Of a DNA stretch of 32,421 nucleotides, positions 1 to 32,421 are shown piece by piece. A model generated the notes under the pieces. That model made no database searches. It was not told where the DNA came from and saw only the letters and a list, made by a program, of their open reading frames with translations. Made by a program: the position numbers and the translations under genes. Source of the stretch: an uncultured Planctomycetales bacterium. GTDB taxonomy: Bacteria > Planctomycetota > SZUA-567 > JAFGNG01. Each line of letters starts with the position of its first letter. The first letter of the stretch is position 1. Location of the stretch: contig CAZKKD010000002.1 in the NCBI GenBank assembly GCA_964553265.1, positions 1-32,421 on the forward strand. The letters are read 5' to 3'.

Positions 1-885
1 TGCTGATTCCGGAAGTTTGAACTCGCCCGGGCCGGCGTGGAGCTGGATCGAGCGGATGCCGGGCAGGTCCAGCAGGTTGTCCACGTTGTGCTTGTAGTCG
101 CCGCAGCAGTGGATGTGCACCCCGCCGTAGGCCTCCGACAGTTCCGCGTTGTAGGGGAAGGCGAACTCCCGGTACATCTCGGGGCTCAGCATCACCAGCG
201 GCGTGTCGTCGGCGATGCAGATGCCGATGGGCTCGCCGATGCTCGGAAAGTTGCGGCCGGGGTAGGCGGGGTGCTCCATCGCGTCGAACTGCAGGTCCAT
301 CCACGCGCGCGTGGTGTCGGTCACCATGCGGCAGAGCCGGTGGACGCGGTCGGGATCGGTGACGCAGGCCATGAGGAGCTCGCTGGTCCCGACGATCTGC
401 GCCGCCACGCTGAACGGGCTCTGGATGTCGCTCGTCCACATCGGCAGATCGGTCCCGAGGGTGCGCTGGGCGCGGTCGATCCACTCCAGGAGCCGGCGGA
501 TGGTGCTCACCTCCCGCAGCGCGCGGGGGCACAGGCGATCGACAAGCTCGATCCCGCCGGGGAGCGGCGTCGGCGCGATGTCGTCCGGCCGGAAGTGGAG
601 CGGGCAGCCGAAGGCCTCCGGCACCATGGGCACGGTGCAGTAGGTGGTAACGAAGGGCGGCCAGTCGTTCTCTTCGCAGGCGCCCAGCGCTTCGGCCCAG
701 CCGCGCGCGTGCGCCTCCATCGCGTCCAGGTCCTCGAAGCACGCCTGCACGCTCCCGGCCGTCGGGTTCGGGACGCCGGGCTCGACCACCGGCACCTCCG
801 CGCCGGGTGCGCGGGCGTAGGCGTCGCGGAGGCGCCGGTGCGCGGTGCGGATGCGGTCGGACTGCGGATCGAAGGACCAGGCCAT
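1..885 (-). CDS. Uroporphyrinogen decarboxylase (URO-D)/MtaA-like family protein; C-terminal end cut off by the window edge
   Basis: Absent from the ORF track because it has no stop inside the window. Hand translation of the minus strand from ATG at 885-883 reads MAWSFDPQSDRIRTAHRRLRDAYARAPG...PMWTSDIQSPFSVAAQIVGTSELLMACVTDPDRVHRLCRMVTD...GVHIHCCGDYKHNVDNLLDLPGIRSIQLH and stays open to base 1 (295 codons). An AAGGGGA SD-like motif lies just upstream. The listed 37..918 (+) ORF is its Arg/Gly/Ala/Val-rich antisense shadow. Confidence 0.7.
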   Translation of the reverse strand, partial: MAWSFDPQSDRIRTAHRRLRDAYARAPGAEVPVVEPGVPNPTAGSVQACFEDLDAMEAHARGWAEALGACEENDWPPFVTTYCTVPMVPEAFGCPLHFRPDDIAPTPLPGGIELVDRLCPRALREVSTIRRLLEWIDRAQRTLGTDLPMWTSDIQSPFSVAAQIVGTSELLMACVTDPDRVHRLCRMVTDTTRAWMDLQFDAMEHPAYPGRNFPSIGEPIGICIADDTPLVMLSPEMYREFAFPYNAELSEAYGGVHIHCCGDYKHNVDNLLDLPGIRSIQLHAGPGEFKLPESA

Positions 886-962
886 GGGCGCATTCCCCTT
901 GCGCGAAGAGAAGGATGACTGAAGTTATTGTTGGACGCGTCCTTACCGGTGCCGGACCGGTC

Positions 963-2969
963 TCAGGCGTCGAACGCGTCCAGCCGTCCGTCCGTCTCCG
1001 CCGCGGGCCGGCTCCGGAAGACGGGCTCTAGCGCCAGCGCCGCCGGCTTGGGCCGGCCGTGGAAGTCGACGATCGCGGTGTTGGCGGTGCACGGGAAGCT
1101 GTCGTGCCCCATCCAGAGGAGGATGCCGCCCATCGCGGGGAAGCGGTCCTTGCACGCCTGCACCGCCAGGGCCAGCCCGTCGGCCTGCCGCGCCTGGCTC
1201 CAGGCCACGTAGGCCTCCAGGCTCTCCGGTTCGTGGCCTTCCTGCGCCACGAAGGTGGGCCACTCGATCCACCACGAGGTCCGCCGCCAGAGGGGGTTGT
1301 CCCGCGTGCCGGGCAGGAGCGGCAGGTCGCCGGCGTACTCGCGGATGATGTCGGCCGGGCTTGCGCCGGGGGCCCCGGTTTCGCTCCGGAAGAGGCTGTC
1401 GTCGCCCGCCCAGTAGGCGCGCGCCCCCTCCCGCGTCTCGTCGGGCAGCTTCCAGGGGCCGTGCACGTCGTGGTGGATCCCCTTGCCGAAGTCGTCCGCG
1501 TCCGCGATGAACCGCGGCCCCGAGCTCGACGTGGGCAGAAAACGCCGGCCCGGGTCCAGCGCCGCCACCAGGCGCTCCATCGCCGCGATCATCGGGTGCG
1601 TGCCGTCCACCGGCCTGCCGCAGCCCTGCTTGCCACCGTCCAGCGCCCCCTGCAGCTCGTTGCCGCCGCACCAGACGAAGAGCGACGCGTGGTGCTGGCG
1701 GCGCTCGATGTACGAGCGGACGATCTCCTCCATCTCCGCGATGGCGTCCGGGTCCTCGGGGGGCCAGTTGTCGAGCCCGGAGCTGGAGAGCGGGAACTCC
1801 TGCCAGACCAGGAGGCCGCGCTCGTCGCAGGCGTCGTAGAACGCCTCGGTCTCCAGCACCGCGCCGCCCCAGACGCGGAGGGTGTTGCAGCCGAGGTCGC
1901 GGTAGAGCGCCACCCGGCGGACCGTCTCGTCGGCCGGGACGTCGGCGAAGGTGGGCCGCACCGGGGTCCAGTTGACCCCCTGCAGGAAGATGGGCCGGCC
2001 GTTGACCACGCAGATCCACGGCAGCGCGCCCTCCGGCGCATCGACGCACGGGCGCCATTCGATGCGCCGGAACCCGACGCGGCGGCCGGCGCGGTCGCAC
2101 TCGCTTCCGTCGGCGTCGAGCAGGCGGCAGGTGACGGTGTAGAGCGGCTGCGCGCCCTCCCCGTTCGGCCACCAGAGCTCGACGCCCAGGTCGGACCACG
2201 AGATCCCGCCGTCGACGAAGGCGGCGAGGGGTTCGGTCTCTTCGCGTACCACCCGCCCGTCCGCGTCGGCGAGCGTCACCGTCACGCGGTCGCCGCCGGA
2301 GGCGCCCCCGGAGAGCCGCAGCATGCCCGTCCCCGCGGCGGGGTCGGCGTCGGCGCGCACCTCGAGCCGTTCGAAGGCGGGGCCGGCGGTCGTCTCGAGG
2401 ACGAGATCGTCCCAGATCCCGATCTGCACCACGCGGCTGGTCCAGTCCCAGGTGTAGTTGAAGCGCGCCTTCCACTCCGTCATCCGGGAGGTGTAGCCGA
2501 ACTGCCCCAGCCAGCGGGGCGGCTCGAAGAAGACGATCTCCAGCAGGTTGCCGTCCTTCTGGAGACAGGGGGTGAGGTCGAACGCGTGGGGCGTAAAGGT
2601 GCCGCAGAACGCCCCCGCTTCCCCGCCGTTGACGCGCACCACACCCTCGTAGTCGAGGCCGTAGCAGCGGAGCACGCACCGCGCCCCCCCGGCGTCCGCC
2701 AGCCACGCGTCGGGCAGCCGCGCCTGGAAGACCCAGTGCCGGTGCTCCACCCATTCGCAGGCGCGGGCGTCGAGGCCCACATACCAGTCGGGCAGGAGAT
2801 CCGCCTCGCGGAGCGCACGCTGCACCGAACCGGGCACGGTCGCCGGGACGCAGGGGATCTCGCTCTCGGTCTCCACGCCGAGCTCGATGCTGCGGGCGCG
2901 CCGCCACATGTGCGGCAGGAAACCGGCCAGCTTCCATTCCAGTTCGCTTAAACTGTGGGATGTCTTCAT
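963..2969 (-). CDS. Glycoside hydrolase family 2, beta-mannosidase-like (668 aa), no signal peptide
   Basis: Frame of ORF 963..3005 (-). The start is placed at MKTSHSLSELEWKLAG (ATG 2969-2967), which overlaps the upstream stop as ATGA. GH2-like landmarks: WxxxVPGSVQRAL...LPDWYVG N-terminus, GLDYEGVVRVNG sugar-binding region, NTLRVWGGAVLETEAFYDACDERGLLVWQEFP, acid/base-type CGGNELQ and nucleophile-type FRSETG. Confidence 0.85.
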   Translation of the reverse strand: MKTSHSLSELEWKLAGFLPHMWRRARSIELGVETESEIPCVPATVPGSVQRALREADLLPDWYVGLDARACEWVEHRHWVFQARLPDAWLADAGGARCVLRCYGLDYEGVVRVNGGEAGAFCGTFTPHAFDLTPCLQKDGNLLEIVFFEPPRWLGQFGYTSRMTEWKARFNYTWDWTSRVVQIGIWDDLVLETTAGPAFERLEVRADADPAAGTGMLRLSGGASGGDRVTVTLADADGRVVREETEPLAAFVDGGISWSDLGVELWWPNGEGAQPLYTVTCRLLDADGSECDRAGRRVGFRRIEWRPCVDAPEGALPWICVVNGRPIFLQGVNWTPVRPTFADVPADETVRRVALYRDLGCNTLRVWGGAVLETEAFYDACDERGLLVWQEFPLSSSGLDNWPPEDPDAIAEMEEIVRSYIERRQHHASLFVWCGGNELQGALDGGKQGCGRPVDGTHPMIAAMERLVAALDPGRRFLPTSSSGPRFIADADDFGKGIHHDVHGPWKLPDETREGARAYWAGDDSLFRSETGAPGASPADIIREYAGDLPLLPGTRDNPLWRRTSWWIEWPTFVAQEGHEPESLEAYVAWSQARQADGLALAVQACKDRFPAMGGILLWMGHDSFPCTANTAIVDFHGRPKPAALALEPVFRSRPAAETDGRLDAFDA

Positions 2970-4015
2970 GATGCGCTCCGTGCTTCGGCGTGGACCCGGT
3001 CCCACTCGTCGAAGATGGCGAGGGCGACGTCGGGATTGGAACCGGGCGAGAGTTCGAACTGCGCGATGATGCCGCCGGCGGGGTCGTACAGGTGCTGCGC
3101 CACCTTGCGCACCGCGTCACGGCCCACCTGCGGGTCGGCCGCCGGCAACACGTGCTGGCGGTCGATCTCGCCCCAGAAGGTGAGTTTTCCCTTGGCCTTG
3201 CGGGCGAGCTCGTCCATGTCCATGCAGAAGAGCTGGCTGTTGAGCGCGTCGACGCCGACCTCCACCAGGTCCTCGTAGACCTCGCTGATGTGCCCGTCGG
3301 AATGCATGAAGATCGCCTTCCCGTGGGCGTGGGCCAGCTCGCAGTAGTCCCGGTAGAGCGGCTTGAAGAGCTCGCGCCAGGACGTCGGCGGAATCAGCAG
3401 CTGCGTCTGCGAACCCCAGTCGTCCATGAAGCAGACCGAATCGACATCCGTCGTCACCCAGAACTCCAGCTCCCGCAGGTAGAACGCATGGATCGCCGCC
3501 AGGACGTCGGCCATCCCCTCCTCCGGCATCATGACGTCCACCATCGCTTCTTCGGTGCCGCGGAGGAACTGGTAGCGCTCCCACGGCCGGGGACAGCATC
3601 CGCCGCGCATGTAGAGGTCGCTCTCGGCGCACGCGCGGTTGACCGCGTCCCGCGCCGCGTCCGGGTCCGCCGGCAGCGTCTCGACCGGCGGGCGGACCAC
3701 GTCCTGCCAGGCGTCGAGGTCCTTCAGGATCGGGTCGCGCACCTCGCCGATGACGCCGCGCTGCAGATTGGTAAAGACGCACCCCCACTCGTCGACATAC
3801 GTGCCCACCGCATGCTGTTCACCACTCTGACGTGAACTGGGCGCATACACCAGCGGCGGAAAGCCCACGTCGGCGGGATAGCGCTCCCGGAGTTCGCGCA
3901 GCGCTTCGCCCAGGTGCTCCTCCGCCCAGGGCAGCGCCCACAGTTCGCGCGGCAACCGCTCCGGATGCTCGAATGCAAGACACTGACGCACTATCTCCCG
4001 CGGGGTTGCCGCCAT
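2966..4015 (-). CDS. URO-D/MtaA-like family protein (349 aa)
   Basis: Frame of ORF 2966..4405 (-). The realistic start is MAATPREIVRQCLAFEHPERLP (ATG 4015-4013), with AGGAGA 6 nt upstream; the upstream 130 codons are Arg/Gly junk. The sequence (PRPWERYQFLRGTEEAMVDVMMPEEGMADVL..., FMDDWGSQTQLLIPP..., AIFMHSDGHISEVYEDLVEVGVDALNSQ) resembles the (beta/alpha)8 URO-D / methylcobamide methyltransferase fold family. Confidence 0.75.
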   Translation of the reverse strand: MAATPREIVRQCLAFEHPERLPRELWALPWAEEHLGEALRELRERYPADVGFPPLVYAPSSRQSGEQHAVGTYVDEWGCVFTNLQRGVIGEVRDPILKDLDAWQDVVRPPVETLPADPDAARDAVNRACAESDLYMRGGCCPRPWERYQFLRGTEEAMVDVMMPEEGMADVLAAIHAFYLRELEFWVTTDVDSVCFMDDWGSQTQLLIPPTSWRELFKPLYRDYCELAHAHGKAIFMHSDGHISEVYEDLVEVGVDALNSQLFCMDMDELARKAKGKLTFWGEIDRQHVLPAADPQVGRDAVRKVAQHLYDPAGGIIAQFELSPGSNPDVALAIFDEWDRVHAEARSAS

Positions 4016-4280
4016 GCCGTTCTCCTTCTGCTTTCGGCCCGTTGTCGTTGTGCGGATCCGCCGCCGCCCGGCGCGCGCACACCGCGGGGCCGCACCCCGG
4101 CGAACCGTGCGCCCGTTATCCGCCTCCGTACAGCCGCTGTCAAGAATGCTATCAGAATTTCCTGGCGCGCCGGTGGTCTCGCGTGCACCCGCGCGTACCC
4201 GCCATGCGTCCCACCCCTGTTTCCCCCCGTCCCGGGCCCGTCCGACCCCGGTCCAGCAGCGGTCCGACCCGCCTGCACGC

Positions 4281-4308
4281 TTGCAAAAGGCTGGCGCTGC
4301 GGTACAGT
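4281..4308 (+). promoter_or_regulatory. Candidate sigma70-type promoter for the GH3 gene
   Basis: TTGCAA (4281-4286), a 16-nt spacer, then TACAGT (4303-4308), inside the 404-bp divergent intergenic region. Motif match only. Confidence 0.2.
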
Positions 4309-4419
4309 CTCTCCGTTGGCCCCGAGGGACCGGGCCGGCCCCGCGCCGGCGGCGCCGCCCCCGCGGGCGCCCGGGACAGCGCCCGCGCCACCCGCGCCCC
4401 CGCAAAGGGAGACCATGCC

Positions 4420-6597
4420 ATGACGACGGACGCAGCCCCGCGCTTTCGCGACGCCTCCCTCCCCGCCGGGGAGCGGGCGAAGGACCTGGTCGACCGGCTG
4501 ACCCTGAACGAGAAGATCAGCCAGACCCTCTACACCGCGCCGGCCATCCCCCGGCTCGACATCCCCGAGTACAACTGGTGGAACGAGTGCCTCCACGGGG
4601 TGGCGCGCGCCGGCGTGGCGACCGTCTTTCCCCAGGCCATCGGCATGGCCGCGACCTGGAACGACGATCTCCTCCGCCAGGCGGCCGACTGCATCGCCAC
4701 CGAGGGCCGCGCCCGCCACCACGAGGCCGCCCGCCGCGGCGACCGCAACATCTACAAGGGCCTCACCTACTGGACCCCGAACATCAACATCTTCCGCGAT
4801 CCCCGCTGGGGCCGCGGGCACGAGACCTACGGCGAATGCCCCTTCCTCACCGCGCGGATGGGCGTCGCGTTCGTCAAGGGCCTCCAGGGCGACGACCCGA
4901 AATACATGAAGGCCGCCGCCTGCGCCAAGCACTACGCCGTCCACAGCGGCCCCGAGGTGGGGCGCCACAGCTTCGACAGCCAGTGCTCGGAAAAGGACCT
5001 GTGGGAAACCTACCTCCCCGCCTTCCACGCGCTCGTGCGCGAGGCCGGCGTCGCCGGCGTGATGGGCGCGTACAACCGCACCAACGGCGAACCGTGCTGC
5101 GCCAGCAAGACGCTGGGCCAGGAGATCCTCCGCAAGCAGTGGGGCTTCACCGGTTACTTCGTCTCCGACTGCGGCGCCATCCAGGACATCCACGCCCACC
5201 ACGGCTACACCGCCAACGGCGCCGAATCCGCCGCGCTCGCCATCCGGCTGGGCTGCGACCTCAACTGCGGGAGCGTCTACAAGGACCTTGTCATCGCCAC
5301 CACGCTCGGGCTCGTTTCCGAGGCGGAGATCGACGTCGCGGTCGAGCGCCTCTTCACCATCCGCTTCCGCCTGGGCCTGCTGGACGATCCGGAAAGCTAT
5401 ACCTACGGCCGGACCCCGTACGAGGTGAACGACTGCGAGGCCCATCACACGCTCAGCCTGGAGATGAGCCGGCAGTCGCTGGTGCTGCTGAAGAACGTCG
5501 ACGGACGCCTGCCGCTGCCGAAGAACCCGGGCTCCATCGCCGTGGTCGGCCCGACGGCGGCCGACGAGGACGTGCTGGTGGGCAACTACTTCGGCACCCC
5601 GTCGCAACGGGTCACCATCCTCGACGGCATCCGCCGGGCGGTGAGCCCGGAGACGACGGTCCGGTACGCCCAGGGGAGCGACCTTTTCGACGGGCAGACC
5701 CCGAACTGGGCCAACGACCCCGATCCGTGCCTGGCCGAGGGGCTGGCGGCGGTGGAGCGCGCGGACCTGACCGTGCTCTGCCTGGGGCTCTCCCCGCGCC
5801 TGGAAGGCGAGGAAGGGGACGTGGCCAACTCCGACGGCGGCGGCGACCGCCGCAGCATCCGCCTGCCGCGCTGCCAGGATCGGCTGCTCCGCGCCGTGGT
5901 GGCCACGGGCAAGCCGGTGGTGCTGGTCCTCACCGGCGGCAGCGCCCTGGCGCTCGGCGCGGTCGAGGCCGACCTGCCCGCCATCCTCATGGCCTGGTAC
6001 CCCGGCCAGTTCGGCGGCCGGGCGGTGGCCGAGGCGCTCTTCGGCGAGGTCAACCCGGCGGGGCGGCTGCCGGTGACGTTCTACCGCGACGACGATCAGC
6101 TCCCGCACTTCCACGACTACGCGATGACGAACCGCACCTACCGCTACTTCCGGGGCGAGCCGCTGTATCCGTTCGGCTACGGGCTCTCCTACACGCGCTT
6201 TGCCTACGAAGATCTCCAGCTCGGCGCGGAGACCCTGGCGGCGGGCGAGCCGCTCACCGTCCGGGCCCGGGTCACCAACACCGGCGACCGCGCCGGCGAC
6301 GAGGTGGCGCAGCTCTACCTCCGCGACCTCGAATCCTCCACCGAGCGCCCCGTCCACGACCTCCGCGGGTTCCGGCGCGTGCGGCTGAAGCCGGGCGAGA
6401 GCGCCGACCTGGAATTCGTCCTCAAGCCGCGCGACCTGGCGCTCGTCGACGACCAGGGACACTGCCGCATCGAAGCCGGGACGTTCCGCGTCTTCGTCGG
6501 CGGCCGCCAGCCGGACGCCCGCAGCGCCGCCCTGGCCGGCGCCGACGTCCTGGAGGCCGACTTCACCGTCACCGGCGAGGCCGCCCTGGAGCCGTAG
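4420..6597 (+). CDS. Glycoside hydrolase family 3 (beta-glucosidase/beta-xylosidase-like, 725 aa) with a C-terminal Fn3-like domain
   Basis: Frame of ORF 3832..6597 (+). The start is placed at MTTDAAPRFRD (ATG 4420), with AGGGAGA about 8 nt upstream. Landmarks: LTLNEKISQ, YNWWNECLHGVARAG, KHYAVHSGPE, nucleophile-type GYFVSDCGAI, and an Fn3-like tail EVAQLYLRDLESSTERPVHDLRGFRRVRLKPGES. The stop is TAG. Confidence 0.88.
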   Translation: MTTDAAPRFRDASLPAGERAKDLVDRLTLNEKISQTLYTAPAIPRLDIPEYNWWNECLHGVARAGVATVFPQAIGMAATWNDDLLRQAADCIATEGRARHHEAARRGDRNIYKGLTYWTPNINIFRDPRWGRGHETYGECPFLTARMGVAFVKGLQGDDPKYMKAAACAKHYAVHSGPEVGRHSFDSQCSEKDLWETYLPAFHALVREAGVAGVMGAYNRTNGEPCCASKTLGQEILRKQWGFTGYFVSDCGAIQDIHAHHGYTANGAESAALAIRLGCDLNCGSVYKDLVIATTLGLVSEAEIDVAVERLFTIRFRLGLLDDPESYTYGRTPYEVNDCEAHHTLSLEMSRQSLVLLKNVDGRLPLPKNPGSIAVVGPTAADEDVLVGNYFGTPSQRVTILDGIRRAVSPETTVRYAQGSDLFDGQTPNWANDPDPCLAEGLAAVERADLTVLCLGLSPRLEGEEGDVANSDGGGDRRSIRLPRCQDRLLRAVVATGKPVVLVLTGGSALALGAVEADLPAILMAWYPGQFGGRAVAEALFGEVNPAGRLPVTFYRDDDQLPHFHDYAMTNRTYRYFRGEPLYPFGYGLSYTRFAYEDLQLGAETLAAGEPLTVRARVTNTGDRAGDEVAQLYLRDLESSTERPVHDLRGFRRVRLKPGESADLEFVLKPRDLALVDDQGHCRIEAGTFRVFVGGRQPDARSAALAGADVLEADFTVTGEAALEP

Positions 6598-6738
6598 GGT
6601 AGAGGGGCATCGCCAAAAAAGCAGAAAAGACACCAAATGTATCTTGACGGAAATCAGTGCCCAACACAAAATCAATGAGGCTGAACGACGTCGCGCACTG
6701 GGAATACGCGTCTTTCTGCCGAAATCCGGACTTTTTTC

Positions 6739-6766
6739 TTGCAATGATTATATCTTGAGGTAATTT
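6739..6766 (+). promoter_or_regulatory. Candidate promoter for the islet-1 toxin-antitoxin operon
   Basis: TTGCAA (6739-6744), a 16-nt spacer, then TAATTT (6761-6766), in an AT-rich stretch about 80 nt upstream of the toxin start. Confidence 0.25.
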
Positions 6767-6844
6767 CCCTGATGGCGAAACCAAGGGTCCGGCATTGCTG
6801 AATACGCTTCGCAAGGCGGAACCGACCTTTACGCTACCGATGAG

Positions 6845-7213
6845 GTGCTCTGCCTTCTATTCGAAGCGAAATGCAAAAAGGTGAAGGGCATTTCGGACAA
6901 GCGTCACCGCAAGCAGATTCGTCAGCGACTGCTCAAGAGATGCGAAGGGGGACTGCTCAATTACCTTGGCAGCGGGAAAGACCGGGCAGGGGCTTTTGTG
7001 GTCCGGGAGCACGGTCGCGGATACGCACTCCGGTTCCTGGATTACAAGGTGCGCATTGCCGGATTCTTCACCAGCGACAACACGACATTCGTCGCCATCG
7101 ACTGGTTCAAAAAGGAACAAGACCGCAACAGCGAGGCGCAAAACGCTCTATATCGGCGGGCTGACGATCTGGCGAAAAGCGGAGAGTATGAGGAGTTGAG
7201 TCATGGCCATTGA
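6845..7213 (+). CDS. RelE/ParE-superfamily toxin, HigB/phage Gp49-like (122 aa, GTG start)
   Basis: ORF 6845..7213. The C-terminal core YALRFLDYKVRIAGFFTSDNTTFVAIDWFKKEQDRNSEAQNALYRRADDL matches the Gp49/HigB pattern (R-I-x-Y/F-F...-hG/W-F-K-K-x-Q-K...A). It lies upstream of, and overlaps by 11 nt, an XRE-HTH gene. The start is uncertain (GTG 6845 or GTG 6881). Confidence 0.7.
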   Translation: MLCLLFEAKCKKVKGISDKRHRKQIRQRLLKRCEGGLLNYLGSGKDRAGAFVVREHGRGYALRFLDYKVRIAGFFTSDNTTFVAIDWFKKEQDRNSEAQNALYRRADDLAKSGEYEELSHGH

Positions 7214-7691
7214 CCCCGAACTGGCGGCAGAGCTCGAAGAGACGGAAGGCACAGACATCGACGTCCTGGTCACGCTGCAAGATGACCTTGCCCGATGCCT
7301 TCTCACATACCTCAAGGCGAAGGGAATGACCCAGAAGGAACTGGCAAAGGAATCCGGCCTGACGGAGAAGCAAGTCAGTTGGATGGTCAACTCTAGCGGC
7401 AACTTCGAAATGGAGACCATTGCAAAGGTATTGGCCGGACTTGACCTGATGCCCGTCTTCGACGCCGTTCCGCGCGCACAGTACAAAAGCAGGGGCGCCT
7501 TTGTGGCATCCGATTGCCATGCAGGCAGCCCTTTCGGTACGATCAATGGCTTCAAAACGGCAACGGAATCCGCATCCCTGACTCCTTCCGCTTCCTCGGC
7601 CAGCATGCCCCTTGGCTCCGTTGTCGTAGGGGACAGTCTTCTCTCACAGAAAGCCCGCCCAAACCGATCCTCCCAAGGGACTGCAGCATAA
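7203..7691 (+). CDS. XRE-family HTH antitoxin (HigA-like, 162 aa) with a C-terminal extension of about 75 aa
   Basis: Classic HTH GMTQKELAKESGLTEKQVSWMVNSSGNFEMETIAKVLAGLDL. AGGAG lies 7 nt upstream of the ATG. A long Ser-rich tail follows the HTH and contains the FVASD motif. Confidence 0.8.
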   Translation: MAIDPELAAELEETEGTDIDVLVTLQDDLARCLLTYLKAKGMTQKELAKESGLTEKQVSWMVNSSGNFEMETIAKVLAGLDLMPVFDAVPRAQYKSRGAFVASDCHAGSPFGTINGFKTATESASLTPSASSASMPLGSVVVGDSLLSQKARPNRSSQGTAA

Positions 7692-7703
7692 GGAGCATGG
7701 AGC

Positions 7704-8018
7704 ATGGCAAAGCGAACGAAAGCAGGCCGCACACCGAAGGGTGACGCTTCATCAACGGAGCAACCCGAGAACCAACAAGCGCTTTTTGTAGACCCGACCC
7801 TGAAAACCCTCTTCTGCGACAATGTGAATTTCGCACTCCATGGCGATGGCCTCGTTCTCCTTCATGTTTTCAGCAAGCTCCCGGTAGGGGCAATGGAGCA
7901 GGCTCGACTCATGGTAACCCGGGATCACGCAAAACGGATCGTCCTTGCATTGTGCAAGACACTGGACTACCACCCGGAGCGAGAAGAGATTGATGCCTAC
8001 TCGAAGACGTTCGAATGA
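7704..8018 (+). CDS. Small protein (104 aa), DUF3467-like by motif; third gene of the islet-1 module
   Basis: AAGGAG lies 8 nt upstream, and the start is 12 nt after the antitoxin stop. LFCDNVNFALHGDGLVLLHVFSKLP...ARLMVTRDHAKRIVLALCKTLDYH resembles the DUF3467 pattern as I recall it (YaN.v.v.hs..EfvLdF....p...a.v..Rivm.P.hAKrll.aL..nl..YE). The family call is from memory. Confidence 0.6.
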   Translation: MAKRTKAGRTPKGDASSTEQPENQQALFVDPTLKTLFCDNVNFALHGDGLVLLHVFSKLPVGAMEQARLMVTRDHAKRIVLALCKTLDYHPEREEIDAYSKTFE

Positions 8019-8024
8019 GCCCCC

Positions 8025-9140
8025 TCAGCCGATGCCGTGTTCGTGGCAGAGGTCTTCGTAGAGGTCTTCGAGGCGGGTGATCTGCCGGCCGGCGTCGAAG
8101 CGGCGCAGGTTCTCCGGCATCTGGCGGCGGAGGTGCGCCGCGGTGGCGGGGGTGAGCGCGGCCCGGATGGCGGACGCGATGGCCTCGGGGCGGCTCTCGT
8201 TCACCAGGCGCCCGCCCCCGCCGGCCAGCGCCTCGGGCGTGCCGCCCACCGCGCGCGCCACCACCGGCACGCCCGCGGCCTGCGCCTCGAGGATGACCAT
8301 GCCCAGCCCCTCGCTGTCGCTGGTCACCACCACGCAGTCGAGCGCCCGGTAGACGCGCGCCACCTCCGCGTGCCGGCCGACAAACGCCACCTTGTGCGCC
8401 ATGCCGAGCTGGCGGGCCTTCTCCTTCAGCGTGTCGCGGAGCTTCCCCTCGCCCACCACGACGAAGTTGACGTCCGGCCGGTCCTGGTTGAGCCGGAACG
8501 CGGCGTCGAGGAAGAGGTCGTGGCGCTTCACCGGGTGCAACCGGCCGACAATGCCCACGCACGGTCCGTCCGCGGCGAGGCCGAGGTCGGCCTTGGCGAG
8601 CTGGGGCGAGATGTCGCTCCGGAAGGCGTTGGGGTCGATGAAGTTGTGCAGCGTCTCCACCCGGTCGCGCGGCATGTCCGCCACCTCCATCTGCACGGTC
8701 GCCACCGCGTCGGAGATGCAGAGAACGCGGTCCGTGCGCTTCGCCAGCCAGCGGGCAATCCAGCCGTGGTGCGACCGCGTGTCGCGCAGCACGTCGTGCG
8801 CGTGGGCGATGCGCACCGGCGTCCCGGCCAGGACCGCGGCCAGCCGCCCGCTCAGGTTGGCGCGCCGCAGGTGCGTGTGCACCACGTCGATATCGAGCTC
8901 ACGCAGCAGCCCCTGCAGGCGCACAAGGCCGATCAGGCTGAGCCGGCTGGAAAAGTACACCAGGTGATGCGGAACGCGCTGGTCCTCCAGCCGTGCGATG
9001 AGCGACCCGCCGCTGCGGAGGCAGCAGACGTGCGGGCGAAAGCGGCTGCGGTCCAGGTTCGCGACAATGTCGCAGACGACGCGCTGCGCGCCGCCCATCT
9101 CCATGTCGCTCAGGATATGCATCACGCGAATCGGGCGCAT
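8025..9140 (-). CDS. Glycosyltransferase family 4 (GT-B, group 1; 371 aa)
   Basis: Frame of ORF 8025..9215 (-). The start is at MRPIRVMHILSDMEMGGAQRVV (ATG 9140). The C-terminal half has the GT4 pattern FVGRH..VARVYRALDCVVVTSDSEGLGMVILEAQAAGVPVVA (the E-x7-E region). Confidence 0.85.
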   Translation of the reverse strand: MRPIRVMHILSDMEMGGAQRVVCDIVANLDRSRFRPHVCCLRSGGSLIARLEDQRVPHHLVYFSSRLSLIGLVRLQGLLRELDIDVVHTHLRRANLSGRLAAVLAGTPVRIAHAHDVLRDTRSHHGWIARWLAKRTDRVLCISDAVATVQMEVADMPRDRVETLHNFIDPNAFRSDISPQLAKADLGLAADGPCVGIVGRLHPVKRHDLFLDAAFRLNQDRPDVNFVVVGEGKLRDTLKEKARQLGMAHKVAFVGRHAEVARVYRALDCVVVTSDSEGLGMVILEAQAAGVPVVARAVGGTPEALAGGGGRLVNESRPEAIASAIRAALTPATAAHLRRQMPENLRRFDAGRQITRLEDLYEDLCHEHGIG

Positions 9141-9270
9141 CGGCGTCGGAACTCCCGGCCCGGAGGTCGAAAAAAAGCCGCCCCCGGCAGGACCCCAAGG
9201 GCGGCATGCATTCACTTACAGGCCCGTGCCCGCGCGCGGCCGCACGCGCCGACCGCCCGGGACCACCGCG

Positions 9271-9540
9271 TCAGGCGACGTGGCTGTCCTCTTCGCGCAA
9301 CCCCATCTCGGCCAGGATGGCGCGGCACTCGCCCCGGCTGATGTCGTCGATGGACAGGCCGCGGCGCTTCCCGTGCTCGAAAAACTCCAGCGCCTGCGCC
9401 TGCATCCGCTCGTGCGTGCCGGCGCTGCCGCTGTAGAGGCGGAACTGGCGGGACCGCGTAATGCGCGTGTGGCCGTCCTGGTTGTCCAGGCCAAGGCCGG
9501 TCAGGCGGATCTTTCCACGGCGGCTGTGACGTTTGGGCAT
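9271..9540 (-). CDS. Small basic hypothetical protein (89 aa)
   Basis: Frame of ORF 9271..9558 (-). The likely start is MPKRHSRRGKIRLTGLGLDNQDGHTRITR (ATG 9540). Composition is realistic, and a good promoter-like motif lies upstream. I do not recognise the family. Confidence 0.55.
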   Translation of the reverse strand: MPKRHSRRGKIRLTGLGLDNQDGHTRITRSRQFRLYSGSAGTHERMQAQALEFFEHGKRRGLSIDDISRGECRAILAEMGLREEDSHVA

Positions 9541-9608
9541 GGTGCGCAAGCCTTCCATCCTGTATACGCACGCGCATCCGGGCGCGGCAATGGTTCGCTC
9601 AAGAGGGG

Positions 9609-9637
9609 ATTATATGAACCGACAGGGGGCCAATCAA
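9609..9637 (-). promoter_or_regulatory. Candidate sigma70-type promoter for the 89-aa gene and the GT4 gene
   Basis: On the minus strand: TTGATT (9637-9632), a 17-nt spacer, then a perfect TATAAT (9614-9609), about 65 nt upstream of ATG 9540. Confidence 0.4.
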
Positions 9638-9793
9638 GAAGCGGCCAACTTTCCGGTTGTAGTTGATCCGCGCAGGAAAGGCTCACAAACTCTTTATCGC
9701 AAAGGACTTGTGACCTCTCCGGAAGGCCGCGGGCGGTGGAGAATTCACGGAGTCGCCGAATCGCTCCCCGGCGCGAAGCTGCCTGCGAAACGC

Positions 9794-10552
9794 TCAGGCG
9801 TTGGACAACGCAACGGACCAATCGGGGAGGCAGCGGTCCATCGCGGCGGCCATGTCCTCCGGAACCGGTGATTCCAGGTGGACTTGCATCGATTCGTCGT
9901 CCGGGTCGGGAAACACGATCCGCCACGCGTGGAGCGCCTGACGCGCAAGGCCGACCGCGTCCTTGATCGCGCGGTTGGCCGCCCGGTCGCCGTACTGGTC
10001 GTCGCCGAGGATGGGACGGCCGAAATCGGCGGCGTGGACGCGGATCTGGTGGGTCCGGCCGGTGTGCGGGTGGAAGAGCATCAGGCTGCAGCCCGACGCG
10101 GTCAGCTCCGCGGGGAGGCCCGTTCCGTCCGCTTTGATCAGCAGGCGGTACGCGGTCTCGGCGTCCTGTCCGCCCTTCGATCCCTTCACGACATGGACGG
10201 GCCGCCGCCCGCCTTCCCAGCGGCTGAGACGCCGCCGGAGCACCCCGGTGGGGTTGCGCGGCGCACCGAGGCAGAGGGCGAGGTAGGCCTTTTCGACGCG
10301 GCGTGCGCGGAAGGCCGCCTCCAGCACGCGCGTGACGGGGGGCGTCTTGCCGAAGAGCTGGCAGCCGGTGGTGTCGCGGTCGAGGCGGTGGGCCGGGGCG
10401 AGGCCGGGCAGGTCGCGCTCGCGCCGGACGCGGCTGGCAAGGCAGCGGCTGGTGTCCCCGCCGCCGGTGACGATGGTCTCCCAGCCGGCGGGCTTGTCGA
10501 CGGCGATCCATGCGTCGGTCTCGGCGAGGACAGGCGCCGGTGCGTCGGGCAT
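9794..10552 (-). CDS. RluA-family pseudouridine synthase (252 aa)
   Basis: Frame of ORF 9794..10678 (-). The start is at MPDAPAPVLAETDAWIAVDKPAG (ATG 10552). The catalytic motif HRLDRDTTG is present, as are KAYLALC and HTGRTHQIRVH. Confidence 0.85.
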   Translation of the reverse strand: MPDAPAPVLAETDAWIAVDKPAGWETIVTGGGDTSRCLASRVRRERDLPGLAPAHRLDRDTTGCQLFGKTPPVTRVLEAAFRARRVEKAYLALCLGAPRNPTGVLRRRLSRWEGGRRPVHVVKGSKGGQDAETAYRLLIKADGTGLPAELTASGCSLMLFHPHTGRTHQIRVHAADFGRPILGDDQYGDRAANRAIKDAVGLARQALHAWRIVFPDPDDESMQVHLESPVPEDMAAAMDRCLPDWSVALSNA

Positions 10553-10705
10553 GCGGCGGCTCCGGACAGGCGGTTCGCGGACAGGCAGGACCGGCCGGCG
10601 CACTCCGATCCGGACGACGGCGGAGCGGGTCGGTCCCGCGCTCGCCCCCGTCATACCGTACCGGCCGGCGCAATGCAAACGGGATCCGCGGCAGCGTCGT
10701 TCCGT

Positions 10706-10793
10706 TCTCCCGCTCCCGTTGGGAGAGGGCCGGGGTGAGGGCCTCGGACGGTGAACATCCCCCTCGCCCTGACCCTCTCCCAGAGGGAGAGGG
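10706..10793. repeat. Pair of inverted REP-like palindromic units (CCCTC-N-CCCT-N-CCCTCTCCC-NNN-GGGAGAGGG type)
   Basis: Unit 2 at 10761-10793 is ccctcgccctgaccctctccc-aga-gggagaggg (9-bp stem 10773-10781/10785-10793). Unit 1 at 10713-10741 is the same motif in reverse orientation (reverse complement ccctcaccccggccctctcccaacgggag, 24/29 identity to unit 2). A third copy lies at 14211-14237. Confidence 0.7.
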
Positions 10794-10924
10794 AACTTTT
10801 GCCGAACCGGCGCCGCCAGCTTCAGAGCGAAATGGCAAGAATTGAATGACCCCGGGATTCGCCGCCAGGCGCTTGCATCCGGACGGCGTGGACGGTAGAC
10901 TGCGGGGAGAGACCGATCCGACGC

Positions 10925-11014
10925 GGAGGGCTGGCCGAGCGGTCGAAGGCGACGGTTTTGAAAACCGTTGGGGCGGCAACGTCCTCAGGGGTTCGAATCC
11001 TCTGCCCTCCGCCA
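10925..11014 (+). tRNA. tRNA-Ser(UGA): tRNA-Ser, anticodon UGA, with encoded CCA
   Basis: Folded by hand. Acceptor GGAGGGC/GCCCTCC; 3-bp D stem with loop GAGCGGTCGAA; anticodon stem ACGGT/ACCGT with loop TT-TGA-AA. The long variable arm is GGGCG-GCAA-CGTCC, the T arm is AGGGG-TTCGAAT-CCTCT, and the discriminator is G followed by CCA. Confidence 0.92.
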
Positions 11015-11116
11015 TGGACTGATGCGGGACGCCGGGGGCGTGCCCGCCGTTCGTTCCCGCCCGCCGCGACGGCGCGCGGGGCTCCGACATCGCGGCTGTT
11101 CCGAGGACTGAGACCC

Positions 11117-12373
<1,257 letters not shown>

Positions 12374-12581
12374 GTGGGCTCCATTCTCTGGCGGGCACAG
12401 AACAGACCGGCTTCGTTCAGCCTTCGCGCGACCCTCGGTGAACCAGGGATCGCTCTGCCGACGGGGCGTTGGGTTTTCGCAAGGCCCTCTTGCCTAATTC
12501 TCGGCATATCGACGGGATACCGGATGCATGCACAGCCGTTCGGCCGAAACCCGAATTCGGAGCGAGCGCACCCTTTCGAGC

Positions 12582-13085
12582 TTACTGCGGTTGAACACTC
12601 CCGGATGGCCTTTTCTTGTCCGACCCCTTGCATGCGCGGTTTGCGACCAGGCTCGATGATTGCTCTTCGGTATTCCCGGCATCCTTCACGAACTGCTTCA
12701 TCTGGTCGACAAAGGTCATTGTCGGAAGGAGAAGAGGTGCATGCGGCCCCCTGCCGGTCAGGTTGGAAATCATTTCTCGGACTGAGCCGTACAGCACTGC
12801 GCTTCCGTTGATCTCGGCGAATTGCCGCACCTGTTCCTGGGGAAGGTCATCCTGAACTTTGAACAGTCCCACGACCTCTATATCAAACATGTAAGGCGGA
12901 GGGGCATCCTTGGCCGCTTCGTTCTTCAGGGAAAACGTGATTTGCCAACGCCGCGGGTTATCCTTGTGGTGAGCCGACGCCACTTCACAGGACAGATCGC
13001 CCGGTCCATCACAGCCGGCATTACAAGCCTCCACATGGATGCGCGTGAAAAAGTAATTTTCAAGCGACAGGGGCGAGAGCATCAT
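12582..13085 (-). CDS. SecB-like chaperone (167 aa), third gene of a TAC module
   Basis: Frame of ORF 12582..13178 (-). The start is at MMLSPLSLENYFF (ATG 13085 or 13082), overlapping the antitoxin 3' end by about 25 nt. FDIEVVGLFKVQDDLPQEQVRQFAEINGSAVLYGSVREMISNLTGRGPHAPLLLPTMTF parallels the SecB core (..GiF.i......l...l...cp..LFPYaRe.is.l...G.FP.L.L.PvNF). Confidence 0.75.
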   Translation of the reverse strand: MMLSPLSLENYFFTRIHVEACNAGCDGPGDLSCEVASAHHKDNPRRWQITFSLKNEAAKDAPPPYMFDIEVVGLFKVQDDLPQEQVRQFAEINGSAVLYGSVREMISNLTGRGPHAPLLLPTMTFVDQMKQFVKDAGNTEEQSSSLVANRACKGSDKKRPSGSVQPQ

Positions 13086-13506
13086 GACCAAACTCCTTGT
13101 CGGAGGCGACAAAGGGGATGCAGGTGACATCCCGGTCTTGCGTGTAGGACGCACGCATCGCATCGAGGTCCACTTCACCGCCCTCGGCAGAACCCGGCTT
13201 CACGTCAAACCAGAGAGACTGGGCGTCCTCGGGTCGAAGATGGATCCGGAAGTCGGTATCGAGCGCTCTGGCAATCTTTGCCATGGACTCCAGGGTGAAG
13301 TTGTAATCCCCCTTGAGTATTTTTGTGATGTAGGATGGGCGTACCTTCATCCGTTTGGCGAGGTCCGAACGGGAGATCCCTTTTGCCTCCATGCGCCGGA
13401 GCATCTCCTCAGTGAATTCGATGATCGCGCCCTCGATCCAGTACTCGAGAGACTGCTCCGCCTTTTTGAAAAGCTGCTGGAACTCTTTCCCCGGTCCTCT
13501 GCTCAT
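13060..13506 (-). CDS. XRE-family HTH antitoxin (HigA-like, 148 aa) with a C-terminal extension
   Basis: Frame of ORF 13060..13620 (-). The start is at MSRGPGKEFQQLF (ATG 13506), 1 nt after the toxin stop. The HTH is GISRSDLAKRMKVRPSYITKILKGDYNFTLESMAKIARALD. A tail of about 58 aa contains FVASD (13113-13099). Confidence 0.8.
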   Translation of the reverse strand: MSRGPGKEFQQLFKKAEQSLEYWIEGAIIEFTEEMLRRMEAKGISRSDLAKRMKVRPSYITKILKGDYNFTLESMAKIARALDTDFRIHLRPEDAQSLWFDVKPGSAEGGEVDLDAMRASYTQDRDVTCIPFVASDKEFGHDALAPVA

Positions 13507-13507
13507 C

Positions 13508-13903
13508 TCAAATCTCCCTGACGCGGCCCTCGGCCTTTGCCGACCGGTACAGATCCCGGATGCGCCGGGCCCTGTCGATCTCGCCGGGTGGGGTCTTTTG
13601 ACGCTTTTTGACGAAGCCATGCGTACAGATGATCAGATTCTCCTCATCCCAAAACCATGCGATCCGCAGGCAACCACCCTTGAACTCAAAGATTCCGTCT
13701 TCAAGACTGCGACACTTCTCCTTGTTGCGAATGCGACCCCGCTCCGCCATTTCCCGCAGAACACGCATGAGGCGGGCGAAATCCGTCGCTCTGCCCCTCC
13801 CCTACTCATCCAGAAAGCCACGCAGGTCACAGCCGTGGCCATCGATGGCCGTGACTCGGCAAGACGCACCAGACCAAACGACTTGCAGGTTCACGTCACT
13901 CAT
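13508..13903 (-). pseudogene. HigB/Gp49-like toxin gene interrupted by an in-frame TAG at codon 34
   Basis: The ORF track lists only the distal 86 aa (13508..13768). Hand translation from ATG 13903 gives MSDVNLQVVWSGASCRVTAIDGHGCDLRGFLDE-TAG(13804-13802)-GRGRATDFARL-MRVLREMAERGRIRNKEKCRSLEDGIFEFKGGCLRIAWFWDEENLIICTHGFVKKRQKTPPGEIDRARRIR..., all in one frame. Together this is a full-length Gp49-type toxin of about 130 aa. There is no SD in front of the internal ATG at 13768. Confidence 0.65.
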
Positions 13904-13907
13904 AAGA

Positions 13908-13935
13908 AGATTAACCTATAGGTGAACGATGTCAA
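13908..13935 (-). promoter_or_regulatory. Candidate promoter for the TAC operon (possibly giving a near-leaderless transcript)
   Basis: On the minus strand: TTGACA (13935-13930), a 16-nt spacer, then TAATCT (13913-13908). The -10 element ends only 4 nt before ATG 13903, and no SD is visible. Confidence 0.3.
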
Positions 13936-14108
13936 ATGAAAATGCTTTTTTGTGCTCATTGACACTCATAACGTATTGAAAGAAAAGGAGTTGCGAAAAA
14001 CCACTTCCAGCAGCCGCTGAACATGTTTTCCCTCTTGCGGTTACACTTAGTGGAACGTCCCGCAAGTAGATGAACAAATTCGCCGGGCGCCGCCCTCATC
14101 CTAACCCC

Positions 14109-14208
14109 AATACGGTTCAGCTAAGCGGTGGCACGGCCATCTTGGCCGTGGAATCATGGGCTGGAAGCCCATGCCACGACGCACCGGTCGTCTTAACTGA
14201 ACCGTATT
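14109..14208. repeat. 100-bp element bounded by 17-bp inverted repeats and enclosing two 7-bp GC stem-loops (MITE-like element or structured RNA)
   Basis: Left arm aatacggttcagctaag (14109-14125); right arm cttaactgaaccgtatt (14192-14208); 16/17 positions are complementary. Internal hairpins are cacggcc-atctt-ggccgtg (14132-14150) and catgggc-tggaa-gcccatg (14155-14173). The hexamer cctaac occurs 3 nt outside each arm (14100-14105 and 14212-14217). Confidence 0.5.
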
Positions 14209-14210
14209 GT

Positions 14211-14237
14211 CCCTAACTCTCTCCCAAAGGGAGAGGG
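14211..14237. repeat. REP-like palindromic unit, third copy
   Basis: ccctaactctctccc-aaa-gggagaggg matches unit 2 (10767-10796 region) at 26 of 30 aligned positions. It lies about 85 nt downstream of the stop of the pseudopilin-like operon, so it may also act as a terminator hairpin. Confidence 0.65.
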
Positions 14238-14320
14238 AATGTTCACCAACTTGCGGGGCGCTGTACTTAGACAAGCGGACGCCGATGATCGGGCACGCTC
14301 TTTCGCGCTTCCGTTCCGCG

Positions 14321-15178
14321 TCAGTCCGGTTGCGCGAAATAGCGGTGCTTCGGGCCGGCGGAGCTGGAGCGCGTCACCGCCCAGGCGTAGGGCTTGCCGT
14401 CGCCGAAAAGCGAGAAGGTGACGCTTGCGTCCTCCAGGCGGAAGGTGGTCGCCGCGCCGGAGGCGACGATCTGGTTGGCCCCGCCGACCGGGAGCGGCAG
14501 ATCGCAATGCTTCGTCTCGTGCGGATTGAAGACGAGGCCGTTGATCGTGACGATGCCTTCGGCGGCGCGGTCCTTTGTGCAGCCCATCACCTGGTCGGTA
14601 ATGAGGATCTCGTTCGGATCCTCGTGAACGGTGAGCGTGTCCACGTCCGAGTGGAGCGCATCGATGCGGTAGCGGCCGGGGTAGAAGTTGTATCCCGGCG
14701 AGGCCACGCCGCTGAAGTCGCCGTCCCACTGCACCCGGCTCGGGCGGTGCCAGTGCGGATCCATCGGCTCGCTCCAGTCGCGGAAGGGGCAGTAGACCGC
14801 CTGGCGCGATTCCACCGCGCCGGCCGACGGATCGAGCCGCAGGTAATCGGTGAAGTAGGAGAGGCAGCCTTCGCCGACAATCTTGAACGGCATCCGCTCT
14901 TTGCTCTCCCAGTGTTTGACGGTCCCGCCGGTCCAGATGAGTCCGCCGCCGAACGCGGGGTAGAGCCCGCCGAAGTCGCCGCGGTACATCTCCAGGGCCG
15001 TGTGGTTCTGTCGCAGCCGCGAGAGGCACGAGAGGGTCCGGGCGCTCTTGATCGCGCTCTCCAGCGCCGGCAGCAGCAGCCCCGCCAGGATGCTGATGAT
15101 GGCGATCACGACCAACAGCTCCACCAGGGTGAAACCGCGGCGACCGCGGTGGTGGTGTGCATGGGCAGACGTTGTCAA
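14321..15178 (-). CDS. Prepilin-type N-terminal cleavage/methylation domain protein (pseudopilin-like, DUF1559/H-X9-DG-related, 285 aa)
   Basis: Frame of ORF 14321..15448 (-). There is no ATG before the pilin leader, so the start is placed at TTG 15178-15176. This overlaps the upstream stop as TTGA, with GGAGGA immediately upstream. The leader is (M)[14 protein letters not shown]|[24 protein letters not shown]. The C-terminus has a degenerate motif [13 protein letters not shown] in place of H-X9-DG. Confidence 0.75.
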
Positions 15179-16074
15179 TTCCTCCGGTACAGGTTGCGGG
15201 CGTCGTTGATCACCATCCGGCCGGCGTAATTGCTGCCGTCCAGGTCGGCCGGGCCCAGCGCTTCGCTGTGGCCGTCGAAGAAGCTGACGCCGATCCGGCC
15301 CCCGTGGCGGAAAGCGGGAAAGCGAAGCTCCTCGCCCACCGAATCGCCGACGAGAAACGTGTCGTTCGGGTGGCTCAGCTCGGAGAGGCGGTGGACCACC
15401 GGATCCGGGACGGTGCGGCCGAGCGTGCCGTCCCAGCGGAAGTTGCACGGGAAAGCATACCCCTGCCCGCGGTTGCCGTTGACCTGGTAGTGGCTCCAGA
15501 TGCGCAGCCGACGGGCCGTCGATCCCTTGTACGCCACGTGGGCCGAGGGGCCGCCGTCAAAGCAGGTCGAGCCGGTCGCGCCGTTGCGCCAGACCGCCGT
15601 CCGCTTCACCTGGTTCGACTCCCCCCATTTGGGTGTCAACGCGGCCGCCGCCGGGCAGTTGAGAATGTCGCTGGTCCAGTGATCCCCGGTCCAGTCGCCG
15701 ACCAGTTCGCCGCTGATGAAGAGCGAACTGAGGCCGGGGTACTCCTGCGGACCGACCGTGTGACCCGAGCTGTTGAACTCGAACCAGTAGTAGGGATGGA
15801 GGATATCGTCGTAGTTGCCGACGTAGATGAGCATCGCGGTCGCCTGCTGGCGCGCATTGTTCTGGCAGTGGATCGTCTGCGCCGCTTCCTGCGCCGCTTC
15901 GAGTGCGGGCAGGAGCAACCCCGCCAGCACGCTGATGATGGCGATCACGACCAACAGCTCCACCAAGGTAAAACCGCGGCGGACTGCGCGGGCGGAACCC
16001 GCCGGGGCCTGCGTCCCCCGCCGCAGGGGGGCGGCGCCGGGGTCGCGTCCTTCATCTCCATACCGGTTTCGCAT
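15175..16074 (-). CDS. Prepilin-type N-terminal cleavage/methylation domain protein with an H-X9-DG C-terminal motif (299 aa)
   Basis: ORF 15175..16074 (-). AGGAGG lies 7 nt upstream. [27 protein letters not shown] follows a 33-aa leader. The C-terminal [17 protein letters not shown] is H-X9-DG. Confidence 0.85.
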
Positions 16075-16351
16075 CCAGTCACCTCCTGCCGTCAGCGTCC
16101 GTCATCCTGTGGCGCATCATCCACGCTTCATGGTATCCGATTCGGCCCCTGCTGTAAAGCGGACCGACCGGAAACCTGCGTGGAGCGGCAGCTTCCATGA
16201 CGCCGGAAAGCCGCACGCAAAGGAACGCTGCAGACGCTCCGGAAGGAACCTGACGGGGGAATTTCCGCGTACCGGAGCGGAATCCGGGCGCTGCGCCACC
16301 TCGCGAAATGCATCGCGAGTGCTTGCCCGCAAACGAATTGGAACAGACAGG

Positions 16352-16372
16352 CGCCCGCCTCAGCGGCGGGCG
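16352..16372 (-). terminator. GC hairpin spanning the aminotransferase stop codon (weak intrinsic-terminator candidate)
   Basis: cgcccgcc (16352-16359) pairs with ggcgggcg (16365-16372) around a 5-nt loop. On the minus-strand RNA it is followed by CCUGUCUGUUCCAAUUCGUUUG, which is only moderately U-rich. Confidence 0.25.
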
Positions 16373-17475
16373 ATGCGGGCGAGGATCTCCAGGCCGCGAT
16401 CGATGACCTTGTCGTCCGCGGCATAGGAGAGGCGGAAGTGGGTGGTCTGCTCGGAGAAGACGCTGCCCGGGATGATGAGGAGATCGTTGCCGATCGCTTC
16501 GGTGACAAACTCGGTATCCGTCCCCCAGGGCACGCGCGGAAAGATGTAAAACGCGCCTCCCGGTGTCGTTACGTCATAGCCGGCCTCCGCGAGGCCCGCG
16601 ACCATGCGGTCGCGCTTGGCGCGGTACTCCGCGATGCGGTCGGTGAGCGGCTGGCCCAGCACGGCCGCGCCCGCGACCTGCGCAAAGCTCGGCGCGCAGA
16701 CGTAGGTGAACTGCTGCAGCTTGGTCATCGCGGCGATCAGCTCCGCCGGACCGGCCGCGTACCCCAGCCGCCAGCCCGTCATGGCGTGGCTCTTGCTCCA
16801 CCCGCCGAGGACCAGCGTCGACTCATACACCTCGGCGATGGACGGCGCCGGGCCGTCGTAGGCGTAATCGGCATAGATCTCGTCGCTGATGACGAGCAGG
16901 TTCCGCTTCCGGGCGACCTCCGCCAGCGCGCGCAGGCTGTCGGCGTCGTAGACCGCGCCGGTGGGGTTGGCCGGGCTCGACAGCACGATGGCGCGGGTGC
17001 GGTCGGTGATCGCGGCGGCAAAGCGGTCGGGATCGATCTGGAAATCGGGATAGGTGTCCACGTAGACCGGCCGGGCCCCGCACATCAGCGCAAGTTGCTT
17101 GTAGGACACGAAATACGGATCCGTCGTGAGAATCTCGTCGCCCGGATTGAGAAGCGCCAGAAAGGCAAGCGTCAGGCCTCCGCTGACACCGGAAACCACA
17201 AGCACCTGCTCTGGCTGATAGTTGCGGCTCGCGGGGAGCTGGGACAGCAGCGCTTCGCGGAGTTCCGGCCCGCCCTGGGTCTGCGTGTAGGCGTTTTTGC
17301 CCGCGCGGATGGCCGCGCAGGCGGCGTCCTTGGCCGCCTCGGGGACGTCGAAGTGCGGCTGGCCGATGGAGAGATTGACCGGATTTTTGATGCTGCGGGC
17401 GAGGTCGAAGACCTTGCGGACGCCGCTGACATCCATCGACGCGACGCGGTCGGAGAGTGGGACGGAGATGGCCAC
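16360..17475 (-). CDS. Pyridoxal-phosphate-dependent aminotransferase, class I/II (AspC-like, 371 aa, GTG start)
   Basis: ORF 16360..17475 (-). Landmarks: LSDRVASMDVSGVRKVFDLA...NLSIGQPHFDVP, TQGGPELREAL, GDEILTTDPYF, the PLP-lysine region GGWSKSHAMTGWRLGY, and ANPTG. Confidence 0.88.
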   Translation of the reverse strand: MAISVPLSDRVASMDVSGVRKVFDLARSIKNPVNLSIGQPHFDVPEAAKDAACAAIRAGKNAYTQTQGGPELREALLSQLPASRNYQPEQVLVVSGVSGGLTLAFLALLNPGDEILTTDPYFVSYKQLALMCGARPVYVDTYPDFQIDPDRFAAAITDRTRAIVLSSPANPTGAVYDADSLRALAEVARKRNLLVISDEIYADYAYDGPAPSIAEVYESTLVLGGWSKSHAMTGWRLGYAAGPAELIAAMTKLQQFTYVCAPSFAQVAGAAVLGQPLTDRIAEYRAKRDRMVAGLAEAGYDVTTPGGAFYIFPRVPWGTDTEFVTEAIGNDLLIIPGSVFSEQTTHFRLSYAADDKVIDRGLEILARIARR

Positions 17476-17649
17476 AGCGGATCCCCCGGCTCGGGTGCGC
17501 GCCGCGGACCGGACCGCCGGCCGCGACGGGCACCTATGACGCGCGCGACGGCCCGAAGGTCGCCGCGCGCAATGGGTTCGTTTCGAAGCGGACGCCGTCG
17601 GGCGCCCCCGGACGACGCCGCGGATGCAGGCGCACGGGCACGCGAACGC

Positions 17650-17865
17650 TCAGGCCGCGGCTTCCTCGCCTTCGGCCTGGTCCTTCTTCTTCTTCTTCCT
17701 GGCCATGCGCTTCATGGAGCGCACCTTGGGCAGACCGAAGACGGAACCCTCTTCCGGGCTCCAGCGTTTGCTGTCCTGCAGCTTGTCGAGGCGCTCGACG
17801 CGGGTCAGGACGTTGCGGTGGCGCGCCAGGGTATTGGTGGAGCGCAGGCTTCTGTGCAGACTCAT
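17650..17865 (-). CDS. Small basic protein (71 aa), resembling the PVC/Chlamydia 'small basic protein' family
   Basis: C-terminal part of ORF 17650..18165 (-). The start is at MSLHRSLRSTNTLARHRNVLTRVERLDKLQDSKRWSPEEGSVFGLPKV (ATG 17865), with GAGGAA 7 nt upstream. The HRNVLTR.ER...L.....W......GLPK pattern and the Lys-rich tail match my memory of that family. Confidence 0.6.
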   Translation of the reverse strand: MSLHRSLRSTNTLARHRNVLTRVERLDKLQDSKRWSPEEGSVFGLPKVRSMKRMARKKKKKDQAEGEEAAA

Positions 17866-17931
17866 GGGTACGTTCCTCAAAGACTCCTGCCATGCCCCTT
17901 CCCTGCGGGGCTGGACGATTGGAAGCAGAAC

Positions 17932-17960
17932 CGTATACCACGACGGGGCAGGCTTGTAAA
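17932..17960 (-). promoter_or_regulatory. Candidate sigma70-type promoter for the small basic protein gene
   Basis: On the minus strand: TTTACA (17960-17955), a 17-nt spacer, then TATACG (17937-17932), about 65 nt upstream of ATG 17865. Confidence 0.35.
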
Positions 17961-18353
17961 GCGTTTTCCCTTCCTTTTCCGTCCGCAGGCGGCGGATTTC
18001 CGGCCCCCCGCTCCGGGACCCGTCTCCGGGAGCGGCGCGCAGGGCGGCGGGCGCGACCCGGGCGGTCGGGATCGACGACGATTCCCCACGAAATCGCCAG
18101 GCTTTTCCGGAAACGAAACCCGGCTTCGGCACAGTGGACAGAACCGGACACGCGTCGGCGGCCACTGCCCCGGATCCGGCACATCAACCGATCGTCATTT
18201 TCTTGTACGAAAGCCTGCCATGCATTCGCAAGACAGGCGAACCGGCGGCACACCACCGGGATTGTCCGAAACGCACAGATCCCGCACAGCGACTCCACCG
18301 CGGACCTGAAGGCCCAACGCCTGGCCCGCCTGCCGAAGGGCAACAGATCCGAG

Positions 18354-18383
18354 TTGACAAACAGGGATGGATCAGACTACGAT
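18354..18383 (+). promoter_or_regulatory. Candidate sigma70-type promoter for the giant-gene cluster
   Basis: A perfect TTGACA (18354-18359), an 18-nt spacer, then TACGAT (18378-18383). This would give a leader of about 180 nt before ATG 18568. Confidence 0.3.
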
Positions 18384-18567
18384 GGACAAAACAAGTCCTG
18401 TTATTGCTTTCGTTTGCGACCGAAACAACGGCAGCGATGCGCCAGCGGTCCGACGCGCATCAGCATGGCGGCAGCGGTCCGGACAGGCCGGGCGCTCTCC
18501 CGCCGCGACGCATCGACTTCACACGGGTGGCGGAACCATACCACGCACGGATAACGGAGGAGCGAAC

Positions 18568-21500
18568 ATGAGGTACTCCGAAACGGGGTTCTGGAACTGG
18601 CTGATCGCGGCTTCCCTGCTGATCCTGGCGACGGCGGGCGCGGCCGATGCCGGCGAATTCGACCAGGCGCGCGCCGCCCTGGACGCCGGCGAGTACCAGA
18701 AGGCCGAGGATCTGCTGGAGAAGGAGCTGGCGAAGGCTTCCCCCGCCACGGAGGCGCTGGAGATCAGCATGCAGGCCGCGATGAAGAGCGGCCGCGTGGT
18801 CACCGCCCAGAAGCGGGTGAGTGCGCTGATGAAGGTGAAGGGCACGAGCGACCCCGACTTCGTGCGCCAGGCCGCCGAGATTGCCCAGCGCGCCGGCGAA
18901 GAGGCCAACGCGCTGCAGCGCTACCGCGAGTACCTCCGCTCCAACCCGCCGAAGAGCCCCGAGCTCCGGGTCGCGCTGGTGAACATGCTCAAGCTCGATC
19001 CGGACGTGGCCGCCTACAAACTGCTGGTCAACCAGTTCGGCGGCGCCGAGCAGGCCTGGTTCATCGGCGCGAACCAGCTGCAGCGCCTCTTCTACGAAAA
19101 GCGGTCCGGCGAAGGGCTGGAGCTGGCCGCCTTTCTGCTGGCGAAATACCCGGACGTTGACCACGTCAACTTCGTCCACGAACAGGTGAGCGACGCCGCG
19201 CAGAACCACCGCATCACCGGCGGCGCGCGCGACCGCTTCGTCAAGCCCCTGCAGGTGCTGCTGCAGAGCAAGCCCTCGACGGTGGAGCACCTCCTCTACC
19301 TCTTCGGCGAAGCGCGCCAGCACGCGATGAAGCCCGACGAGCGCCTCAAGGCCGCGCTCAAGATCCAGTCCCTGGCGGGCACGCCCCTGCCGGCGGATGC
19401 CTTCGAAGGCTTTCACGACATGCGCGGGCTGCAGAGCGAGGCCGACCGCGTCGGCGCCGGGCAGGCATTCCTCAAGCTGGATACCATTTACAAGAACAGC
19501 GCGGACCCGGCGGATTATGCCCGCTACGTGCGCGTGATCACCGACTCGCCCGAGGTCTTCGCCATCCCCGGCAAGCCGCTCTTGAACGCCGGCGCCGTGC
19601 AGGAGATGGTCCAGGCGCTTGTCCAGAAAAACGCCGGCCAGGCGGCCCCCTACGACCACCACATCCGCCAGGTGGCCGAGCACTACATCAAGGACCCGGG
19701 CGCGAAGGTGGCGTTCCTCCAGCGCTTCGCCGCCGGCTGTCCCGCGCAGGGGCCGTCGGTCACGATGCTGATGGAGGTCATTCCCGACCAGGCCTTCCCG
19801 CCCTTCGCGGCGGCCTACGCCAAGCAGCACGGCCTGCAGGAAACCGTGATCCTGAAGGCGCAGGGCCTGCCGATCTACAAGCGTCTCGGCGACAAGGCGG
19901 CGCTGCTCCAGGCCGCGCGCGACTACGTGACCACCTACCCCGGCAGCTTCGACGCCAAGCTGGTCTCCGAAAACGTGCTGGAGAGCGACCTCCTGACGCC
20001 GGACGAGAAGCTGGGCCTCGTGGAGGATGTGCTGCGCAAGGGCGGCCCCGGCAACCCGGCGCGCAACCTGGTGGGCAAGCTCTCCCCCTACAAGGGCAAC
20101 GCCAAGTACCAGACCGTCGTGGAGCTGAGCAAGGACGAGGACGGCGGCACCGACCCGGTGATGAAGACGCACGCCCGCATCTGCGCCATCGCCCCCAACC
20201 CCCGCAGCCCCAGCAAGCGGGTCTACGACATTGCCGAAGCGTTCCTGAAGACCTACCAGGGCGCCGTCCCCGGCGGTCGTGAACAGGTCACCTCCACGGC
20301 CGACGCCACCGCGCACGACATCTTTGTCAAGCACATGGAGCACGTCTACGAGAACCCCGGCGAGATTGCCCGCTGCGCCAAACTCTGGGCGCCGCGCCTG
20401 AGCATGGGGTCGGACTGGACGCGGCTGGTGGGCCGCGTGCGGCGCCTGCGGGGCTACGAGACGCTCAACGACATCGCCCCGCACTTCCTGGCGCTGGTCG
20501 AACAGGACGCAAAGCCGGACAACGAGCTCTGGACCGAGATGTCCTTCGCCCAGACGCCCCGCGGCGCCGATCAGAAGACGTCGGTCTTCGCCAAGGTATA
20601 CGAGCGCATGGGGGCGAACAACGCCCTCCGCTACGTCCACGACATGAACCGCGGCAGCTGGCCGCCGGAGCTGTACTTCTTCGAGCTGAGCAAGGTGCTG
20701 ACGCTTCCGGACATTGCCGACGCGTCCTGGGGGCGGATCCGCTCGGTCTCCAACGAGGTGACCCGCCGCGCCCGCAACCAGAAGCCGCCCGCCGAACTGG
20801 GCCAGGGGCTCTGGGCCTACTACACCAGCACGCGCCTGTCCAAGGACCTGCGCGACCTCGGCTTCGAGGCCGAGGTGTACGCCCAGCTCGCCCGCGGCGG
20901 CAACGACCAGGCCGCCGCCGCCTGGCTGGACCAGTACCGCAAGCTGCTGGACCAGCGCACCCCGCGCGGACGGGTGCAGGCGCTGTCGAACCTGCTGGGG
21001 TACCTCCCCCGCGAGCGGAACAACCTGCAGCCCGGCCGCCAGCACCACATGGCGATCAAGGTGATCGGCCCGATGCTCGCCAGCCTCCCGGCCGACGCGC
21101 ACCGGATGGTCTACATCCGCGGCTCGCTGCTGGACGCGATCGAGCATTACCTCAAGGCCGCGCCGCCCAACGAGCCGGAGCGGAAGACCGCCGAGGCCCT
21201 GCAGGCCACCATCGGCGACGTGCTGATCAACGGTGCGTCCTGCGAAGACGGCCGCAAGGCCCTCCCCTGCGTCCGCGACGCCGCCCTCGCCGCGGCGGAG
21301 AAGCTGGACTGGGACCGGCTCGGCCGGGTCAACGAGGCCCTGCCCCGGATCCTCGGCTGGAGCAACGACTGGAACGCCAACGTCAACATCGTCGTCAAGC
21401 CCCTCGCCGACAAGCTGATGGAGAAGGGGGCGCACGAGTTTGCCTACGTCCTCTCCAGCAACCTGGAGAAGAAGACGCGCATGCCCGGCAACGTGCGCGA

Positions 21501-24500
21501 GAACCTGACCCTCATCGAGACCGAGGCCCTCGGCAAGATGGGCGTGCAGCTTATCGACGCGAACAAGGGCAGCGCCCTCTACGACCTCAGCATGGCCGAC
21601 CACTTCTACCAGCGCGAGAACGTCGCCAAGGCGTGGGAGCTCGCCCGGCCGAAGCTGAACCTCGTCGCCGACAACTGGCAGAGCCTGACCCAGCCCTTCG
21701 TGGCCTGGCTCATCGACCGGATGCGCAAGACCCGCGAAGAGGACATGATGAAGGACGCGGTCAACCTCGCCCGCACGGTGCTCCTGAAGGAGAACGAGCT
21801 CGACAAGGCGACCGCCGCGCAGATCTATCTCAGTCTCGGCGATGTGCAGCGCGACCGGCAGAACTACCAGGCCGCCCGCATCGAGTACGAGAGCCTGCGC
21901 AACAACGAGGCGCTGAGCGCGACCCAGGCCGGCTCGATGGCGAAGTTCCGCCTCGTGGAGCTCCTGATCCTGACGCAGAACTACGGCGACGCCGAGCTGC
22001 AGCTTGAGCGCCTGCTGGACGCCGCCGACCCCGAGACGCGGGCGGAAGCGTACTACTACCTGGGGCTCCTGTCCTTCAGGCAGGAAGACTTCGAGACCGC
22101 CCGCGACTACGTGGCCGAGGTGCTGAAGCTGGAGATGTACCACGCCGAAGCGCGCCTGCTGGGGGCGGAGATCCGCCTGCGCATGCGCGATCTGGGCGAC
22201 CCGGACGTGGAGCTCACCCCGGCGCTCCTGGCCGACACCATCGTGCCGACCAAGGTGCTGGTGCTCAAACTGCGCGACCCGAACCTCGGCATCGTCCGGG
22301 CCGGGAGCTTCGTTCCGGTGACGGTCTACACCACCAAGGGGCGCGACAGCGAGGAGGTGAAGCTCTTCCCCTCCACCAGCGACCCCACCCTCTTCCGCGG
22401 CGAGATCCGCACCGACCTCGGCAAGGCCACCCCCGGCAACACCAAGCTGGAGGTGAACGGCGGCGACCAGGTGATGTACATCATCAGCAAGGACTACCAG
22501 GAAGCCAACGGGCTCGACTTCCCGGCCAAGGAACTCGCCATCAAGGCCGACGCCCACCTCGCGGCCAGCAGCGGCGAAATCCTTACCCAGGAAGAGGAGG
22601 AGAAACGCGAGCTCGAGGCCCGCATGCGCCGCCTCGCCGGCGAGCAGGAGGACGAGACCGCCCTCCGCGACCGCGTGCGCGACCAGCGGACCATCCGCCC
22701 GGGCAGCCCCATCTACCTGCAGGTCATCGACTACGACCGCGATCTCGGCGACGAGACTGACACCGTCACCGTGACGCTGAAGACCAGCAGCGGCGACATC
22801 CTGGAGGGCTTCTCCCTCAAGGAGACCGAGCCGCACAGCGCCATCTTCCGCGCCCAGGCGCCCACCGGCCTGCCGCTGCCGAAGGCCGAGGCCTCCGACA
22901 CGCGCGAGGGCGGCCCGCCGCCGGCGGTGCTCATCAACACCCAGCGCAACGAGGTCTGGTCCAGCGTCCCGGACGGCGAACGCCCGAAGAGCGTCGAGGT
23001 GGACACCATGACCTCCGTCCAGGTCGAGAAGGTGGCCCTTCAGGTCGCCGACGGCACCGAGATCCGCAAGCTCCGCCTCGAAGGCTCGCTCATCGAGGGC
23101 TTCCAGACCATCGCCGCCTACCCCGAAGAGACCGGCGGCGCGACCGGGGGGCTCACCCTCACCCTCGCCGACGGGCCGAAACGCGGCGACACCGCCATCG
23201 CCAGCCTGCGCAGCTACCTCCGCGCCAACAGCGACTACAAGGCGCCCCAGCAGGTGAGCTTCTACGACCGCAACAGCACCCCCCGCCGCGGCAACCGGTG
23301 GATCACCGCCGGCGTGAGCGGCGTCTTCTGGATGCCGCAGACCGAGACGCTGGAGTTCAAGTTCCTCCAGGAGCCCAGCCCCGGCGGCATGCAGACCGCC
23401 TATTTCCTCATCGACGGGAAGACCGTCCTCGGCGGCAAGATGGACGCCTTCCGCATCAATTTCACCAAGCGCGTCACCCTGGAGAAGGGCGCGCACCGGC
23501 TGGAGCTGCTCGTGCGCGACTACCCGAGCACCAGCCGCGTGGTGGTGGGCTACAAGCAGCCGGACGGCACCTATGCGGCGCTGCCGGAGAGCTGGTTCAG
23601 CGTCACCGAGCACCCCGAACTCGCCGACGCGCTCAAGCCCAAGGCCAGCATCCAGCGTGAGGGCGACACCTTCACCGCCGTCTTCAACAAGCCGGCCCGC
23701 CTGCGCAAGCTGCGCTGGACGGTGGACGACTACGCCGGCGAAGCCGTGGCGGCCAAGACCTTCACCGTCGTCGCCGACGGCGGCAAGACCATCGTCCCCG
23801 CCGAAGACGACTTCACCAGCGGCACCCAGAACAAGACCCTCGAGATCGCCCCAGGCGACCGCATCACCGTCGCCTACGAGGACGAGAAGAACACCCGCGG
23901 CGGCGACCCCGTCCTCACCGAGAACCTCAACGCCAGCTTCTACAACGGGGCGCTGGAACTCGTGAAGGAGAACATCTACACCGACGAGCGCGGCGAACGC
24001 CGCACCGTCCTCTTCCACGCCCGCCGCTGCAAGGCCGGCGACCAGGTGCTCGTCCGCATCGAGGACTGGGACCTCGACGTCTCCGACGAACGCGAGAAGG
24101 TGCCCTTCGTCGCGCGCACGAGCTCGGGCGAAGAGCTGACCCTCGAAGCGCTCGAAACCGGCCGCGACGAGGAGATGCACGACCACGCCGGCGTCTTCGT
24201 CCAGCGGCTGCGCTTCGGCGACCAGACCGGCGGCAACACCCTGAAGGTCCAGCCCGGCGACACCATCACCGTCTCCTATCTCGACCGCGAGAACACCGAC
24301 CCCGGCATCCCGATCGACCGCGAGGCCGTCGTCGAGGAGGCGAGCGGCGAGGACGCCTTCTTCACCGTCTACCGGACCTCCATCCAGATGGTCCCCGACG
24401 AGAGCCCCGCCGCCCAGGCGCGGCTGAAGCGCCTCGCGCAGGAGCTCGGCGAGGAAGAGGCGAAGAAGGTGGAGATCCTCCGGCCGCAGATCATCGCCGC

Positions 24501-26217
24501 CCACCCGGACTACGCCGAGGGCGGCGGCGGCGCGCCGCGGGCGGCGGTGCAGGCGCCGCTCCTCCTGGAGCTGACGCACCCGGTGGAGGCGAAGCACGCC
24601 GGCAGCGCCGTCGAGGTCCACGCCGTGGCCGAGAGCGAGCTCAAGGCCGCCGAGGCCGCCGGCCGCGAGCCGACCAGCGTCAAGGTGCCGCTCATCATCC
24701 AGAGCCTGGAGTCGCTCGCGCAGCGCAAGGGCTACCCCATCCAGCTGCAGAGCAACCAGCGCCGCGGGCCGGAGGAGATGCTCACCGACGGCGTCTTCGC
24801 CGGGGTGATCCGCCTGCAGCTCGGCCAGCCCGGCGACCCGATCGACGACACGGTGGTCCGCCAGGACGCCGTCTTCGGCCCGACGGAGCGCCGCGACGCC
24901 GACGCCGACCCGGATCGCGTCCCGACCATCATCGTCAGCGGCTCCGACGTCGTGCGCCTGACCTACGTCGACGCCCAGACCCGGGAGCCCCTGGCCGAGA
25001 CCGCGGTCGACCTCCTCAGCGACGCGCGGATGGAGCTCCTCGACCGCAGCTACACCATCAACAAGGACACCATCTACCTCGGCGAGGCCTTCCACATCCG
25101 CCTGACCGACCCGGACCAGGACGTCTCCGACGAGCGCGACCGCGTCAGCGTCCGCATCCGCTCGAGCAGCGGGGACGAGGTCAACCTCGACCTGACCGAG
25201 ACCATGGGCCACACCGGCGTCTTCAGCAGCTACCTCCGGCCGGAGTACAAGACCCCCGGCCAGCAGGAGGTCAACAAGACCGACCAGACGCTGCAGGTGG
25301 ACTTCGGCGACGAGGTGACCTTCGACTTCGTCGACGAGAAGCCCCTCAGCGACACCCAGCCGATCCGGGTCACCCAGCAGGGCAAGATCCGCCTCGGCAC
25401 CGACGGGCAGGTCGCCAGCTTCTCCAAGCGCTTCAAGGACCCGGAGATGGCGGTGAAGACGCGTTTCCTCATGGCCGAGGCGCTCTTCGAGAAGGCCAAG
25501 GACCTCCGCAACCTCAAGCGCAAGGAGGAGTCCGAGGACGCCATCGTCGAGGGCAAGCGCATCCTGGAGGAGGCGCTGCGCGACTACCCGAACACCAGCC
25601 TCGCGGCGCAGGGCGAGTTCCTCCTCGCCAACCTCGCGCAGGAGAAGGAAGCCTACGACGAGGCGGTCGGCCGCTTCACCGAGGTGATCAACCGCTGGCC
25701 GGAAAGCGAGTACGCCGCCCGGTCGCAGTACCACAAGGGCATCTGCTACGAGAAGAAGGAAGAGTTTGACCAGGCGTGCGAGGAGTACGTCAAGCTCACC
25801 TATCTCTACCCGGACACGCCGCTGGTGCAGGACGCGACCGTGCGCCTGGGCAACTACTACTACACGATGAAGAAGTACGACACCGCCGGGCGCATCTTTC
25901 TCCAGTTCCAGAAGCGCTTCCCCGCGCACCGGCTGGCGGCGAAGGCGATGTTCCTCGCCGCGCAGTGCAAGATGAAGGTGGAGCAGTACAAGGCCGCGTC
26001 CGGGGTCTTCGCCGATCTCATCGAGACCTACAAGGACGACAACGACCTCCGCGCCGAGGCCATGTACTGGCAGGGCGAGTGCCTCTTCAAGGGGCGCGAC
26101 CTGATGGGCGCGTACCAGACGTTCAAGAAGCTGACCTGGGACTACCCGGCCACCAAGTGGGCGAAGATCGCCCGCGGCCGCCTGACCGAAGAAGTCTTCG
26201 CGCGCATCGAGGACTGA
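18568..26217 (+). CDS. Giant exported protein (2,549 aa): signal peptide, long all-alpha TPR/HEAT-like N-terminal region, central beta-rich region with acidic repeat modules and a PA14-like segment, C-terminal YbgF/BamD-type TPR array
   Basis: Frame of ORF 18367..26217 (+). The start is at MRYSETGFWNWLIAASLLILATAGAADA|GEF (ATG 18568), with GGAGGA 6 nt upstream. TPR-like stretches include AEAYYYLGLLSFRQEDFETARDYVAEVLKL. The C-terminus reads EYAARSQYHKGICYEKKEEFDQACEEYVKLTYLYPDTPLVQDATVRLGNYYY...AEAMYWQGECLFKGRDLMGAYQTFKKLTWDYPATKWA. Amino-acid composition is realistic, whereas the 2,602-aa antisense ORF is not. Confidence 0.9.
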   Translation: MRYSETGFWNWLIAASLLILATAGAADAGEFDQARAALDAGEYQKAEDLLEKELAKASPATEALEISMQAAMKSGRVVTAQKRVSALMKVKGTSDPDFVRQAAEIAQRAGEEANALQRYREYLRSNPPKSPELRVALVNMLKLDPDVAAYKLLVNQFGGAEQAWFIGANQLQRLFYEKRSGEGLELAAFLLAKYPDVDHVNFVHEQVSDAAQNHRITGGARDRFVKPLQVLLQSKPSTVEHLLYLFGEARQHAMKPDERLKAALKIQSLAGTPLPADAFEGFHDMRGLQSEADRVGAGQAFLKLDTIYKNSADPADYARYVRVITDSPEVFAIPGKPLLNAGAVQEMVQALVQKNAGQAAPYDHHIRQVAEHYIKDPGAKVAFLQRFAAGCPAQGPSVTMLMEVIPDQAFPPFAAAYAKQHGLQETVILKAQGLPIYKRLGDKAALLQAARDYVTTYPGSFDAKLVSENVLESDLLTPDEKLGLVEDVLRKGGPGNPARNLVGKLSPYKGNAKYQTVVELSKDEDGGTDPVMKTHARICAIAPNPRSPSKRVYDIAEAFLKTYQGAVPGGREQVTSTADATAHDIFVKHMEHVYENPGEIARCAKLWAPRLSMGSDWTRLVGRVRRLRGYETLNDIAPHFLALVEQDAKPDNELWTEMSFAQTPRGADQKTSVFAKVYERMGANNALRYVHDMNRGSWPPELYFFELSKVLTLPDIADASWGRIRSVSNEVTRRARNQKPPAELGQGLWAYYTSTRLSKDLRDLGFEAEVYAQLARGGNDQAAAAWLDQYRKLLDQRTPRGRVQALSNLLGYLPRERNNLQPGRQHHMAIKVIGPMLASLPADAHRMVYIRGSLLDAIEHYLKAAPPNEPERKTAEALQATIGDVLINGASCEDGRKALPCVRDAALAAAEKLDWDRLGRVNEALPRILGWSNDWNANVNIVVKPLADKLMEKGAHEFAYVLSSNLEKKTRMPGNVRENLTLIETEALGKMGVQLIDANKGSALYDLSMADHFYQRENVAKAWELARPKLNLVADNWQSLTQPFVAWLIDRMRKTREEDMMKDAVNLARTVLLKENELDKATAAQIYLSLGDVQRDRQNYQAARIEYESLRNNEALSATQAGSMAKFRLVELLILTQNYGDAELQLERLLDAADPETRAEAYYYLGLLSFRQEDFETARDYVAEVLKLEMYHAEARLLGAEIRLRMRDLGDPDVELTPALLADTIVPTKVLVLKLRDPNLGIVRAGSFVPVTVYTTKGRDSEEVKLFPSTSDPTLFRGEIRTDLGKATPGNTKLEVNGGDQVMYIISKDYQEANGLDFPAKELAIKADAHLAASSGEILTQEEEEKRELEARMRRLAGEQEDETALRDRVRDQRTIRPGSPIYLQVIDYDRDLGDETDTVTVTLKTSSGDILEGFSLKETEPHSAIFRAQAPTGLPLPKAEASDTREGGPPPAVLINTQRNEVWSSVPDGERPKSVEVDTMTSVQVEKVALQVADGTEIRKLRLEGSLIEGFQTIAAYPEETGGATGGLTLTLADGPKRGDTAIASLRSYLRANSDYKAPQQVSFYDRNSTPRRGNRWITAGVSGVFWMPQTETLEFKFLQEPSPGGMQTAYFLIDGKTVLGGKMDAFRINFTKRVTLEKGAHRLELLVRDYPSTSRVVVGYKQPDGTYAALPESWFSVTEHPELADALKPKASIQREGDTFTAVFNKPARLRKLRWTVDDYAGEAVAAKTFTVVADGGKTIVPAEDDFTSGTQNKTLEIAPGDRITVAYEDEKNTRGGDPVLTENLNASFYNGALELVKENIYTDERGERRTVLFHARRCKAGDQVLVRIEDWDLDVSDEREKVPFVARTSSGEELTLEALETGRDEEMHDHAGVFVQRLRFGDQTGGNTLKVQPGDTITVSYLDRENTDPGIPIDREAVVEEASGEDAFFTVYRTSIQMVPDESPAAQARLKRLAQELGEEEAKKVEILRPQIIAAHPDYAEGGGGAPRAAVQAPLLLELTHPVEAKHAGSAVEVHAVAESELKAAEAAGREPTSVKVPLIIQSLESLAQRKGYPIQLQSNQRRGPEEMLTDGVFAGVIRLQLGQPGDPIDDTVVRQDAVFGPTERRDADADPDRVPTIIVSGSDVVRLTYVDAQTREPLAETAVDLLSDARMELLDRSYTINKDTIYLGEAFHIRLTDPDQDVSDERDRVSVRIRSSSGDEVNLDLTETMGHTGVFSSYLRPEYKTPGQQEVNKTDQTLQVDFGDEVTFDFVDEKPLSDTQPIRVTQQGKIRLGTDGQVASFSKRFKDPEMAVKTRFLMAEALFEKAKDLRNLKRKEESEDAIVEGKRILEEALRDYPNTSLAAQGEFLLANLAQEKEAYDEAVGRFTEVINRWPESEYAARSQYHKGICYEKKEEFDQACEEYVKLTYLYPDTPLVQDATVRLGNYYYTMKKYDTAGRIFLQFQKRFPAHRLAAKAMFLAAQCKMKVEQYKAASGVFADLIETYKDDNDLRAEAMYWQGECLFKGRDLMGAYQTFKKLTWDYPATKWAKIARGRLTEEVFARIED

Positions 26218-26249
26218 CCCGGCGCCAGACCGCAAGGAGGAGGAGCGCA

Positions 26250-27854
26250 ATGACACGGACACCGACACGCACCCTTCATCGCCTCTGCCTGGCGGCGGTG
26301 GCCTGGGCCCTCTGCTTGGGGCTCGCGGCGCCGGCGGCGCGGGCGGACTGGAACTGGAAGCTCACCGGCGACCAGATCCAGCTGCTCACCGCGTTCGAGG
26401 AGCAGCAGTACAAGAAGGCGGAAAAGCTCGTCGATTCCCGCAAATTCGACGCCGCCGCCGCCGAGTTCGAGAAGTTCCGCGTCCGCTTCGAAGACTCCGA
26501 CCTCATCCCCTACGTCCTCTTCCTGCAGGCGCACAGCCTCCACAAGGCGGCCAAGCGCAACAATGCCATCCGCATGTACCAGCAGGTGATCGATTACTTC
26601 GGCTATGACATCAACGCCGCCGCCCCCGCCAAGTACTGGCAGGGCAAGGCCCACCTCGACAACGGCGACACCCTGAAGGGCCTGAAGGTGATGCAGCAGA
26701 TGGTGGAGCACCCGGACTACAAGTACCACCCCCTCGCCGCCGGCGCGCTGCGGTACCTCGCCGACAACCACTGGACCAAGGAAGAGTACGAGCCGGCCAT
26801 CCGCTACTACAAGCAGATCTGGGACGACTTCTACCGCGAGAACAAGCAGGCCGTCCAGCACGCCGAGAACATGATCATCGGCTGGTACGTCTGGCAGAAG
26901 GACTACGACGGCTTCGAGGACTGGTACGTCGGCGACGACGTCCGCGTCGGCAAGACCCGCCTGCAGATGGAGGCGGCCAAGCGCGCCTGGGACGTGGCGC
27001 ACCACGGCTTCGCCGGCGACTGGGGCGGCCGCTACCCCAACACCAGGATCCGCGAGAAGCGCGACGACATGGAGGCGTTCTACAAGTACTTCCAGCGCCG
27101 CCGCGAAGAGTTCGAGCGCTCGGCCAACATCTGGGACTGGTACGACCGCGCCATCCAGTTCACCGTCTACCGCCACGGCGGCCCGAACAACACGTACCGC
27201 GACGAGCTGATCGACGAGGCGCTCGCCTACATCGCCAAGCAGTACGACGGCGAACCGGAGCAGGCGAACAAGAAATACGTCTGGCTCGGCGACCGCCTGC
27301 GCGACATCAAGCAGTTCGAGAAGGCGAAGTTCTGCTACAGCAAGCTCACCGACCCCAACCTCTACGCCTGGAAGAGCTACGAGATGACCGGCCGCTACGA
27401 GGGCAAGTGGCAGGACGCGGTCAAGTTCCTCGAGCAGATCGAGGCCAGCGGCAACGAGGAGTGGGTGATGCGCGCCCAGCGCGAACACGCCAACGTCTTC
27501 AAGGACCGCCTCGGCAAGTACGACGAGGCGATCAAGCTCTACCGCATCATCAACGACCCGCCCTGGAGCATCTGGCAGATCGTCGACGCGCACCTGCGCG
27601 CCAAGCAGCACGAACAGGCCGTCACCCGCCTGCGCGAGATGGAAAACTTCTTCCCGAAGGAGGCCTCCCAGGCGGCCTACAAGATCGCGAAGATCAAGGA
27701 AGGCAACGGCGACAAGGACGGCGCCATCGCCAGCTGGCGGCGTATCCTCAAGGTCTACCCCGGCAGCCGCGAAGCCAGCCGCTCGCACCAGGACCTGGAG
27801 CGCTACGGCATCGAGACCGGCGGCGGCGTGATGGATGAAGCGGACCTCAAGTAA
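26250..27854 (+). CDS. Exported all-alpha TPR-like protein (534 aa)
   Basis: Frame of ORF 25776..27854 (+). The start is at MTRTPTRTLHRLCLAAVAWALCLGLAAPAARA|DWNW (ATG 26250), with AGGAGGAGGA upstream, 32 nt after the giant gene stop. It contains Trp/Tyr-rich helical repeats (YWQGKAHLDNGDTLKGLKVMQQMVEHPDY..., AAYKIAKIKEGNGDKDGAIASWRRILKVYPGSREA). Confidence 0.85.
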   Translation: MTRTPTRTLHRLCLAAVAWALCLGLAAPAARADWNWKLTGDQIQLLTAFEEQQYKKAEKLVDSRKFDAAAAEFEKFRVRFEDSDLIPYVLFLQAHSLHKAAKRNNAIRMYQQVIDYFGYDINAAAPAKYWQGKAHLDNGDTLKGLKVMQQMVEHPDYKYHPLAAGALRYLADNHWTKEEYEPAIRYYKQIWDDFYRENKQAVQHAENMIIGWYVWQKDYDGFEDWYVGDDVRVGKTRLQMEAAKRAWDVAHHGFAGDWGGRYPNTRIREKRDDMEAFYKYFQRRREEFERSANIWDWYDRAIQFTVYRHGGPNNTYRDELIDEALAYIAKQYDGEPEQANKKYVWLGDRLRDIKQFEKAKFCYSKLTDPNLYAWKSYEMTGRYEGKWQDAVKFLEQIEASGNEEWVMRAQREHANVFKDRLGKYDEAIKLYRIINDPPWSIWQIVDAHLRAKQHEQAVTRLREMENFFPKEASQAAYKIAKIKEGNGDKDGAIASWRRILKVYPGSREASRSHQDLERYGIETGGGVMDEADLK

Positions 27855-27913
27855 CGATTCGGAGCAGAGACGAAACCGGAAGATCCCCGGCCCGATACGG
27901 AAGGAGCCCTGCA

Positions 27914-30190
27914 ATGACGAAGCAACCGTTCTTCTCCGCGCGTTCCTGGCGGCCCGCCCTGGCGGCGGCGCTGCTGGTCGGCCTCCTGTCGAGCGGGCTG
28001 GCCCACGCGGCCGCCGGCCCCGGCGGCCGGCAGCGGCTGACCGAGGAGCAGAAGCAGGAGTTCCAGGCCAACGACATGATCCGCAAGGGGATGGACTACC
28101 TGGAGCAGAACCTCGAGGAGCAGGGCATCAAGCTCATCCGCGACGTGCCGCGGATGTACCCGAAGACCGAGGCCCGCTTCAAGGCCTACCTGGAGCTCGG
28201 CAAGTACCTCGTCGACAAGCGCCGCTTCGAGGAGGCGATCAAGAACCTCCGCGAGGTCAACGCCAGCGAGGACGCCGACCAGCGCGCCGAGGCCATCTAC
28301 CAGATCGGCATCTCCTACTACGGCCTCAACCAGTTCAGCCAGGCGTTCGCCTCGCTCCAGAAGGTGATCGACGAGTACCCCTGGAGCGTCTACGCCAACG
28401 AGGCGTACTACTACATCGGGCTCTGCCACTTCAAGCTCGAACGCTGGGCCAAGGCGATCGACGCCCTCCGCATGGTGGGCACCAGCGTCCCGCCCAAGGA
28501 GAAACTCGCCGAGGCCGCCGACGGCAAGTACCGCGCCGAGGCCGGGCAGCGCTTCTACATCCGCGTCTTCGACAAGGACCTCATCGTCCTGCCGCAGCTC
28601 GGCGAAGACCTGCCGGTGGATCTCGCAACGAAGAACGGCGACTCCGAGCGCATCATCCTGGAGAAGCTCGACCGCCAGGGCGAGTACTACATCGGTTCGC
28701 TCCCCAGCGGCCCGGGCAAGCCCAAGACCGGCGACGGCATCCTGCAGGTCGCCAGCGGGGATATCGTCAACGTCACCTACACGGACCGCAATACCGCCGA
28801 GGGCGAGCGCGACCGCAAGCTGCTCGCCCAGGCGCAGCTGGTCTCCACCGCGTCGGGCGGCTTCACCGACGGCGCCTTCAAGGAGTACGTCCAGGGCATT
28901 TATCTCGACGACGACTGCTTCATCCGCGTCCGCGATCTCGACCGCGACATCAGCGACGACCGCGACCGCCTGACCATCACCCTCACCACCGAATACGATC
29001 CCGACGAGGAGCGCCGCCAGGCCGAGGGCGAGGACGCCGCACCCGCCATCACCCGGGGGGTCGACCTGGACGCCGCGCCCGACTACGAGCAACGCGACCG
29101 CATCGAGATCGAGTTGGAGGAGACGGGCCCGCACACCGGCGTCTTCACCGGGGTCACCACCGTCAAGCCCATCACCGAGGGCGTGGAGGTGAGTTCCGGC
29201 GACACGGTGCTCCACGCGCGGCTCTCCGATCGACTGAAGCTGGAGTACATCGACGAGCTGCACATGCTCGACTACGAGCCCCGCCGCGTGGAGGTCACCT
29301 CCGCGCTGGTGACCGGCAGCCGCACCGACGTCCAGGTCACCAACAACATCGCCGACAACCTCGATCACGAGGCGCGCAAGAACCTGATCGAGTCGAAGCT
29401 CTATCTCGAGCTCGGCCGCATCTTCAAGGACGTTGGCCTCGACCAGAAGGCGGGCGAAAAGGCGCAGGAAGGCATCGACCGCGTCGACAGGATCATCGCC
29501 AATTACCTGAAGGATCTCCCCCTCGACCGCACCCTCGTCGAGGAGGCCTTCAGCGTCAAGTGGGAGCTTCTGCTGGTGCAGGACCGCCTCTCCGAGGCCA
29601 TCCGCGTCTGCCACACCCTCACCCAGGTCTTCCCGAAGACCAGCCTCGTCGACAAGGCCCTCTTCACCATCGGCAAGGCGAAGATGGAGGAGGACGGCCG
29701 CGACAGCGGGCGCGAGGCCATCGGCATCTTCACCAGCATCCTCCGCCTGCCGGAGAGCGACTACAAGGCCGAGGCGCAGTACCTCATCGGCCAGATCCAC
29801 GAAAAGGCCGCCATGGCCCGCATGGCCCAGACCGGCCAGCGCGACCGCCAGGCCCTCGGCCAGGCGCTCACCGCCTACCAGAAGTGCGCCGACACCTACC
29901 CCGACAGCCCGATGGCCGGGGAGGCGCTGGACAAGATCGCCAACTTCTACATCGAGGACAAGCAGTACCGCCGCGCGGTGGAGTTGTTCGAGCGCATCTT
30001 CCTCGAGCACCCGCACGCGGAGTGGCTGGACAAGATGCTCCTGAAGTGGGGCATCGCCGCCTACCGGATGAAGAATTTCCAGATGGCGCGCGAGAAGTTC
30101 GACCAGATCGTCGTCGAATACCCCTCCAGCCCCGAAGCGGCCAAGGCGCGGAAGTTCCTGCAGGTGGTGGAACGCAAGCTCGGCGGGTGA
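27914..30190 (+). CDS. Exported TPR / acidic beta-module / TPR protein (758 aa), a smaller architectural paralogue of the giant
   Basis: ORF 27914..30190 (+). AAGGAG lies 7 nt upstream. The signal peptide is MTKQPFFSARSWRPALAAALLVGLLSSGLAHA|AA. The N-terminal TPRs include AEAIYQIGISYYGLNQFSQAFASLQKVIDEYPWSVYANEAYYYIGLCHF. The modules are FYIRVFDKD... and CFIRVRDLDRDISDDRDRLTITL...IELEETGPHTGVF. The C-terminal TPRs include AEAQYLIGQIHEK... and PMAGEALDKIANFYIEDKQY. Confidence 0.88.
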   Translation: MTKQPFFSARSWRPALAAALLVGLLSSGLAHAAAGPGGRQRLTEEQKQEFQANDMIRKGMDYLEQNLEEQGIKLIRDVPRMYPKTEARFKAYLELGKYLVDKRRFEEAIKNLREVNASEDADQRAEAIYQIGISYYGLNQFSQAFASLQKVIDEYPWSVYANEAYYYIGLCHFKLERWAKAIDALRMVGTSVPPKEKLAEAADGKYRAEAGQRFYIRVFDKDLIVLPQLGEDLPVDLATKNGDSERIILEKLDRQGEYYIGSLPSGPGKPKTGDGILQVASGDIVNVTYTDRNTAEGERDRKLLAQAQLVSTASGGFTDGAFKEYVQGIYLDDDCFIRVRDLDRDISDDRDRLTITLTTEYDPDEERRQAEGEDAAPAITRGVDLDAAPDYEQRDRIEIELEETGPHTGVFTGVTTVKPITEGVEVSSGDTVLHARLSDRLKLEYIDELHMLDYEPRRVEVTSALVTGSRTDVQVTNNIADNLDHEARKNLIESKLYLELGRIFKDVGLDQKAGEKAQEGIDRVDRIIANYLKDLPLDRTLVEEAFSVKWELLLVQDRLSEAIRVCHTLTQVFPKTSLVDKALFTIGKAKMEEDGRDSGREAIGIFTSILRLPESDYKAEAQYLIGQIHEKAAMARMAQTGQRDRQALGQALTAYQKCADTYPDSPMAGEALDKIANFYIEDKQYRRAVELFERIFLEHPHAEWLDKMLLKWGIAAYRMKNFQMAREKFDQIVVEYPSSPEAAKARKFLQVVERKLGG

Positions 30191-30241
30191 CGACGGGAGC
30201 GAACCACCTCTCACAACCGTCCCGATCCGGGCGCGGTTGGG

Positions 30242-30271
30242 CCGGCGGCGCGAAAGACTCGGCGCCGCCGG
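30242..30271 (+). promoter_or_regulatory. Perfect 10-bp GC hairpin in the 169-nt spacer between the structural genes and exbB
   Basis: ccggcggcgc (30242-30251) pairs with gcgccgccgg (30262-30271) around the loop gaaagactcg. There is no U-tract afterwards, so it is more likely an RNA stability, processing or attenuation element than a strong terminator. Confidence 0.35.
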
Positions 30272-30359
30272 TGACAATAGGTAAGAGGAGAACGTGTCGC
30301 CGCCCGGGGGAACTGCCGGGTCGGCTCGGAAACGGATCCGGAAGGGCAAGGGAGCCAGC

Positions 30360-31010
30360 ATGTTACAGTACATCCTCGACGGCGGTTTCGTGATGTTTCC
30401 CCTCATGGTGCTCTCGGTGCTCGCCGTGGCCATCATCGTCGACCGCAGCCGCGCGTTCCGCCTCGCCCGGGCCGACAGCTCGGCCCTGCGCAAGGAGGTG
30501 ATCCGCCGGCTGGAGGAGGGCGAGATCGACGCCGCCATGCAGGCCTGCCAGAAGACCAAGGGCCCCGTCGCGGCCGTCCTCCTGGTGGGGCTGCACAAGT
30601 TCCGCCAGCTCGCCGCCCGCGGCCGCAAGCTGGCCGACATCGAGGAGGGCGTCAACAAGACCATGGCCGACTACGCCCCCCACGTCATCGAGGCCCTGGA
30701 GAAGCGCCTCAACCTGCTGGTGATGATCGGCAGCGTCGCGCCGCTCCTGGGCATGACGGGGACGGTCACCGGCATGATTGCCGCCTTCGCCGAGATGCGC
30801 GAGTCCGGCGTCCAGGGCGAGGCCGTCGCCGGCGGCATTTCCGAGGCGCTCATCACCACCGCCACCGGCCTCATCGTCGCCATGCCGGCGGTGGTGGCCT
30901 ACAACGTCTTCGCCAAGCGCGTCGACCGCTACGTGCTGGAGATCGAGGAGATGGCCACCAACCTCATCGACTTCATCACGCTGCAGCACAGTGACGGGGA
31001 CGAGGAATAG
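30360..31010 (+). CDS. exbB: MotA/TolQ/ExbB-family proton channel subunit (216 aa)
   Basis: Frame of ORF 30294..31010 (+). The start is preferred at MLQYILDGGFVMFPLMVLSVLAVAIIVDR (ATG 30360, GGAG 5 nt upstream). The conserved core is IGSVAPLLGMTGTVTGMIAAF...GGISEALITTATGLIVAMPAVVAYNVF. The stop is TAG. Confidence 0.9.
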   Translation: MLQYILDGGFVMFPLMVLSVLAVAIIVDRSRAFRLARADSSALRKEVIRRLEEGEIDAAMQACQKTKGPVAAVLLVGLHKFRQLAARGRKLADIEEGVNKTMADYAPHVIEALEKRLNLLVMIGSVAPLLGMTGTVTGMIAAFAEMRESGVQGEAVAGGISEALITTATGLIVAMPAVVAYNVFAKRVDRYVLEIEEMATNLIDFITLQHSDGDEE

Positions 31011-31043
31011 CCAGGCGCGCCGTCCGCGCCGGAAGGAGTCGCC

Positions 31044-31475
31044 ATGCGACTGAGCCGAAAGGATCGCGCCGACGCCGACATCGACGTCGGGTCGTTCTCC
31101 GACATCGCGTTCCTGCTCATCATCTTCTTCATTCTCACCTGCACCTTCCTCCGGCCCGCGGGCGAAGAGGTGCGGGTGCCGTCCGGCAAGTCCGACCCGG
31201 AACAGGACAGCAGCGAAAAGCAGCCCACCGTCAACGTCAACGCCGACGGCATCCTCTGGAATGGCGAGGTGGCGATGGATCTTGAGCGGCTCCAGGAGAA
31301 GCCCAACTCGCTCAAGCTCCACCAGGCCGACAAGGACAAGCGCTCCGTCATCCTCGACTGCGCCGACGAGGTGTCCTACCAGACCTACTTCGACGTCTGC
31401 ATGGCCATCACCAAGGCCGGCGGCGTGGTCGCCCTCATGGAGCACGACGAGGGCGGAGGAGGCGAGGGCCCATGA
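31044..31475 (+). CDS. exbD: ExbD/TolR-family subunit 1 (143 aa)
   Basis: ORF 31044..31475 (+), with a GAAGGAG RBS. The N-terminal TM carries the conserved Asp: DVGSFSDIAFLLIIFFILTCTF. A periplasmic domain and an acidic/Gly tail follow. Confidence 0.88.
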   Translation: MRLSRKDRADADIDVGSFSDIAFLLIIFFILTCTFLRPAGEEVRVPSGKSDPEQDSSEKQPTVNVNADGILWNGEVAMDLERLQEKPNSLKLHQADKDKRSVILDCADEVSYQTYFDVCMAITKAGGVVALMEHDEGGGGEGP

Positions 31476-31879
31476 AGGTCGACCGCAAGCGCAAGTACAA
31501 GCTGATGGTCCCCATCGCGTCGATGGGCGACATCGCGTTTCTGCTCATCATCTTCTTCGTCCTCACCAGCCAGTTCATGCAGGAGCAGAACATCGAGGCC
31601 AAGCCGCCCGAAAACCCCACCATCGAGGAGATGGAGCCCATCCCCATCAGCCTCATCGTCGACGAGGACGGGCAGATCTACCTCAACGGCAACCCCATCC
31701 CCGTCCAGATGGTCGAGCCGGGCGTCAGCGTGCTCGTCCAGGACGCGGAGGACAAGCGCGTGATGGTGAAGATCCACAAGGACCTCCCGCACAAGCTGTA
31801 CGGCGAGGTGATGAAGGGCCTGAGCGAGGCGGGCGCGCGCATCGTCCTCGTCGGCCGGAAGACCGAGGCGAAGCTCTGA
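31472..31879 (+). CDS. exbD: ExbD/TolR-family subunit 2 (135 aa)
   Basis: ORF 31472..31879 (+). It has an ATGA start/stop overlap with subunit 1. The TM is PIASMGDIAFLLIIFFVLTSQF. The periplasmic part is clearly diverged from subunit 1. Confidence 0.88.
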   Translation: MKVDRKRKYKLMVPIASMGDIAFLLIIFFVLTSQFMQEQNIEAKPPENPTIEEMEPIPISLIVDEDGQIYLNGNPIPVQMVEPGVSVLVQDAEDKRVMVKIHKDLPHKLYGEVMKGLSEAGARIVLVGRKTEAKL

Positions 31880-31890
31880 GCCGCCCGGTG

Positions 31891-31913
31891 CGCGCCCGGA
31901 GCGTCCGGACGCG
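31891..31913 (+). promoter_or_regulatory. GC-rich intercistronic hairpin between exbD2 and the Zn-ribbon TonB-like gene
   Basis: cgcgcccgga (31891-31900) pairs with tccggacgcg (31904-31913): 9 bp plus one C/A mismatch, with a 3-nt loop. Confidence 0.25.
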
Positions 31914-31976
31914 CGCGCGGGAACGCCAGACCGATCGCGACATCCTGTTGCGGAAGCGGAAGAACGGGGAGCCGAG

Positions 31977-32421
31977 ATGAGCGAAAAAATTGTCGTCGAA
32001 TGCACCTGCGGAAAGCGCTACAAGGCCACCGCCGACAAGATCGGCAAGAAGATGAAGTGCAAGGCCTGCGGCGAACCCTTCGAGATCCAGCCCGTCGAGG
32101 ACGACGAGGCGCCCGCCGCCGCGGCGAACGAGAACGCGGACGAGCAGGAGAACACCGCCGCCCCCGACGAGTACGCCCCCGACCTCCCGGCCTTCAAGCC
32201 GGCCAAGCGGCTCAAGCTCGCCGTCGACACGCCCAAGGTGCACCCCGACACCCTCATGGCCGAGATCGCCCGCCCCGCCATGGGCCGGAGCCTCGGGCTC
32301 TCGGTGGCCATCCATGCCGTCCTCCTCGGCGCCACCTCGGTCGGCTTCATGAACGGTTACGCCAGCCACGCCAGCAAGTACGGCACCTGGCACCTGCCCA
32401 CCATCCGCGAGAAGAAGGCCC
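31977..32421 (+). CDS. Zinc-ribbon protein with a TonB-type (S-x3-H) transmembrane anchor; the C-terminus lies beyond the window
   Basis: Not in the ORF track (no stop). Hand translation from ATG 31977 (GGGGAG 5 nt upstream) gives MSEKIVVECTCGKRYKATADKIGKKMKCKACGEPFEIQPVEDDEAPAAAANENADEQENTAAPDEYAPDLPAFKPAKRLKLAVDTPKVHPDTLMAEIARPAMGRSLGLSVAIHAVLLGATSVGFMNGYASHASKYGTWHLPTIREKKA... C9-x-C11...C28-xx-C31 forms an MJ0042-like Zn ribbon. LGLSVAIHAVLLGA mirrors the E. coli TonB anchor LLSVCIHGAVVAGLL. Confidence 0.7.
   Translation, partial: MSEKIVVECTCGKRYKATADKIGKKMKCKACGEPFEIQPVEDDEAPAAAANENADEQENTAAPDEYAPDLPAFKPAKRLKLAVDTPKVHPDTLMAEIARPAMGRSLGLSVAIHAVLLGATSVGFMNGYASHASKYGTWHLPTIREKKA

What the first reader, a model, noticed from the sequence alone, without database searches (positions are those of the whole stretch)
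6845..8018. A second tripartite module with the TAC layout, but with a DUF3467-like protein in the chaperone position
Seen in the sequence: HigB/Gp49-like toxin (6845-7213), then an XRE antitoxin (7203-7691, 11-nt overlap) with a tail of about 75 aa after the HTH, then a 104-aa gene 12 nt later with its own AAGGAG. All sit in a lower-G+C islet (about 6.6-8.0 kb) wedged between GH3 and GT4. The order and the extended antitoxin are exactly those of the SecB-type TAC module at 12.6-13.9 kb, and the two antitoxin HTHs are clearly related (G-NF-x-E-x-x-AK).

The third gene is not SecB-like by eye; it looks like DUF3467, a family with no assigned function as far as I know.

Inference: the DUF3467-like protein may be an alternative dedicated chaperone or adaptor for an 'addicted' antitoxin. 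That would be a new flavour of tripartite TA system and would give a function to that domain family.
Basis: partly seen in the sequence, partly recalled or inferred. Interest (0 to 1): 0.72.

Follow-up and report, generated by a model that had tools for sequence, protein, structure and literature searches.

The report
Toxin–antitoxin module with non-SecB third partner
This is a three-gene toxin–antitoxin cassette whose third gene belongs to an undescribed small-protein family that, in nearly every relative examined, sits right after a long-tailed antitoxin, where known three-part systems carry a SecB chaperone; that suggests, without proving, a second and unrelated way to build a chaperone-dependent toxin–antitoxin system.

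Summary
The three ORFs, the 11-nt overlap, the 12-nt spacer with AAGGAG and the low-G+C islet between GH3 and GT4 are all real. All three genes are under purifying selection against an orthologous metagenome locus (g3 core dN/dS 0.06).

The middle gene is an XRE antitoxin-type HTH protein with a fast-evolving extension of about 72 aa. The first gene could not be assigned to Gp49/HigB or any other family, and in this window its native start is knocked out of frame by a 2-bp deletion.

The third gene is not SecB by profile or by fold. It is not a Pfam DUF3467 member either. It defines its own family of about 150 representative clusters, with probable remote homology to DUF3467 (hhalign 64–92%).

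In 10 of 11 lineages examined, a family member is the third gene of a toxin, long-tailed antitoxin, g3 triplet. Two unrelated toxin/antitoxin pairs are involved: MqsR with a Zn-ribbon-HTH antitoxin, and an unassigned toxin with an XRE antitoxin. Genuine DUF3467 genes were stand-alone in 3 of 3 cases.

My best reading is a SecB-independent analogue of toxin–antitoxin–chaperone (TAC) systems. The module membership is well supported. The chaperone role is inferred. I found no description of it in the searchable literature.

The parts
6644..6672 (+). Promoter-like site (TTGACG, 17 nt, CAAAAT) upstream of the module
   Evidence: Consensus scan. The upstream non-coding stretch 6601-6771 is 151/171 identical to L001. 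It is a consensus match only; function is not shown.
6772..6801 (+). Relic of the native g1 start: an ATG with the GAGGT Shine-Dalgarno upstream, now a 9-codon ORF ending in TGA because of a 2-bp deletion between 6790 and 6791
   Evidence: DNA alignment to L001, where the same ATG opens a 147-aa ORF. Translation of the window frame shows stops before and no start codon until GTG 6845.
6845..7213 (+). g1, presumed toxin (122 aa from GTG). The in-frame sequence from about 6785 is still conserved with the orthologue's N-terminus. The family is unassigned.
   Evidence: ORF. dN/dS 0.16 against L001. No family hit. The single-sequence AF2 model has low confidence (pLDDT 47.5) with topology alpha-alpha-beta4-alpha. 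RelE/HigB structures are enriched among the top Foldseek hits, but none is significant.
7203..7691 (+). g2, XRE-type antitoxin-like protein (162 aa); overlaps g1 by 11 nt
   Evidence: Pfam HTH_3 E 1.5e-5. Matches HipB/HigA/C-protein in PDB, PADLOC PDC-M64C at 1.8e-8 over aa 8-81 of a 93-position profile, and the module-2 antitoxin.
7308..7445 (+). HTH_3 domain of g2 (aa 36-81)
   Evidence: g2 aa 1-100 have dN/dS 0.10.
7470..7688 (+). C-terminal extension of g2 (aa 90-162), rich in S/T/A/G/P. Candidate binding region for g3, analogous to a ChAD element.
   Evidence: It lies beyond the end of every HTH-family alignment. dN/dS is 0.33 for aa 101-125, which contain the conserved GF(K/Q)TATESA, and 0.84 for aa 126-162. 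The binding role is inferred.
7690..7695 (+). AAGGAG ribosome-binding site of g3, 8 nt before the ATG
   Evidence: Read directly from the sequence. Conserved in L001.
7704..8018 (+). g3 (104 aa), a member of a new small-protein family. Variable N-terminus (aa 1-21); conserved core (aa 27-91, nt 7782-7976) folding as beta-beta-beta-alpha-alpha.
   Evidence: Exhaustive HMMER search found 152 representatives at E<=1e-3. AF2 model has pLDDT 87.5. Core dN/dS is 0.06. No SecB relation. Remote DUF3467 relation.

Best explanation
The locus is a horizontally acquired three-gene toxin-antitoxin cassette built like a toxin-antitoxin-chaperone (TAC) system. The third component is a roughly 100-aa beta3-alpha protein of a previously undescribed family, distantly related to DUF3467, in place of a SecB homologue.

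Proposed mechanism: g3 is co-translated with the antitoxin and binds its disordered C-terminal extension. That keeps the antitoxin soluble and protected from proteolysis, so it can neutralise the toxin and repress the operon. Loss, titration or displacement of g3 would free the toxin.

Shown here:
- The three genes are real and under purifying selection.
- g3 is not SecB.
- The g3 family is almost always the third gene after a long-tailed antitoxin, whichever toxin/antitoxin family is used.

Inferred:
- That g3 binds the tail.
- The direction of its effect (stabilising).
- That g1 is the toxin.

In this particular genome the toxin gene has lost its native start through a 2-bp deletion, so the module may be attenuated or decaying.
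For: 1. Conserved triplet. In 10 of 11 lineages a g3-family gene directly follows a 161-186-aa antitoxin-like gene, which follows a toxin gene. These are the window and L001-L003, L004-7, L008-11, L012, L013-15, L017, the P0155 contig, L018, L019 in a Desulfatiglandales chromosome, and L020.
2. Partner swapping. Eight lineages use an MqsR toxin (Pfam PF15723 in seven; phmmer E 5e-35 to the L017 MqsR toxin for L019) with a Zn-ribbon/HTH_17 antitoxin. Two use Pfam-less 147-150-aa toxins with an XRE HTH_3 antitoxin. The features common to all are the g3 gene and an antitoxin extension of about 45-75 aa beyond its DNA-binding domain.
3. Coupling. g2 and g3 overlap by 8-29 nt or are separated by 1-12 nt in every module.
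4. Selection pattern matches a folded receptor and a disordered ligand. The g3 core has dN/dS 0.06 and 0.13 in two independent orthologue pairs. The antitoxin tail has 0.33-0.84 and 0.49, with isolated conserved residues.
5. The g3 model is confident (pLDDT 87.5).
6. g3 is not SecB: hhalign probability 0.2%, no SecB among the top 50 PDB Foldseek hits listed, and the family profile scores the window's SecB at -0.9 bits.
7. The same window carries a genuine SecB-type TAC whose antitoxin HTH is related to g2.
8. Published TAC biology gives the template: a ChAD extension makes the antitoxin chaperone-dependent (PMC5105189, PMC6377645).
Against: - There is no physical or genetic evidence for g3-tail binding.
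- No tail motif is shared across all modules. There are only lineage-specific patches.
- The g3 fold has no significant structural neighbour, so nothing independently says 'chaperone'.
- One family member (L021) follows a short Zn-ribbon protein, with no toxin or long antitoxin visible.
- All toxins involved may share the RelE-like fold, so g3 could recognise the toxin rather than the tail.
- g1 has no assignable family, and its start is frameshifted in this window.
- Context sampling was limited to the 17 members the word-index search returned, plus two scan hits, out of about 150 representative clusters.
Confidence: 0.55

Rival explanations
1. g3 is an obligate third component, but not an antitoxin-tail chaperone. 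It might bind the toxin directly as a co-antitoxin or modulator, or act as a DNA/RNA-binding co-regulator. That would resemble the third genes of paaR-paaA-parE or omega-epsilon-zeta.
For: The same synteny data fit this reading. Family members often carry Lys/Arg-rich N- and C-terminal tails: mean charge is +1.1 and +2.1 on the tails against -1.0 on the core. The weak Foldseek neighbours include the beta-sheet-plus-helix nucleic-acid binders Pur-alpha and Sub1/PC4, at E of about 0.3-0.7. MqsR and the weak RelE/HigB-like hits for g1 may share one fold that g3 could recognise.
Against: The antitoxins already carry an HTH. This reading does not explain why every associated antitoxin has a long extra tail. 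The structural hits are not significant. The window's own g3 has no net charge.
Confidence: 0.22
2. g3 binds the antitoxin tail but works in the opposite direction or as a sensor. It could be a protease adaptor or trigger receptor that promotes antitoxin degradation on phage infection or stress, making the module an abortive-infection device.
For: SecB-type TACs act as phage sensors through their chaperone (bioRxiv 10.1101/2024.02.24.581848; PMC11980606). Several modules sit next to integrases, IS elements, Rep3 plasmid genes or an ORF that by eye looks like a helicase C-terminal fragment, which was not checked with a profile.
Against: There are no defence-family hits for g1 or g3 (PADLOC). 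No family members were found in phage, viral-contig or plasmid collections. The direction of the effect cannot be read from sequence.
Confidence: 0.12
3. In this genome the module is a decaying, non-toxic remnant. g1 is inactive after the frameshift, and g2-g3 persist as an orphan antitoxin pair. This concerns the state of this copy, not what the family does.
For: A 2-bp deletion puts the conserved ATG out of frame. The only remaining start is a GTG with no proper Shine-Dalgarno, and it removes about 25 conserved N-terminal residues. The toxin of the window's second module is also broken, by an in-frame TAG.
Against: g1 downstream of the lesion is still under purifying selection (dN/dS 0.16). 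The out-of-frame upstream residues are still 17/18 identical to the orthologue, so the lesion is recent or an assembly error. An independent read-level check was not possible because the Logan contig L022 does not reach the site.
Confidence: 0.4
4. g3 is an unrelated neighbour or a spurious ORF, and the TAC-like layout is coincidence.
For: None beyond the absence of any database annotation.
Against: About 150 homologous clusters, strong purifying selection, a confident fold and conserved position in 10 of 11 lineages.
Confidence: 0.02

Closest known systems
SecB-type toxin-antitoxin-chaperone (TAC) systems: M. tuberculosis HigB1-HigA1-SecB^TA (Rv1955-57), E. coli MqsRAC, HigBAC, CmdTAC
   Same: The gene order is toxin, antitoxin, third gene. 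The antitoxin has a C-terminal extension beyond its folded domains. The same third-gene family serves different toxin/antitoxin families, MqsR among them. The genes are tightly coupled. The modules lie in mobile, low-G+C islets. A genuine example sits 5 kb away in this window.
   Different: The third protein is about 100 aa with a beta3-alpha2 fold and shows no sequence or structural relation to SecB. SecB-like chaperones are about 150-180 aa tetramers. No ChAD-type dependence has been demonstrated here.
Pfam DUF3467 (PF11950)
   Same: Similar size and similar order of secondary-structure elements. hhalign probability is 91.6% (E 8e-7, 77 columns) against a consensus-like DUF3467 sequence and 64% (E 6e-5, 52 columns) against three real members. 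Both share the ...R(I/V)(I/V/M)..(P/T)..HAKR(L/I)... strand-to-helix segment.
   Different: g3 and all roughly 148 family representatives fall below Pfam's threshold; 9 have sub-threshold hits, best E 4e-4. The g3 family has its own invariant residues (D39, R46, D48, E65, R68, C84, Y89, P91). Genuine DUF3467 genes inspected are stand-alone and lie next to housekeeping genes, not in toxin-antitoxin triplets.
Other tripartite type II toxin-antitoxin systems (paaR-paaA-parE, omega-epsilon-zeta, HipBST)
   Same: Each is a three-gene toxin-antitoxin operon with an accessory protein.
   Different: In those systems the third gene is a transcriptional regulator or a split toxin/antitoxin domain, and it is not tied to an extended antitoxin tail (stated from general knowledge and). 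g3 has no HTH or other recognised DNA-binding domain.
PADLOC candidate system PDC-M64
   Same: g2's N-terminal and HTH region matches PDC-M64C (E 1.8e-8) and PDC-M64B (about 1e-4).
   Different: Neither g1 nor g3 matches any PDC-M64 component. The profile is 93 positions long, so those relatives lack g2's tail.

Membership tests
TAC (toxin-antitoxin-chaperone) systems | Three co-directional, tightly linked genes in the order toxin, antitoxin, third gene | tested here: met
   11-nt overlap and 12-nt spacer. The same order is found in 10 lineages.
TAC (toxin-antitoxin-chaperone) systems | Antitoxin carries a C-terminal extension (ChAD region) beyond its DNA-binding/toxin-binding domains | tested here: met
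   g2's HTH ends at about aa 88, and aa 90-162 lie beyond all family alignments. The Zn-ribbon-HTH antitoxins are conserved to about aa 131 and then carry divergent tails of 45-55 aa. Only the presence of an extension is shown, not ChAD function.
TAC (toxin-antitoxin-chaperone) systems | Third gene encodes a SecB homologue (PF02556) | tested here: not met
   No Pfam hit. hhalign against the window's SecB gives probability 0.2%. No SecB appears among the top 50 PDB Foldseek hits listed. The family profile scores SecB at -0.9 bits.
TAC (toxin-antitoxin-chaperone) systems | Antitoxin function and stability depend on the third protein binding the extension | not testable with these tools
   This needs rescue assays or binding data.
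DUF3467 (PF11950) | Scores above Pfam's gathering threshold (25 bits) | tested here: not met
   g3 has no hit at E<=1. None of about 148 family representatives passes the threshold.
DUF3467 (PF11950) | Detectable remote homology at superfamily level | tested here: inconclusive
   hhalign gives 91.6% against a consensus-like proxy. The proxy was written from memory, then validated by Pfam at E 1e-37 and found about 64% identical to Bacteroides proteins. Against three real members the probability is 64%. Homology is probable but not secure.
Gp49 / HigB (PF05973), RelE/ParE superfamily (for g1) | Profile match to the family | tested here: not met
   There is no hit for the 122-aa window form or the 147-aa orthologue in Pfam, NCBIfam, PADLOC, PHROGs or PDB. 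There is no BLASTP similarity to the window's Gp49 toxin.
Gp49 / HigB (PF05973), RelE/ParE superfamily (for g1) | RelE-like fold (N-terminal helices followed by an antiparallel beta-sheet) | tested here: inconclusive
   The single-sequence AF2 model has pLDDT 47.5. RelE/HigB chains rank 1, 5, 6, 12, 18, 20, 21, 35 and 47 in Foldseek, but the best E is 0.2.
XRE-family HTH antitoxins (HTH_3, PF01381) (for g2) | HTH_3 domain above the Pfam threshold | tested here: met
   25.4 bits against a cut-off of 23, over aa 36-81. HipB and HigA structures match at E of about 5e-3 to 5e-2.

The most novel reading that the evidence does not exclude
The g3 family is a second, SecB-unrelated solution to 'chaperone addiction'. 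On this reading it is a small ATP-independent holdase that clamps a disordered antitoxin tail.

Its distant relative DUF3467 would then be a general small chaperone. In Bacteroides DUF3467 sits directly upstream of the rpsL-rpsG-fusA operon, in a phylum that, from my own knowledge, generally lacks SecB. That would give the whole superfamily a function.
Probability: 0.15. Interest if true: 0.85.

Novelty: new variant of a known kind. Interest (0 to 1): 0.62.

Why it matters
In the literature I could search, every TAC system described uses a SecB-like chaperone, and TACs have recently been shown to be phage-sensing defence systems in which the chaperone is the sensor.

An unrelated roughly 100-aa protein family that fills the same slot would show that antitoxin 'addiction' to a dedicated partner evolved more than once. 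Here that family is seen across MqsR-type and XRE-type modules.

It would also add a class of three-gene toxin-antitoxin loci that two-gene discovery pipelines discard. It defines a family absent from Pfam and gives a testable lead for the function of DUF3467-like proteins.

The family is small and easy to express. Intact modules are available in sequence (L001, L004, L019), so the hypothesis can be tested directly.

Tried and rejected
1. SecB-like third gene: rejected.
2. g3 as a Pfam DUF3467 member: rejected at family level and kept as a remote relative.
3. g1 as Gp49/HigB: no sequence support from any library. The structure test was inconclusive.
4. The top exhaustive-search hit P0004 (4132 aa, E 3e-77), together with P0066 and P0149, is an artefact of many weak repeat matches of about 6 bits each.
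5. Pattern-based locus finding with the broad family alignments failed because they are too divergent. The subfamily alignments gave one genome locus and one metagenome locus. The alignment of the window's own subfamily gave none.
6. Viral contigs, phage and plasmid collections hold no family members. No plasmid relatives of the Zn-ribbon antitoxin were found, so a direct 'same antitoxin family with SecB versus g3' comparison could not be made. The Zn-ribbon antitoxin has no PDB MqsA match by phmmer.
8. A motif shared by all antitoxin tails was not found. There are only local patches, such as GF(K/Q)TATESA in the window/L001 pair and W-x-Q-A in L004/L018. The resemblance of the L004 tail (APPTWHQAP) to the Mtb ChAD (EVPTWHRLSSYRG) may be coincidence.
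9. A DUF3467 literature search returned one irrelevant paper.
Full report
**1. What is in the sequence**

g1 and g2 overlap by 11 nt. g3 starts 12 nt after the g2 stop and has AAGGAG at 7690-7695, 8 nt before its ATG. G+C falls from 0.70-0.75 to 0.50-0.58 across about 6.6-8.0 kb. The flanking genes are a GH3 glycosidase and a GT4 glycosyltransferase. A sigma-70-like site lies at 6644-6672.

**2. These are real genes**

A metagenomic orthologue carries the same GH3, g1, g2, g3, GT4 arrangement (L001-L003, microbial mat). Nei-Gojobori comparison with L001 gives:

| Region | dN/dS |
|---|---|
| g1 | 0.16 |
| g2 aa 1-100 | 0.10 |
| g2 aa 101-125 | 0.33 |
| g2 aa 126-162 | 0.84 |
| g3 aa 1-21 | 0.46 |
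| g3 aa 22-104 | 0.06 (dS 0.82) |

The g3 core is the most constrained part of the module. The end of the antitoxin tail is nearly neutral.

**3. g2**

Pfam HTH_3 matches aa 36-81 above threshold. PDB HipB, HigA and C-protein chains align only over aa 28-88. The best PADLOC profile, PDC-M64C, has 93 positions and covers aa 8-81. So g2 is an XRE antitoxin-type protein with an extension of about 72 aa, rich in S/T/A/G/P. Its HTH is related to that of the antitoxin in the window's second module (29% identity over 49 aa, pairwise E 5e-7).

**4. g1**

The Gp49/HigB label could not be verified. Pfam, NCBIfam, PADLOC, PHROGs and PDB sequences gave nothing, even with the intact 147-aa orthologue. There is no BLASTP similarity to the window's own Gp49 toxin.

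A single-sequence AlphaFold model has low confidence (pLDDT 47.5) and an alpha-alpha-beta4-alpha topology. RelE/HigB chains, including the M. tuberculosis TAC toxin HigB1, are conspicuous among its top Foldseek hits, but none is significant (best E 0.2). A RelE-like fold is therefore plausible but not shown.

In the window, a 2-bp deletion between 6790 and 6791 puts the conserved ATG (6772) out of frame. That ATG now opens a 9-codon ORF. The only start left for g1 is GTG 6845, which removes about 25 conserved residues. The lesion is recent, or it is an assembly error, because the stranded upstream residues are still 17/18 identical to the orthologue.

**5. g3 is neither SecB nor a DUF3467 member, but it has a family**

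Pfam, NCBIfam and PHROGs returned nothing, PADLOC only a chance-level pAgo match (E 0.056, 9.8 bits), and PDB-sequence searches only chance-level matches. The word-index search found only g3 itself and the 80%-identical orthologue.

The exhaustive HMMER search found 152 representative clusters at E<=1e-3. Nearly all are proteins of 75-125 aa. Three long repeat proteins, including the top hit P0004, are additive-score artefacts. The family signature is L.T(L/I)(F/W).D......R.DG..L(L/I)R....LPEG..EQAR(I/L)M......K..ID.LC..(L)DYYP.K, with near-invariant D39, R46, D48, E65, R68, C84, Y89 and P91. The window protein belongs to a divergent branch with H46, H54, V61, L81 and H90.

With this alignment AlphaFold gives a confident model (pLDDT 87.5): strands at 40-45, 50-59 and 62-72, and helices at 73-87 and 93-102. 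Foldseek finds no significant neighbour in PDB or BFVD, and no SecB among the top 50 listed. hhalign against the window's SecB gives probability 0.2%, and the family profile scores that SecB at -0.9 bits.

For DUF3467, only 9 of about 148 representatives give sub-threshold Pfam hits (best E 4e-4). I wrote a consensus-like DUF3467 sequence from memory. Pfam validated it at E 1e-37, and it proved about 64% identical to real Bacteroides proteins. It aligns to the family profile with 91.6% probability over 77 columns. Three real DUF3467 proteins give 64% over 52 columns. My conclusion is probable remote homology, but not membership.

**6. Neighbourhood survey**

I could trace 11 lineages. In 10 of them the g3-family gene is the third gene of a toxin, 161-186-aa antitoxin, g3 triplet.

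- **Eight lineages** have an MqsR toxin followed by a Zn-ribbon plus HTH_17 antitoxin of 175-186 aa. The antitoxin is conserved up to a GDGRF.L motif at about aa 131 and then carries a divergent tail of 45-55 aa. These are L004, L012, L013, L017, the P0155 contig, L018, L019 (a Desulfatiglandales chromosome) and L020.
- **Two lineages** have Pfam-less toxins of 147-150 aa followed by an XRE HTH_3 antitoxin of 161-165 aa with a tail. These are the window/L001 lineage and L008-11, the latter on Rep3/IS21 plasmid-like contigs.
- **One exception**, L021, has a 74-aa member after a short Zn-ribbon protein in a run of small ORFs.

g2 and g3 overlap by 8-29 nt or are 1-12 nt apart in every module. 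A second orthologue pair (L004/L018) repeats the selection pattern: antitoxin core 0.17, tail 0.49 (29% identity, with isolated conserved H, ST, W-x-Q-A and PT-G), and g3 core 0.13.

By contrast, the three genuine DUF3467 genes inspected are stand-alone. One is upstream of rpsL-rpsG-fusA in Bacteroides finegoldii, one is near rpoC in Parabacteroides, and one is isolated on an Octadecabacter plasmid.

**7. Interpretation**

The one thing the two unrelated antitoxin classes share is a long, poorly conserved C-terminal extension followed by a tightly coupled g3-family gene. This is the logic of SecB-type TAC systems, where a ChAD extension makes the antitoxin dependent on a dedicated chaperone and the same chaperone family serves HigBA, MqsRA and other pairs (PMC5105189, PMC6377645, PMC3581621).

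I therefore consider it most likely (0.55) that g3 binds and stabilises the antitoxin through its tail. That the g3 family is an integral third component of such modules is much better supported (about 0.9). Binding, its target and its direction are all inferred. The rivals are a toxin-binding or nucleic-acid-binding accessory, or a degradation adaptor or sensor.

The docking test I wanted could not be run.

**8. Novelty**

Every TAC paper I could search describes the third component as SecB-like. NetFlax-type surveys excluded conserved three-gene neighbourhoods or reported only sporadic accessory genes. DUF3467 has essentially no literature. The family is absent from Pfam, NCBIfam, PHROGs and PADLOC, and from the plasmid, phage and viral-contig collections. 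It appears confined to environmental genomes.

I rate it a new variant of a known kind: TAC-like architecture with an unrelated third protein.

**9. Caveats**

- Context sampling covers only a small part of the family.
- The toxin family of the window's module is unassigned.
- The toxin gene in this copy is damaged.
- No experiment supports the mechanism.

Noticed in passing
window 13508-13902 (minus strand): The Gp49 toxin of the SecB-type TAC module is split by an in-frame TAG. Read from the native-looking ATG at 13902, the translation is ...GFLDE*GRGRATDFARL-MRVLREM... Only the C-terminal 86 aa (13508-13768; Pfam Gp49 model positions 16-88) form an intact ORF. Both TAC-like modules in this window therefore have a damaged toxin N-terminus.
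   Followed up: partly
window 6772-6801 and 6790/6791: A 2-bp deletion relative to the orthologue L001 puts g1's conserved ATG and Shine-Dalgarno out of frame, leaving a 9-codon ORF. It is either a recent frameshift or an assembly error. The independent Logan contig L022 does not reach the site.
   Followed up: partly
window 6845-8018 compared with the flanks 4861-6597 and 8025-8402: Synonymous divergence from L001 is much higher inside the module (dS 0.26-0.87) than in the flanking GH3 and GT4 genes (0.13 and 0.09). This points to allele exchange or a different mutational or selective regime in the islet.
   Followed up: no
L021 1117-1745: A 74-aa g3-family gene follows, with a 4-nt overlap, a roughly 81-aa Zn-ribbon protein in a run of small ORFs. 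No toxin or long antitoxin is visible. It may be an orphan or mobile-element copy. An anti-TAC decoy role would be pure speculation.
   Followed up: partly
L004 3502-4029 (antitoxin tail): The tail sequence APPTWHQAP resembles the core of the M. tuberculosis HigA1 ChAD peptide EVPTWHRLSSYRG, in which W108 is a key contact. The W-x-Q-A element is conserved in L018 although the tails are only 29% identical.
   Followed up: partly
L023 3001-3309 (Bacteroides finegoldii) and L025 2998-3312 (Parabacteroides distasonis): Genuine DUF3467 genes sit directly upstream of rpsL-rpsG-fusA and near rpoC. That is a housekeeping, translation-adjacent context that may hint at their own function. These 'plasmid' records look like chromosome fragments.
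   Followed up: no
window 7203-7445 (g2 aa 8-81): The N-terminal and HTH part of g2 matches the PADLOC candidate defence system components PDC-M64C (E 1.8e-8) and PDC-M64B. Neither g1 nor g3 matches any PDC-M64 protein.
   Followed up: no
L008 2054-2506 and L001 2070-2513: The two 147-150-aa toxins that pair with XRE antitoxins and g3-family genes have no Pfam family and no BLASTP similarity to each other. They may be two further unclassified toxin families.
   Followed up: partly

What the first reader, a model, noticed from the sequence alone, without database searches (positions are those of the whole stretch)
12582..13903. Tripartite toxin-antitoxin-chaperone (TAC) module: HigB/Gp49-like toxin, XRE antitoxin with C-terminal extension, SecB-like chaperone
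Seen in the sequence: three minus-strand genes in the order toxin, antitoxin, SecB-like. There is a 1-nt gap between toxin and antitoxin and an overlap of about 25 nt between antitoxin and chaperone. They sit in a visibly lower-G+C islet (about 12.4-14.2 kb) immediately downstream of argG.

Established knowledge: TAC systems (prototype Mycobacterium tuberculosis HigB1-HigA1-Rv1957) use a dedicated SecB-like chaperone. The chaperone binds an aggregation-prone C-terminal 'chaperone addiction' segment of the antitoxin.

Inference: this is a TAC module acquired horizontally. Such modules are rare outside Actinobacteria and Proteobacteria, to my knowledge, and are often linked to phage defence or mobile DNA.
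Basis: partly seen in the sequence, partly recalled or inferred. Interest (0 to 1): 0.65.

Follow-up and report, generated by a model that had tools for sequence, protein, structure and literature searches.

The report
Toxin-antitoxin-chaperone cassette with broken toxin
A small foreign-looking gene cassette in a Planctomycetota chromosome is a recognisable toxin-antitoxin-SecB-chaperone (TAC) module of a known type, but its toxin gene as sequenced carries a premature stop codon, so it is an ordinary and probably decaying example.

Summary
The three minus-strand genes exist and are a HigBAC-type toxin-antitoxin-chaperone (TAC) cassette.

- **Toxin:** Gp49/HigB-like, Pfam PF05973, 54 bits.
- **Antitoxin:** XRE/HTH_3, 148 aa, with a 54-residue C-terminal tail that models with low confidence. 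The tail is rich in aromatic residues and ends in Val-Ala.
- **Chaperone:** SecB-like, 167 aa, Pfam PF02556 at 37.9 bits. The AlphaFold model matches SecB and M. tuberculosis Rv1957.

The 1-nt gap, the 26-nt overlap and the low-G+C islet are all confirmed (G+C 0.56 against 0.68; GC3 0.65-0.71 against 0.87-0.95). The same trio, with the same 26-nt overlap and a conserved palindrome upstream of the toxin, recurs in unrelated bacteria.

The toxin frame from ATG 13903 contains an in-frame TAG at 13804-13802, at a position that is Leu or Gln in every relative. Only an 86-aa N-terminally truncated ORF remains. As sequenced, this is a toxin-inactivated TAC moving towards a toxin-less antitoxin-chaperone pair, unless the TAG is a sequencing error.

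TAC and toxin-less AC systems, and their spread by horizontal transfer across several phyla, are already published. This is a new member of a known kind and of low interest.

The parts
12582..13085 (-). SecB-like TAC chaperone gene (167 aa; ATG 13085, TAA 12584-12582), with a GGAG Shine-Dalgarno motif 7 nt upstream
   Evidence: Pfam SecB PF02556 scores 37.9 bits against a cut-off of 26. PADLOC PD-T4-9_C (CmdC) gives E 2e-12. The best PDB sequence hit is Rv1957, 5MTW. The family profile hits SecB crystal structures at E 4e-13. The AF2 model has pLDDT 88 with four strands plus a long helix. Foldseek top hits are SecB and Rv1957 at probability 1.0.
13060..13506 (-). XRE/HTH_3 antitoxin gene (148 aa). 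The folded N-terminal part including the HTH covers residues 1-94.
   Evidence: Pfam HTH_3 scores 44.9 bits. It is 46% identical overall (55% over the best local alignment) to P0003, the antitoxin of the intact trio in L001. AF2 gives pLDDT 71-90 for residues 11-90.
13063..13224 (-). ChAD-like C-terminal tail of the antitoxin (residues 95-148). Aromatic residues are W99, F100, Y121, F132 and F139. The C-terminus is Val-Ala.
   Evidence: AF2 gives pLDDT below 50 for residues 95-148. Trp follows the HTH in the chaperone-linked antitoxins of L001 and L004-L006, but not L003. The C-termini resemble each other: PVA, PVAA, PAAA, EVA. The tail is absent from the 121-aa antitoxins P0004 (L014, no SecB gene) and P0006 (context not examined). 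Published ChAD features are taken from PMC6377645 and bioRxiv 10.1101/2024.02.24.581848.
13508..13903 (-). Gp49/HigB-like toxin gene, interrupted (131 codons including one in-frame stop)
   Evidence: Pfam Gp49 PF05973 scores 54 bits. It is 31-44% identical to intact 131-141-aa toxins in related trios. The family profile hits S. pneumoniae HigB 6AF3 at E 4e-9.
13802..13804 (-). In-frame TAG nonsense codon (codon 34 of the toxin)
   Evidence: Seen in the translation. It aligns with Leu in L001, L002, L005 and L006 and with Gln in L003 and L004. TAG is one base change from TTG or CAG. argG ends in TAG, so TAG is a genuine stop here.
13508..13768 (-). Residual open frame (86 aa) of the toxin. It lacks about 45 N-terminal residues and has no Shine-Dalgarno motif.
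   Evidence: the ORF listing. The Pfam match starts at profile position 16. The sequence upstream of ATG 13768 shows no suitably placed GGAG.
13911..13935 (-). Putative promoter/operator: a TTGACA hexamer (13935-13930) followed by the near-palindrome TTCACCTATAGGTTAA (13926-13911), ending 7 nt before the toxin ATG
   Evidence: The palindrome was found. The same motif sits at the same place in L001 (TTAACTTATAGGTTAA), L004 (TTAACTTATAAGTAAA) and the bipartite L014 (TTTACCTAAAGGTTAA). TTGACA precedes it in the window, L001 and L014. It occurs once in the window and once per locus. Its function is inferred.
12374..14320 (.). Low-G+C islet between argG and a prepilin-type (N_methyl) gene
   Evidence: G+C is 0.564 against 0.679. 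GC3 of the three genes is 0.65-0.71, against 0.87-0.95 for flanking genes.

Best explanation
This is a horizontally acquired HigBAC-type toxin-antitoxin-chaperone cassette in a Planctomycetota chromosome.

**How an intact cassette would work.**
- One promoter drives all three genes. The antitoxin's HTH dimer probably represses it at the conserved palindrome.
- The products are a ribosome-dependent Gp49/HigB mRNA endonuclease, an XRE antitoxin and a SecB-like chaperone.
- The antitoxin's disordered, aromatic-rich C-terminal tail (ChAD) makes it unstable, possibly aided by the Val-Ala end acting as a ClpXP tag.
- The SecB-like tetramer binds that tail and so keeps the antitoxin soluble and the toxin neutralised.
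- Anything that titrates the chaperone, such as a phage protein, would free the toxin.

**What is different in this copy.** The toxin gene carries a nonsense codon (TAG at codon 34). The toxin is most likely not made, or is made only as a non-functional fragment. What remains is an apparently intact antitoxin-chaperone pair with its regulatory site. This is an early stage of decay towards the 'AC' (toxin-less) state already described in the literature.

**Shown:** gene order, family memberships, the SecB fold, the tail features, the stop codon, the composition, and recurrence of the cassette and the palindrome.

**Inferred:** chaperone dependence, autoregulation, loss of toxin activity, and horizontal transfer.
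For: - **Families:** Pfam hits above threshold for all three proteins.
- **Chaperone identity:** the best PDB sequence hit is the TAC chaperone Rv1957. It also matches the PADLOC CmdC model. The SecB fold is confirmed.
- **Not a housekeeping SecB:** 43.8 bits against a cut-off of 143 for the NCBIfam SecB equivalog.
- **Recurrence:** intact Gp49-HTH-SecB trios with the same order occur in L001 (identical 26-nt overlap), L004, L005, L006 and viral L016. L003 has the same order, but its toxin ORF starts near the contig end and may be incomplete. Relatives of the same chaperone follow MqsRA-type pairs in L007, L008, L015 and L017.
- **Tail tracks the chaperone:** antitoxin homologues of 121 aa lack the tail. 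One of them, in L014, has no SecB gene downstream.
- **Tail properties:** low AF2 confidence, consistent with disorder. It has a Trp just after the HTH, as in Mtb W108 and E. coli W128, and a Val-Ala C-terminus like Mtb HigA1.
- **Stop codon:** in-frame TAG at a Leu/Gln position, and TAG is used as a stop by argG.
- **Recent event:** every column that is invariant among the toxin relatives aligned here is also kept in the window copy. This includes the positions equivalent to catalytic E66, R68, R73, F90 and K92 of S. pneumoniae HigB. The inactivation is therefore recent.
- **Operator:** conserved palindrome upstream of the toxin.
- **Foreign composition:**
- **Precedent:** TAC/AC systems and their spread by horizontal transfer are published (PMC3581621).
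Against: - The stop codon rests on a single assembled sequence. No second contig carries this module (one contig), so a sequencing or consensus error cannot be excluded.
- Nothing else in the toxin gene looks decayed.
- No experiment shows chaperone dependence, toxicity or operator binding.
- The simple sigma-70 scan found no promoter.
- No integrase, transposase or att-like repeat marks the islet as mobile.
- The nearest available relative (ArgG 80% identical) has lost synteny, so absence of the islet in sister genomes is not demonstrated.
Confidence: 0.65

Rival explanations
1. The cassette is a fully functional TAC. The TAG is a sequencing or assembly error, or a minority variant fixed in the consensus, and the real gene encodes a 131-aa HigB.
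For: Apart from the single codon, the toxin keeps every column that is invariant among the relatives aligned here, on both sides of the stop. The antitoxin, chaperone, Shine-Dalgarno motifs and operator are all intact. TAG is one substitution from the TTG or CAG expected from the relatives.
Against: The sequence as given reads TAG. Substitution errors that create stops are uncommon in polished assemblies. Inactivating mutations in chromosomal toxins are common, and toxin-less AC systems are documented (PMC3581621).
Confidence: 0.2
2. An N-terminally truncated 86-aa toxin is translated from ATG 13768 and retains RNase activity. The module would then still work as a TAC with a shortened toxin.
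For: The 86-aa ORF covers Pfam Gp49 profile positions 16-88 of 90 and all catalytic-equivalent residues.
Against: About 45 N-terminal residues are lost. In Mtb HigB-TAC, the N-terminal region and helix alpha1 make the main 16S rRNA contact (PMC9098466). No Shine-Dalgarno motif lies at a proper distance from ATG 13768, unlike the antitoxin and chaperone genes. No relative has such a short toxin.
Confidence: 0.06
3. The SecB-like gene is a general export or folding chaperone that merely lies next to an ordinary HigBA pair. There is no chaperone addiction.
For: The protein has the SecB fold, and its family profile hits E. coli and H. influenzae SecB. PGAP annotates such genes as 'protein-export chaperone SecB'.
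Against: It scores far below the SecB equivalog cut-offs. It overlaps the antitoxin gene by 26 nt, and that overlap is conserved in L001. Its relatives repeatedly follow HigA- or MqsA-type antitoxins in unrelated phyla. The antitoxin tail is absent from 121-aa homologues, one of which has no SecB gene downstream. The gene shares the foreign composition of the TA genes.
Confidence: 0.04

Closest known systems
Mycobacterium tuberculosis TAC (HigB1 Rv1955 - HigA1 Rv1956 - SecB-TA Rv1957)
   Same: - Same gene order, T-A-C.
- Gp49-like HigB toxin with a long C-terminal helix.
- HTH antitoxin with a C-terminal tail of about 45-55 residues that carries a Trp just after the folded domain and ends in Val-Ala.
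- SecB-fold chaperone. Rv1957 is the best PDB sequence hit and among the top structural hits.
   Different: - Sequence identity is very low: the chaperone is 20-23% identical in the structural alignment.
- The ChAD sequence is not alignable beyond the Trp and the C-terminal dipeptide.
- The host is a planctomycete.
- The toxin here carries a nonsense codon.
E. coli NT1F31 HigBAC and CmdTAC / PD-T4-9 anti-phage TAC systems
   Same: Tricistronic TA plus SecB-like chaperone. The chaperone matches the PADLOC PD-T4-9_C (CmdC) model over nearly its full length at E 2e-12. The antitoxin tail has several spaced aromatic residues, as in the E. coli HigA ChAD.
   Different: - The tail is 54 residues against 96 in E. 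coli HigA.
- There is no prophage or defence-island context in this window.
- No anti-phage activity has been tested.
- The toxin is HigB-type, not the CmdT ADP-ribosyltransferase.
- The toxin is interrupted.
Toxin-less antitoxin-chaperone ('AC') systems (Sala et al. 2013, PMC3581621)
   Same: An antitoxin gene overlaps a downstream SecB-like gene, with no functional toxin, in a compositionally alien region.
   Different: The toxin gene is still present here and almost intact, with a single nonsense codon. This is a TAC caught at the start of the transition rather than an established AC pair.
Uncharacterised Gp49-XRE-SecB trios found here (L001 metagenome contig; L004 Hyphomicrobiales; L005/L006 Verrucomicrobiota; L003 Smithella)
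   Same: - Compared with L001, the toxin is 40% identical, the antitoxin 46% (55% over the best local alignment) and the chaperone 45%.
- L001 has the same 26-nt antitoxin/chaperone overlap.
- L001 and L004 share the TTAACyTATAGGTTAA-type palindrome upstream of the toxin.
- L001 and L004-L006 share the Trp motif and a similar antitoxin C-terminus.
   Different: Those copies have uninterrupted toxin genes, although the L003 toxin ORF starts near the contig end and may be incomplete. L001 sits in a defence island with an SNF2/NOV_C helicase, DUF1156 and an OLD-family ATPase.

Membership tests
[quoted passage not shown] | Three co-directional, tightly spaced genes in the order toxin, antitoxin, SecB-like chaperone | tested here: met
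   The gap is 1 nt and the overlap 26 nt, all on the minus strand. The same layout occurs in L001 and L003-L006.
[quoted passage not shown] | The third gene encodes a SecB homologue (Pfam PF02556, SecB fold) | tested here: met
   PF02556 scores 37.9 bits against a cut-off of 26. The family profile hits SecB structures at E 4e-13. The AF2 model has pLDDT 88, and Foldseek hits SecB and Rv1957 at probability 1.0 with TM 0.55-0.76.
[quoted passage not shown] | The antitoxin carries a C-terminal, intrinsically disordered ChAD extension with aromatic anchor residues | tested here: met
   The tail is 54 residues with pLDDT below 50 (shallow alignment). It contains W99, F100, Y121, F132 and F139. It is absent from the 121-aa homologues P0004 (bipartite L014, no SecB gene) and P0006. 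These are sequence-level features only.
[quoted passage not shown] | An intact, expressible toxin gene | tested here: not met
   There is an in-frame TAG at 13804-13802 (codon 34). Only an 86-aa N-truncated ORF remains.
[quoted passage not shown] | Toxin neutralisation by the antitoxin requires the cognate chaperone (chaperone addiction), and the chaperone binds the ChAD | not testable with these tools
   This needs co-expression and binding assays. No multimer modelling was available.
[quoted passage not shown] | C-terminal aliphatic dipeptide (Val-Ala or Ala-Ala) acting as a ClpXP degron, as described for Mtb HigA1 and CmdA | tested here: inconclusive
   The antitoxin ends in ...APVA, and relatives end in PVAA, PAAA, EVA or LALAA. 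The motif is present but its function as a degron is untested. E. coli HigA does not depend on ClpXP, so this is not a universal criterion.
HigB / Gp49-like toxins (RelE/ParE superfamily) | Match to Pfam PF05973 and to a solved Gp49-like HigB, with catalytic-equivalent residues kept | tested here: met
   PF05973 scores 54 bits against a cut-off of 23.9. The profile hits S. pneumoniae HigB 6AF3 at E 3.8e-9. E73, K75, R80, F97 and K99 correspond to E66, R68, R73, F90 and K92 of S. pneumoniae HigB. This correspondence was read by eye from the alignment.
Housekeeping protein-export chaperone SecB | Score above the NCBIfam/TIGRFAM SecB equivalog cut-offs | tested here: not met
   The best score is 43.8 bits against a cut-off of 143 (NF004392). 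TIGR00809 scores 18.6 against 102.8.
Toxin-less antitoxin-chaperone (AC) system (Sala et al. 2013) | An antitoxin-like HTH gene overlapping a SecB-like gene, with no toxin gene upstream | tested here: inconclusive
   The overlapping antitoxin-chaperone pair is present. A toxin gene is still present but disrupted, so this is a TAC-to-AC intermediate rather than a true AC.

The most novel reading that the evidence does not exclude
The in-frame TAG is not damage but a conditional switch. Full-length HigB would be made only when UAG is read through, for instance by a phage-encoded amber-suppressor tRNA or under translational stress. The cassette would then be a suppressor-triggered abortive-infection trap in which the antitoxin-chaperone pair is always present and the toxin is normally silent. 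The evidence does not exclude this: the rest of the toxin gene, the promoter/operator, the antitoxin and the chaperone all look intact. Nothing positively supports it, and no relative has a stop at this position.
Probability: 0.03. Interest if true: 0.75.

Novelty: new member of a known kind. Interest (0 to 1): 0.22.

Why it matters
The practical value is small.
- It adds a Planctomycetota host to the known, patchy range of TAC systems.
- It shows a TAC caught just after toxin inactivation, which illustrates how toxin-less antitoxin-chaperone pairs may arise.
- It defines a sub-family of Gp49-XRE-SecB cassettes spread across phyla. Members share a Trp-containing tail motif, a ...PVA/PAA C-terminus and a conserved TTAACyTATAGGTTAA palindrome that probably serves as the antitoxin operator. 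These features could guide annotation, because such chaperones are currently named 'protein-export chaperone SecB'. They could also guide the design of binding experiments.

None of this changes the current understanding of TAC biology.

Tried and rejected
- **Word-indexed homologue search with the chaperone** returned only the query itself. The full HMMER scan was needed.
- **First chaperone alignment (35 sequences)** was too diverse for the search for related loci. A 10-sequence alignment worked but used a narrow peptide pattern, so the six genome loci and two viral loci are examples and not a census.
- **Exact look-up of ArgG** found nothing.
- **Presence/absence test of the islet** was inconclusive. 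The closest ArgG relatives are at most 80% identical, and their neighbourhoods share only argG with the window. The N_methyl genes match only in their N-terminal motif.
- **Signs of a mobile element** were not found: no integrase or transposase in the window and no convincing flanking direct repeats. The only tRNA, tRNA-Ser, lies upstream of argG and not at the islet edge.
- **The sigma-70 promoter scan** found no site in 12300-14400. The TTGACA plus palindrome was found by eye and by comparison with the related loci.
- **Rfam** found nothing in the islet.
- **The GenBank phage collection** has no tblastn match to the chaperone.
- **Plus-strand ORFs overlapping the module** (for example 13355-13921 and 12374-12811) were rejected as antisense artefacts, because the minus-strand frames carry the Pfam domains.
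- **TAG as a sense codon** was rejected, because argG terminates at TAG.
Full report
**1. What is in the sequence**

Between argG and a prepilin-type gene lie three minus-strand reading frames. argG runs 11117-12373 on the plus strand and ends in TAG. The prepilin-type (N_methyl) gene has its stop at 14321 on the minus strand.

- **Chaperone gene:** 13085-12582, 167 aa.
- **Antitoxin gene:** 13506-13060, 148 aa.
- **Toxin frame:** opens at ATG 13903 and ends at TGA 13510-13508.

One nucleotide separates the toxin stop from the antitoxin ATG. The antitoxin and chaperone genes overlap by 26 nt. Both the antitoxin and the chaperone have a GGAG motif 7 nt before their ATG. The toxin has none.

Codon 34 of the toxin frame is TAG (13804-13802). 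The longest uninterrupted frame is only 13768-13508 (86 aa). argG itself stops at TAG, so TAG is a normal stop codon in this genome.

**2. Family assignments**

- **Pfam.** All three proteins score above the gathering thresholds. The chaperone matches SecB PF02556 (37.9 bits, E 2e-9). The antitoxin matches HTH_3 (44.9 bits). The toxin matches Gp49 PF05973 (54 bits).
- **Chaperone, sequence level.** Its best PDB sequence match is the M. tuberculosis TAC chaperone Rv1957 (5MTW). A profile of its family hits the E. coli and H. influenzae SecB structures at about 1e-13. It matches the PADLOC model for CmdC, the chaperone of the CmdTAC/PD-T4-9 defence system, over almost its full length (E 2e-12).
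- **Chaperone, structure level.** An AlphaFold2 model has mean pLDDT 88 and shows four strands plus a long helix. Foldseek retrieves SecB and Rv1957 as the top hits at probability 1.0.
- **Not a housekeeping SecB.** It scores far below the NCBIfam equivalog cut-offs, 43.8 against 143 bits.
- **Toxin.** The toxin family profile matches the Gp49-like HigB of S. pneumoniae (6AF3, E 4e-9). Residues equivalent to its catalytic E66, R68, R73, F90 and K92 are present.

**3. The antitoxin tail**

AlphaFold models residues 1-94 as a helical HTH domain. Residues 95-148 have pLDDT below 50 (with a shallow alignment). The tail contains W99, F100, Y121, F132 and F139 and ends in Val-Ala.

Published work defines the ChAD element as a disordered C-terminal extension. 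Its aromatic residues dock into pockets of the SecB-like tetramer: W108 and Y114 in Mtb HigA1, and W128, F158, F188 and Y214 in E. coli HigA. In Mtb HigA1 the C-terminal Val-Ala is a ClpXP degron (PMC6377645, PMC5105189, bioRxiv 10.1101/2024.02.24.581848).

In the relatives found here, chaperone-linked antitoxins are 138-148 aa. Those of L001, L004, L005 and L006 share a Trp immediately after the HTH (W-F/I/L-D/H). Their C-termini resemble each other (PVA, PVAA, PAAA, EVA). The closest antitoxin homologues that lack the tail are 121 aa. One of them, in L014, sits in a bipartite Gp49-HTH locus with no SecB gene.

**4. Recurrence elsewhere**

The chaperone has no close relatives. The word-indexed search returned only the query. 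A full HMMER scan finds 1713 clusters at E<=1e-3 and 466 at E<=1e-10, mostly 150-170 aa.

The antitoxin's best homologue lies in L001, on a 918-kb metagenome contig. There it is part of an intact trio with the same 26-nt overlap: Gp49 of 133 aa, HTH of 143 aa and SecB of 153 aa. That trio sits in a defence island. Identity to the window is 40% for the toxin, 46% for the antitoxin (55% over the best local alignment) and 45% for the chaperone.

Further loci came from pattern-limited scans:
- Gp49-HTH-SecB trios in Smithella, a Hyphomicrobiales MAG and two Verrucomicrobiota genomes.
- MqsR/MqsA-type pairs followed by a related chaperone in an Akkermansia MAG and a Puniceicoccaceae MAG.
- Two predicted viral contigs, one HigBA-type and one MqsRA-type.
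- A Thiodictyon plasmid with MqsA plus SecB next to DISARM drmA.

**5. A conserved regulatory site**

Immediately upstream of the toxin ATG lies TTGACA (13935-13930), followed by the near-palindrome TTCACCTATAGGTTAA (13926-13911). The same palindrome sits at the same place in L001 (TTAACTTATAGGTTAA), L004 (TTAACTTATAAGTAAA) and the bipartite L014 (TTTACCTAAAGGTTAA). TTGACA precedes it in three of the four. A related palindrome, AACTTTTAAAGTT, occurs in L005.

The motif occurs once per sequence. The degenerate pattern was derived from these same sites, so the count is only a uniqueness check. I infer that this is the operator for the HTH antitoxin, overlapping the promoter. The generic promoter scan did not call a site there.

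**6. The stop codon**

In an alignment of seven toxins, the TAG column is Leu in four relatives and Gln in two. TAG is one substitution from TTG or CAG. Every column that is invariant among the relatives is retained in the window copy on both sides of the stop. The lesion is therefore a single, recent event or an error.

Translation from ATG 13768 would give an 86-aa fragment lacking about 45 N-terminal residues. In Mtb HigB-TAC, the N-terminal region and helix alpha1 make the principal 16S rRNA contact (PMC9098466). No Shine-Dalgarno motif is suitably placed before that ATG. The fragment is unlikely to be active.

Only one contig carries this module, so the stop cannot be cross-checked.

**7. 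Host and origin**

ArgG's best named relatives are Planctomycetota MAGs, at most 80% identical. The flanking genes are ordinary chromosomal genes:
- a URO-D-like protein;
- a GH3 glycosidase;
- a GT4 glycosyltransferase;
- a pseudouridine synthase;
- tRNA-Ser;
- argG;
- two N_methyl proteins;
- an aminotransferase;
- a giant TPR protein.

The islet has G+C 0.564 against 0.679 elsewhere. GC3 is 0.65-0.71 against 0.87-0.95, and the islet is the lowest-G+C segment of its size in the window. This supports foreign origin, in line with the published view that at least 75% of TAC/AC systems were acquired horizontally (PMC3581621).

A presence/absence test failed for lack of close genomes. The nearest relative shares only argG with the window. 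No integrase, transposase or att-like repeats were found.

**8. Verdict**

Two corrections are needed.
- The toxin gene is interrupted. The module as sequenced is best described as a toxin-inactivated TAC on its way to a toxin-less 'AC' pair, a category described in 2013.
- TAC systems are sparse but not confined to Actinobacteria and Proteobacteria. The literature reports seven phyla, and the scans here add examples from several more lineages and from viral contigs.

I found no mention of Planctomycetes in the TAC papers read, so the host phylum may be a modest extension of the known range. Mechanistically nothing departs from the known model. This is a new member of a known kind and of low interest.

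Noticed in passing
window 14046-14270: Nested inverted repeats lie in the spacer upstream of the toxin promoter. The arms are 14046-14076 with 14240-14270, and 14108-14125 with 14192-14209. The region folds into a long hairpin of -113.5 kcal/mol, with z = -5.7 against shuffles. There is no Rfam match. It looks like a REP- or MITE-type palindromic element.
   Followed up: partly
window 10767-10795 and 14211-14239: A 29-nt hairpin-containing direct repeat, CCCTrACyCTCTCCCArAGGGAGAGGGAA, is 26/29 identical between its two copies. The copies flank the block tRNA-Ser, argG and TAC. It is probably a dispersed repeat rather than an insertion scar, but this was not tested against other genomes.
   Followed up: partly
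window 10925-11014 (+): tRNA-Ser (anticodon TGA) lies about 100 nt upstream of argG. It is the only tRNA in the window and is not at the edge of the low-G+C islet.
   Followed up: yes
window 14321-15148 and 15175-16074 (-): Two tandem paralogous genes carry a prepilin-type N-terminal methylation motif (PF07963), typical of Planctomycetota. Their 5' regions share an 83-nt stretch at 89% identity (15060-15142 and 15899-15981).
   Followed up: partly
window 18367-26217 (+): A giant ORF of 2616 aa has TPR and YfiO-like repeats near the C-terminus. It is followed by another TPR protein (25776-27854). Function was not examined.
   Followed up: no
protein P0009: One relative of the chaperone is 287 aa, with the SecB-like part at residues 134-265. 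It may be an antitoxin-chaperone fusion or a mis-called overlapping gene pair.
   Followed up: no
L001 1037-10432; L017 2573-4435; L007 55-2469: Related TAC cassettes sit beside defence genes. L001 has an SNF2/NOV_C helicase, DUF1156 and an OLD-family AAA_15 protein. L017, a Thiodictyon plasmid, has DISARM drmA and an ISAs1 transposase. L007 has an 804-aa ORF that by eye resembles a DNA methyltransferase (not scanned against Pfam). The window's copy has no such neighbours.
   Followed up: partly
L007 2978-3592; L015 1782-2387: MqsA-type antitoxins linked to chaperones of the same family end in ...LALAA or ...FALAA. These are ssrA-like Ala-Ala termini, parallel to the Val-Ala or Ala-Ala ends of the HigA-type antitoxins.
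   Followed up: no

What the first reader, a model, noticed from the sequence alone, without database searches (positions are those of the whole stretch)
13802..13804. In-frame amber codon splits the TAC toxin gene; antitoxin and chaperone stay intact
Read directly on the minus strand: ...GGC TTT CTG GAT GAG TAG GGG AGG GGC AGA GCG ACG GAT TTC GCC CGC CTC ATG CGT... The 33 codons before the TAG and the 97 after it are in one frame. Together they form a full-length Gp49/HigB-like protein (the ...DLRGFLDE and ...ATDFARLMRVLREMAERG parts correspond to the usual N-terminal helices).

TAG is a genuine stop in this genome: GH3, argG and exbB all end in TAG. There is no SD before the internal ATG at 13768. 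The toxin is therefore most probably inactivated by a very recent single nonsense mutation. That would leave an 'orphan' antitoxin-chaperone pair, which could act as an anti-addiction module or be an early step in TA decay. Low-level read-through giving sub-lethal toxin is the alternative.
Basis: seen in the sequence. Interest (0 to 1): 0.6.

Follow-up and report, generated by a model that had tools for sequence, protein, structure and literature searches.

The report
Amber-stopped toxin gene in TAC module
A three-gene toxin-antitoxin-chaperone cassette carries a real premature stop codon in its toxin gene while the antitoxin and chaperone genes stay whole, which is the ordinary, well-known way such cassettes decay.

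Summary
On the minus strand a TAG (13804..13802) sits in frame, with 33 codons before it and 97 after. Read through, the 131-residue product is a full-length Gp49/HigB-type toxin. It folds confidently into the HigB fold, and the TAG lies inside helix 1.

All 119 closest relatives are 109-146 aa and have the N-terminal part. The aligned column is Leu in 71% of them. The only short form in 5.8 billion protein clusters is this window's own gene call.

TAG is a normal stop in this genome, and no amber-suppressor tRNA was found. An independently built contig from run SRR11308339 shows the same TAG.

Nothing else in the toxin gene is damaged, and the antitoxin and SecB-like chaperone genes are full length with strong ribosome-binding sites. 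The best reading is therefore a recent nonsense mutation that disables the toxin.

This is ordinary. Two of 19 related toxin genes in other genomes of the phylum also carry an in-frame TAG next to an intact antitoxin, and toxin-antitoxin decay by nonsense mutation is already described.

Population heterogeneity and any anti-addiction role remain untested.

The parts
13802..13804 (-). In-frame amber codon (codon 34 of the toxin frame)
   Evidence: Read directly. The same base triplet is in the Logan contig L013 of SRR11308339. The aligned family column is L 85, A 13, Q 7, M 7 of 119.
13805..13903 (-). Toxin N-terminal segment, 33 codons from ATG 13903. In the model it forms strands 4-11 and 16-22 and the start of helix 27-37.
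   Evidence: It is homologous to the N-terminus of all 119 relatives. Structure model.
13508..13801 (-). Toxin C-terminal segment, 97 codons plus TGA. It carries the Gp49 domain and the equivalents of the HigB-TAC catalytic pocket (R65, E73, K75, R80, F97, K99, Q102, K103).
   Evidence: Pfam Gp49 E 1.1e-14. Alignment to M. tuberculosis HigB1 chains, with catalytic residues listed in PMC9098466.
13748..13768 (-). Two internal in-frame ATGs: 13768 (86-aa ORF) and 13750 (80-aa ORF, the public gene call P0004). Neither has a usable SD.
   Evidence: Anti-SD duplex -3.3 and -4.3 kcal/mol.
13908..13935 (-). Promoter-like and operator block: TTGACA (13935-13930), a 16-nt spacer holding the palindrome ACCTATAGGT (13923-13914), then TAATCT (13913-13908), 4 nt before the toxin ATG.
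   Evidence: Read. Palindrome I6. The same block lies 1-4 nt before the toxin ATG in L002 and L034. Function is inferred. The consensus promoter scan did not call it.
13060..13506 (-). Antitoxin, 148 aa: HTH_3 domain at residues 38-86 plus a C-terminal tail of about 60 aa (candidate chaperone-addiction region). It starts 1 nt after the toxin stop and has the SD AGGGAG.
   Evidence: Full length against relatives. SD -8.2 kcal/mol.
12582..13085 (-). SecB-like chaperone, 167 aa. It overlaps the antitoxin's 3' end and has the SD AAGGAG.
   Evidence: Pfam SecB E 2.1e-9, 37.9 bits against a cut-off of 26. PDB hit to Rv1957, E 0.0048. Full length against relatives. SD -8.0 kcal/mol.
12450..14250 (.). 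Low-G+C islet (55.8%) holding the cassette, between the 3' ends of argG and a prepilin-type gene.
   Evidence: Genome G+C is 69.4%.

Best explanation
The locus is a horizontally acquired tripartite TAC cassette. It has a Gp49/HigB-type ribosome-dependent RNase toxin, an HTH antitoxin with a long C-terminal tail, and a SecB-like chaperone. A single base substitution, most likely TTG (Leu) or CAG (Gln) to TAG, turned codon 34 of the toxin gene into a stop.

Translation from the native ATG therefore ends after 33 residues, inside helix 1. The remaining 97 codons hold the whole catalytic pocket. They lack the N-terminal beta-hairpin, helix 1 and half of helix 2, and they have no ribosome-binding site of their own. 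Little or no active toxin should be made.

The antitoxin and chaperone genes keep their own strong SDs, and the promoter/operator block is intact, so they can still be expressed. The toxin is thus a young pseudogene. The cassette is at the first step of the familiar decay path in which the toxin is lost before the antitoxin.

Shown: the stop, the homology on both sides of it, the family's full-length norm, the normal use of TAG as a stop, and the intact partner genes.

Inferred: loss of activity, that the mutation is recent, and continued expression of the antitoxin and chaperone.
For: - The TAG is in frame with 33 and 97 flanking codons.
- The read-through product matches Gp49 at E 1.1e-14.
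- The AlphaFold2 model has pLDDT 92.5, with codon 34 inside helix 27-37.
- The closest folds are S. pneumoniae HigB 6af4 (E 1.8e-6) and M. tuberculosis HigB1 7awk (E 3.4e-4).
- The family has 456 proteins at E<1e-6. The best 119 are 109-146 aa and all have the N-terminal part. The only short entry is the window's own call.
- The TAG column holds Leu in 85 of 119 and Gln in 7 of 119. Both are one step from TAG.
- All 18 near-invariant residues are kept. The leave-one-out HMM score is 146.9 bits, within the family range of 112-206.
- TAG ends 22% of long ORFs, and none of the 37 tRNAs found has a CUA anticodon.
- The same TAG is in a second assembly.
- The same gene order with an intact toxin occurs in L002, L034, L015 and L018.
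- Two other genomes carry a related toxin with an in-frame TAG next to an intact antitoxin: L020 and L023.
- TAG is the commonest one-step nonsense outcome for this gene: 20 of 37 paths.
- TA decay by nonsense mutation is described in the literature (PMC7167474).
Against: - A mixed population, or a rare consensus error shared by both assemblies (possibly built from the same reads), is not excluded.
- No close orthologue exists; the best relative is 47% identical. The ancestral codon and the age of the mutation rest on family consensus only.
- The C-terminal fragment keeps every mapped catalytic residue. Loss of activity is inferred from the fold, not measured.
- The genome bin is only 78% complete, so a suppressor tRNA could lie in the missing part.
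Confidence: 0.78

Rival explanations
1. The TAG is not the true or only state of the population. It could be a consensus or sequencing error, or one allele of a mixed population in which an intact toxin allele also circulates.
For: The genome is a fragmented metagenome bin: 538 contigs, 78% complete. Reads could not be inspected. Logan contigs drop rare variants, as the tool description states.
Against: Two assemblies made with different software agree base for base over 1182 bp. No full-length allele at about 99% identity appears among 5.8 billion protein clusters; after the window's own call, the next best hit is 47% identical. Substitution errors in an Illumina consensus are rare (general knowledge).
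Confidence: 0.08
2. The stop is leaky or bypassed, so a small, biologically meaningful amount of toxin is still made. This could be full-length toxin by near-cognate read-through of UAG, or an 80-86-aa fragment by re-initiation after termination on a very short-leader mRNA.
For: The frame after the TAG is perfectly preserved with all catalytic equivalents. The toxin ATG lies only 4 nt after a -10-like hexamer, and its normal start is SD-independent. In-frame ATGs lie 33 and 51 nt after the TAG. A tRNA-Gln(CUG) that could misread UAG is present.
Against: No suppressor tRNA was found. The RNA around the stop shows no unusual structure, z-score 0.13. The base after the stop is G, not a context known for leakiness (general knowledge). 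The internal ATGs have no SD. The fragment would lack two strands and 1.5 helices of the fold. Preservation of the frame is equally expected for a young pseudogene.
Confidence: 0.1
3. The 80-86-aa ORF is the native toxin gene, and the upstream 33-codon ORF is unrelated leader sequence.
For: Public gene callers annotate an 80-aa or 86-aa Gp49 protein here. The Pfam Gp49 match covers only residues 43-114.
Against: Residues 8-33 align in all 119 relatives, with near-invariant A19 and F30. No other short member was found, although lengths down to 72 aa were eligible. The conserved promoter/operator block sits directly before ATG 13903, as in L002 and L034. The internal starts have no SD.
Confidence: 0.02
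4. TAG is decoded as an amino acid at this site, through pyrrolysine or a dedicated suppressor.
For: None beyond the open frame.
Against: TAG terminates 1226 long ORFs, including argG and GH3. No tRNA has a CUA anticodon. Relatives have ordinary Leu, Gln or Ala at this position.
Confidence: 0.02

Closest known systems
M. tuberculosis TAC system HigB1-HigA1-SecB^TA (Rv1955-Rv1956-Rv1957)
   Same: Same gene order: toxin, antitoxin, SecB-like chaperone. The toxin has the HigB fold (Foldseek 7awk E 3.4e-4), with equivalents of K58, E66, R68, R77, F93, K95, Q98 and K99. The antitoxin is an HTH protein with a long C-terminal tail. The chaperone matches Rv1957.
   Different: Sequence relation to HigB1 is very distant (E 0.14 by profile). 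The toxin here is interrupted by TAG, so the system cannot act as a growth-arrest or abortive module. Chaperone dependence of this antitoxin is not tested.
Streptococcus pneumoniae HigB (PDB 6af3/6af4), Gp49/PF05973 family
   Same: It is the best sequence match (E 6.9e-10) and the best fold match (E 1.8e-6, TM 0.60-0.70). It covers the N-terminal helices as well as the catalytic sheet.
   Different: It is a bipartite HigBA system without a chaperone and has an intact toxin.
Decaying chromosomal TA systems, such as ccdO157 in E. coli (Mine et al. 2009, cited in PMC7167474), and the anti-addiction model (Saavedra De Bast et al. 2008)
   Same: The toxin gene is inactivated by point or nonsense mutation while the antitoxin stays intact. 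The module is chromosomal and horizontally acquired.
   Different: Those cases were shown by comparing many strains and by toxicity assays. Here there is one genome bin and no assay. The module is tripartite, so a chaperone gene is also left without a toxin to control.

Membership tests
Gp49/HigB toxin family (Pfam PF05973, RelE/ParE superfamily) | Sequence match above the curated Pfam threshold | tested here: met
   54.7 bits against a cut-off of 23.9, E 1.1e-14.
Gp49/HigB toxin family (Pfam PF05973, RelE/ParE superfamily) | HigB/RelE-type fold: N-terminal helices packed on an antiparallel sheet, plus a C-terminal helix | tested here: met
   Model pLDDT 92.5. Foldseek top hits are HigB 6af4 and HigB1 7awk at probability 1.00. 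The model is of the read-through sequence.
Gp49/HigB toxin family (Pfam PF05973, RelE/ParE superfamily) | Catalytic-pocket residues present | tested here: met
   R65, E73, K75, R80, F97, K99, Q102 and K103 align to HigB1 K58, E66, R68, R77, F93, K95, Q98 and K99. N73 has no clear equivalent. All 18 near-invariant family residues are kept.
Gp49/HigB toxin family (Pfam PF05973, RelE/ParE superfamily) | Uninterrupted reading frame giving a full-length product (about 110-146 aa) | tested here: not met
   There is an in-frame TAG at codon 34. The gene is a family member by descent but a pseudogene as it stands.
[quoted passage not shown] | Three adjacent co-oriented genes: toxin, antitoxin, SecB-like chaperone | tested here: met
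   Gp49, HTH_3 and SecB hits in that order, with a 1-nt gap and a 26-nt overlap. The same order occurs in L002, L034, L015 and L018.
[quoted passage not shown] | Antitoxin carries a C-terminal chaperone-addiction (ChAD) extension that makes it depend on the chaperone | not testable with these tools
   A tail of about 60 aa beyond the HTH (residues 87-148) is present. Its binding to the chaperone needs an experiment.
[quoted passage not shown] | Active toxin whose neutralisation needs both antitoxin and chaperone | tested here: not met
   The toxin frame is broken by TAG. Activity is not measurable here, but the intact product cannot be made by standard decoding.

The most novel reading that the evidence does not exclude
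The amber codon is kept rather than merely tolerated. One version is that it acts as an attenuator: rare read-through, or re-initiation on a near-leaderless mRNA, supplies trace toxin. The other version is that the surviving antitoxin plus SecB-like chaperone pair is selected as immunity against incoming TAC-bearing elements, or as a helper for the neighbouring tripartite module at 6845-8018, whose antitoxin tail shares the FVASD motif.
Probability: 0.06. Interest if true: 0.5.

Novelty: new member of a known kind. Interest (0 to 1): 0.15.

Why it matters
It matters little beyond correct annotation. The public 80/86-aa "toxin" call is a fragment of a pseudogene, and this TAC cassette should not be counted as a working defence or growth-arrest module.

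It adds one clean example of the toxin being the first gene lost from a tripartite cassette. Two further examples in the same phylum show the same pattern in toxin-antitoxin pairs. If the leftover antitoxin-chaperone pair proved to be under selection, it would give a simple system for testing anti-addiction with a chaperone-dependent antitoxin.

Tried and rejected
- **Other copies or alleles.** An exact-pattern search across the TAG, with NNN at the codon, found nothing in metagenome contigs or genome contigs.
- **Close orthologue for the ancestral codon.** None exists. The own genome has one copy. The best relative among 60 related genomes is 42% identical. The best in 5.8 billion clusters is 47%.
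- **TAG recoding.** Rejected: TAG is a common stop and no CUA tRNA was found.
- **RNA structure that might promote read-through.** None: z-score 0.13, and no Rfam family in the region.
- **Short form as the native gene.** Rejected.
- **Sigma-70 promoter.** The consensus scan found none. The promoter-like reading of the conserved upstream block rests only on conservation in three loci. The spacing to the ATG differs in L034 (1 nt against 4 nt), so the leaderless-mRNA idea is unproven.
- **Stops reported in two other loci.** The 'stops inside' flags for L024 and L033 lie outside the genes, and both toxins are intact.

Full report
**Observation**

On the minus strand the sequence reads GGC TTT CTG GAT GAG TAG GGG AGG GGC, with the TAG at 13804..13802. 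ATG 13903 opens 33 sense codons. After the TAG, 97 sense codons run in the same frame to TGA 13510..13508.

**What the genes are**

- **Toxin.** Read through, the 131-residue product (P0001) matches Pfam Gp49 (PF05973) at E 1.1e-14.
- **Antitoxin.** The next gene (13506..13060, 148 aa) is an HTH_3 protein with a C-terminal tail of about 60 residues.
- **Chaperone.** The third gene (13085..12582, 167 aa) matches Pfam SecB above threshold and, in the PDB, the SecB-like chaperone Rv1957.

This is the gene order of a toxin-antitoxin-chaperone (TAC) system. The cassette lies in a 1.8-kb islet of 55.8% G+C. The window is 67% G+C and the genome 69.4%. The islet sits between the 3' ends of argG and a prepilin-type gene, so it was probably acquired horizontally.

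**Is the upstream 33-codon piece part of the gene?**

Yes.
- A relative in the same taxonomic family (L002) has an intact 133-aa toxin followed by a 151-aa antitoxin and a SecB-like gene.
- The closest database protein (P0005, 47% identity) sits in the same Gp49-HTH_3-SecB arrangement.
- A profile search found 456 family members at E<1e-6. The best 119 are 109-146 aa (median 130), and all have residues aligned to positions 8-33 of the window's protein.
- Lengths down to 72 aa were eligible, yet the only short entry is the window's own 80-aa gene call (P0004).

The 86-aa form is therefore not a conserved native gene.

**Where the stop falls**

The column aligned with the TAG holds Leu in 85 of 119 relatives, Ala in 13, Gln in 7 and Met in 7. 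TTG (Leu) and CAG (Gln) are each one substitution from TAG.

An AlphaFold2 model built on the 120-sequence alignment is confident (mean pLDDT 92.5). It has these elements:
- strands 4-11 and 16-22
- helices 27-37 and 39-55
- four further strands (64-66, 72-76, 79-86 and 89-92)
- helix 106-124
- a short terminal strand, 128-130

Codon 34 lies inside the first helix. Foldseek places the model with S. pneumoniae HigB (6af4, E 1.8e-6) and M. tuberculosis HigB1 (7awk, E 3.4e-4).

I mapped the catalytic-pocket residues reported for HigB-TAC (PMC9098466) through the profile alignment. They correspond to R65, E73, K75, R80, F97, K99, Q102 and K103. All lie downstream of the TAG and all are retained.

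A product starting at Met46 or Met52 would keep the catalytic pocket. It would lose the N-terminal hairpin, helix 1 and half of helix 2. I infer that it would not fold properly, but this is not shown.

**Is TAG really a stop here?**

- Among ORFs of at least 300 codons in the 4.15-Mb bin, 1226 end in TAG, 3844 in TGA and 458 in TAA.
- ARAGORN finds 37 tRNAs, none with a CUA anticodon.
- argG and the GH3 gene in the window end in TAG.
- The RNA around the stop has no unusual predicted structure (z-score 0.13), and no Rfam family lies there.

Recoding or programmed read-through has no support.

**Is the TAG real?**

The look-up of encoding contigs returned a 1182-bp Logan contig of run SRR11308339 that encodes the identical antitoxin. 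It is 100% identical to window 12893-14074 and shows the same TAG. This argues against an assembler artefact. It may derive from the same reads, and contigs hide minority alleles. No intact allele of this gene exists in the protein database: after the window's own call, the next hit is 47% identical. Pattern scans with the codon left free found nothing.

**How old is the mutation?**

There is no second lesion in 393 bases. All 18 near-invariant family residues are kept. A leave-one-out family HMM scores the read-through protein at 146.9 bits, inside the family range of 112-206. This fits a young pseudogene. With no close orthologue, it cannot be dated.

**Consequences for the operon**

- The antitoxin and chaperone are full length against four relatives.
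- Both have strong SDs (anti-SD duplex -8.2 and -8.0 kcal/mol).
- The toxin's native start and both internal ATGs have none (-3.1, -3.3 and -4.3 kcal/mol).
- The 295 nt of mRNA between the TAG and the antitoxin start are G-rich (G 106, C 69). That makes a poor Rho-loading site, so strong polarity is not expected (inference).
- Directly before the toxin ATG lies TTGACA, then a 16-nt spacer holding the palindrome ACCTATAGGT, then TAATCT and 4 nt.
- Nearly the same block precedes the toxin ATG in L002 and L034, although those toxins are only 40-47% identical.

I read this block as a promoter with an antitoxin operator, and possibly a very short or absent leader. The consensus scan did not call it, and the spacing differs in L034, so this remains inference. 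What the block does show is that the regulatory region of the window's cassette is undamaged.

**How unusual is this?**

Not very. I searched 400 genomes of the same phylum with the family profile and found matches in 19.
- Two carry an in-frame TAG at a conserved position, each followed by an intact HTH antitoxin. In L020 the TAG replaces the Trp seen in a relative. In L023 it replaces Lys.
- Two more (L019, L021) are N-terminally truncated remnants.

For the window's gene, TAG is also the commonest one-step nonsense outcome, at 20 of 37 paths. Decay of chromosomal TA systems by nonsense mutation, with the toxin going first, is described in the literature. So is the anti-addiction idea (PMC7167474 and references there).

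**Verdict**

The feature is a real, probably recent, nonsense mutation that turns the toxin of a TAC cassette into a pseudogene while the antitoxin and SecB-like chaperone stay intact. It is a new instance of a known process and of low interest. The anti-addiction role, leaky expression and population heterogeneity remain open. The first check to make is the read pile-up.

Noticed in passing
window 13908-13935; L002 1413-1464; L034 2472-2500: A block of about 30 nt (TTGAC[A/T]-N-GTT[C/A]ACCTATAGGTTAA) lies 1-4 nt before the toxin ATG in three TAC loci whose toxins are only 40-47% identical. It is probably a shared antitoxin operator inside a promoter and hints at a leaderless or near-leaderless toxin mRNA.
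   Followed up: partly
L020 1501-1824 (+) and L023 895-1239 (-): Two other genomes of the phylum carry Gp49-type toxin genes with one in-frame TAG (at a Trp and a Lys position of relatives), each next to an intact HTH antitoxin. L020 may have a second stop near its N-terminus.
   Followed up: partly
L019 about 1375-1640 and L021 about 1440-1716: Two genera of one family share an N-terminally truncated Gp49 remnant of about 88-93 codons with no obvious ATG. It is either an inherited pseudogene or a short form.
   Followed up: no
window 6845-8018: A second three-gene toxin-antitoxin-like module lies 5.5 kb away: 122-aa, 162-aa HTH and 104-aa proteins. Its toxin frame is intact and is not a Gp49 relative (only one Gp49 match in the genome). 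Its antitoxin tail contains FVASD, as does the tail of the antitoxin studied here.
   Followed up: partly
window 14046-14270: Nested inverted repeats lie just upstream of the cassette: 31-nt arms 14046-14076 / 14240-14270, and 18-nt arms 14108-14125 / 14192-14209 at 94% complementarity. The Logan contig L013 ends at 14074, inside the outer arm, which suggests a repeated element.
   Followed up: no
window 10925-11011: An 87-nt tRNA gene (Rfam tRNA, 53.4 bits) lies upstream of argG.
   Followed up: no
genome G000, a contig not identified, positions 4817-4910: ARAGORN reports a tRNA-SeC (anticodon TCA), so the organism probably uses selenocysteine.
   Followed up: no

What the first reader, a model, noticed from the sequence alone, without database searches (positions are those of the whole stretch)
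18568..32421. Seven-gene envelope cluster: a 2,549-aa exported TPR/beta-module giant and two exported TPR partners linked to a 1 ExbB : 2 ExbD : Zn-ribbon-TonB motor (Agl/Glt-core-like?)
Seen in the sequence: seven same-strand genes with gaps of 32, 59, 169, 33, -4 and 97 nt. All three large proteins have Sec-type signal peptides (ADA|GE, ARA|DW, AHA|AA). No TonB-dependent receptor, SusD-like, TolB or Pal gene is visible in the window.

Established knowledge: ExbB/ExbD and TolQ/TolR complexes are PMF-driven stators that energise a TonB/TolA-type transducer. In Myxococcus xanthus the Agl-Glt gliding machine uses one TolQ-like protein (AglR) and two TolR-like proteins (AglQ, AglS). It also uses large TPR proteins (GltD/AgmU, GltE/AglT, the giant GltI/AgmK) and TonB-like GltG/GltJ. 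GltJ carries an N-terminal zinc-ribbon. A conserved 'core' of these genes with unknown function has been reported outside myxobacteria.

Inference: this cluster has the same parts list (giant TPR, smaller TPRs, 1 Q-like, 2 R-like, ZnR-TonB-like) in what looks like a PVC-type genome. It is therefore more likely a PMF-powered envelope-spanning machine (surface transport, adhesion or motility, or envelope remodelling) than a nutrient-uptake TonB system. I know of no characterised system with this composition in that lineage.
Basis: partly seen in the sequence, partly recalled or inferred. Interest (0 to 1): 0.85.

Follow-up and report, generated by a model that had tools for sequence, protein, structure and literature searches.

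The report
Conserved PVC proton-motor envelope operon
The window ends in a widely conserved but uncharacterised operon of Planctomycetes/Verrucomicrobia-type bacteria. It joins a Tol/Exb-type proton motor to unusual membrane anchors and to three exported scaffold proteins, one 2,549 residues long, so it is a real and probably new variant of a force-transmitting envelope machine whose job is unknown.

Summary
Seven same-strand genes sit at the stated coordinates: a 2,549-aa exported giant, two exported TPR proteins, one TolQ/ExbB-like gene, two ExbD/TolR-like genes, and a Zn-ribbon membrane protein cut by the contig end.

There are three corrections.
- Full-length relatives of gene 7 (242 and 257 aa) have no TonB C-terminal domain. 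They have a Zn-ribbon, one TonB/TolA-like helix with a conserved His, a charged linker and a short acidic tail.
- The Zn-ribbon is present in only some orthologues.
- In relatives an eighth gene follows: a polytopic membrane protein ending in DUF4159.

The unit is strongly conserved. Of 56 related loci with enough flank, 51 link giant and G3, in genomes of 36-72% GC, all labelled PVC-type. No TonB-dependent receptor, SusD, TolB or Pal gene is conserved beside it.

The Agl-Glt reading is an architectural analogy only. GltI is cytoplasmic and restricted to Myxococcales, the GltJ model fails (at most 21.5 bits against a 450-bit cut-off), and no outer-membrane Glt genes are linked.

The closest published descriptions are the PVC "TPR, tolQ-like, two tolR-like, vWA transducer" loci (different transducers, tested) and Akkermansia MUL1 (homology untestable here). 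I rate it a new variant of a known kind, function unknown, interest about 0.6.

The parts
18354..18383 (+). Promoter-like site TTGACA-18-TACGAT, about 185 nt upstream of the G1 start
   Evidence: It is the only sigma-70-like match in 17400-32421 (0.8 expected by chance), so it is weak on its own. Its position supports the 18568 start rather than the 18367 ATG.
18568..26217 (+). G1: exported giant of 2,549 aa. Layout: signal peptide (aa 1-28), family-specific helical region (to about aa 1085), TPR (about 1087-1205), string of about 10-12 beta-sandwich domains (about 1210-2290), C-terminal YbgF/BamD-like TPR (about 2300-2549)
   Evidence: TIGR02795 103 bits against a 90.1 cut-off; the N-terminal 1,130 aa has only 156 relatives among 1.84 billion representatives, nearly all in giants. 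AF2 pLDDT 73.9; best Foldseek matches are the Nitrosopumilus S-layer protein 8c8m (E 1e-23) and alpha-2-macroglobulin MG domains.
22195..25437 (+). Beta-sandwich (Ig/MG-like) string inside G1, with repeated D-x-D-x-D-x-SD...ETG..(S/T)G.F modules and a weak discoidin (F5/8 type C) match
   Evidence: PF00754, E 5.7e-4, below cut-off; Kustd1514 S-layer model, E 1e-6; modules shared with G3.
26250..27854 (+). G2: exported TPR protein of 534 aa
   Evidence: Conserved next to G3 in relatives.
27914..30190 (+). G3: exported 758-aa protein. Layout: TPR (44-186), two beta-sandwich domains (189-310 and 314-466), TPR (483-755). It is a small paralogue of the C-terminal half of G1
   Evidence: (TIGR02795 114 bits against 90.1; BamD model 100 against 81), (AF2 pLDDT 82.5; at least 159 clusters; 282 hits in GTDB species genomes).
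30360..31010 (+). G4: TolQ/ExbB-like proton-channel subunit (216 aa)
   Evidence: PF01618, E 9e-30. TolQ model 133 bits, ExbB 87, both below equivalog cut-offs. PDB TolQ E 1.4e-17, ExbB 4.6e-16.
31044..31475 (+). G5: ExbD/TolR-like subunit (143 aa) with the conserved transmembrane Asp (SFSDIAFLLIIFF)
31472..31879 (+). G6: second, divergent ExbD/TolR-like subunit (135 aa) with the transmembrane Asp (SMGDIAFLLIIFF). Its start overlaps G5 by 4 nt
31977..32421 (+). G7 (cut by the contig end; 242 aa in a 95%-identical relative). Layout: cytoplasmic Zn-ribbon (aa 1-40), acidic linker, 'HPDTLM' motif, one TMH (about aa 104-126, LSVAIHAVLLGATSVGF, S-x3-H...TS), then a K/E/A-rich segment and an acidic C-terminal tail. 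No TonB_C domain

Best explanation
The cluster is the 5' seven-eighths of a conserved eight-gene PVC operon for a proton-motive-force-driven envelope machine of the Tol/Exb/Agl class.

Shown.
- G4 plus a G5/G6 pair have the sequence hallmarks of a 5:2 stator: one Q-like protein and two different R-like proteins, both with the proton-binding Asp.
- G7 is a bitopic inner-membrane protein with a TonB/TolA-like helix (S-x3-H...TS, His nearly universal in orthologues) but no C-terminal globular domain. It ends in a short conserved acidic motif.
- G8, absent from the window because the contig ends, is a polytopic membrane protein with a conserved juxtamembrane segment and a C-terminal DUF4159 domain.
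- G1-G3 are Sec-exported, mostly non-lipidated scaffold proteins. They are built from YbgF/BamD-type TPR modules and Ig/macroglobulin-like beta-sandwiches.

Inferred.
- The stator docks the G7 helix (and perhaps the last G8 helix) as ExbBD docks TonB.
- Proton flow pulls or rotates these anchors.
- The force reaches the periplasmic G1-G3 scaffold through the G7 acidic tail, lodged in a TPR groove as TolA binds the CpoB/YbgF TPR domain, and/or through the G8 DUF4159 domain.
- My preferred output, held at low confidence (about 0.35), is a Tol-like housekeeping role in organising or constricting the outer layers of the envelope. This would apply in lineages where tolB-pal lie elsewhere and no TolA has been found.
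- The main alternative output is energised handling or import of large glycans.
For: Motor: Pfam, NCBIfam and PDB matches and the conserved transmembrane Asp.

Operon reality: order G1-G2-G3-G4-G5-G6 is conserved at 35-60% identity in about 55 of 80 GTDB loci, and a permuted order G2-G3-G1-G4-G5-G6 occurs in about 11. Of 56 loci with full flanks, 39 are canonical with G8 and 12 are permuted. GC across the loci ranges from 36% to 72%. Nothing is conserved beyond G8, and upstream genes differ between loci.

G7: full-length relatives; TMH His present in about 47 of 53 orthologues and a conserved acidic tail; Zn-ribbon profile best matches the GltJ Zn-ribbon.

G8: a homologous gene follows G7 in 50 of 55 loci; DUF4159 at E 1e-31 to 1e-34; PDB 4i66 at E 1e-5; an Arg-rich loop before the last TMH implies a periplasmic C-terminus.

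Scaffold: TIGR02795 (YbgF) scores exceed the trusted cut-off in G1 and G3; AF2 models; Foldseek; signal-peptide-like N-termini are conserved.

Tol-like context: a published survey found tolB-pal elsewhere in Lentisphaerae and Kiritimatiella and could not find TolA (PMC12204202 supplement).
Against:
- A profile of the G8 helix plus juxtamembrane segment finds no TonB or TolA in the PDB. The TonB-likeness of G8 therefore rests on a short motif only.
- The G7 motif (S-x3-H-x6-TS) is not the exact SHLS spacing.
- G4 scores below the equivalog cut-offs for both TolQ and ExbB.
- Against the Tol-like output: two different TolR-like subunits are typical of Agl and of the PVC vWA loci, not of Tol. G7 lacks TolA domain III. 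Planctomycetes are reported to lack Pal, yet Phycisphaerae-labelled MAGs carry the operon.
- Whether the source genome has a second tolQR locus could not be checked.
Confidence: 0.6

Rival explanations
1. Glycan or macromolecule import machine, a functional analogue or distant relative of Akkermansia MUL1. The motor would energise capture and transfer of large polysaccharides or glycoproteins into the periplasm of PVC bacteria that lack SusC/D-type systems. The Ig/discoidin-bearing giant would act as the periplasmic binding track.
For: - A. muciniphila mul1A (Amuc_0544) is called a mucin transport gene (PMC12570417).
- Its RefSeq neighbours are annotated hypothetical (0543-0545), ExbD/TolR (0546), hypothetical (0547) and MotA/TolQ/ExbB (0548) (PMC11480725 supplement).
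- Mucin accumulates in intracellular 'mucinosomes' in a process that requires MUL genes.
- G1 has a weak discoidin match, and relatives carry PF00754 or PA14.
- Neighbouring genes are often CAZymes.
Against: - Homology of Mul1A or Mul1B to G1-G3 could not be tested, because no Akkermansia sequence was reachable.
- MUL1 gene order differs, and no DUF4159 gene is annotated there.
- MUL1 synteny is reported absent from aquatic Akkermansiaceae (PMC13174399), whereas this operon is present in a marine Akkermansiaceae MAG (L062 and L088-L090).
- No outer-membrane channel gene is linked.
- The architecture is uniform across very different habitats, without the variation expected of substrate-specific systems.
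- CAZyme neighbours are expected by chance in these genomes.
Confidence: 0.25
2. Agl-Glt-type surface motility or adhesion machine, or a member of the Glt 'core complex' family.
For: - One Q-like plus two R-like subunits, as in AglRQS, with TPR partners.
- Two TonB-like anchors per motor recall GltG and GltJ.
- The G7 Zn-ribbon profile has the GltJ Zn-ribbon as its best PDB match (E 2.3e-5).
- A weak GltJ-model hit over the TMH region of one orthologue (E 1e-4).
Against: - The GltJ model scores 5.7-21.5 bits against a 450-bit cut-off.
- There is no TonB C-terminal domain.
- The Zn-ribbon is optional in the family, and it belongs to the widespread Zn_ribbon_4 type.
- GltI and GltJ are Myxococcales-only and GltI is cytoplasmic, whereas G1 is exported.
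- No GltA/B/H/K/CglB-like outer-membrane genes are linked.
- The described core complex was found in Proteobacteria and Fibrobacteres only.
- Orthology to GltD, GltE, GltC and GltG was not testable here.
Confidence: 0.1
3. An ordinary TonB-type nutrient-uptake energiser whose TonB and receptors are encoded elsewhere. The TPR genes would then be merely adjacent.
For: ExbB-ExbD-ExbD gene sets with nearby TPR genes are common in bacteria (my own knowledge, not tested here). G4 matches ExbB almost as well as TolQ in the PDB.
Against: - The TPR/giant genes, G7 and G8 stay linked to the motor across dozens of species and two gene orders.
- No TBDT or TonB_C gene lies in or next to the operon in any locus examined.
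- There is a 4-nt overlap and short gaps inside the cluster, and no terminator-like site in the intergenic gaps; the two + strand matches lie within coding sequence.
Confidence: 0.05

Closest known systems
PVC 'vWA force-transducer' loci (Tichowtungia aerotolerans type; Mol Biol Evol 2025, PMC12204202)
   Same: - PVC lineage.
- Gene order TPR gene, tolQ-like, two different tolR-like genes, then two non-canonical membrane-anchored transducers.
- Transducer TMH with an SHLS-type motif and a conserved His.
- Function unknown.
   Different: - The Tichowtungia transducers end in a vWA-like domain. They show no sequence similarity to G7 or G8 and no hit in the window or in any of the first 85 loci.
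- Here one anchor has no C-terminal domain at all, and the other is polytopic with DUF4159.
- The published description mentions one TPR gene, not a 2,500-aa giant plus two further scaffold proteins.
Tol-Pal system (TolQ-TolR-TolA-TolB-Pal-CpoB)
   Same: - G4 is closest to TolQ.
- The G7 layout (TMH with Ser/His, then a K/E/A-rich helical segment) resembles TolA domains I and II.
- G1 and G3 carry YbgF/CpoB-type TPR modules that score above the TIGR02795 cut-off.
- JGI names relatives 'TolA-binding protein'.
   Different: - No tolB or pal in the operon.
- No TolA domain III.
- Two different TolR-like genes.
- TPR proteins of 534-2,549 aa with Ig-like strings, against about 260 aa for CpoB.
- An extra DUF4159 membrane protein.
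Myxococcus Agl-Glt gliding machinery and its 'core complex' (aglRQS + gltDEGC)
   Same: - 1 Q : 2 R motor composition.
- Periplasmic TPR partners.
- Two TonB-like anchors.
- An N-terminal cytoplasmic Zn-ribbon of the same broad type as in GltJ.
   Different: See the membership test. There is no TonB C-terminal domain, the GltJ model fails, the giant is exported and rich in beta-sandwiches (GltI is cytoplasmic and all-TPR), the scaffold proteins are not lipoproteins, no outer-membrane components are linked, and DUF4159 is present.
Akkermansia muciniphila MUL1 (Amuc_0543-0548)
   Same: A Verrucomicrobial locus that combines ExbB and ExbD genes with unannotated proteins described as a periplasmic complex. 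It is required for mucin import.
   Different: - The annotated gene order differs.
- No DUF4159 gene and no giant are annotated.
- Homology was not testable here.
- The reported distribution conflicts with this operon's presence in a marine Akkermansiaceae MAG.

Membership tests
Agl-Glt machinery / Glt core complex | One TolQ-like (AglR) plus two different TolR-like (AglQ, AglS) subunits | tested here: met
   G4 is MotA_ExbB. G5 and G6 are two divergent ExbD/TolR proteins, both with the transmembrane Asp. This shows composition only; orthology to AglRQS was not tested.
Agl-Glt machinery / Glt core complex | TonB-like transducers (GltG, GltJ) with a TonB C-terminal domain | tested here: not met
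   Full-length G7 relatives (242 and 257 aa) have no Pfam TonB_C and no globular C-terminus. The NCBIfam GltJ model NF033761 scores 5.7-21.5 bits against a 450-bit cut-off.
Agl-Glt machinery / Glt core complex | GltJ-type N-terminal cytoplasmic Zn-ribbon | tested here: inconclusive
   A profile of 14 G7 Zn-ribbons finds the GltJ Zn-ribbon (7zok) as its best PDB match, E 2.3e-5. However, the domain is the common Zn_ribbon_4 type and is missing from most G7 orthologues. No GYF domain is present.
Agl-Glt machinery / Glt core complex | Giant TPR protein GltI: cytoplasmic, all-TPR, Myxococcales-specific | tested here: not met
   G1 has a signal-peptide-like N-terminus that is conserved in the family, and it has about 1,100 aa of beta-sandwich domains. 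GltI properties are taken from PMC11761067 and PMC3169522.
Agl-Glt machinery / Glt core complex | Orthology of the periplasmic TPR proteins to the lipoproteins GltD, GltE and GltC | not testable with these tools
Indirect point: lipoboxes are rare in the G1 and G3 families, whereas GltD and GltE mature at Cys1.
Agl-Glt machinery / Glt core complex | Linked outer-membrane module (GltA/B/H/K, CglB) | tested here: not met
   Nothing is conserved downstream of G8, and upstream genes vary between loci.
Tol-Pal system | TolQ/TolR equivalogs | tested here: inconclusive
   The TolQ model is the best hit for G4 (133 bits) but falls below the 221-bit cut-off. TolR models score 29-35 bits against 127. In the PDB, TolQ gives E 1.4e-17 and ExbB 4.6e-16.
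Tol-Pal system | TolA with a C-terminal domain III | tested here: not met
   G7 has a TMH and a charged helical segment but no C-terminal domain.
Tol-Pal system | tolB and pal in the locus | tested here: not met
   They are absent from the window and from the conserved neighbourhood. In PVC they are reported at separate loci.
Tol-Pal system | CpoB/YbgF TPR protein | tested here: inconclusive
   TIGR02795 scores 103 bits (G1) and 114 bits (G3), above the 90.1 cut-off. These are summed repeat matches inside proteins 3 to 10 times longer than CpoB, and the full-length CpoB model NF008068 scores 35-37 bits against 383.
Ton system (ExbB-ExbD-TonB plus TonB-dependent receptor) | TonB with the TonB_C domain, and a cognate TBDT | tested here: not met
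   No TonB_C domain. No TBDT in the window or in the flanks of related loci.
PVC vWA force-transducer loci (PMC12204202) | TPR gene, tolQ-like gene and two different tolR-like genes in a row | tested here: met
   G3-G4-G5-G6. Published description.
PVC vWA force-transducer loci (PMC12204202) | Transducer with TMH (SHLS/His), linker and a vWA C-terminal domain, homologous to the Tichowtungia proteins | tested here: not met
   BLASTP of Tichowtungia transducer 2 against G8 shows no similarity. tblastn against the first 85 loci gives no hits and against the window only chance-level matches (E at least 0.42). G7 has the His-bearing helix but no C-terminal domain.
Akkermansia MUL1 | Homology to Mul1A (Amuc_0544) and Mul1B, and the same gene order | not testable with these tools
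   Only annotations were available, and the order differs. A metagenome scan seeded with the Akkermansiaceae G3 homologue found no A. muciniphila-like locus.

The most novel reading that the evidence does not exclude
This operon may define a PVC-wide class of proton-driven trans-periplasmic machine. In this reading a 5:2 stator acts through two anchors that have lost or replaced the TonB/TolA C-terminal domain: one ends in a short acidic peptide and the other in a DUF4159 domain. These anchors would move or tension a strut about 2,500 aa long, made of a helical solenoid, about ten Ig-like domains and TPR modules. If so, it could be the missing TolA/CpoB-equivalent of lineages where no TolA is found. 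Alternatively, it could be the long-sought engine of 'selfish' macromolecule uptake into the enlarged periplasm of Planctomycetes and Verrucomicrobia.
Probability: 0.3. Interest if true: 0.85.

Novelty: new variant of a known kind. Interest (0 to 1): 0.62.

Why it matters
Motors of the Tol, Ton, Agl and T9SS kind are the known ways diderm bacteria deliver energy to the outer envelope. Each newly characterised output has opened a field: nutrient import, outer-membrane constriction, gliding, secretion.

PVC bacteria are major polysaccharide degraders in oceans, soils and guts. A published survey (PMC12204202) found no TolA or TonB in some of them, reported no Pal in Planctomycetes, and left TolA unidentified in several other PVC lineages. 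They are also known to take large glycans into the periplasm by unknown machinery.

This operon is an eight-gene unit conserved in the examined PVC-labelled genomes, spanning 36-72% GC. It has a motor, two atypical anchors and a family-specific giant scaffold. That makes it a concrete, testable candidate for one of these missing functions.

The anchor that ends in a short peptide rather than a domain would also widen the known ways force can be coupled to a periplasmic partner.

Tried and rejected
- Exact look-up of G6 to extend the contig found nothing on record.
- The genome-collection scan with the G7 alignment found no relatives. G7 is too divergent for pattern seeding.
- The word-indexed protein search with the whole giant returned only 12 hits and missed the window's own protein. 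The exhaustive search with the N-terminal 1,130 aa was more useful.
- Foldseek of the G3 model returned only generic TPR proteins, which is not informative for function.
- Tichowtungia vWA transducers, typed from the paper's supplement, show no similarity to G8, the first 85 loci or the window. I therefore rejected the idea that this is the published vWA-transducer locus.
- A profile of the G8 last helix plus juxtamembrane segment against the PDB found no TonB or TolA. The 'motor-box' reading of G8 is kept only as a motif-level inference.
- Akkermansia MUL1 could not be tested. The primary paper (Davey 2023) is not held. Cluster look-ups of abundant gut G3 relatives gave Lentisphaeria/Victivallaceae or Verrucomicrobia labels, or none, and no Akkermansia. 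A metagenome scan seeded with an Akkermansiaceae homologue found no A. muciniphila locus. MUL1 homology therefore remains untested.
- Paralogous copies within one MAG (L031/L036 at 76% identity, L034/L047 at 90%) could be strain mixtures. This is not usable as evidence for multi-copy systems.
- There is no literature on DUF4159 beyond the Pfam paper.

Full report
**1. What is in the window**

The 32,421-bp window is a complete NCBI contig. The exact G3 protein is on record from a contig of that length. Its GC content is 67%.

| Gene | Coordinates | Size |
|---|---|---|
| G1 | 18568-26217 | 2,549 aa |
| G2 | 26250-27854 | 534 aa |
| G3 | 27914-30190 | 758 aa |
| G4 | 30360-31010 | 216 aa |
| G5 | 31044-31475 | 143 aa |
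| G6 | 31472-31879 | 135 aa |
| G7 | 31977 to the contig end | 148 codons present |

- The intergenic gaps are 32, 59, 169, 33, -4 and 97 nt.
- The G1 start at 18568 is preceded by GGAGGAG.
- The only sigma-70-like site in the region lies at 18354-18383.
- No terminator-like site lies in the intergenic gaps; the two + strand matches are within G1 and G6 coding sequence.
- Upstream genes are unrelated and mostly on the other strand: URO-D-like, GH2, GH3, GT4, a pseudouridine synthase, argG, a tRNA, two prepilin-type genes and an aminotransferase.
- No TBDT, SusD, TolB or Pal domain is present anywhere in the window.

**2. The motor**

G4 is a MotA/TolQ/ExbB protein (Pfam E 9e-30).
- Its best curated model is TolQ (133 bits). 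ExbB scores 87 bits, and both are below the equivalog cut-offs.
- In the PDB, TolQ (E 1.4e-17) and ExbB (E 4.6e-16) are nearly tied.

G5 and G6 are two divergent ExbD/TolR proteins. Both keep the transmembrane Asp that aligns with ExbD Asp25.

The '1 Q : 2 R' observation is therefore correct.

**3. Gene 7 is not a TonB**

A search with the truncated product found a 95%-identical, 242-aa protein and a 50%-identical, 257-aa protein. Both lie downstream of ExbB-ExbD-ExbD in their contigs.

Their layout is:
- a Zn-ribbon (C-x-C...C-x-x-C);
- an acidic linker;
- a 'DPDxLM' motif;
- one TMH (LSVVIHAVLLGITSVGF);
- a K/E/A-rich segment;
- an acidic tail.

They have no Pfam domain and no TonB_C.

Across 53 orthologues taken from related loci:
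- The TMH His is nearly universal, and the S-x3-H...(T/L)S pattern recalls the TonB/TolA SHLS motif.
- The C-terminus ends in a conserved short acidic motif (..IE..I.ETS.ERP..S..LD..D.L).
- The N-terminus is modular, with no, one or two Zn-ribbons and sometimes a long coiled coil.

A profile of 14 of these Zn-ribbons finds the solved GltJ (AgmX) Zn-ribbon as its best match among 177,635 PDB sequences (E 2.3e-5). However, the domain is the common Zn_ribbon_4 type, and the curated GltJ model scores only 5.7-21.5 bits against a 450-bit cut-off.

**4. An eighth gene lies beyond the contig end**

In 50 of 55 related loci the gene after G7 belongs to one family of about 550-600 aa.
- It has several N-terminal TMHs.
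- It has a strongly conserved juxtamembrane segment (Y.IP.GSG..VV..V.V.KK.KK...VLN.NSPI.FYRP).
- It has a C-terminal DUF4159 domain (E 1e-31 to 1e-34). The nearest structure is an uncharacterised Haliangium protein, 4i66.
- The last TMH carries S-x3-H-x6-L in most members and is preceded by an Arg-rich loop. The DUF4159 domain should therefore be periplasmic.

I read G8 as a second TonB-like anchor. This is motif-level only: a profile of the segment finds no TonB or TolA in the PDB.

Nothing is conserved after G8.

**5. The scaffold proteins**

G3 was modelled with 35 homologues (pLDDT 82.5). It has an N-terminal TPR (44-186), two beta-sandwiches (189-310 and 314-466) and a C-terminal TPR (483-755). 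G3 is a small paralogue of the C-terminal 1,450 aa of G1.

G1 has four parts:
- **N-terminal region.** The first 1,130 aa have no Pfam match except a sub-threshold TPR_19 hit near the N-terminus (aa 37-90) and the TPR block that begins at about aa 1087. This region has only 156 relatives among 1.84 billion representative proteins. Nearly all of them are the N-termini of giants.
- **TPR block.**
- **Beta-sandwich string.** About 1,100 aa are predicted as a string of 10-12 beta-sandwich domains (pLDDT 73.9). The best structural matches are the Ig-domain string of the Nitrosopumilus S-layer protein (E 1e-23) and macroglobulin domains of alpha-2-macroglobulin and complement. There are also weak discoidin and anammox S-layer matches.
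- **C-terminal TPR.** It is YbgF/BamD-like.

The giants have a strikingly constant length: median 2,560 aa, range 2,326-2,857.

The YbgF model TIGR02795 is exceeded by G1 (103 bits) and G3 (114 bits) against a 90.1-bit cut-off. The full-length CpoB model is not met.

Signal-peptide-like N-termini are conserved in both families, and lipoboxes are rare.

**6. Conservation**

The G3 family has at least 159 clusters at 90% identity and 282 confirmed hits in GTDB species genomes. Nearly all of the 80 listed are MAGs (two records carry no MAG tag). They are labelled Planctomycetota/Phycisphaerae, Lentisphaerae/Victivallales, Kiritimatiellia, Verrucomicrobiota including Akkermansiaceae, and occasionally Omnitrophota; one cluster in the protein search carried a Sumerlaeota label.

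tblastn of the window's proteins against the 80 returned loci gives the following:
- About 55 loci have the order G1-G2-G3-G4-G5-G6 at 35-60% identity.
- About 11 loci have the permuted order G2-G3-G1-G4-G5-G6.

Gene calls on long contigs confirm the permuted order and show G8 after the motor there too. One Verrucomicrobiae MAG has two giants in tandem.

After adding 80 metagenome loci, 56 loci have full flanks. Of these, 39 are canonical with G8, 12 are permuted, and only 2 lack both giant and motor.

The loci span 36-72% GC. Flanking genes differ from locus to locus.

This is a self-contained, long-conserved eight-gene unit.

**7. Comparison with known systems**

**Agl-Glt.** By the literature, the transferable 'core complex' is aglRQS + gltD/E/G/C. 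It was found in Proteobacteria and Fibrobacteres. gltI and gltJ are Myxococcales-specific (PMC3169522). GltI is cytoplasmic, GltD and GltE are lipoproteins, and GltG and GltJ end in TonB-like domains (PMC11761067). The tested defining features fail. What remains is an architectural analogy: a heteromeric motor, two anchors and TPR partners.

**Tol-Pal.** The motor is TolQ-leaning, G7 looks like TolA domains I and II, and the TPR modules are of CpoB type. However, tolB and pal are absent, and there is no TolA domain III. The supplement of PMC12204202 notes tolB-pal at separate loci in Lentisphaerae and Kiritimatiella, with TolA not found. This keeps open the idea that this operon supplies the missing transducer side.

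**PVC vWA-transducer loci.** The same paper describes in PVC a 'TPR gene, tolQ-like, two tolR-like, vWA transducer' arrangement of unknown function. This is the closest published description. It has no similarity to G8 and no hit in the window or in any of the first 85 loci. This operon is therefore a sibling, not the same family.

**Akkermansia MUL1.** mul1A (Amuc_0544) is a mucin-transport gene. It lies beside genes annotated ExbD/TolR (0546) and MotA/TolQ/ExbB (0548) and several hypothetical genes. The MUL genes are needed for mucin import into 'mucinosomes'. This is an attractive functional analogue. However, the gene order differs and no DUF4159 gene is annotated. MUL1 synteny is reported absent from aquatic Akkermansiaceae, whereas this operon occurs in a marine Akkermansiaceae MAG. 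I could not obtain Akkermansia sequences to test homology.

**8. Mechanism and verdict**

Shown:
- the motor components;
- the two membrane anchors;
- the exported scaffold proteins;
- their tight and conserved linkage.

Inferred:
- The stator binds the His-bearing helix of G7, and possibly that of G8.
- It transmits force to the G1-G3 scaffold through the G7 acidic tail in a TPR groove, and/or through the G8 DUF4159 domain.

| Output | Probability |
|---|---|
| Tol-like envelope organisation | about 0.35 |
| Energised glycan handling or import | about 0.25 |
| Gliding or adhesion | about 0.1 |
| Plain TonB energiser | about 0.05 |
| Something else | the remainder |

The finding is real and robust. 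Its Glt-like label is only partly right. It is best filed as a new variant of the Tol/Ton/Agl kind of proton-driven envelope machine. The family remains a good experimental target.

Noticed in passing
window 6800-8020 and 12400-14200: Two low-GC islands (about 0.60 and 0.58, against 0.67 overall). They hold small HTH_3 ORFs (7203-7691 +, 13060-13620 -) and a SecB-like ORF (12582-13178 -). These may be toxin-antitoxin or mobile-element remnants.
   Followed up: partly
window 10925-11011: A tRNA gene (Rfam, 53 bits) lies just upstream of, and overlaps, the longest ORF call for argG (10958-12373). The real argG start must be further downstream.
   Followed up: no
window 14321-16074 (- strand): Two tandem genes with prepilin-type N-terminal methylation motifs, typical of PVC genomes. 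The pili-dependent glycan uptake described in Akkermansia makes them worth a look.
   Followed up: no
window 1-6597: Two URO-D-like genes (1-885 and 2966-4405, - strand) flank a GH2, and a GH3 follows on the + strand. URO-D-like proteins in a CAZyme context are unexplained.
   Followed up: no
L087 10001-25308: A Verrucomicrobiae MAG carries two giants in tandem (2,617 and 2,469 aa) before the motor, plus a 112-aa gene between the giants and ExbB.
   Followed up: no
L005 / L017 1-8270: In a Phycisphaerales long-read MAG the giant is called as five consecutive ORFs (2,017 + 249 + 980 + 774 + 599 aa). This is probably due to frameshift errors rather than a real split.
   Followed up: no
G1 family (P0123-P0132, P0221-P0299): Giant length is nearly invariant: median 2,560 aa, range 2,326-2,857, n = 58, despite only 24-34% identity. 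This suggests that length is constrained, as for a molecular ruler or a strut spanning a fixed distance.
   Followed up: partly
G7 orthologues in L020, L022, L023, L028, L042, L050, L052, L053, L055, L057, L064: The cytoplasmic N-terminus of the anchor is modular. It has one or two Zn-ribbons and, in a Kiritimatiellia/Verrucomicrobiota-labelled group, a coiled coil of about 150 aa. Most other orthologues have none of these, which hints at lineage-specific cytoplasmic regulation of the motor.
   Followed up: partly
L076, L077: Contigs carrying the operon are labelled Flavobacteriaceae and Anaerovoracaceae. These are most likely mis-binned PVC contigs.
   Followed up: no
L004 / L030 (5.97-Mb Planctomycetota MAG): Here a shortened G3 homologue (611 aa) plus ExbB-ExbD-ExbD and a 90-aa G7-like stub stand without a giant, G2 or G8 nearby. 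GH31 and FGE-sulfatase genes lie upstream. This may be a decayed or minimal version.
   Followed up: no

What the first reader, a model, noticed from the sequence alone, without database searches (positions are those of the whole stretch)
31977..32421. TonB-type membrane anchor preceded by a cytoplasmic zinc ribbon and an acidic linker
Seen in the sequence: CxC(9,11)...CxxC(28,31), an acidic/Pro-rich linker of about 70 aa, then LGLSVAIHAVLLGATSVGF.

Established knowledge: the S-x3-H motif in the single TM helix of TonB (LLSVCIHGAVVAGLL in E. coli) is the signature contact with ExbB/ExbD. Canonical TonB has only a very short cytoplasmic N-terminus.

Inference: a zinc-ribbon cytoplasmic domain on a TonB-like transducer implies regulation or recruitment from the cytoplasm, as proposed for the ZnR domain of M. 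xanthus GltJ. That is atypical for nutrient-uptake TonB proteins.
Basis: partly seen in the sequence, partly recalled or inferred. Interest (0 to 1): 0.6.

Follow-up and report, generated by a model that had tools for sequence, protein, structure and literature searches.

The report
Headless TonB/TolA-like anchor with zinc ribbon
This gene encodes a small inner-membrane protein built like the energy-transmitting arm of the bacterial Ton/Tol motors, but it lacks their globular tip and carries a cytoplasmic zinc-binding module related to one that switches a gliding motor on and off, which suggests an unstudied envelope machine controlled from inside the cell.

Summary
ORF 31977-32421 encodes C-x-C/C-x2-C, an acidic linker and a helix with S-x3-H. 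The contig end cuts it. Contig C363 and a 92%-identical 242-aa database protein give the full length.

There is no TonB_C or TolA_C domain. After the membrane helix come a 48-residue Lys/Glu/Ala helix, a disordered acidic stretch and a conserved C-terminal peptide (E-x-S-x-ERP…LD…L). The genome shows no TonB_C domain and no TonB-dependent receptor.

The protein belongs to an unannotated family (111 representatives analysed). Members always follow TolQ-like/2×TolR-like genes, with CpoB-type TPR giants upstream and a DUF4159 membrane protein downstream.

About one third of members carry the zinc ribbon, which needs at least 7 gains or losses on the tree. Its best match among solved structures is the GltJ zinc ribbon (E 1.5e-7). 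The same module sits on S-x3-H-anchored vWA-headed transducers, in this genome and in 21 of 50 homologues.

Best reading: a headless, motor-docked Tol/Ton-type transducer or adaptor with an optional cytoplasmic control module. No function has been tested. I rate it a new variant of a known kind, interest 0.6.

The parts
31966..31971 (+). Shine-Dalgarno-like GGGGAG, 5 nt before the ATG
   Evidence: Read directly from the sequence. No promoter or terminator was found in the 97-nt spacer, and its hairpin is no more stable than shuffles, z -0.8. Co-transcription with the motor genes is therefore likely.
31977..32421 (+). First 148 codons of a 242-codon gene for the headless TonB/TolA-like protein. 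The remainder lies on contig C363.
   Evidence: P0001 is 242 aa, 92% identical, 100% coverage.
31977..32096 (+). Cytoplasmic zinc ribbon, residues 1-40. Cys codons are at 32001-32003, 32007-32009, 32058-32060 and 32067-32069.
   Evidence: The four Cys are invariant. AF2 gives four strands with pLDDT 81-93. Best PDB sequence hit is the GltJ/AgmX ZnR 7ZOK, E 1.5e-7. Best fold hit is the ZitP zinc finger, which is weak.
32097..32243 (+). Acidic, Ala/Pro-rich disordered linker, residues 41-89
   Evidence: Composition. pLDDT is below 50 at residues 44-55. Length and sequence vary among orthologues.
32244..32258 (+). Cytoplasmic juxtamembrane motif P-D-x-L-M, residues 90-94
   Evidence: P90 and L93 are kept in at least 90% of 111 members. 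It forms a short helix at 90-95 in AF2.
32280..32381 (+). Transmembrane helix, residues 102-135, with S109 (32301-32303), H113 (32313-32315) and T120-S121 (32334-32339) on one face
   Evidence: pLDDT 92-97. H113 is kept in at least 90% and S121 is invariant. The position-109 residue is S in 78% and A in 19% of an 88-sequence subset picked by a motif pattern that required P90, H113 and S121.
32379..32399 (+). Periplasmic post-helix box Y-G-T-x-x-x-P, residues 135-141. Candidate contact for the TolR/ExbD periplasmic domains (inference).
   Evidence: Y is kept in 74% and P in 84% of the 88-sequence subset. G136 and L140 are invariant in close orthologues.
31472..31879 (+). ExbD/TolR-like subunit 2, overlapping subunit 1 by 4 nt
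   Evidence: Pfam ExbD 2.6e-21. The TM Asp is present.
31044..31475 (+). ExbD/TolR-like subunit 1
   Evidence: Pfam ExbD 4.9e-18. The TM Asp is present.
30360..31010 (+). ExbB/TolQ-like stator subunit
   Evidence: Pfam MotA_ExbB 9e-30. Best NCBIfam model is TolQ at 133 bits, below its cut-off.
27914..30190 (+). Exported 758-aa TPR protein with a CpoB/YbgF-type TPR domain at its C-terminus
   Evidence: TIGR02795 scores 114 bits against a cut-off of 90.1, and BamD scores 100 bits. Pfam gives TPR/YfiO.
26250..27854 (+). Exported 534-aa TPR protein
   Evidence: Pfam TPR families. TIGR02795 scores 59.6 bits, below cut-off. Start codon.
18367..26217 (+). Giant 2616-aa TPR protein with a CpoB-type TPR domain at its C-terminus
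   Evidence: TIGR02795 scores 103 bits at residues 2500-2606. Pfam hits.

Best explanation
The ORF is the 5' part of a 242-aa bitopic inner-membrane protein of a Planctomycetota MAG. It belongs to an unannotated family of 'headless' TonB/TolA-like proteins.

Domain order:
1. An optional GltJ/ZitP-type zinc ribbon.
2. A disordered acidic linker.
3. A P-D-x-L-M juxtamembrane motif.
4. One membrane helix presenting S-x3-H...T-S on one face.
5. A Y-G-T..P box.
6. A Lys/Glu/Ala-rich helix of about 50 residues, like a short TolA domain II.
7. A disordered acidic stretch.
8. A conserved C-terminal peptide, E-x-S-x-E-R-P-x2-S-x3-L-D-x3-L.

Proposed mechanism (inferred, not shown):
- The helix docks on the rim of a TolQ-like pentamer that holds a TolR-like heterodimer, as the TonB and TolA helices do.
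- Proton flow moves the helical arm.
- The C-terminal peptide, instead of a globular head, latches onto a periplasmic partner. The candidates are the CpoB-type TPR domains of the co-encoded giants (E. coli TolA binds CpoB) or the DUF4159 domain of the always-adjacent downstream membrane protein.
- The zinc ribbon and linker give the cytoplasm a handle to recruit or gate the arm, as in GltJ.
For: Shown here:
- The full-length model and the absence of any globular C-terminal domain.
- Conservation of H113, S121, P90, L93 and P216 across 111 representatives and a clear family consensus.
- The family is found after ExbB-ExbD-ExbD in every locus with enough upstream sequence: C2, C23, L004, L006, L021, L024 and L027. 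In L025 the simple ORF caller listed only ExbB and one ExbD.
- A DUF4159 membrane-protein gene follows in 8 of 8 loci.
- TPR giants lie upstream, with CpoB-type TPR domains above the curated cut-off.
- A complete paralogous cluster lies in the same genome.
- The genome has 7 MotA/ExbB stators but no TonB_C domain and no TBDT barrel.
- The ZnR is homologous to the GltJ ZnR.
- The same ZnR sits on an S-x3-H-anchored vWA protein beside another stator in this genome. It is also on 21 of 50 of that protein's homologues, and two of those that were checked lie next to ExbB-ExbD-ExbD-TPR.

From the literature:
- SHLS-helix docking of TonB/TolA on their motors, and PVC loci of the form 'TPR - tolQ-like - two tolR-like - transducer' (PMC12204202).
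- The GltJ ZnR works as a regulatory switch (PMC11135422).
Against: - No multimer modelling or experiment links the helix to the motor. The S-x3-H similarity is at motif level only, and no HMM relates the helix to TonB or TolA.
- The spacing of the distal Ser differs: H+8 here against H+11 in TonB/TolA.
- The downstream DUF4159 protein has its own (A/S)-x3-H helix plus a globular domain in 5 of 6 sequences. It could be the real transducer, leaving this protein as an accessory.
- The partner of the C-terminal peptide is unknown.
- The family is patchy: 17 of 401 genomes sampled in the phylum.
- The 242-aa model joins two strain variants.
Confidence: 0.62

Rival explanations
1. It is an accessory or regulatory subunit rather than a force transducer. 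It occupies a TonB-type docking site on the stator, or pairs with the DUF4159 protein, to assemble, localise or gate the machine. The DUF4159 membrane protein, which has its own (A/S)-x3-H helix, Lys-rich linker and globular head, would then be the real force-transmitting arm.
For: - A DUF4159 gene follows immediately in 8 of 8 loci, overlapping by 4 nt in L024 and abutting in L027.
- Its last helix has an invariant His in 5 of 6 sequences, plus an invariant PKGSG box.
- The published PVC transducers all carry a globular head (PMC12204202).
- A headless arm has no obvious way to grip a target.
Against: - The family keeps a long rigid helix and a strongly conserved C-terminal peptide. P216 is kept in at least 90% of the 111 members, and E205 in 77% and L229 in 77% of the 88-sequence subset. 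This conservation is hard to explain for a mere plug.
- The His of the DUF4159 helix is missing in one homologue.
- An ExbB pentamer has room for more than one docked helix, so the two roles do not exclude each other.
Confidence: 0.25
2. It is a canonical TonB for nutrient uptake, or a TolA of a Tol-Pal system, whose C-terminal domain is simply missing from the window.
For: The S-x3-H helix, the exbB-exbD-exbD neighbourhood and the best motor hits being TolQ/TolR.
Against: - The complete protein ends after 242 aa with no TonB_C or TolA_C domain.
- None of the 111 relatives has more than 175 residues after the helix His.
- The genome has no TonB_C and no TBDT barrel.
- There is no tolB or pal in the locus. 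The only TolB_N-like segment lies elsewhere, inside a TPR giant.
Confidence: 0.03
3. It is a membrane-anchored signalling protein, such as an anti-sigma-like or receptor-like protein with a zinc-binding cytoplasmic domain, and is unrelated to the motor. The S-x3-H would then be coincidental.
For: The ZnR is promiscuous. It occurs at the N-terminus of many unrelated membrane proteins of the phylum.
Against: - Two thirds of the family lack the ZnR yet keep the helix, the coil, the tail and the motor synteny.
- There is no sigma factor or kinase in the locus.
- H113 and S121 are conserved across the family.
Confidence: 0.05

Closest known systems
TolA (Tol-Pal system), domains I and II
   Same: It has a single N-terminal helix with Ser and His four residues apart. 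It is followed by an Ala/Lys/Glu-rich alpha-helix. It is encoded right after TolQ-like and TolR-like genes, and CpoB/YbgF-type TPR proteins lie in the locus. CpoB is a known TolA partner in E. coli (established knowledge).
   Different: There is no domain III (TolA_C). There is no tolB or pal in the locus. There are two different TolR-like subunits. The helix is short, about 50 residues. It ends in a conserved C-terminal peptide and has an optional cytoplasmic zinc ribbon. The distal Ser lies at H+8, not H+11.
GltJ (AgmX) of the Myxococcus xanthus Agl-Glt gliding machine
   Same: It has a homologous N-terminal zinc ribbon (7ZOK, E 1.5e-7) followed by a flexible linker. It is a single-pass TonB-like protein. 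Its motor is made of one TolQ-like and two TolR-like subunits, and its partners are rich in TPR repeats. The genome also encodes an MglA-like GTPase and two Roadblock-domain (MglB-type) proteins.
   Different: It has no GYF domain and no TonB_C domain. The cytoplasmic part is about 100 residues, against 377 in GltJ. No Glt outer-membrane components were identified, and no motility is known.
[quoted passage not shown]
   Same: It has the same kind of locus (TPR - tolQ-like - two tolR-like - transducer). It has a helix with a conserved His and belongs to the same phyla. A vWA-headed member with the same ZnR exists in this genome on contig C18.
   Different: This family has no globular head at all. 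The paper does not mention zinc ribbons or headless proteins: 'zinc' occurs 0 times in it.
TonB (ExbB-ExbD-TonB)
   Same: It has the S-x3-H membrane helix and sits next to exbB/exbD-type genes.
   Different: It has no Pro-rich spacer and no TonB_C domain. The genome has no TonB-dependent receptors. The cytoplasmic extension is long.

Membership tests
TonB | C-terminal TonB_C domain (PF03544) | tested here: not met
   No Pfam hit on the window piece, the C363 piece or full-length P0001. AF2 shows only helices and disorder after the TM helix. There are 0 TonB_C hits in the whole genome, while the controls ring.
TonB | N-terminal membrane helix with S-x3-H, encoded with ExbB/ExbD | tested here: met
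   S109 and H113 are present, and H is kept in at least 90% of 111 members. ExbB-ExbD-ExbD lies directly upstream.
TonB | TonB-dependent outer-membrane receptors as clients | tested here: not met
   There are 0 PF00593 hits in the genome, which is 78% complete.
TonB | Pro-rich rigid spacer | tested here: not met
   The periplasmic part is a Lys/Glu/Ala helix at residues 140-187, with no proline between P141 and P216.
TolA | Globular domain III (TolA_C) that binds TolB | tested here: not met
   No Pfam or NCBIfam hit and no globular fold in AF2.
TolA | Helical Ala/Lys/Glu-rich domain II | tested here: met
   Helix 140-187 has pLDDT 97-98. Its composition is A13 E10 K7 Q6 R4 out of 48 residues. 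It is much shorter than in E. coli TolA.
TolA | tolQ-tolR-tolA-tolB-pal-cpoB gene context | tested here: inconclusive
   TolQ-like and TolR-like genes and CpoB-type TPR domains are present. tolB and pal are absent from the locus. The one TolB_N-like segment lies elsewhere.
GltJ-type transducer | N-terminal zinc ribbon of the GltJ/ZitP type | tested here: met
   The ZnR profile against the PDB gives 7ZOK as top hit, E 1.5e-7, covering both knuckles. Foldseek's best hit is ZitP 2NB9, which is weak at E 0.62.
GltJ-type transducer | GYF domain and TonB_C domain | tested here: not met
   No Pfam hits. The linker is disordered.
vWA-headed PVC force transducers (PMC12204202) | Globular vWA C-terminal domain | tested here: not met
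   No VWA hit in this protein. A VWA domain is present in the separate C18 protein.
vWA-headed PVC force transducers (PMC12204202) | Docking of the His-bearing helix on the motor rim | not testable with these tools
   This needs multimer structure prediction or experiment. Only single chains could be folded here.

The most novel reading that the evidence does not exclude
The zinc ribbon is a general cytoplasmic 'clutch' for 5:2 proton-motor arms in Planctomycetota. It would be attached at will to headless, vWA-headed and (in myxobacteria) TonB_C-headed transducers. Through it, a small-GTPase/Roadblock polarity module (MglA/MglB-like, present in this genome) or another cytoplasmic factor would decide where and when an envelope motor engages. 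The headless arm plus its C-terminal peptide, the CpoB-type TPR giants and the DUF4159 protein would then form a third class of motor-driven envelope machine beside Ton and Tol-Pal, standing in for them in bacteria that lack both.
Probability: 0.12. Interest if true: 0.85.

Novelty: new variant of a known kind. Interest (0 to 1): 0.6.

Why it matters
Ton and Tol-Pal are the textbook ways of carrying inner-membrane energy to the outer envelope, and both use an arm that ends in a globular head.

This family shows a conserved arm that ends in a short peptide. It occurs in bacteria whose genome shows no TonB domain and no TonB-dependent receptor, although the genome holds seven stators.

The optional GltJ-type zinc ribbon recurs on two structurally different arm classes. 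That gives a concrete, testable route by which the cytoplasm could regulate such motors outside myxobacterial gliding.

It also gives a first functional context for DUF4159 and for the giant TPR proteins of Planctomycetota.

Tried and rejected
- Pfam and NCBIfam scans of the protein and three relatives gave only insignificant, low-complexity hits.
- The scan of named genomes (genome contigs) found only two loci, and both shared just the zinc ribbon. One of them did serve to assign the phylum: G104 = G401 = 'Planctomycetota bacterium OFTM393'.
- The first phylum-wide search with the 3-sequence profile was dominated by ZnR-only hits on unrelated proteins. It was repeated with a ZnR-free profile.
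- Loci L023 (G173) and L026 (G016) turned out to be unrelated ZnR proteins.
- The hairpin in the upstream spacer is not exceptional, and there is no terminator or promoter.
- Foldseek of the whole model found nothing beyond weak zinc-finger matches.
- The anti-sigma or signalling reading and the canonical TonB/TolA reading were considered and rejected (see rivals).
- I could not inspect model coordinates to see whether linker residues 71-89 pack on the ZnR.

Full report
**1. Observation**

The ORF listing gives an ORF at 31977..32420 (+), starting at ATG and open at the 3' end, with 148 codons. A GGGGAG site lies 5 nt upstream of the ATG.

The translation reads MSEKIVVECTCGKRYKATADKIGKKMKCKACGEPFEIQPV. 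It is followed by a 49-residue linker with 12 Asp/Glu, 6 Pro and 12 Ala. Then come PDTLM and LGLSVAIHAVLLGATSVGF.

The 97-nt spacer before the gene has no promoter-like or terminator-like site, and its hairpin is no more stable than shuffled sequence, z -0.8. The gene is most simply co-transcribed with the genes upstream.

**2. Completing the gene**

The window is an entire contig (C2) of a 538-contig MAG that is 78% complete.

- Contig C363, read on its reverse strand, begins with 151 nt that are 96% identical to the last 151 nt of C2. It continues the frame for 94 more codons to a stop.
- The joined 242-aa model matches a 242-aa metagenomic protein, P0001, at 92% identity over 100% of its length. 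Two more orthologues are P0002 (257 aa, 51%) and P0003 (270 aa, 39%).
- The gene after the stop on C363 encodes a 783-aa polytopic membrane protein ending in DUF4159, Pfam 1.3e-31.
- A second, complete copy of the whole cluster lies on contig C23: TPR - TPR - ExbB - ExbD - ExbD - 197-aa homologue - DUF4159 protein. This independently shows that C363 is the true continuation of C2.

The 242-aa sequence is nevertheless a join of two strain variants.

**3. What the full protein looks like**

No Pfam or NCBIfam model matches it significantly. AlphaFold2 with a 111-sequence alignment gives mean pLDDT 80 and this layout:

| Residues | Feature |
|---|---|
| 5-8, 14-17, 25-27, 34-36 | Four-stranded zinc ribbon, pLDDT 81-93 |
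| 44-55 | Disordered linker, pLDDT below 50 |
| 90-95 | Short helix |
| 102-135 | Membrane helix, pLDDT 92-97 |
| 140-187 | Helix, pLDDT 97-98; composition A13 E10 K7 Q6 R4 |
| 188-242 | No regular structure; 15 Asp/Glu against 3 Lys/Arg |

There is no globular C-terminal domain, no Pro-rich spacer and no GYF domain. Foldseek against the PDB finds nothing except weak zinc-finger matches. The best is the ZitP zinc finger 2NB9 (E 0.62, probability 0.87, TM-score 0.58 on the target).

**4. The family**

An exhaustive profile search of 1.84 billion representatives returned 553 proteins at E ≤ 1e-3 and 60 at E ≤ 1e-10. Of the best 150, 111 match a core HMM from its start.

They are small. The median distance from the helix His to the C-terminus is 114 residues, range 87-175. 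None therefore has room for a large head.

The consensus, from an 88-sequence subset, is:
dPDeLM..i.rS.lgktl.iSlv.HvvLIGlTSiGf...c.kYGt..P – Lys/Glu/Ala-rich stretch – ks.iek...EvS.ERP..s...LDd.ddL(end).

In the unbiased 111-row alignment, S121 is invariant. P90, L93, H113 and P216 are kept in at least 90%. In the 88-sequence subset, which was picked by a motif pattern that required P90, H113 and S121, the position-109 Ser is S in 78% and A in 19%.

S109, H113, L116/117 and T120/S121 fall on one helical face. This resembles the SHLS face of TonB and TolA (PMC12204202), but the distal Ser lies at H+8 instead of H+11.

The extreme C-terminus is a conserved short peptide rather than a domain.

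**5. Genomic context**

In the window, the gene follows:

- a TolQ/ExbB-like gene, MotA_ExbB 9e-30;
- two overlapping ExbD/TolR-like genes, 4.9e-18 and 2.6e-21, both with the membrane Asp;
- two exported TPR proteins and a 2616-aa TPR giant.

NCBIfam places CpoB/YbgF-type TPR domains, above the curated cut-off, at the C-termini of the 758-aa protein (114 bits) and of the giant (103 bits; cut-off 90.1). It scores the motor best as TolQ/TolR, though below their cut-offs.

The same order, giant - TPR - (TPR) - ExbB - ExbD - ExbD - member - DUF4159 protein, is seen in several other places:

- L004 (orthologue P0002) and L024 show the full order.
- L025 shows it too, although the simple ORF caller listed neither the second ExbD nor the member itself there.
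- L027 shows it with the giant but without the separate TPR genes.
- L006 (P0001) and L021 (the ZnR-less P0030) show the motor part.

The downstream gene is the DUF4159 membrane protein in 8 of 8 loci where it is visible. In L024 it overlaps the member's gene by 4 nt.

**6. Genome-wide setting**

The genome has seven MotA/ExbB-type genes. It has no TonB_C domain and no TonB-dependent receptor barrel, while positive-control genomes ring.

Only the two paralogous copies of this family exist in it. The one TolB_N-like segment lies inside a TPR giant on contig C15, beside another stator. No canonical Tol-Pal locus was seen.

The genome is Planctomycetota. Handle G104, marked 'same phylum', has the same size and hit coordinate as the named record behind L007/G401, 'Planctomycetota bacterium OFTM393'.

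With a ZnR-free profile, the family is found in 17 of 401 evenly sampled genomes of the phylum (12 of 288 genera). It is found in none of 12 same-order relatives. Its distribution is therefore patchy.

**7. The zinc ribbon**

A profile of 20 family zinc ribbons, searched against all PDB sequences, puts 7ZOK first. That entry is the zinc ribbon of 'adventurous gliding motility protein X' (AgmX, i.e. GltJ). The match has E 1.5e-7 and aligns both Cys knuckles.

In the family, the module is optional:

- 38 of 111 representatives carry it, and a few carry two copies.
- On a tree of the core region, its presence needs 15 changes by parsimony. At least 7 of these are forced by well-supported branches. 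Label shuffles give 31.6 ± 2.2, and 0 of 500 shuffles are as low.
- The target sits in a supported clade of six ZnR-bearing representatives.

The module is also promiscuous in the phylum, typically at the N-terminus of membrane proteins.

**8. The zinc ribbon recurs on other motor arms**

Ten ORFs of this genome carry the module. Two of the other nine lie beside other stators.

- On C18, a 441-aa protein has the ZnR, then a helix 'SVGVH', then a vWA domain (VWA_3 40 bits, VWA 25.5 bits, both above cut-off). It is followed by ExbB, ExbD and a 958-aa TPR-like protein.
- On C350, a double-ZnR polytopic protein lies divergent to an ExbB-ExbD pair.

The chance that a given ORF falls within 3 kb of one of seven stators in 4.15 Mb is about 1%. 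Two of nine is therefore unexpected; my binomial estimate is about 4e-3.

Among 50 homologues of the C18 protein, 41 keep a W-x-x-S-x3-H helix and 21 have an N-terminal ZnR. Two ZnR-bearing ones that were checked lie directly upstream of ExbB-ExbD-ExbD-TPR.

These are the 'vWA force transducers' loci described in PMC12204202 (section 8). That paper does not mention zinc ribbons; the word 'zinc' occurs 0 times in it.

The GltJ-type ribbon is thus found on three arm classes: TonB_C-headed (GltJ), vWA-headed and headless.

**9. How it most likely works**

Shown: the architecture, its conservation, the synteny and the ZnR homology.

Inferred:
- N-in/C-out topology. The Zn-Cys4 module needs the cytoplasm, and the Ser→His order matches TonB.
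- Docking of the helix on the TolQ-like pentamer.
- The Y-G-T..P box as a contact for the TolR-like periplasmic domains.
- Transmission of motion along the 48-residue helix. By my arithmetic this spans about 70 Å, and the 55-residue tail adds reach.
- Capture of a partner by the C-terminal peptide.

The best partner candidates are the CpoB-type TPR domains, because E. coli CpoB binds TolA (established knowledge), and the DUF4159 domain, because its gene is always adjacent.

In GltJ, the ZnR binds the linker, is released by MglA-GTP and then recruits MglB (PMC11135422). This genome encodes an MglA-like GTPase and two Roadblock-domain genes on contig C483. A similar input is therefore possible but untested.

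The main rival is that the DUF4159 protein is the true arm and this protein its adaptor. The last helix of the DUF4159 protein carries (A/S)-x3-H in 5 of 6 sequences. It is followed by an invariant PKGSG box, a Lys-rich linker and the globular domain.

**10. Comparison and novelty**

It works like TolA/TonB but fails their membership tests: it has no TonB_C or TolA_C domain, no client receptors, and no tolB-pal. It shares the ZnR with GltJ but lacks the GYF and TonB_C domains. It shares its locus type with the vWA-headed PVC transducers but lacks a head.

Full-text searches found no paper on DUF4159 function. They found none that links zinc ribbons to Tol/Ton-type motors in Planctomycetes apart from the GltJ work.

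Earlier notes of this scan had already flagged the operon type in other genomes, including a transducer that ends in a peptide motif. I treated them as leads and reached the same architecture independently.

New here are:
- the demonstration that the ZnR is GltJ-type;
- its optional, repeatedly gained or lost status in the headless family;
- its recurrence on vWA-headed arms.

**Verdict:** new variant of a known kind; interest 0.6.

Noticed in passing
own genome contig C18:1376-7121 (minus strand): A second motor cluster. It encodes a 441-aa protein with a basic N-terminus, the same ZnR, an 'SVGVH' helix and a vWA domain. This is followed by ExbB, a single ExbD and a 958-aa TPR-like protein. 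It is a ZnR-bearing version of the published vWA transducer class.
   Followed up: partly
own genome contig C350:336-3484: A 581-aa polytopic membrane protein with two N-terminal ZnR modules lies divergent to an ExbB-ExbD pair on the other strand. Function unknown.
   Followed up: partly
own genome contig C363 (reverse strand 631-2976) and C23:11755-13500; L024, L025, L027: The last membrane helix of the DUF4159 membrane protein carries (A/S)-x3-H in 5 of 6 sequences. It is followed by an invariant PKGSG box, a Lys-rich linker and the DUF4159 domain. This makes it a second TonB-like arm candidate in the same operon.
   Followed up: partly
own genome contig C483:2-1714 (minus strand): Three adjacent genes: a TPR-Roadblock fusion, a Roadblock/LC7 (MglB-like) protein and an MglA-like small GTPase ([28 protein letters not shown]...). 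The contig is only 3 kb, so their neighbourhood is unknown.
   Followed up: no
own genome contig C15:13720-22208: A 1409-aa TPR protein with an embedded TolB_N-like segment (58 bits), interrupted by a masked run. Next to it are a stator gene and a vWA protein of more than 1030 aa whose C-terminal region holds an 'SLSVH' membrane helix.
   Followed up: no
L026 (G016:C121), 9843-10321: The same ZnR module is fused to the N-terminus of what looks like a MoxR-type AAA+ ATPase, next to another MoxR-like gene.
   Followed up: no
window 31472-31475: The two ExbD/TolR-like genes overlap by 4 nt (ATGA), and both keep the membrane Asp. This is consistent with a fixed heterodimer, as in AglQ/AglS.
   Followed up: partly
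window 963-6597: GH2-family and GH3-family glycoside hydrolase genes lie upstream of the cluster on opposite strands. An N-terminal-methylation (prepilin-type) protein lies at 15175-16074.
   Followed up: no
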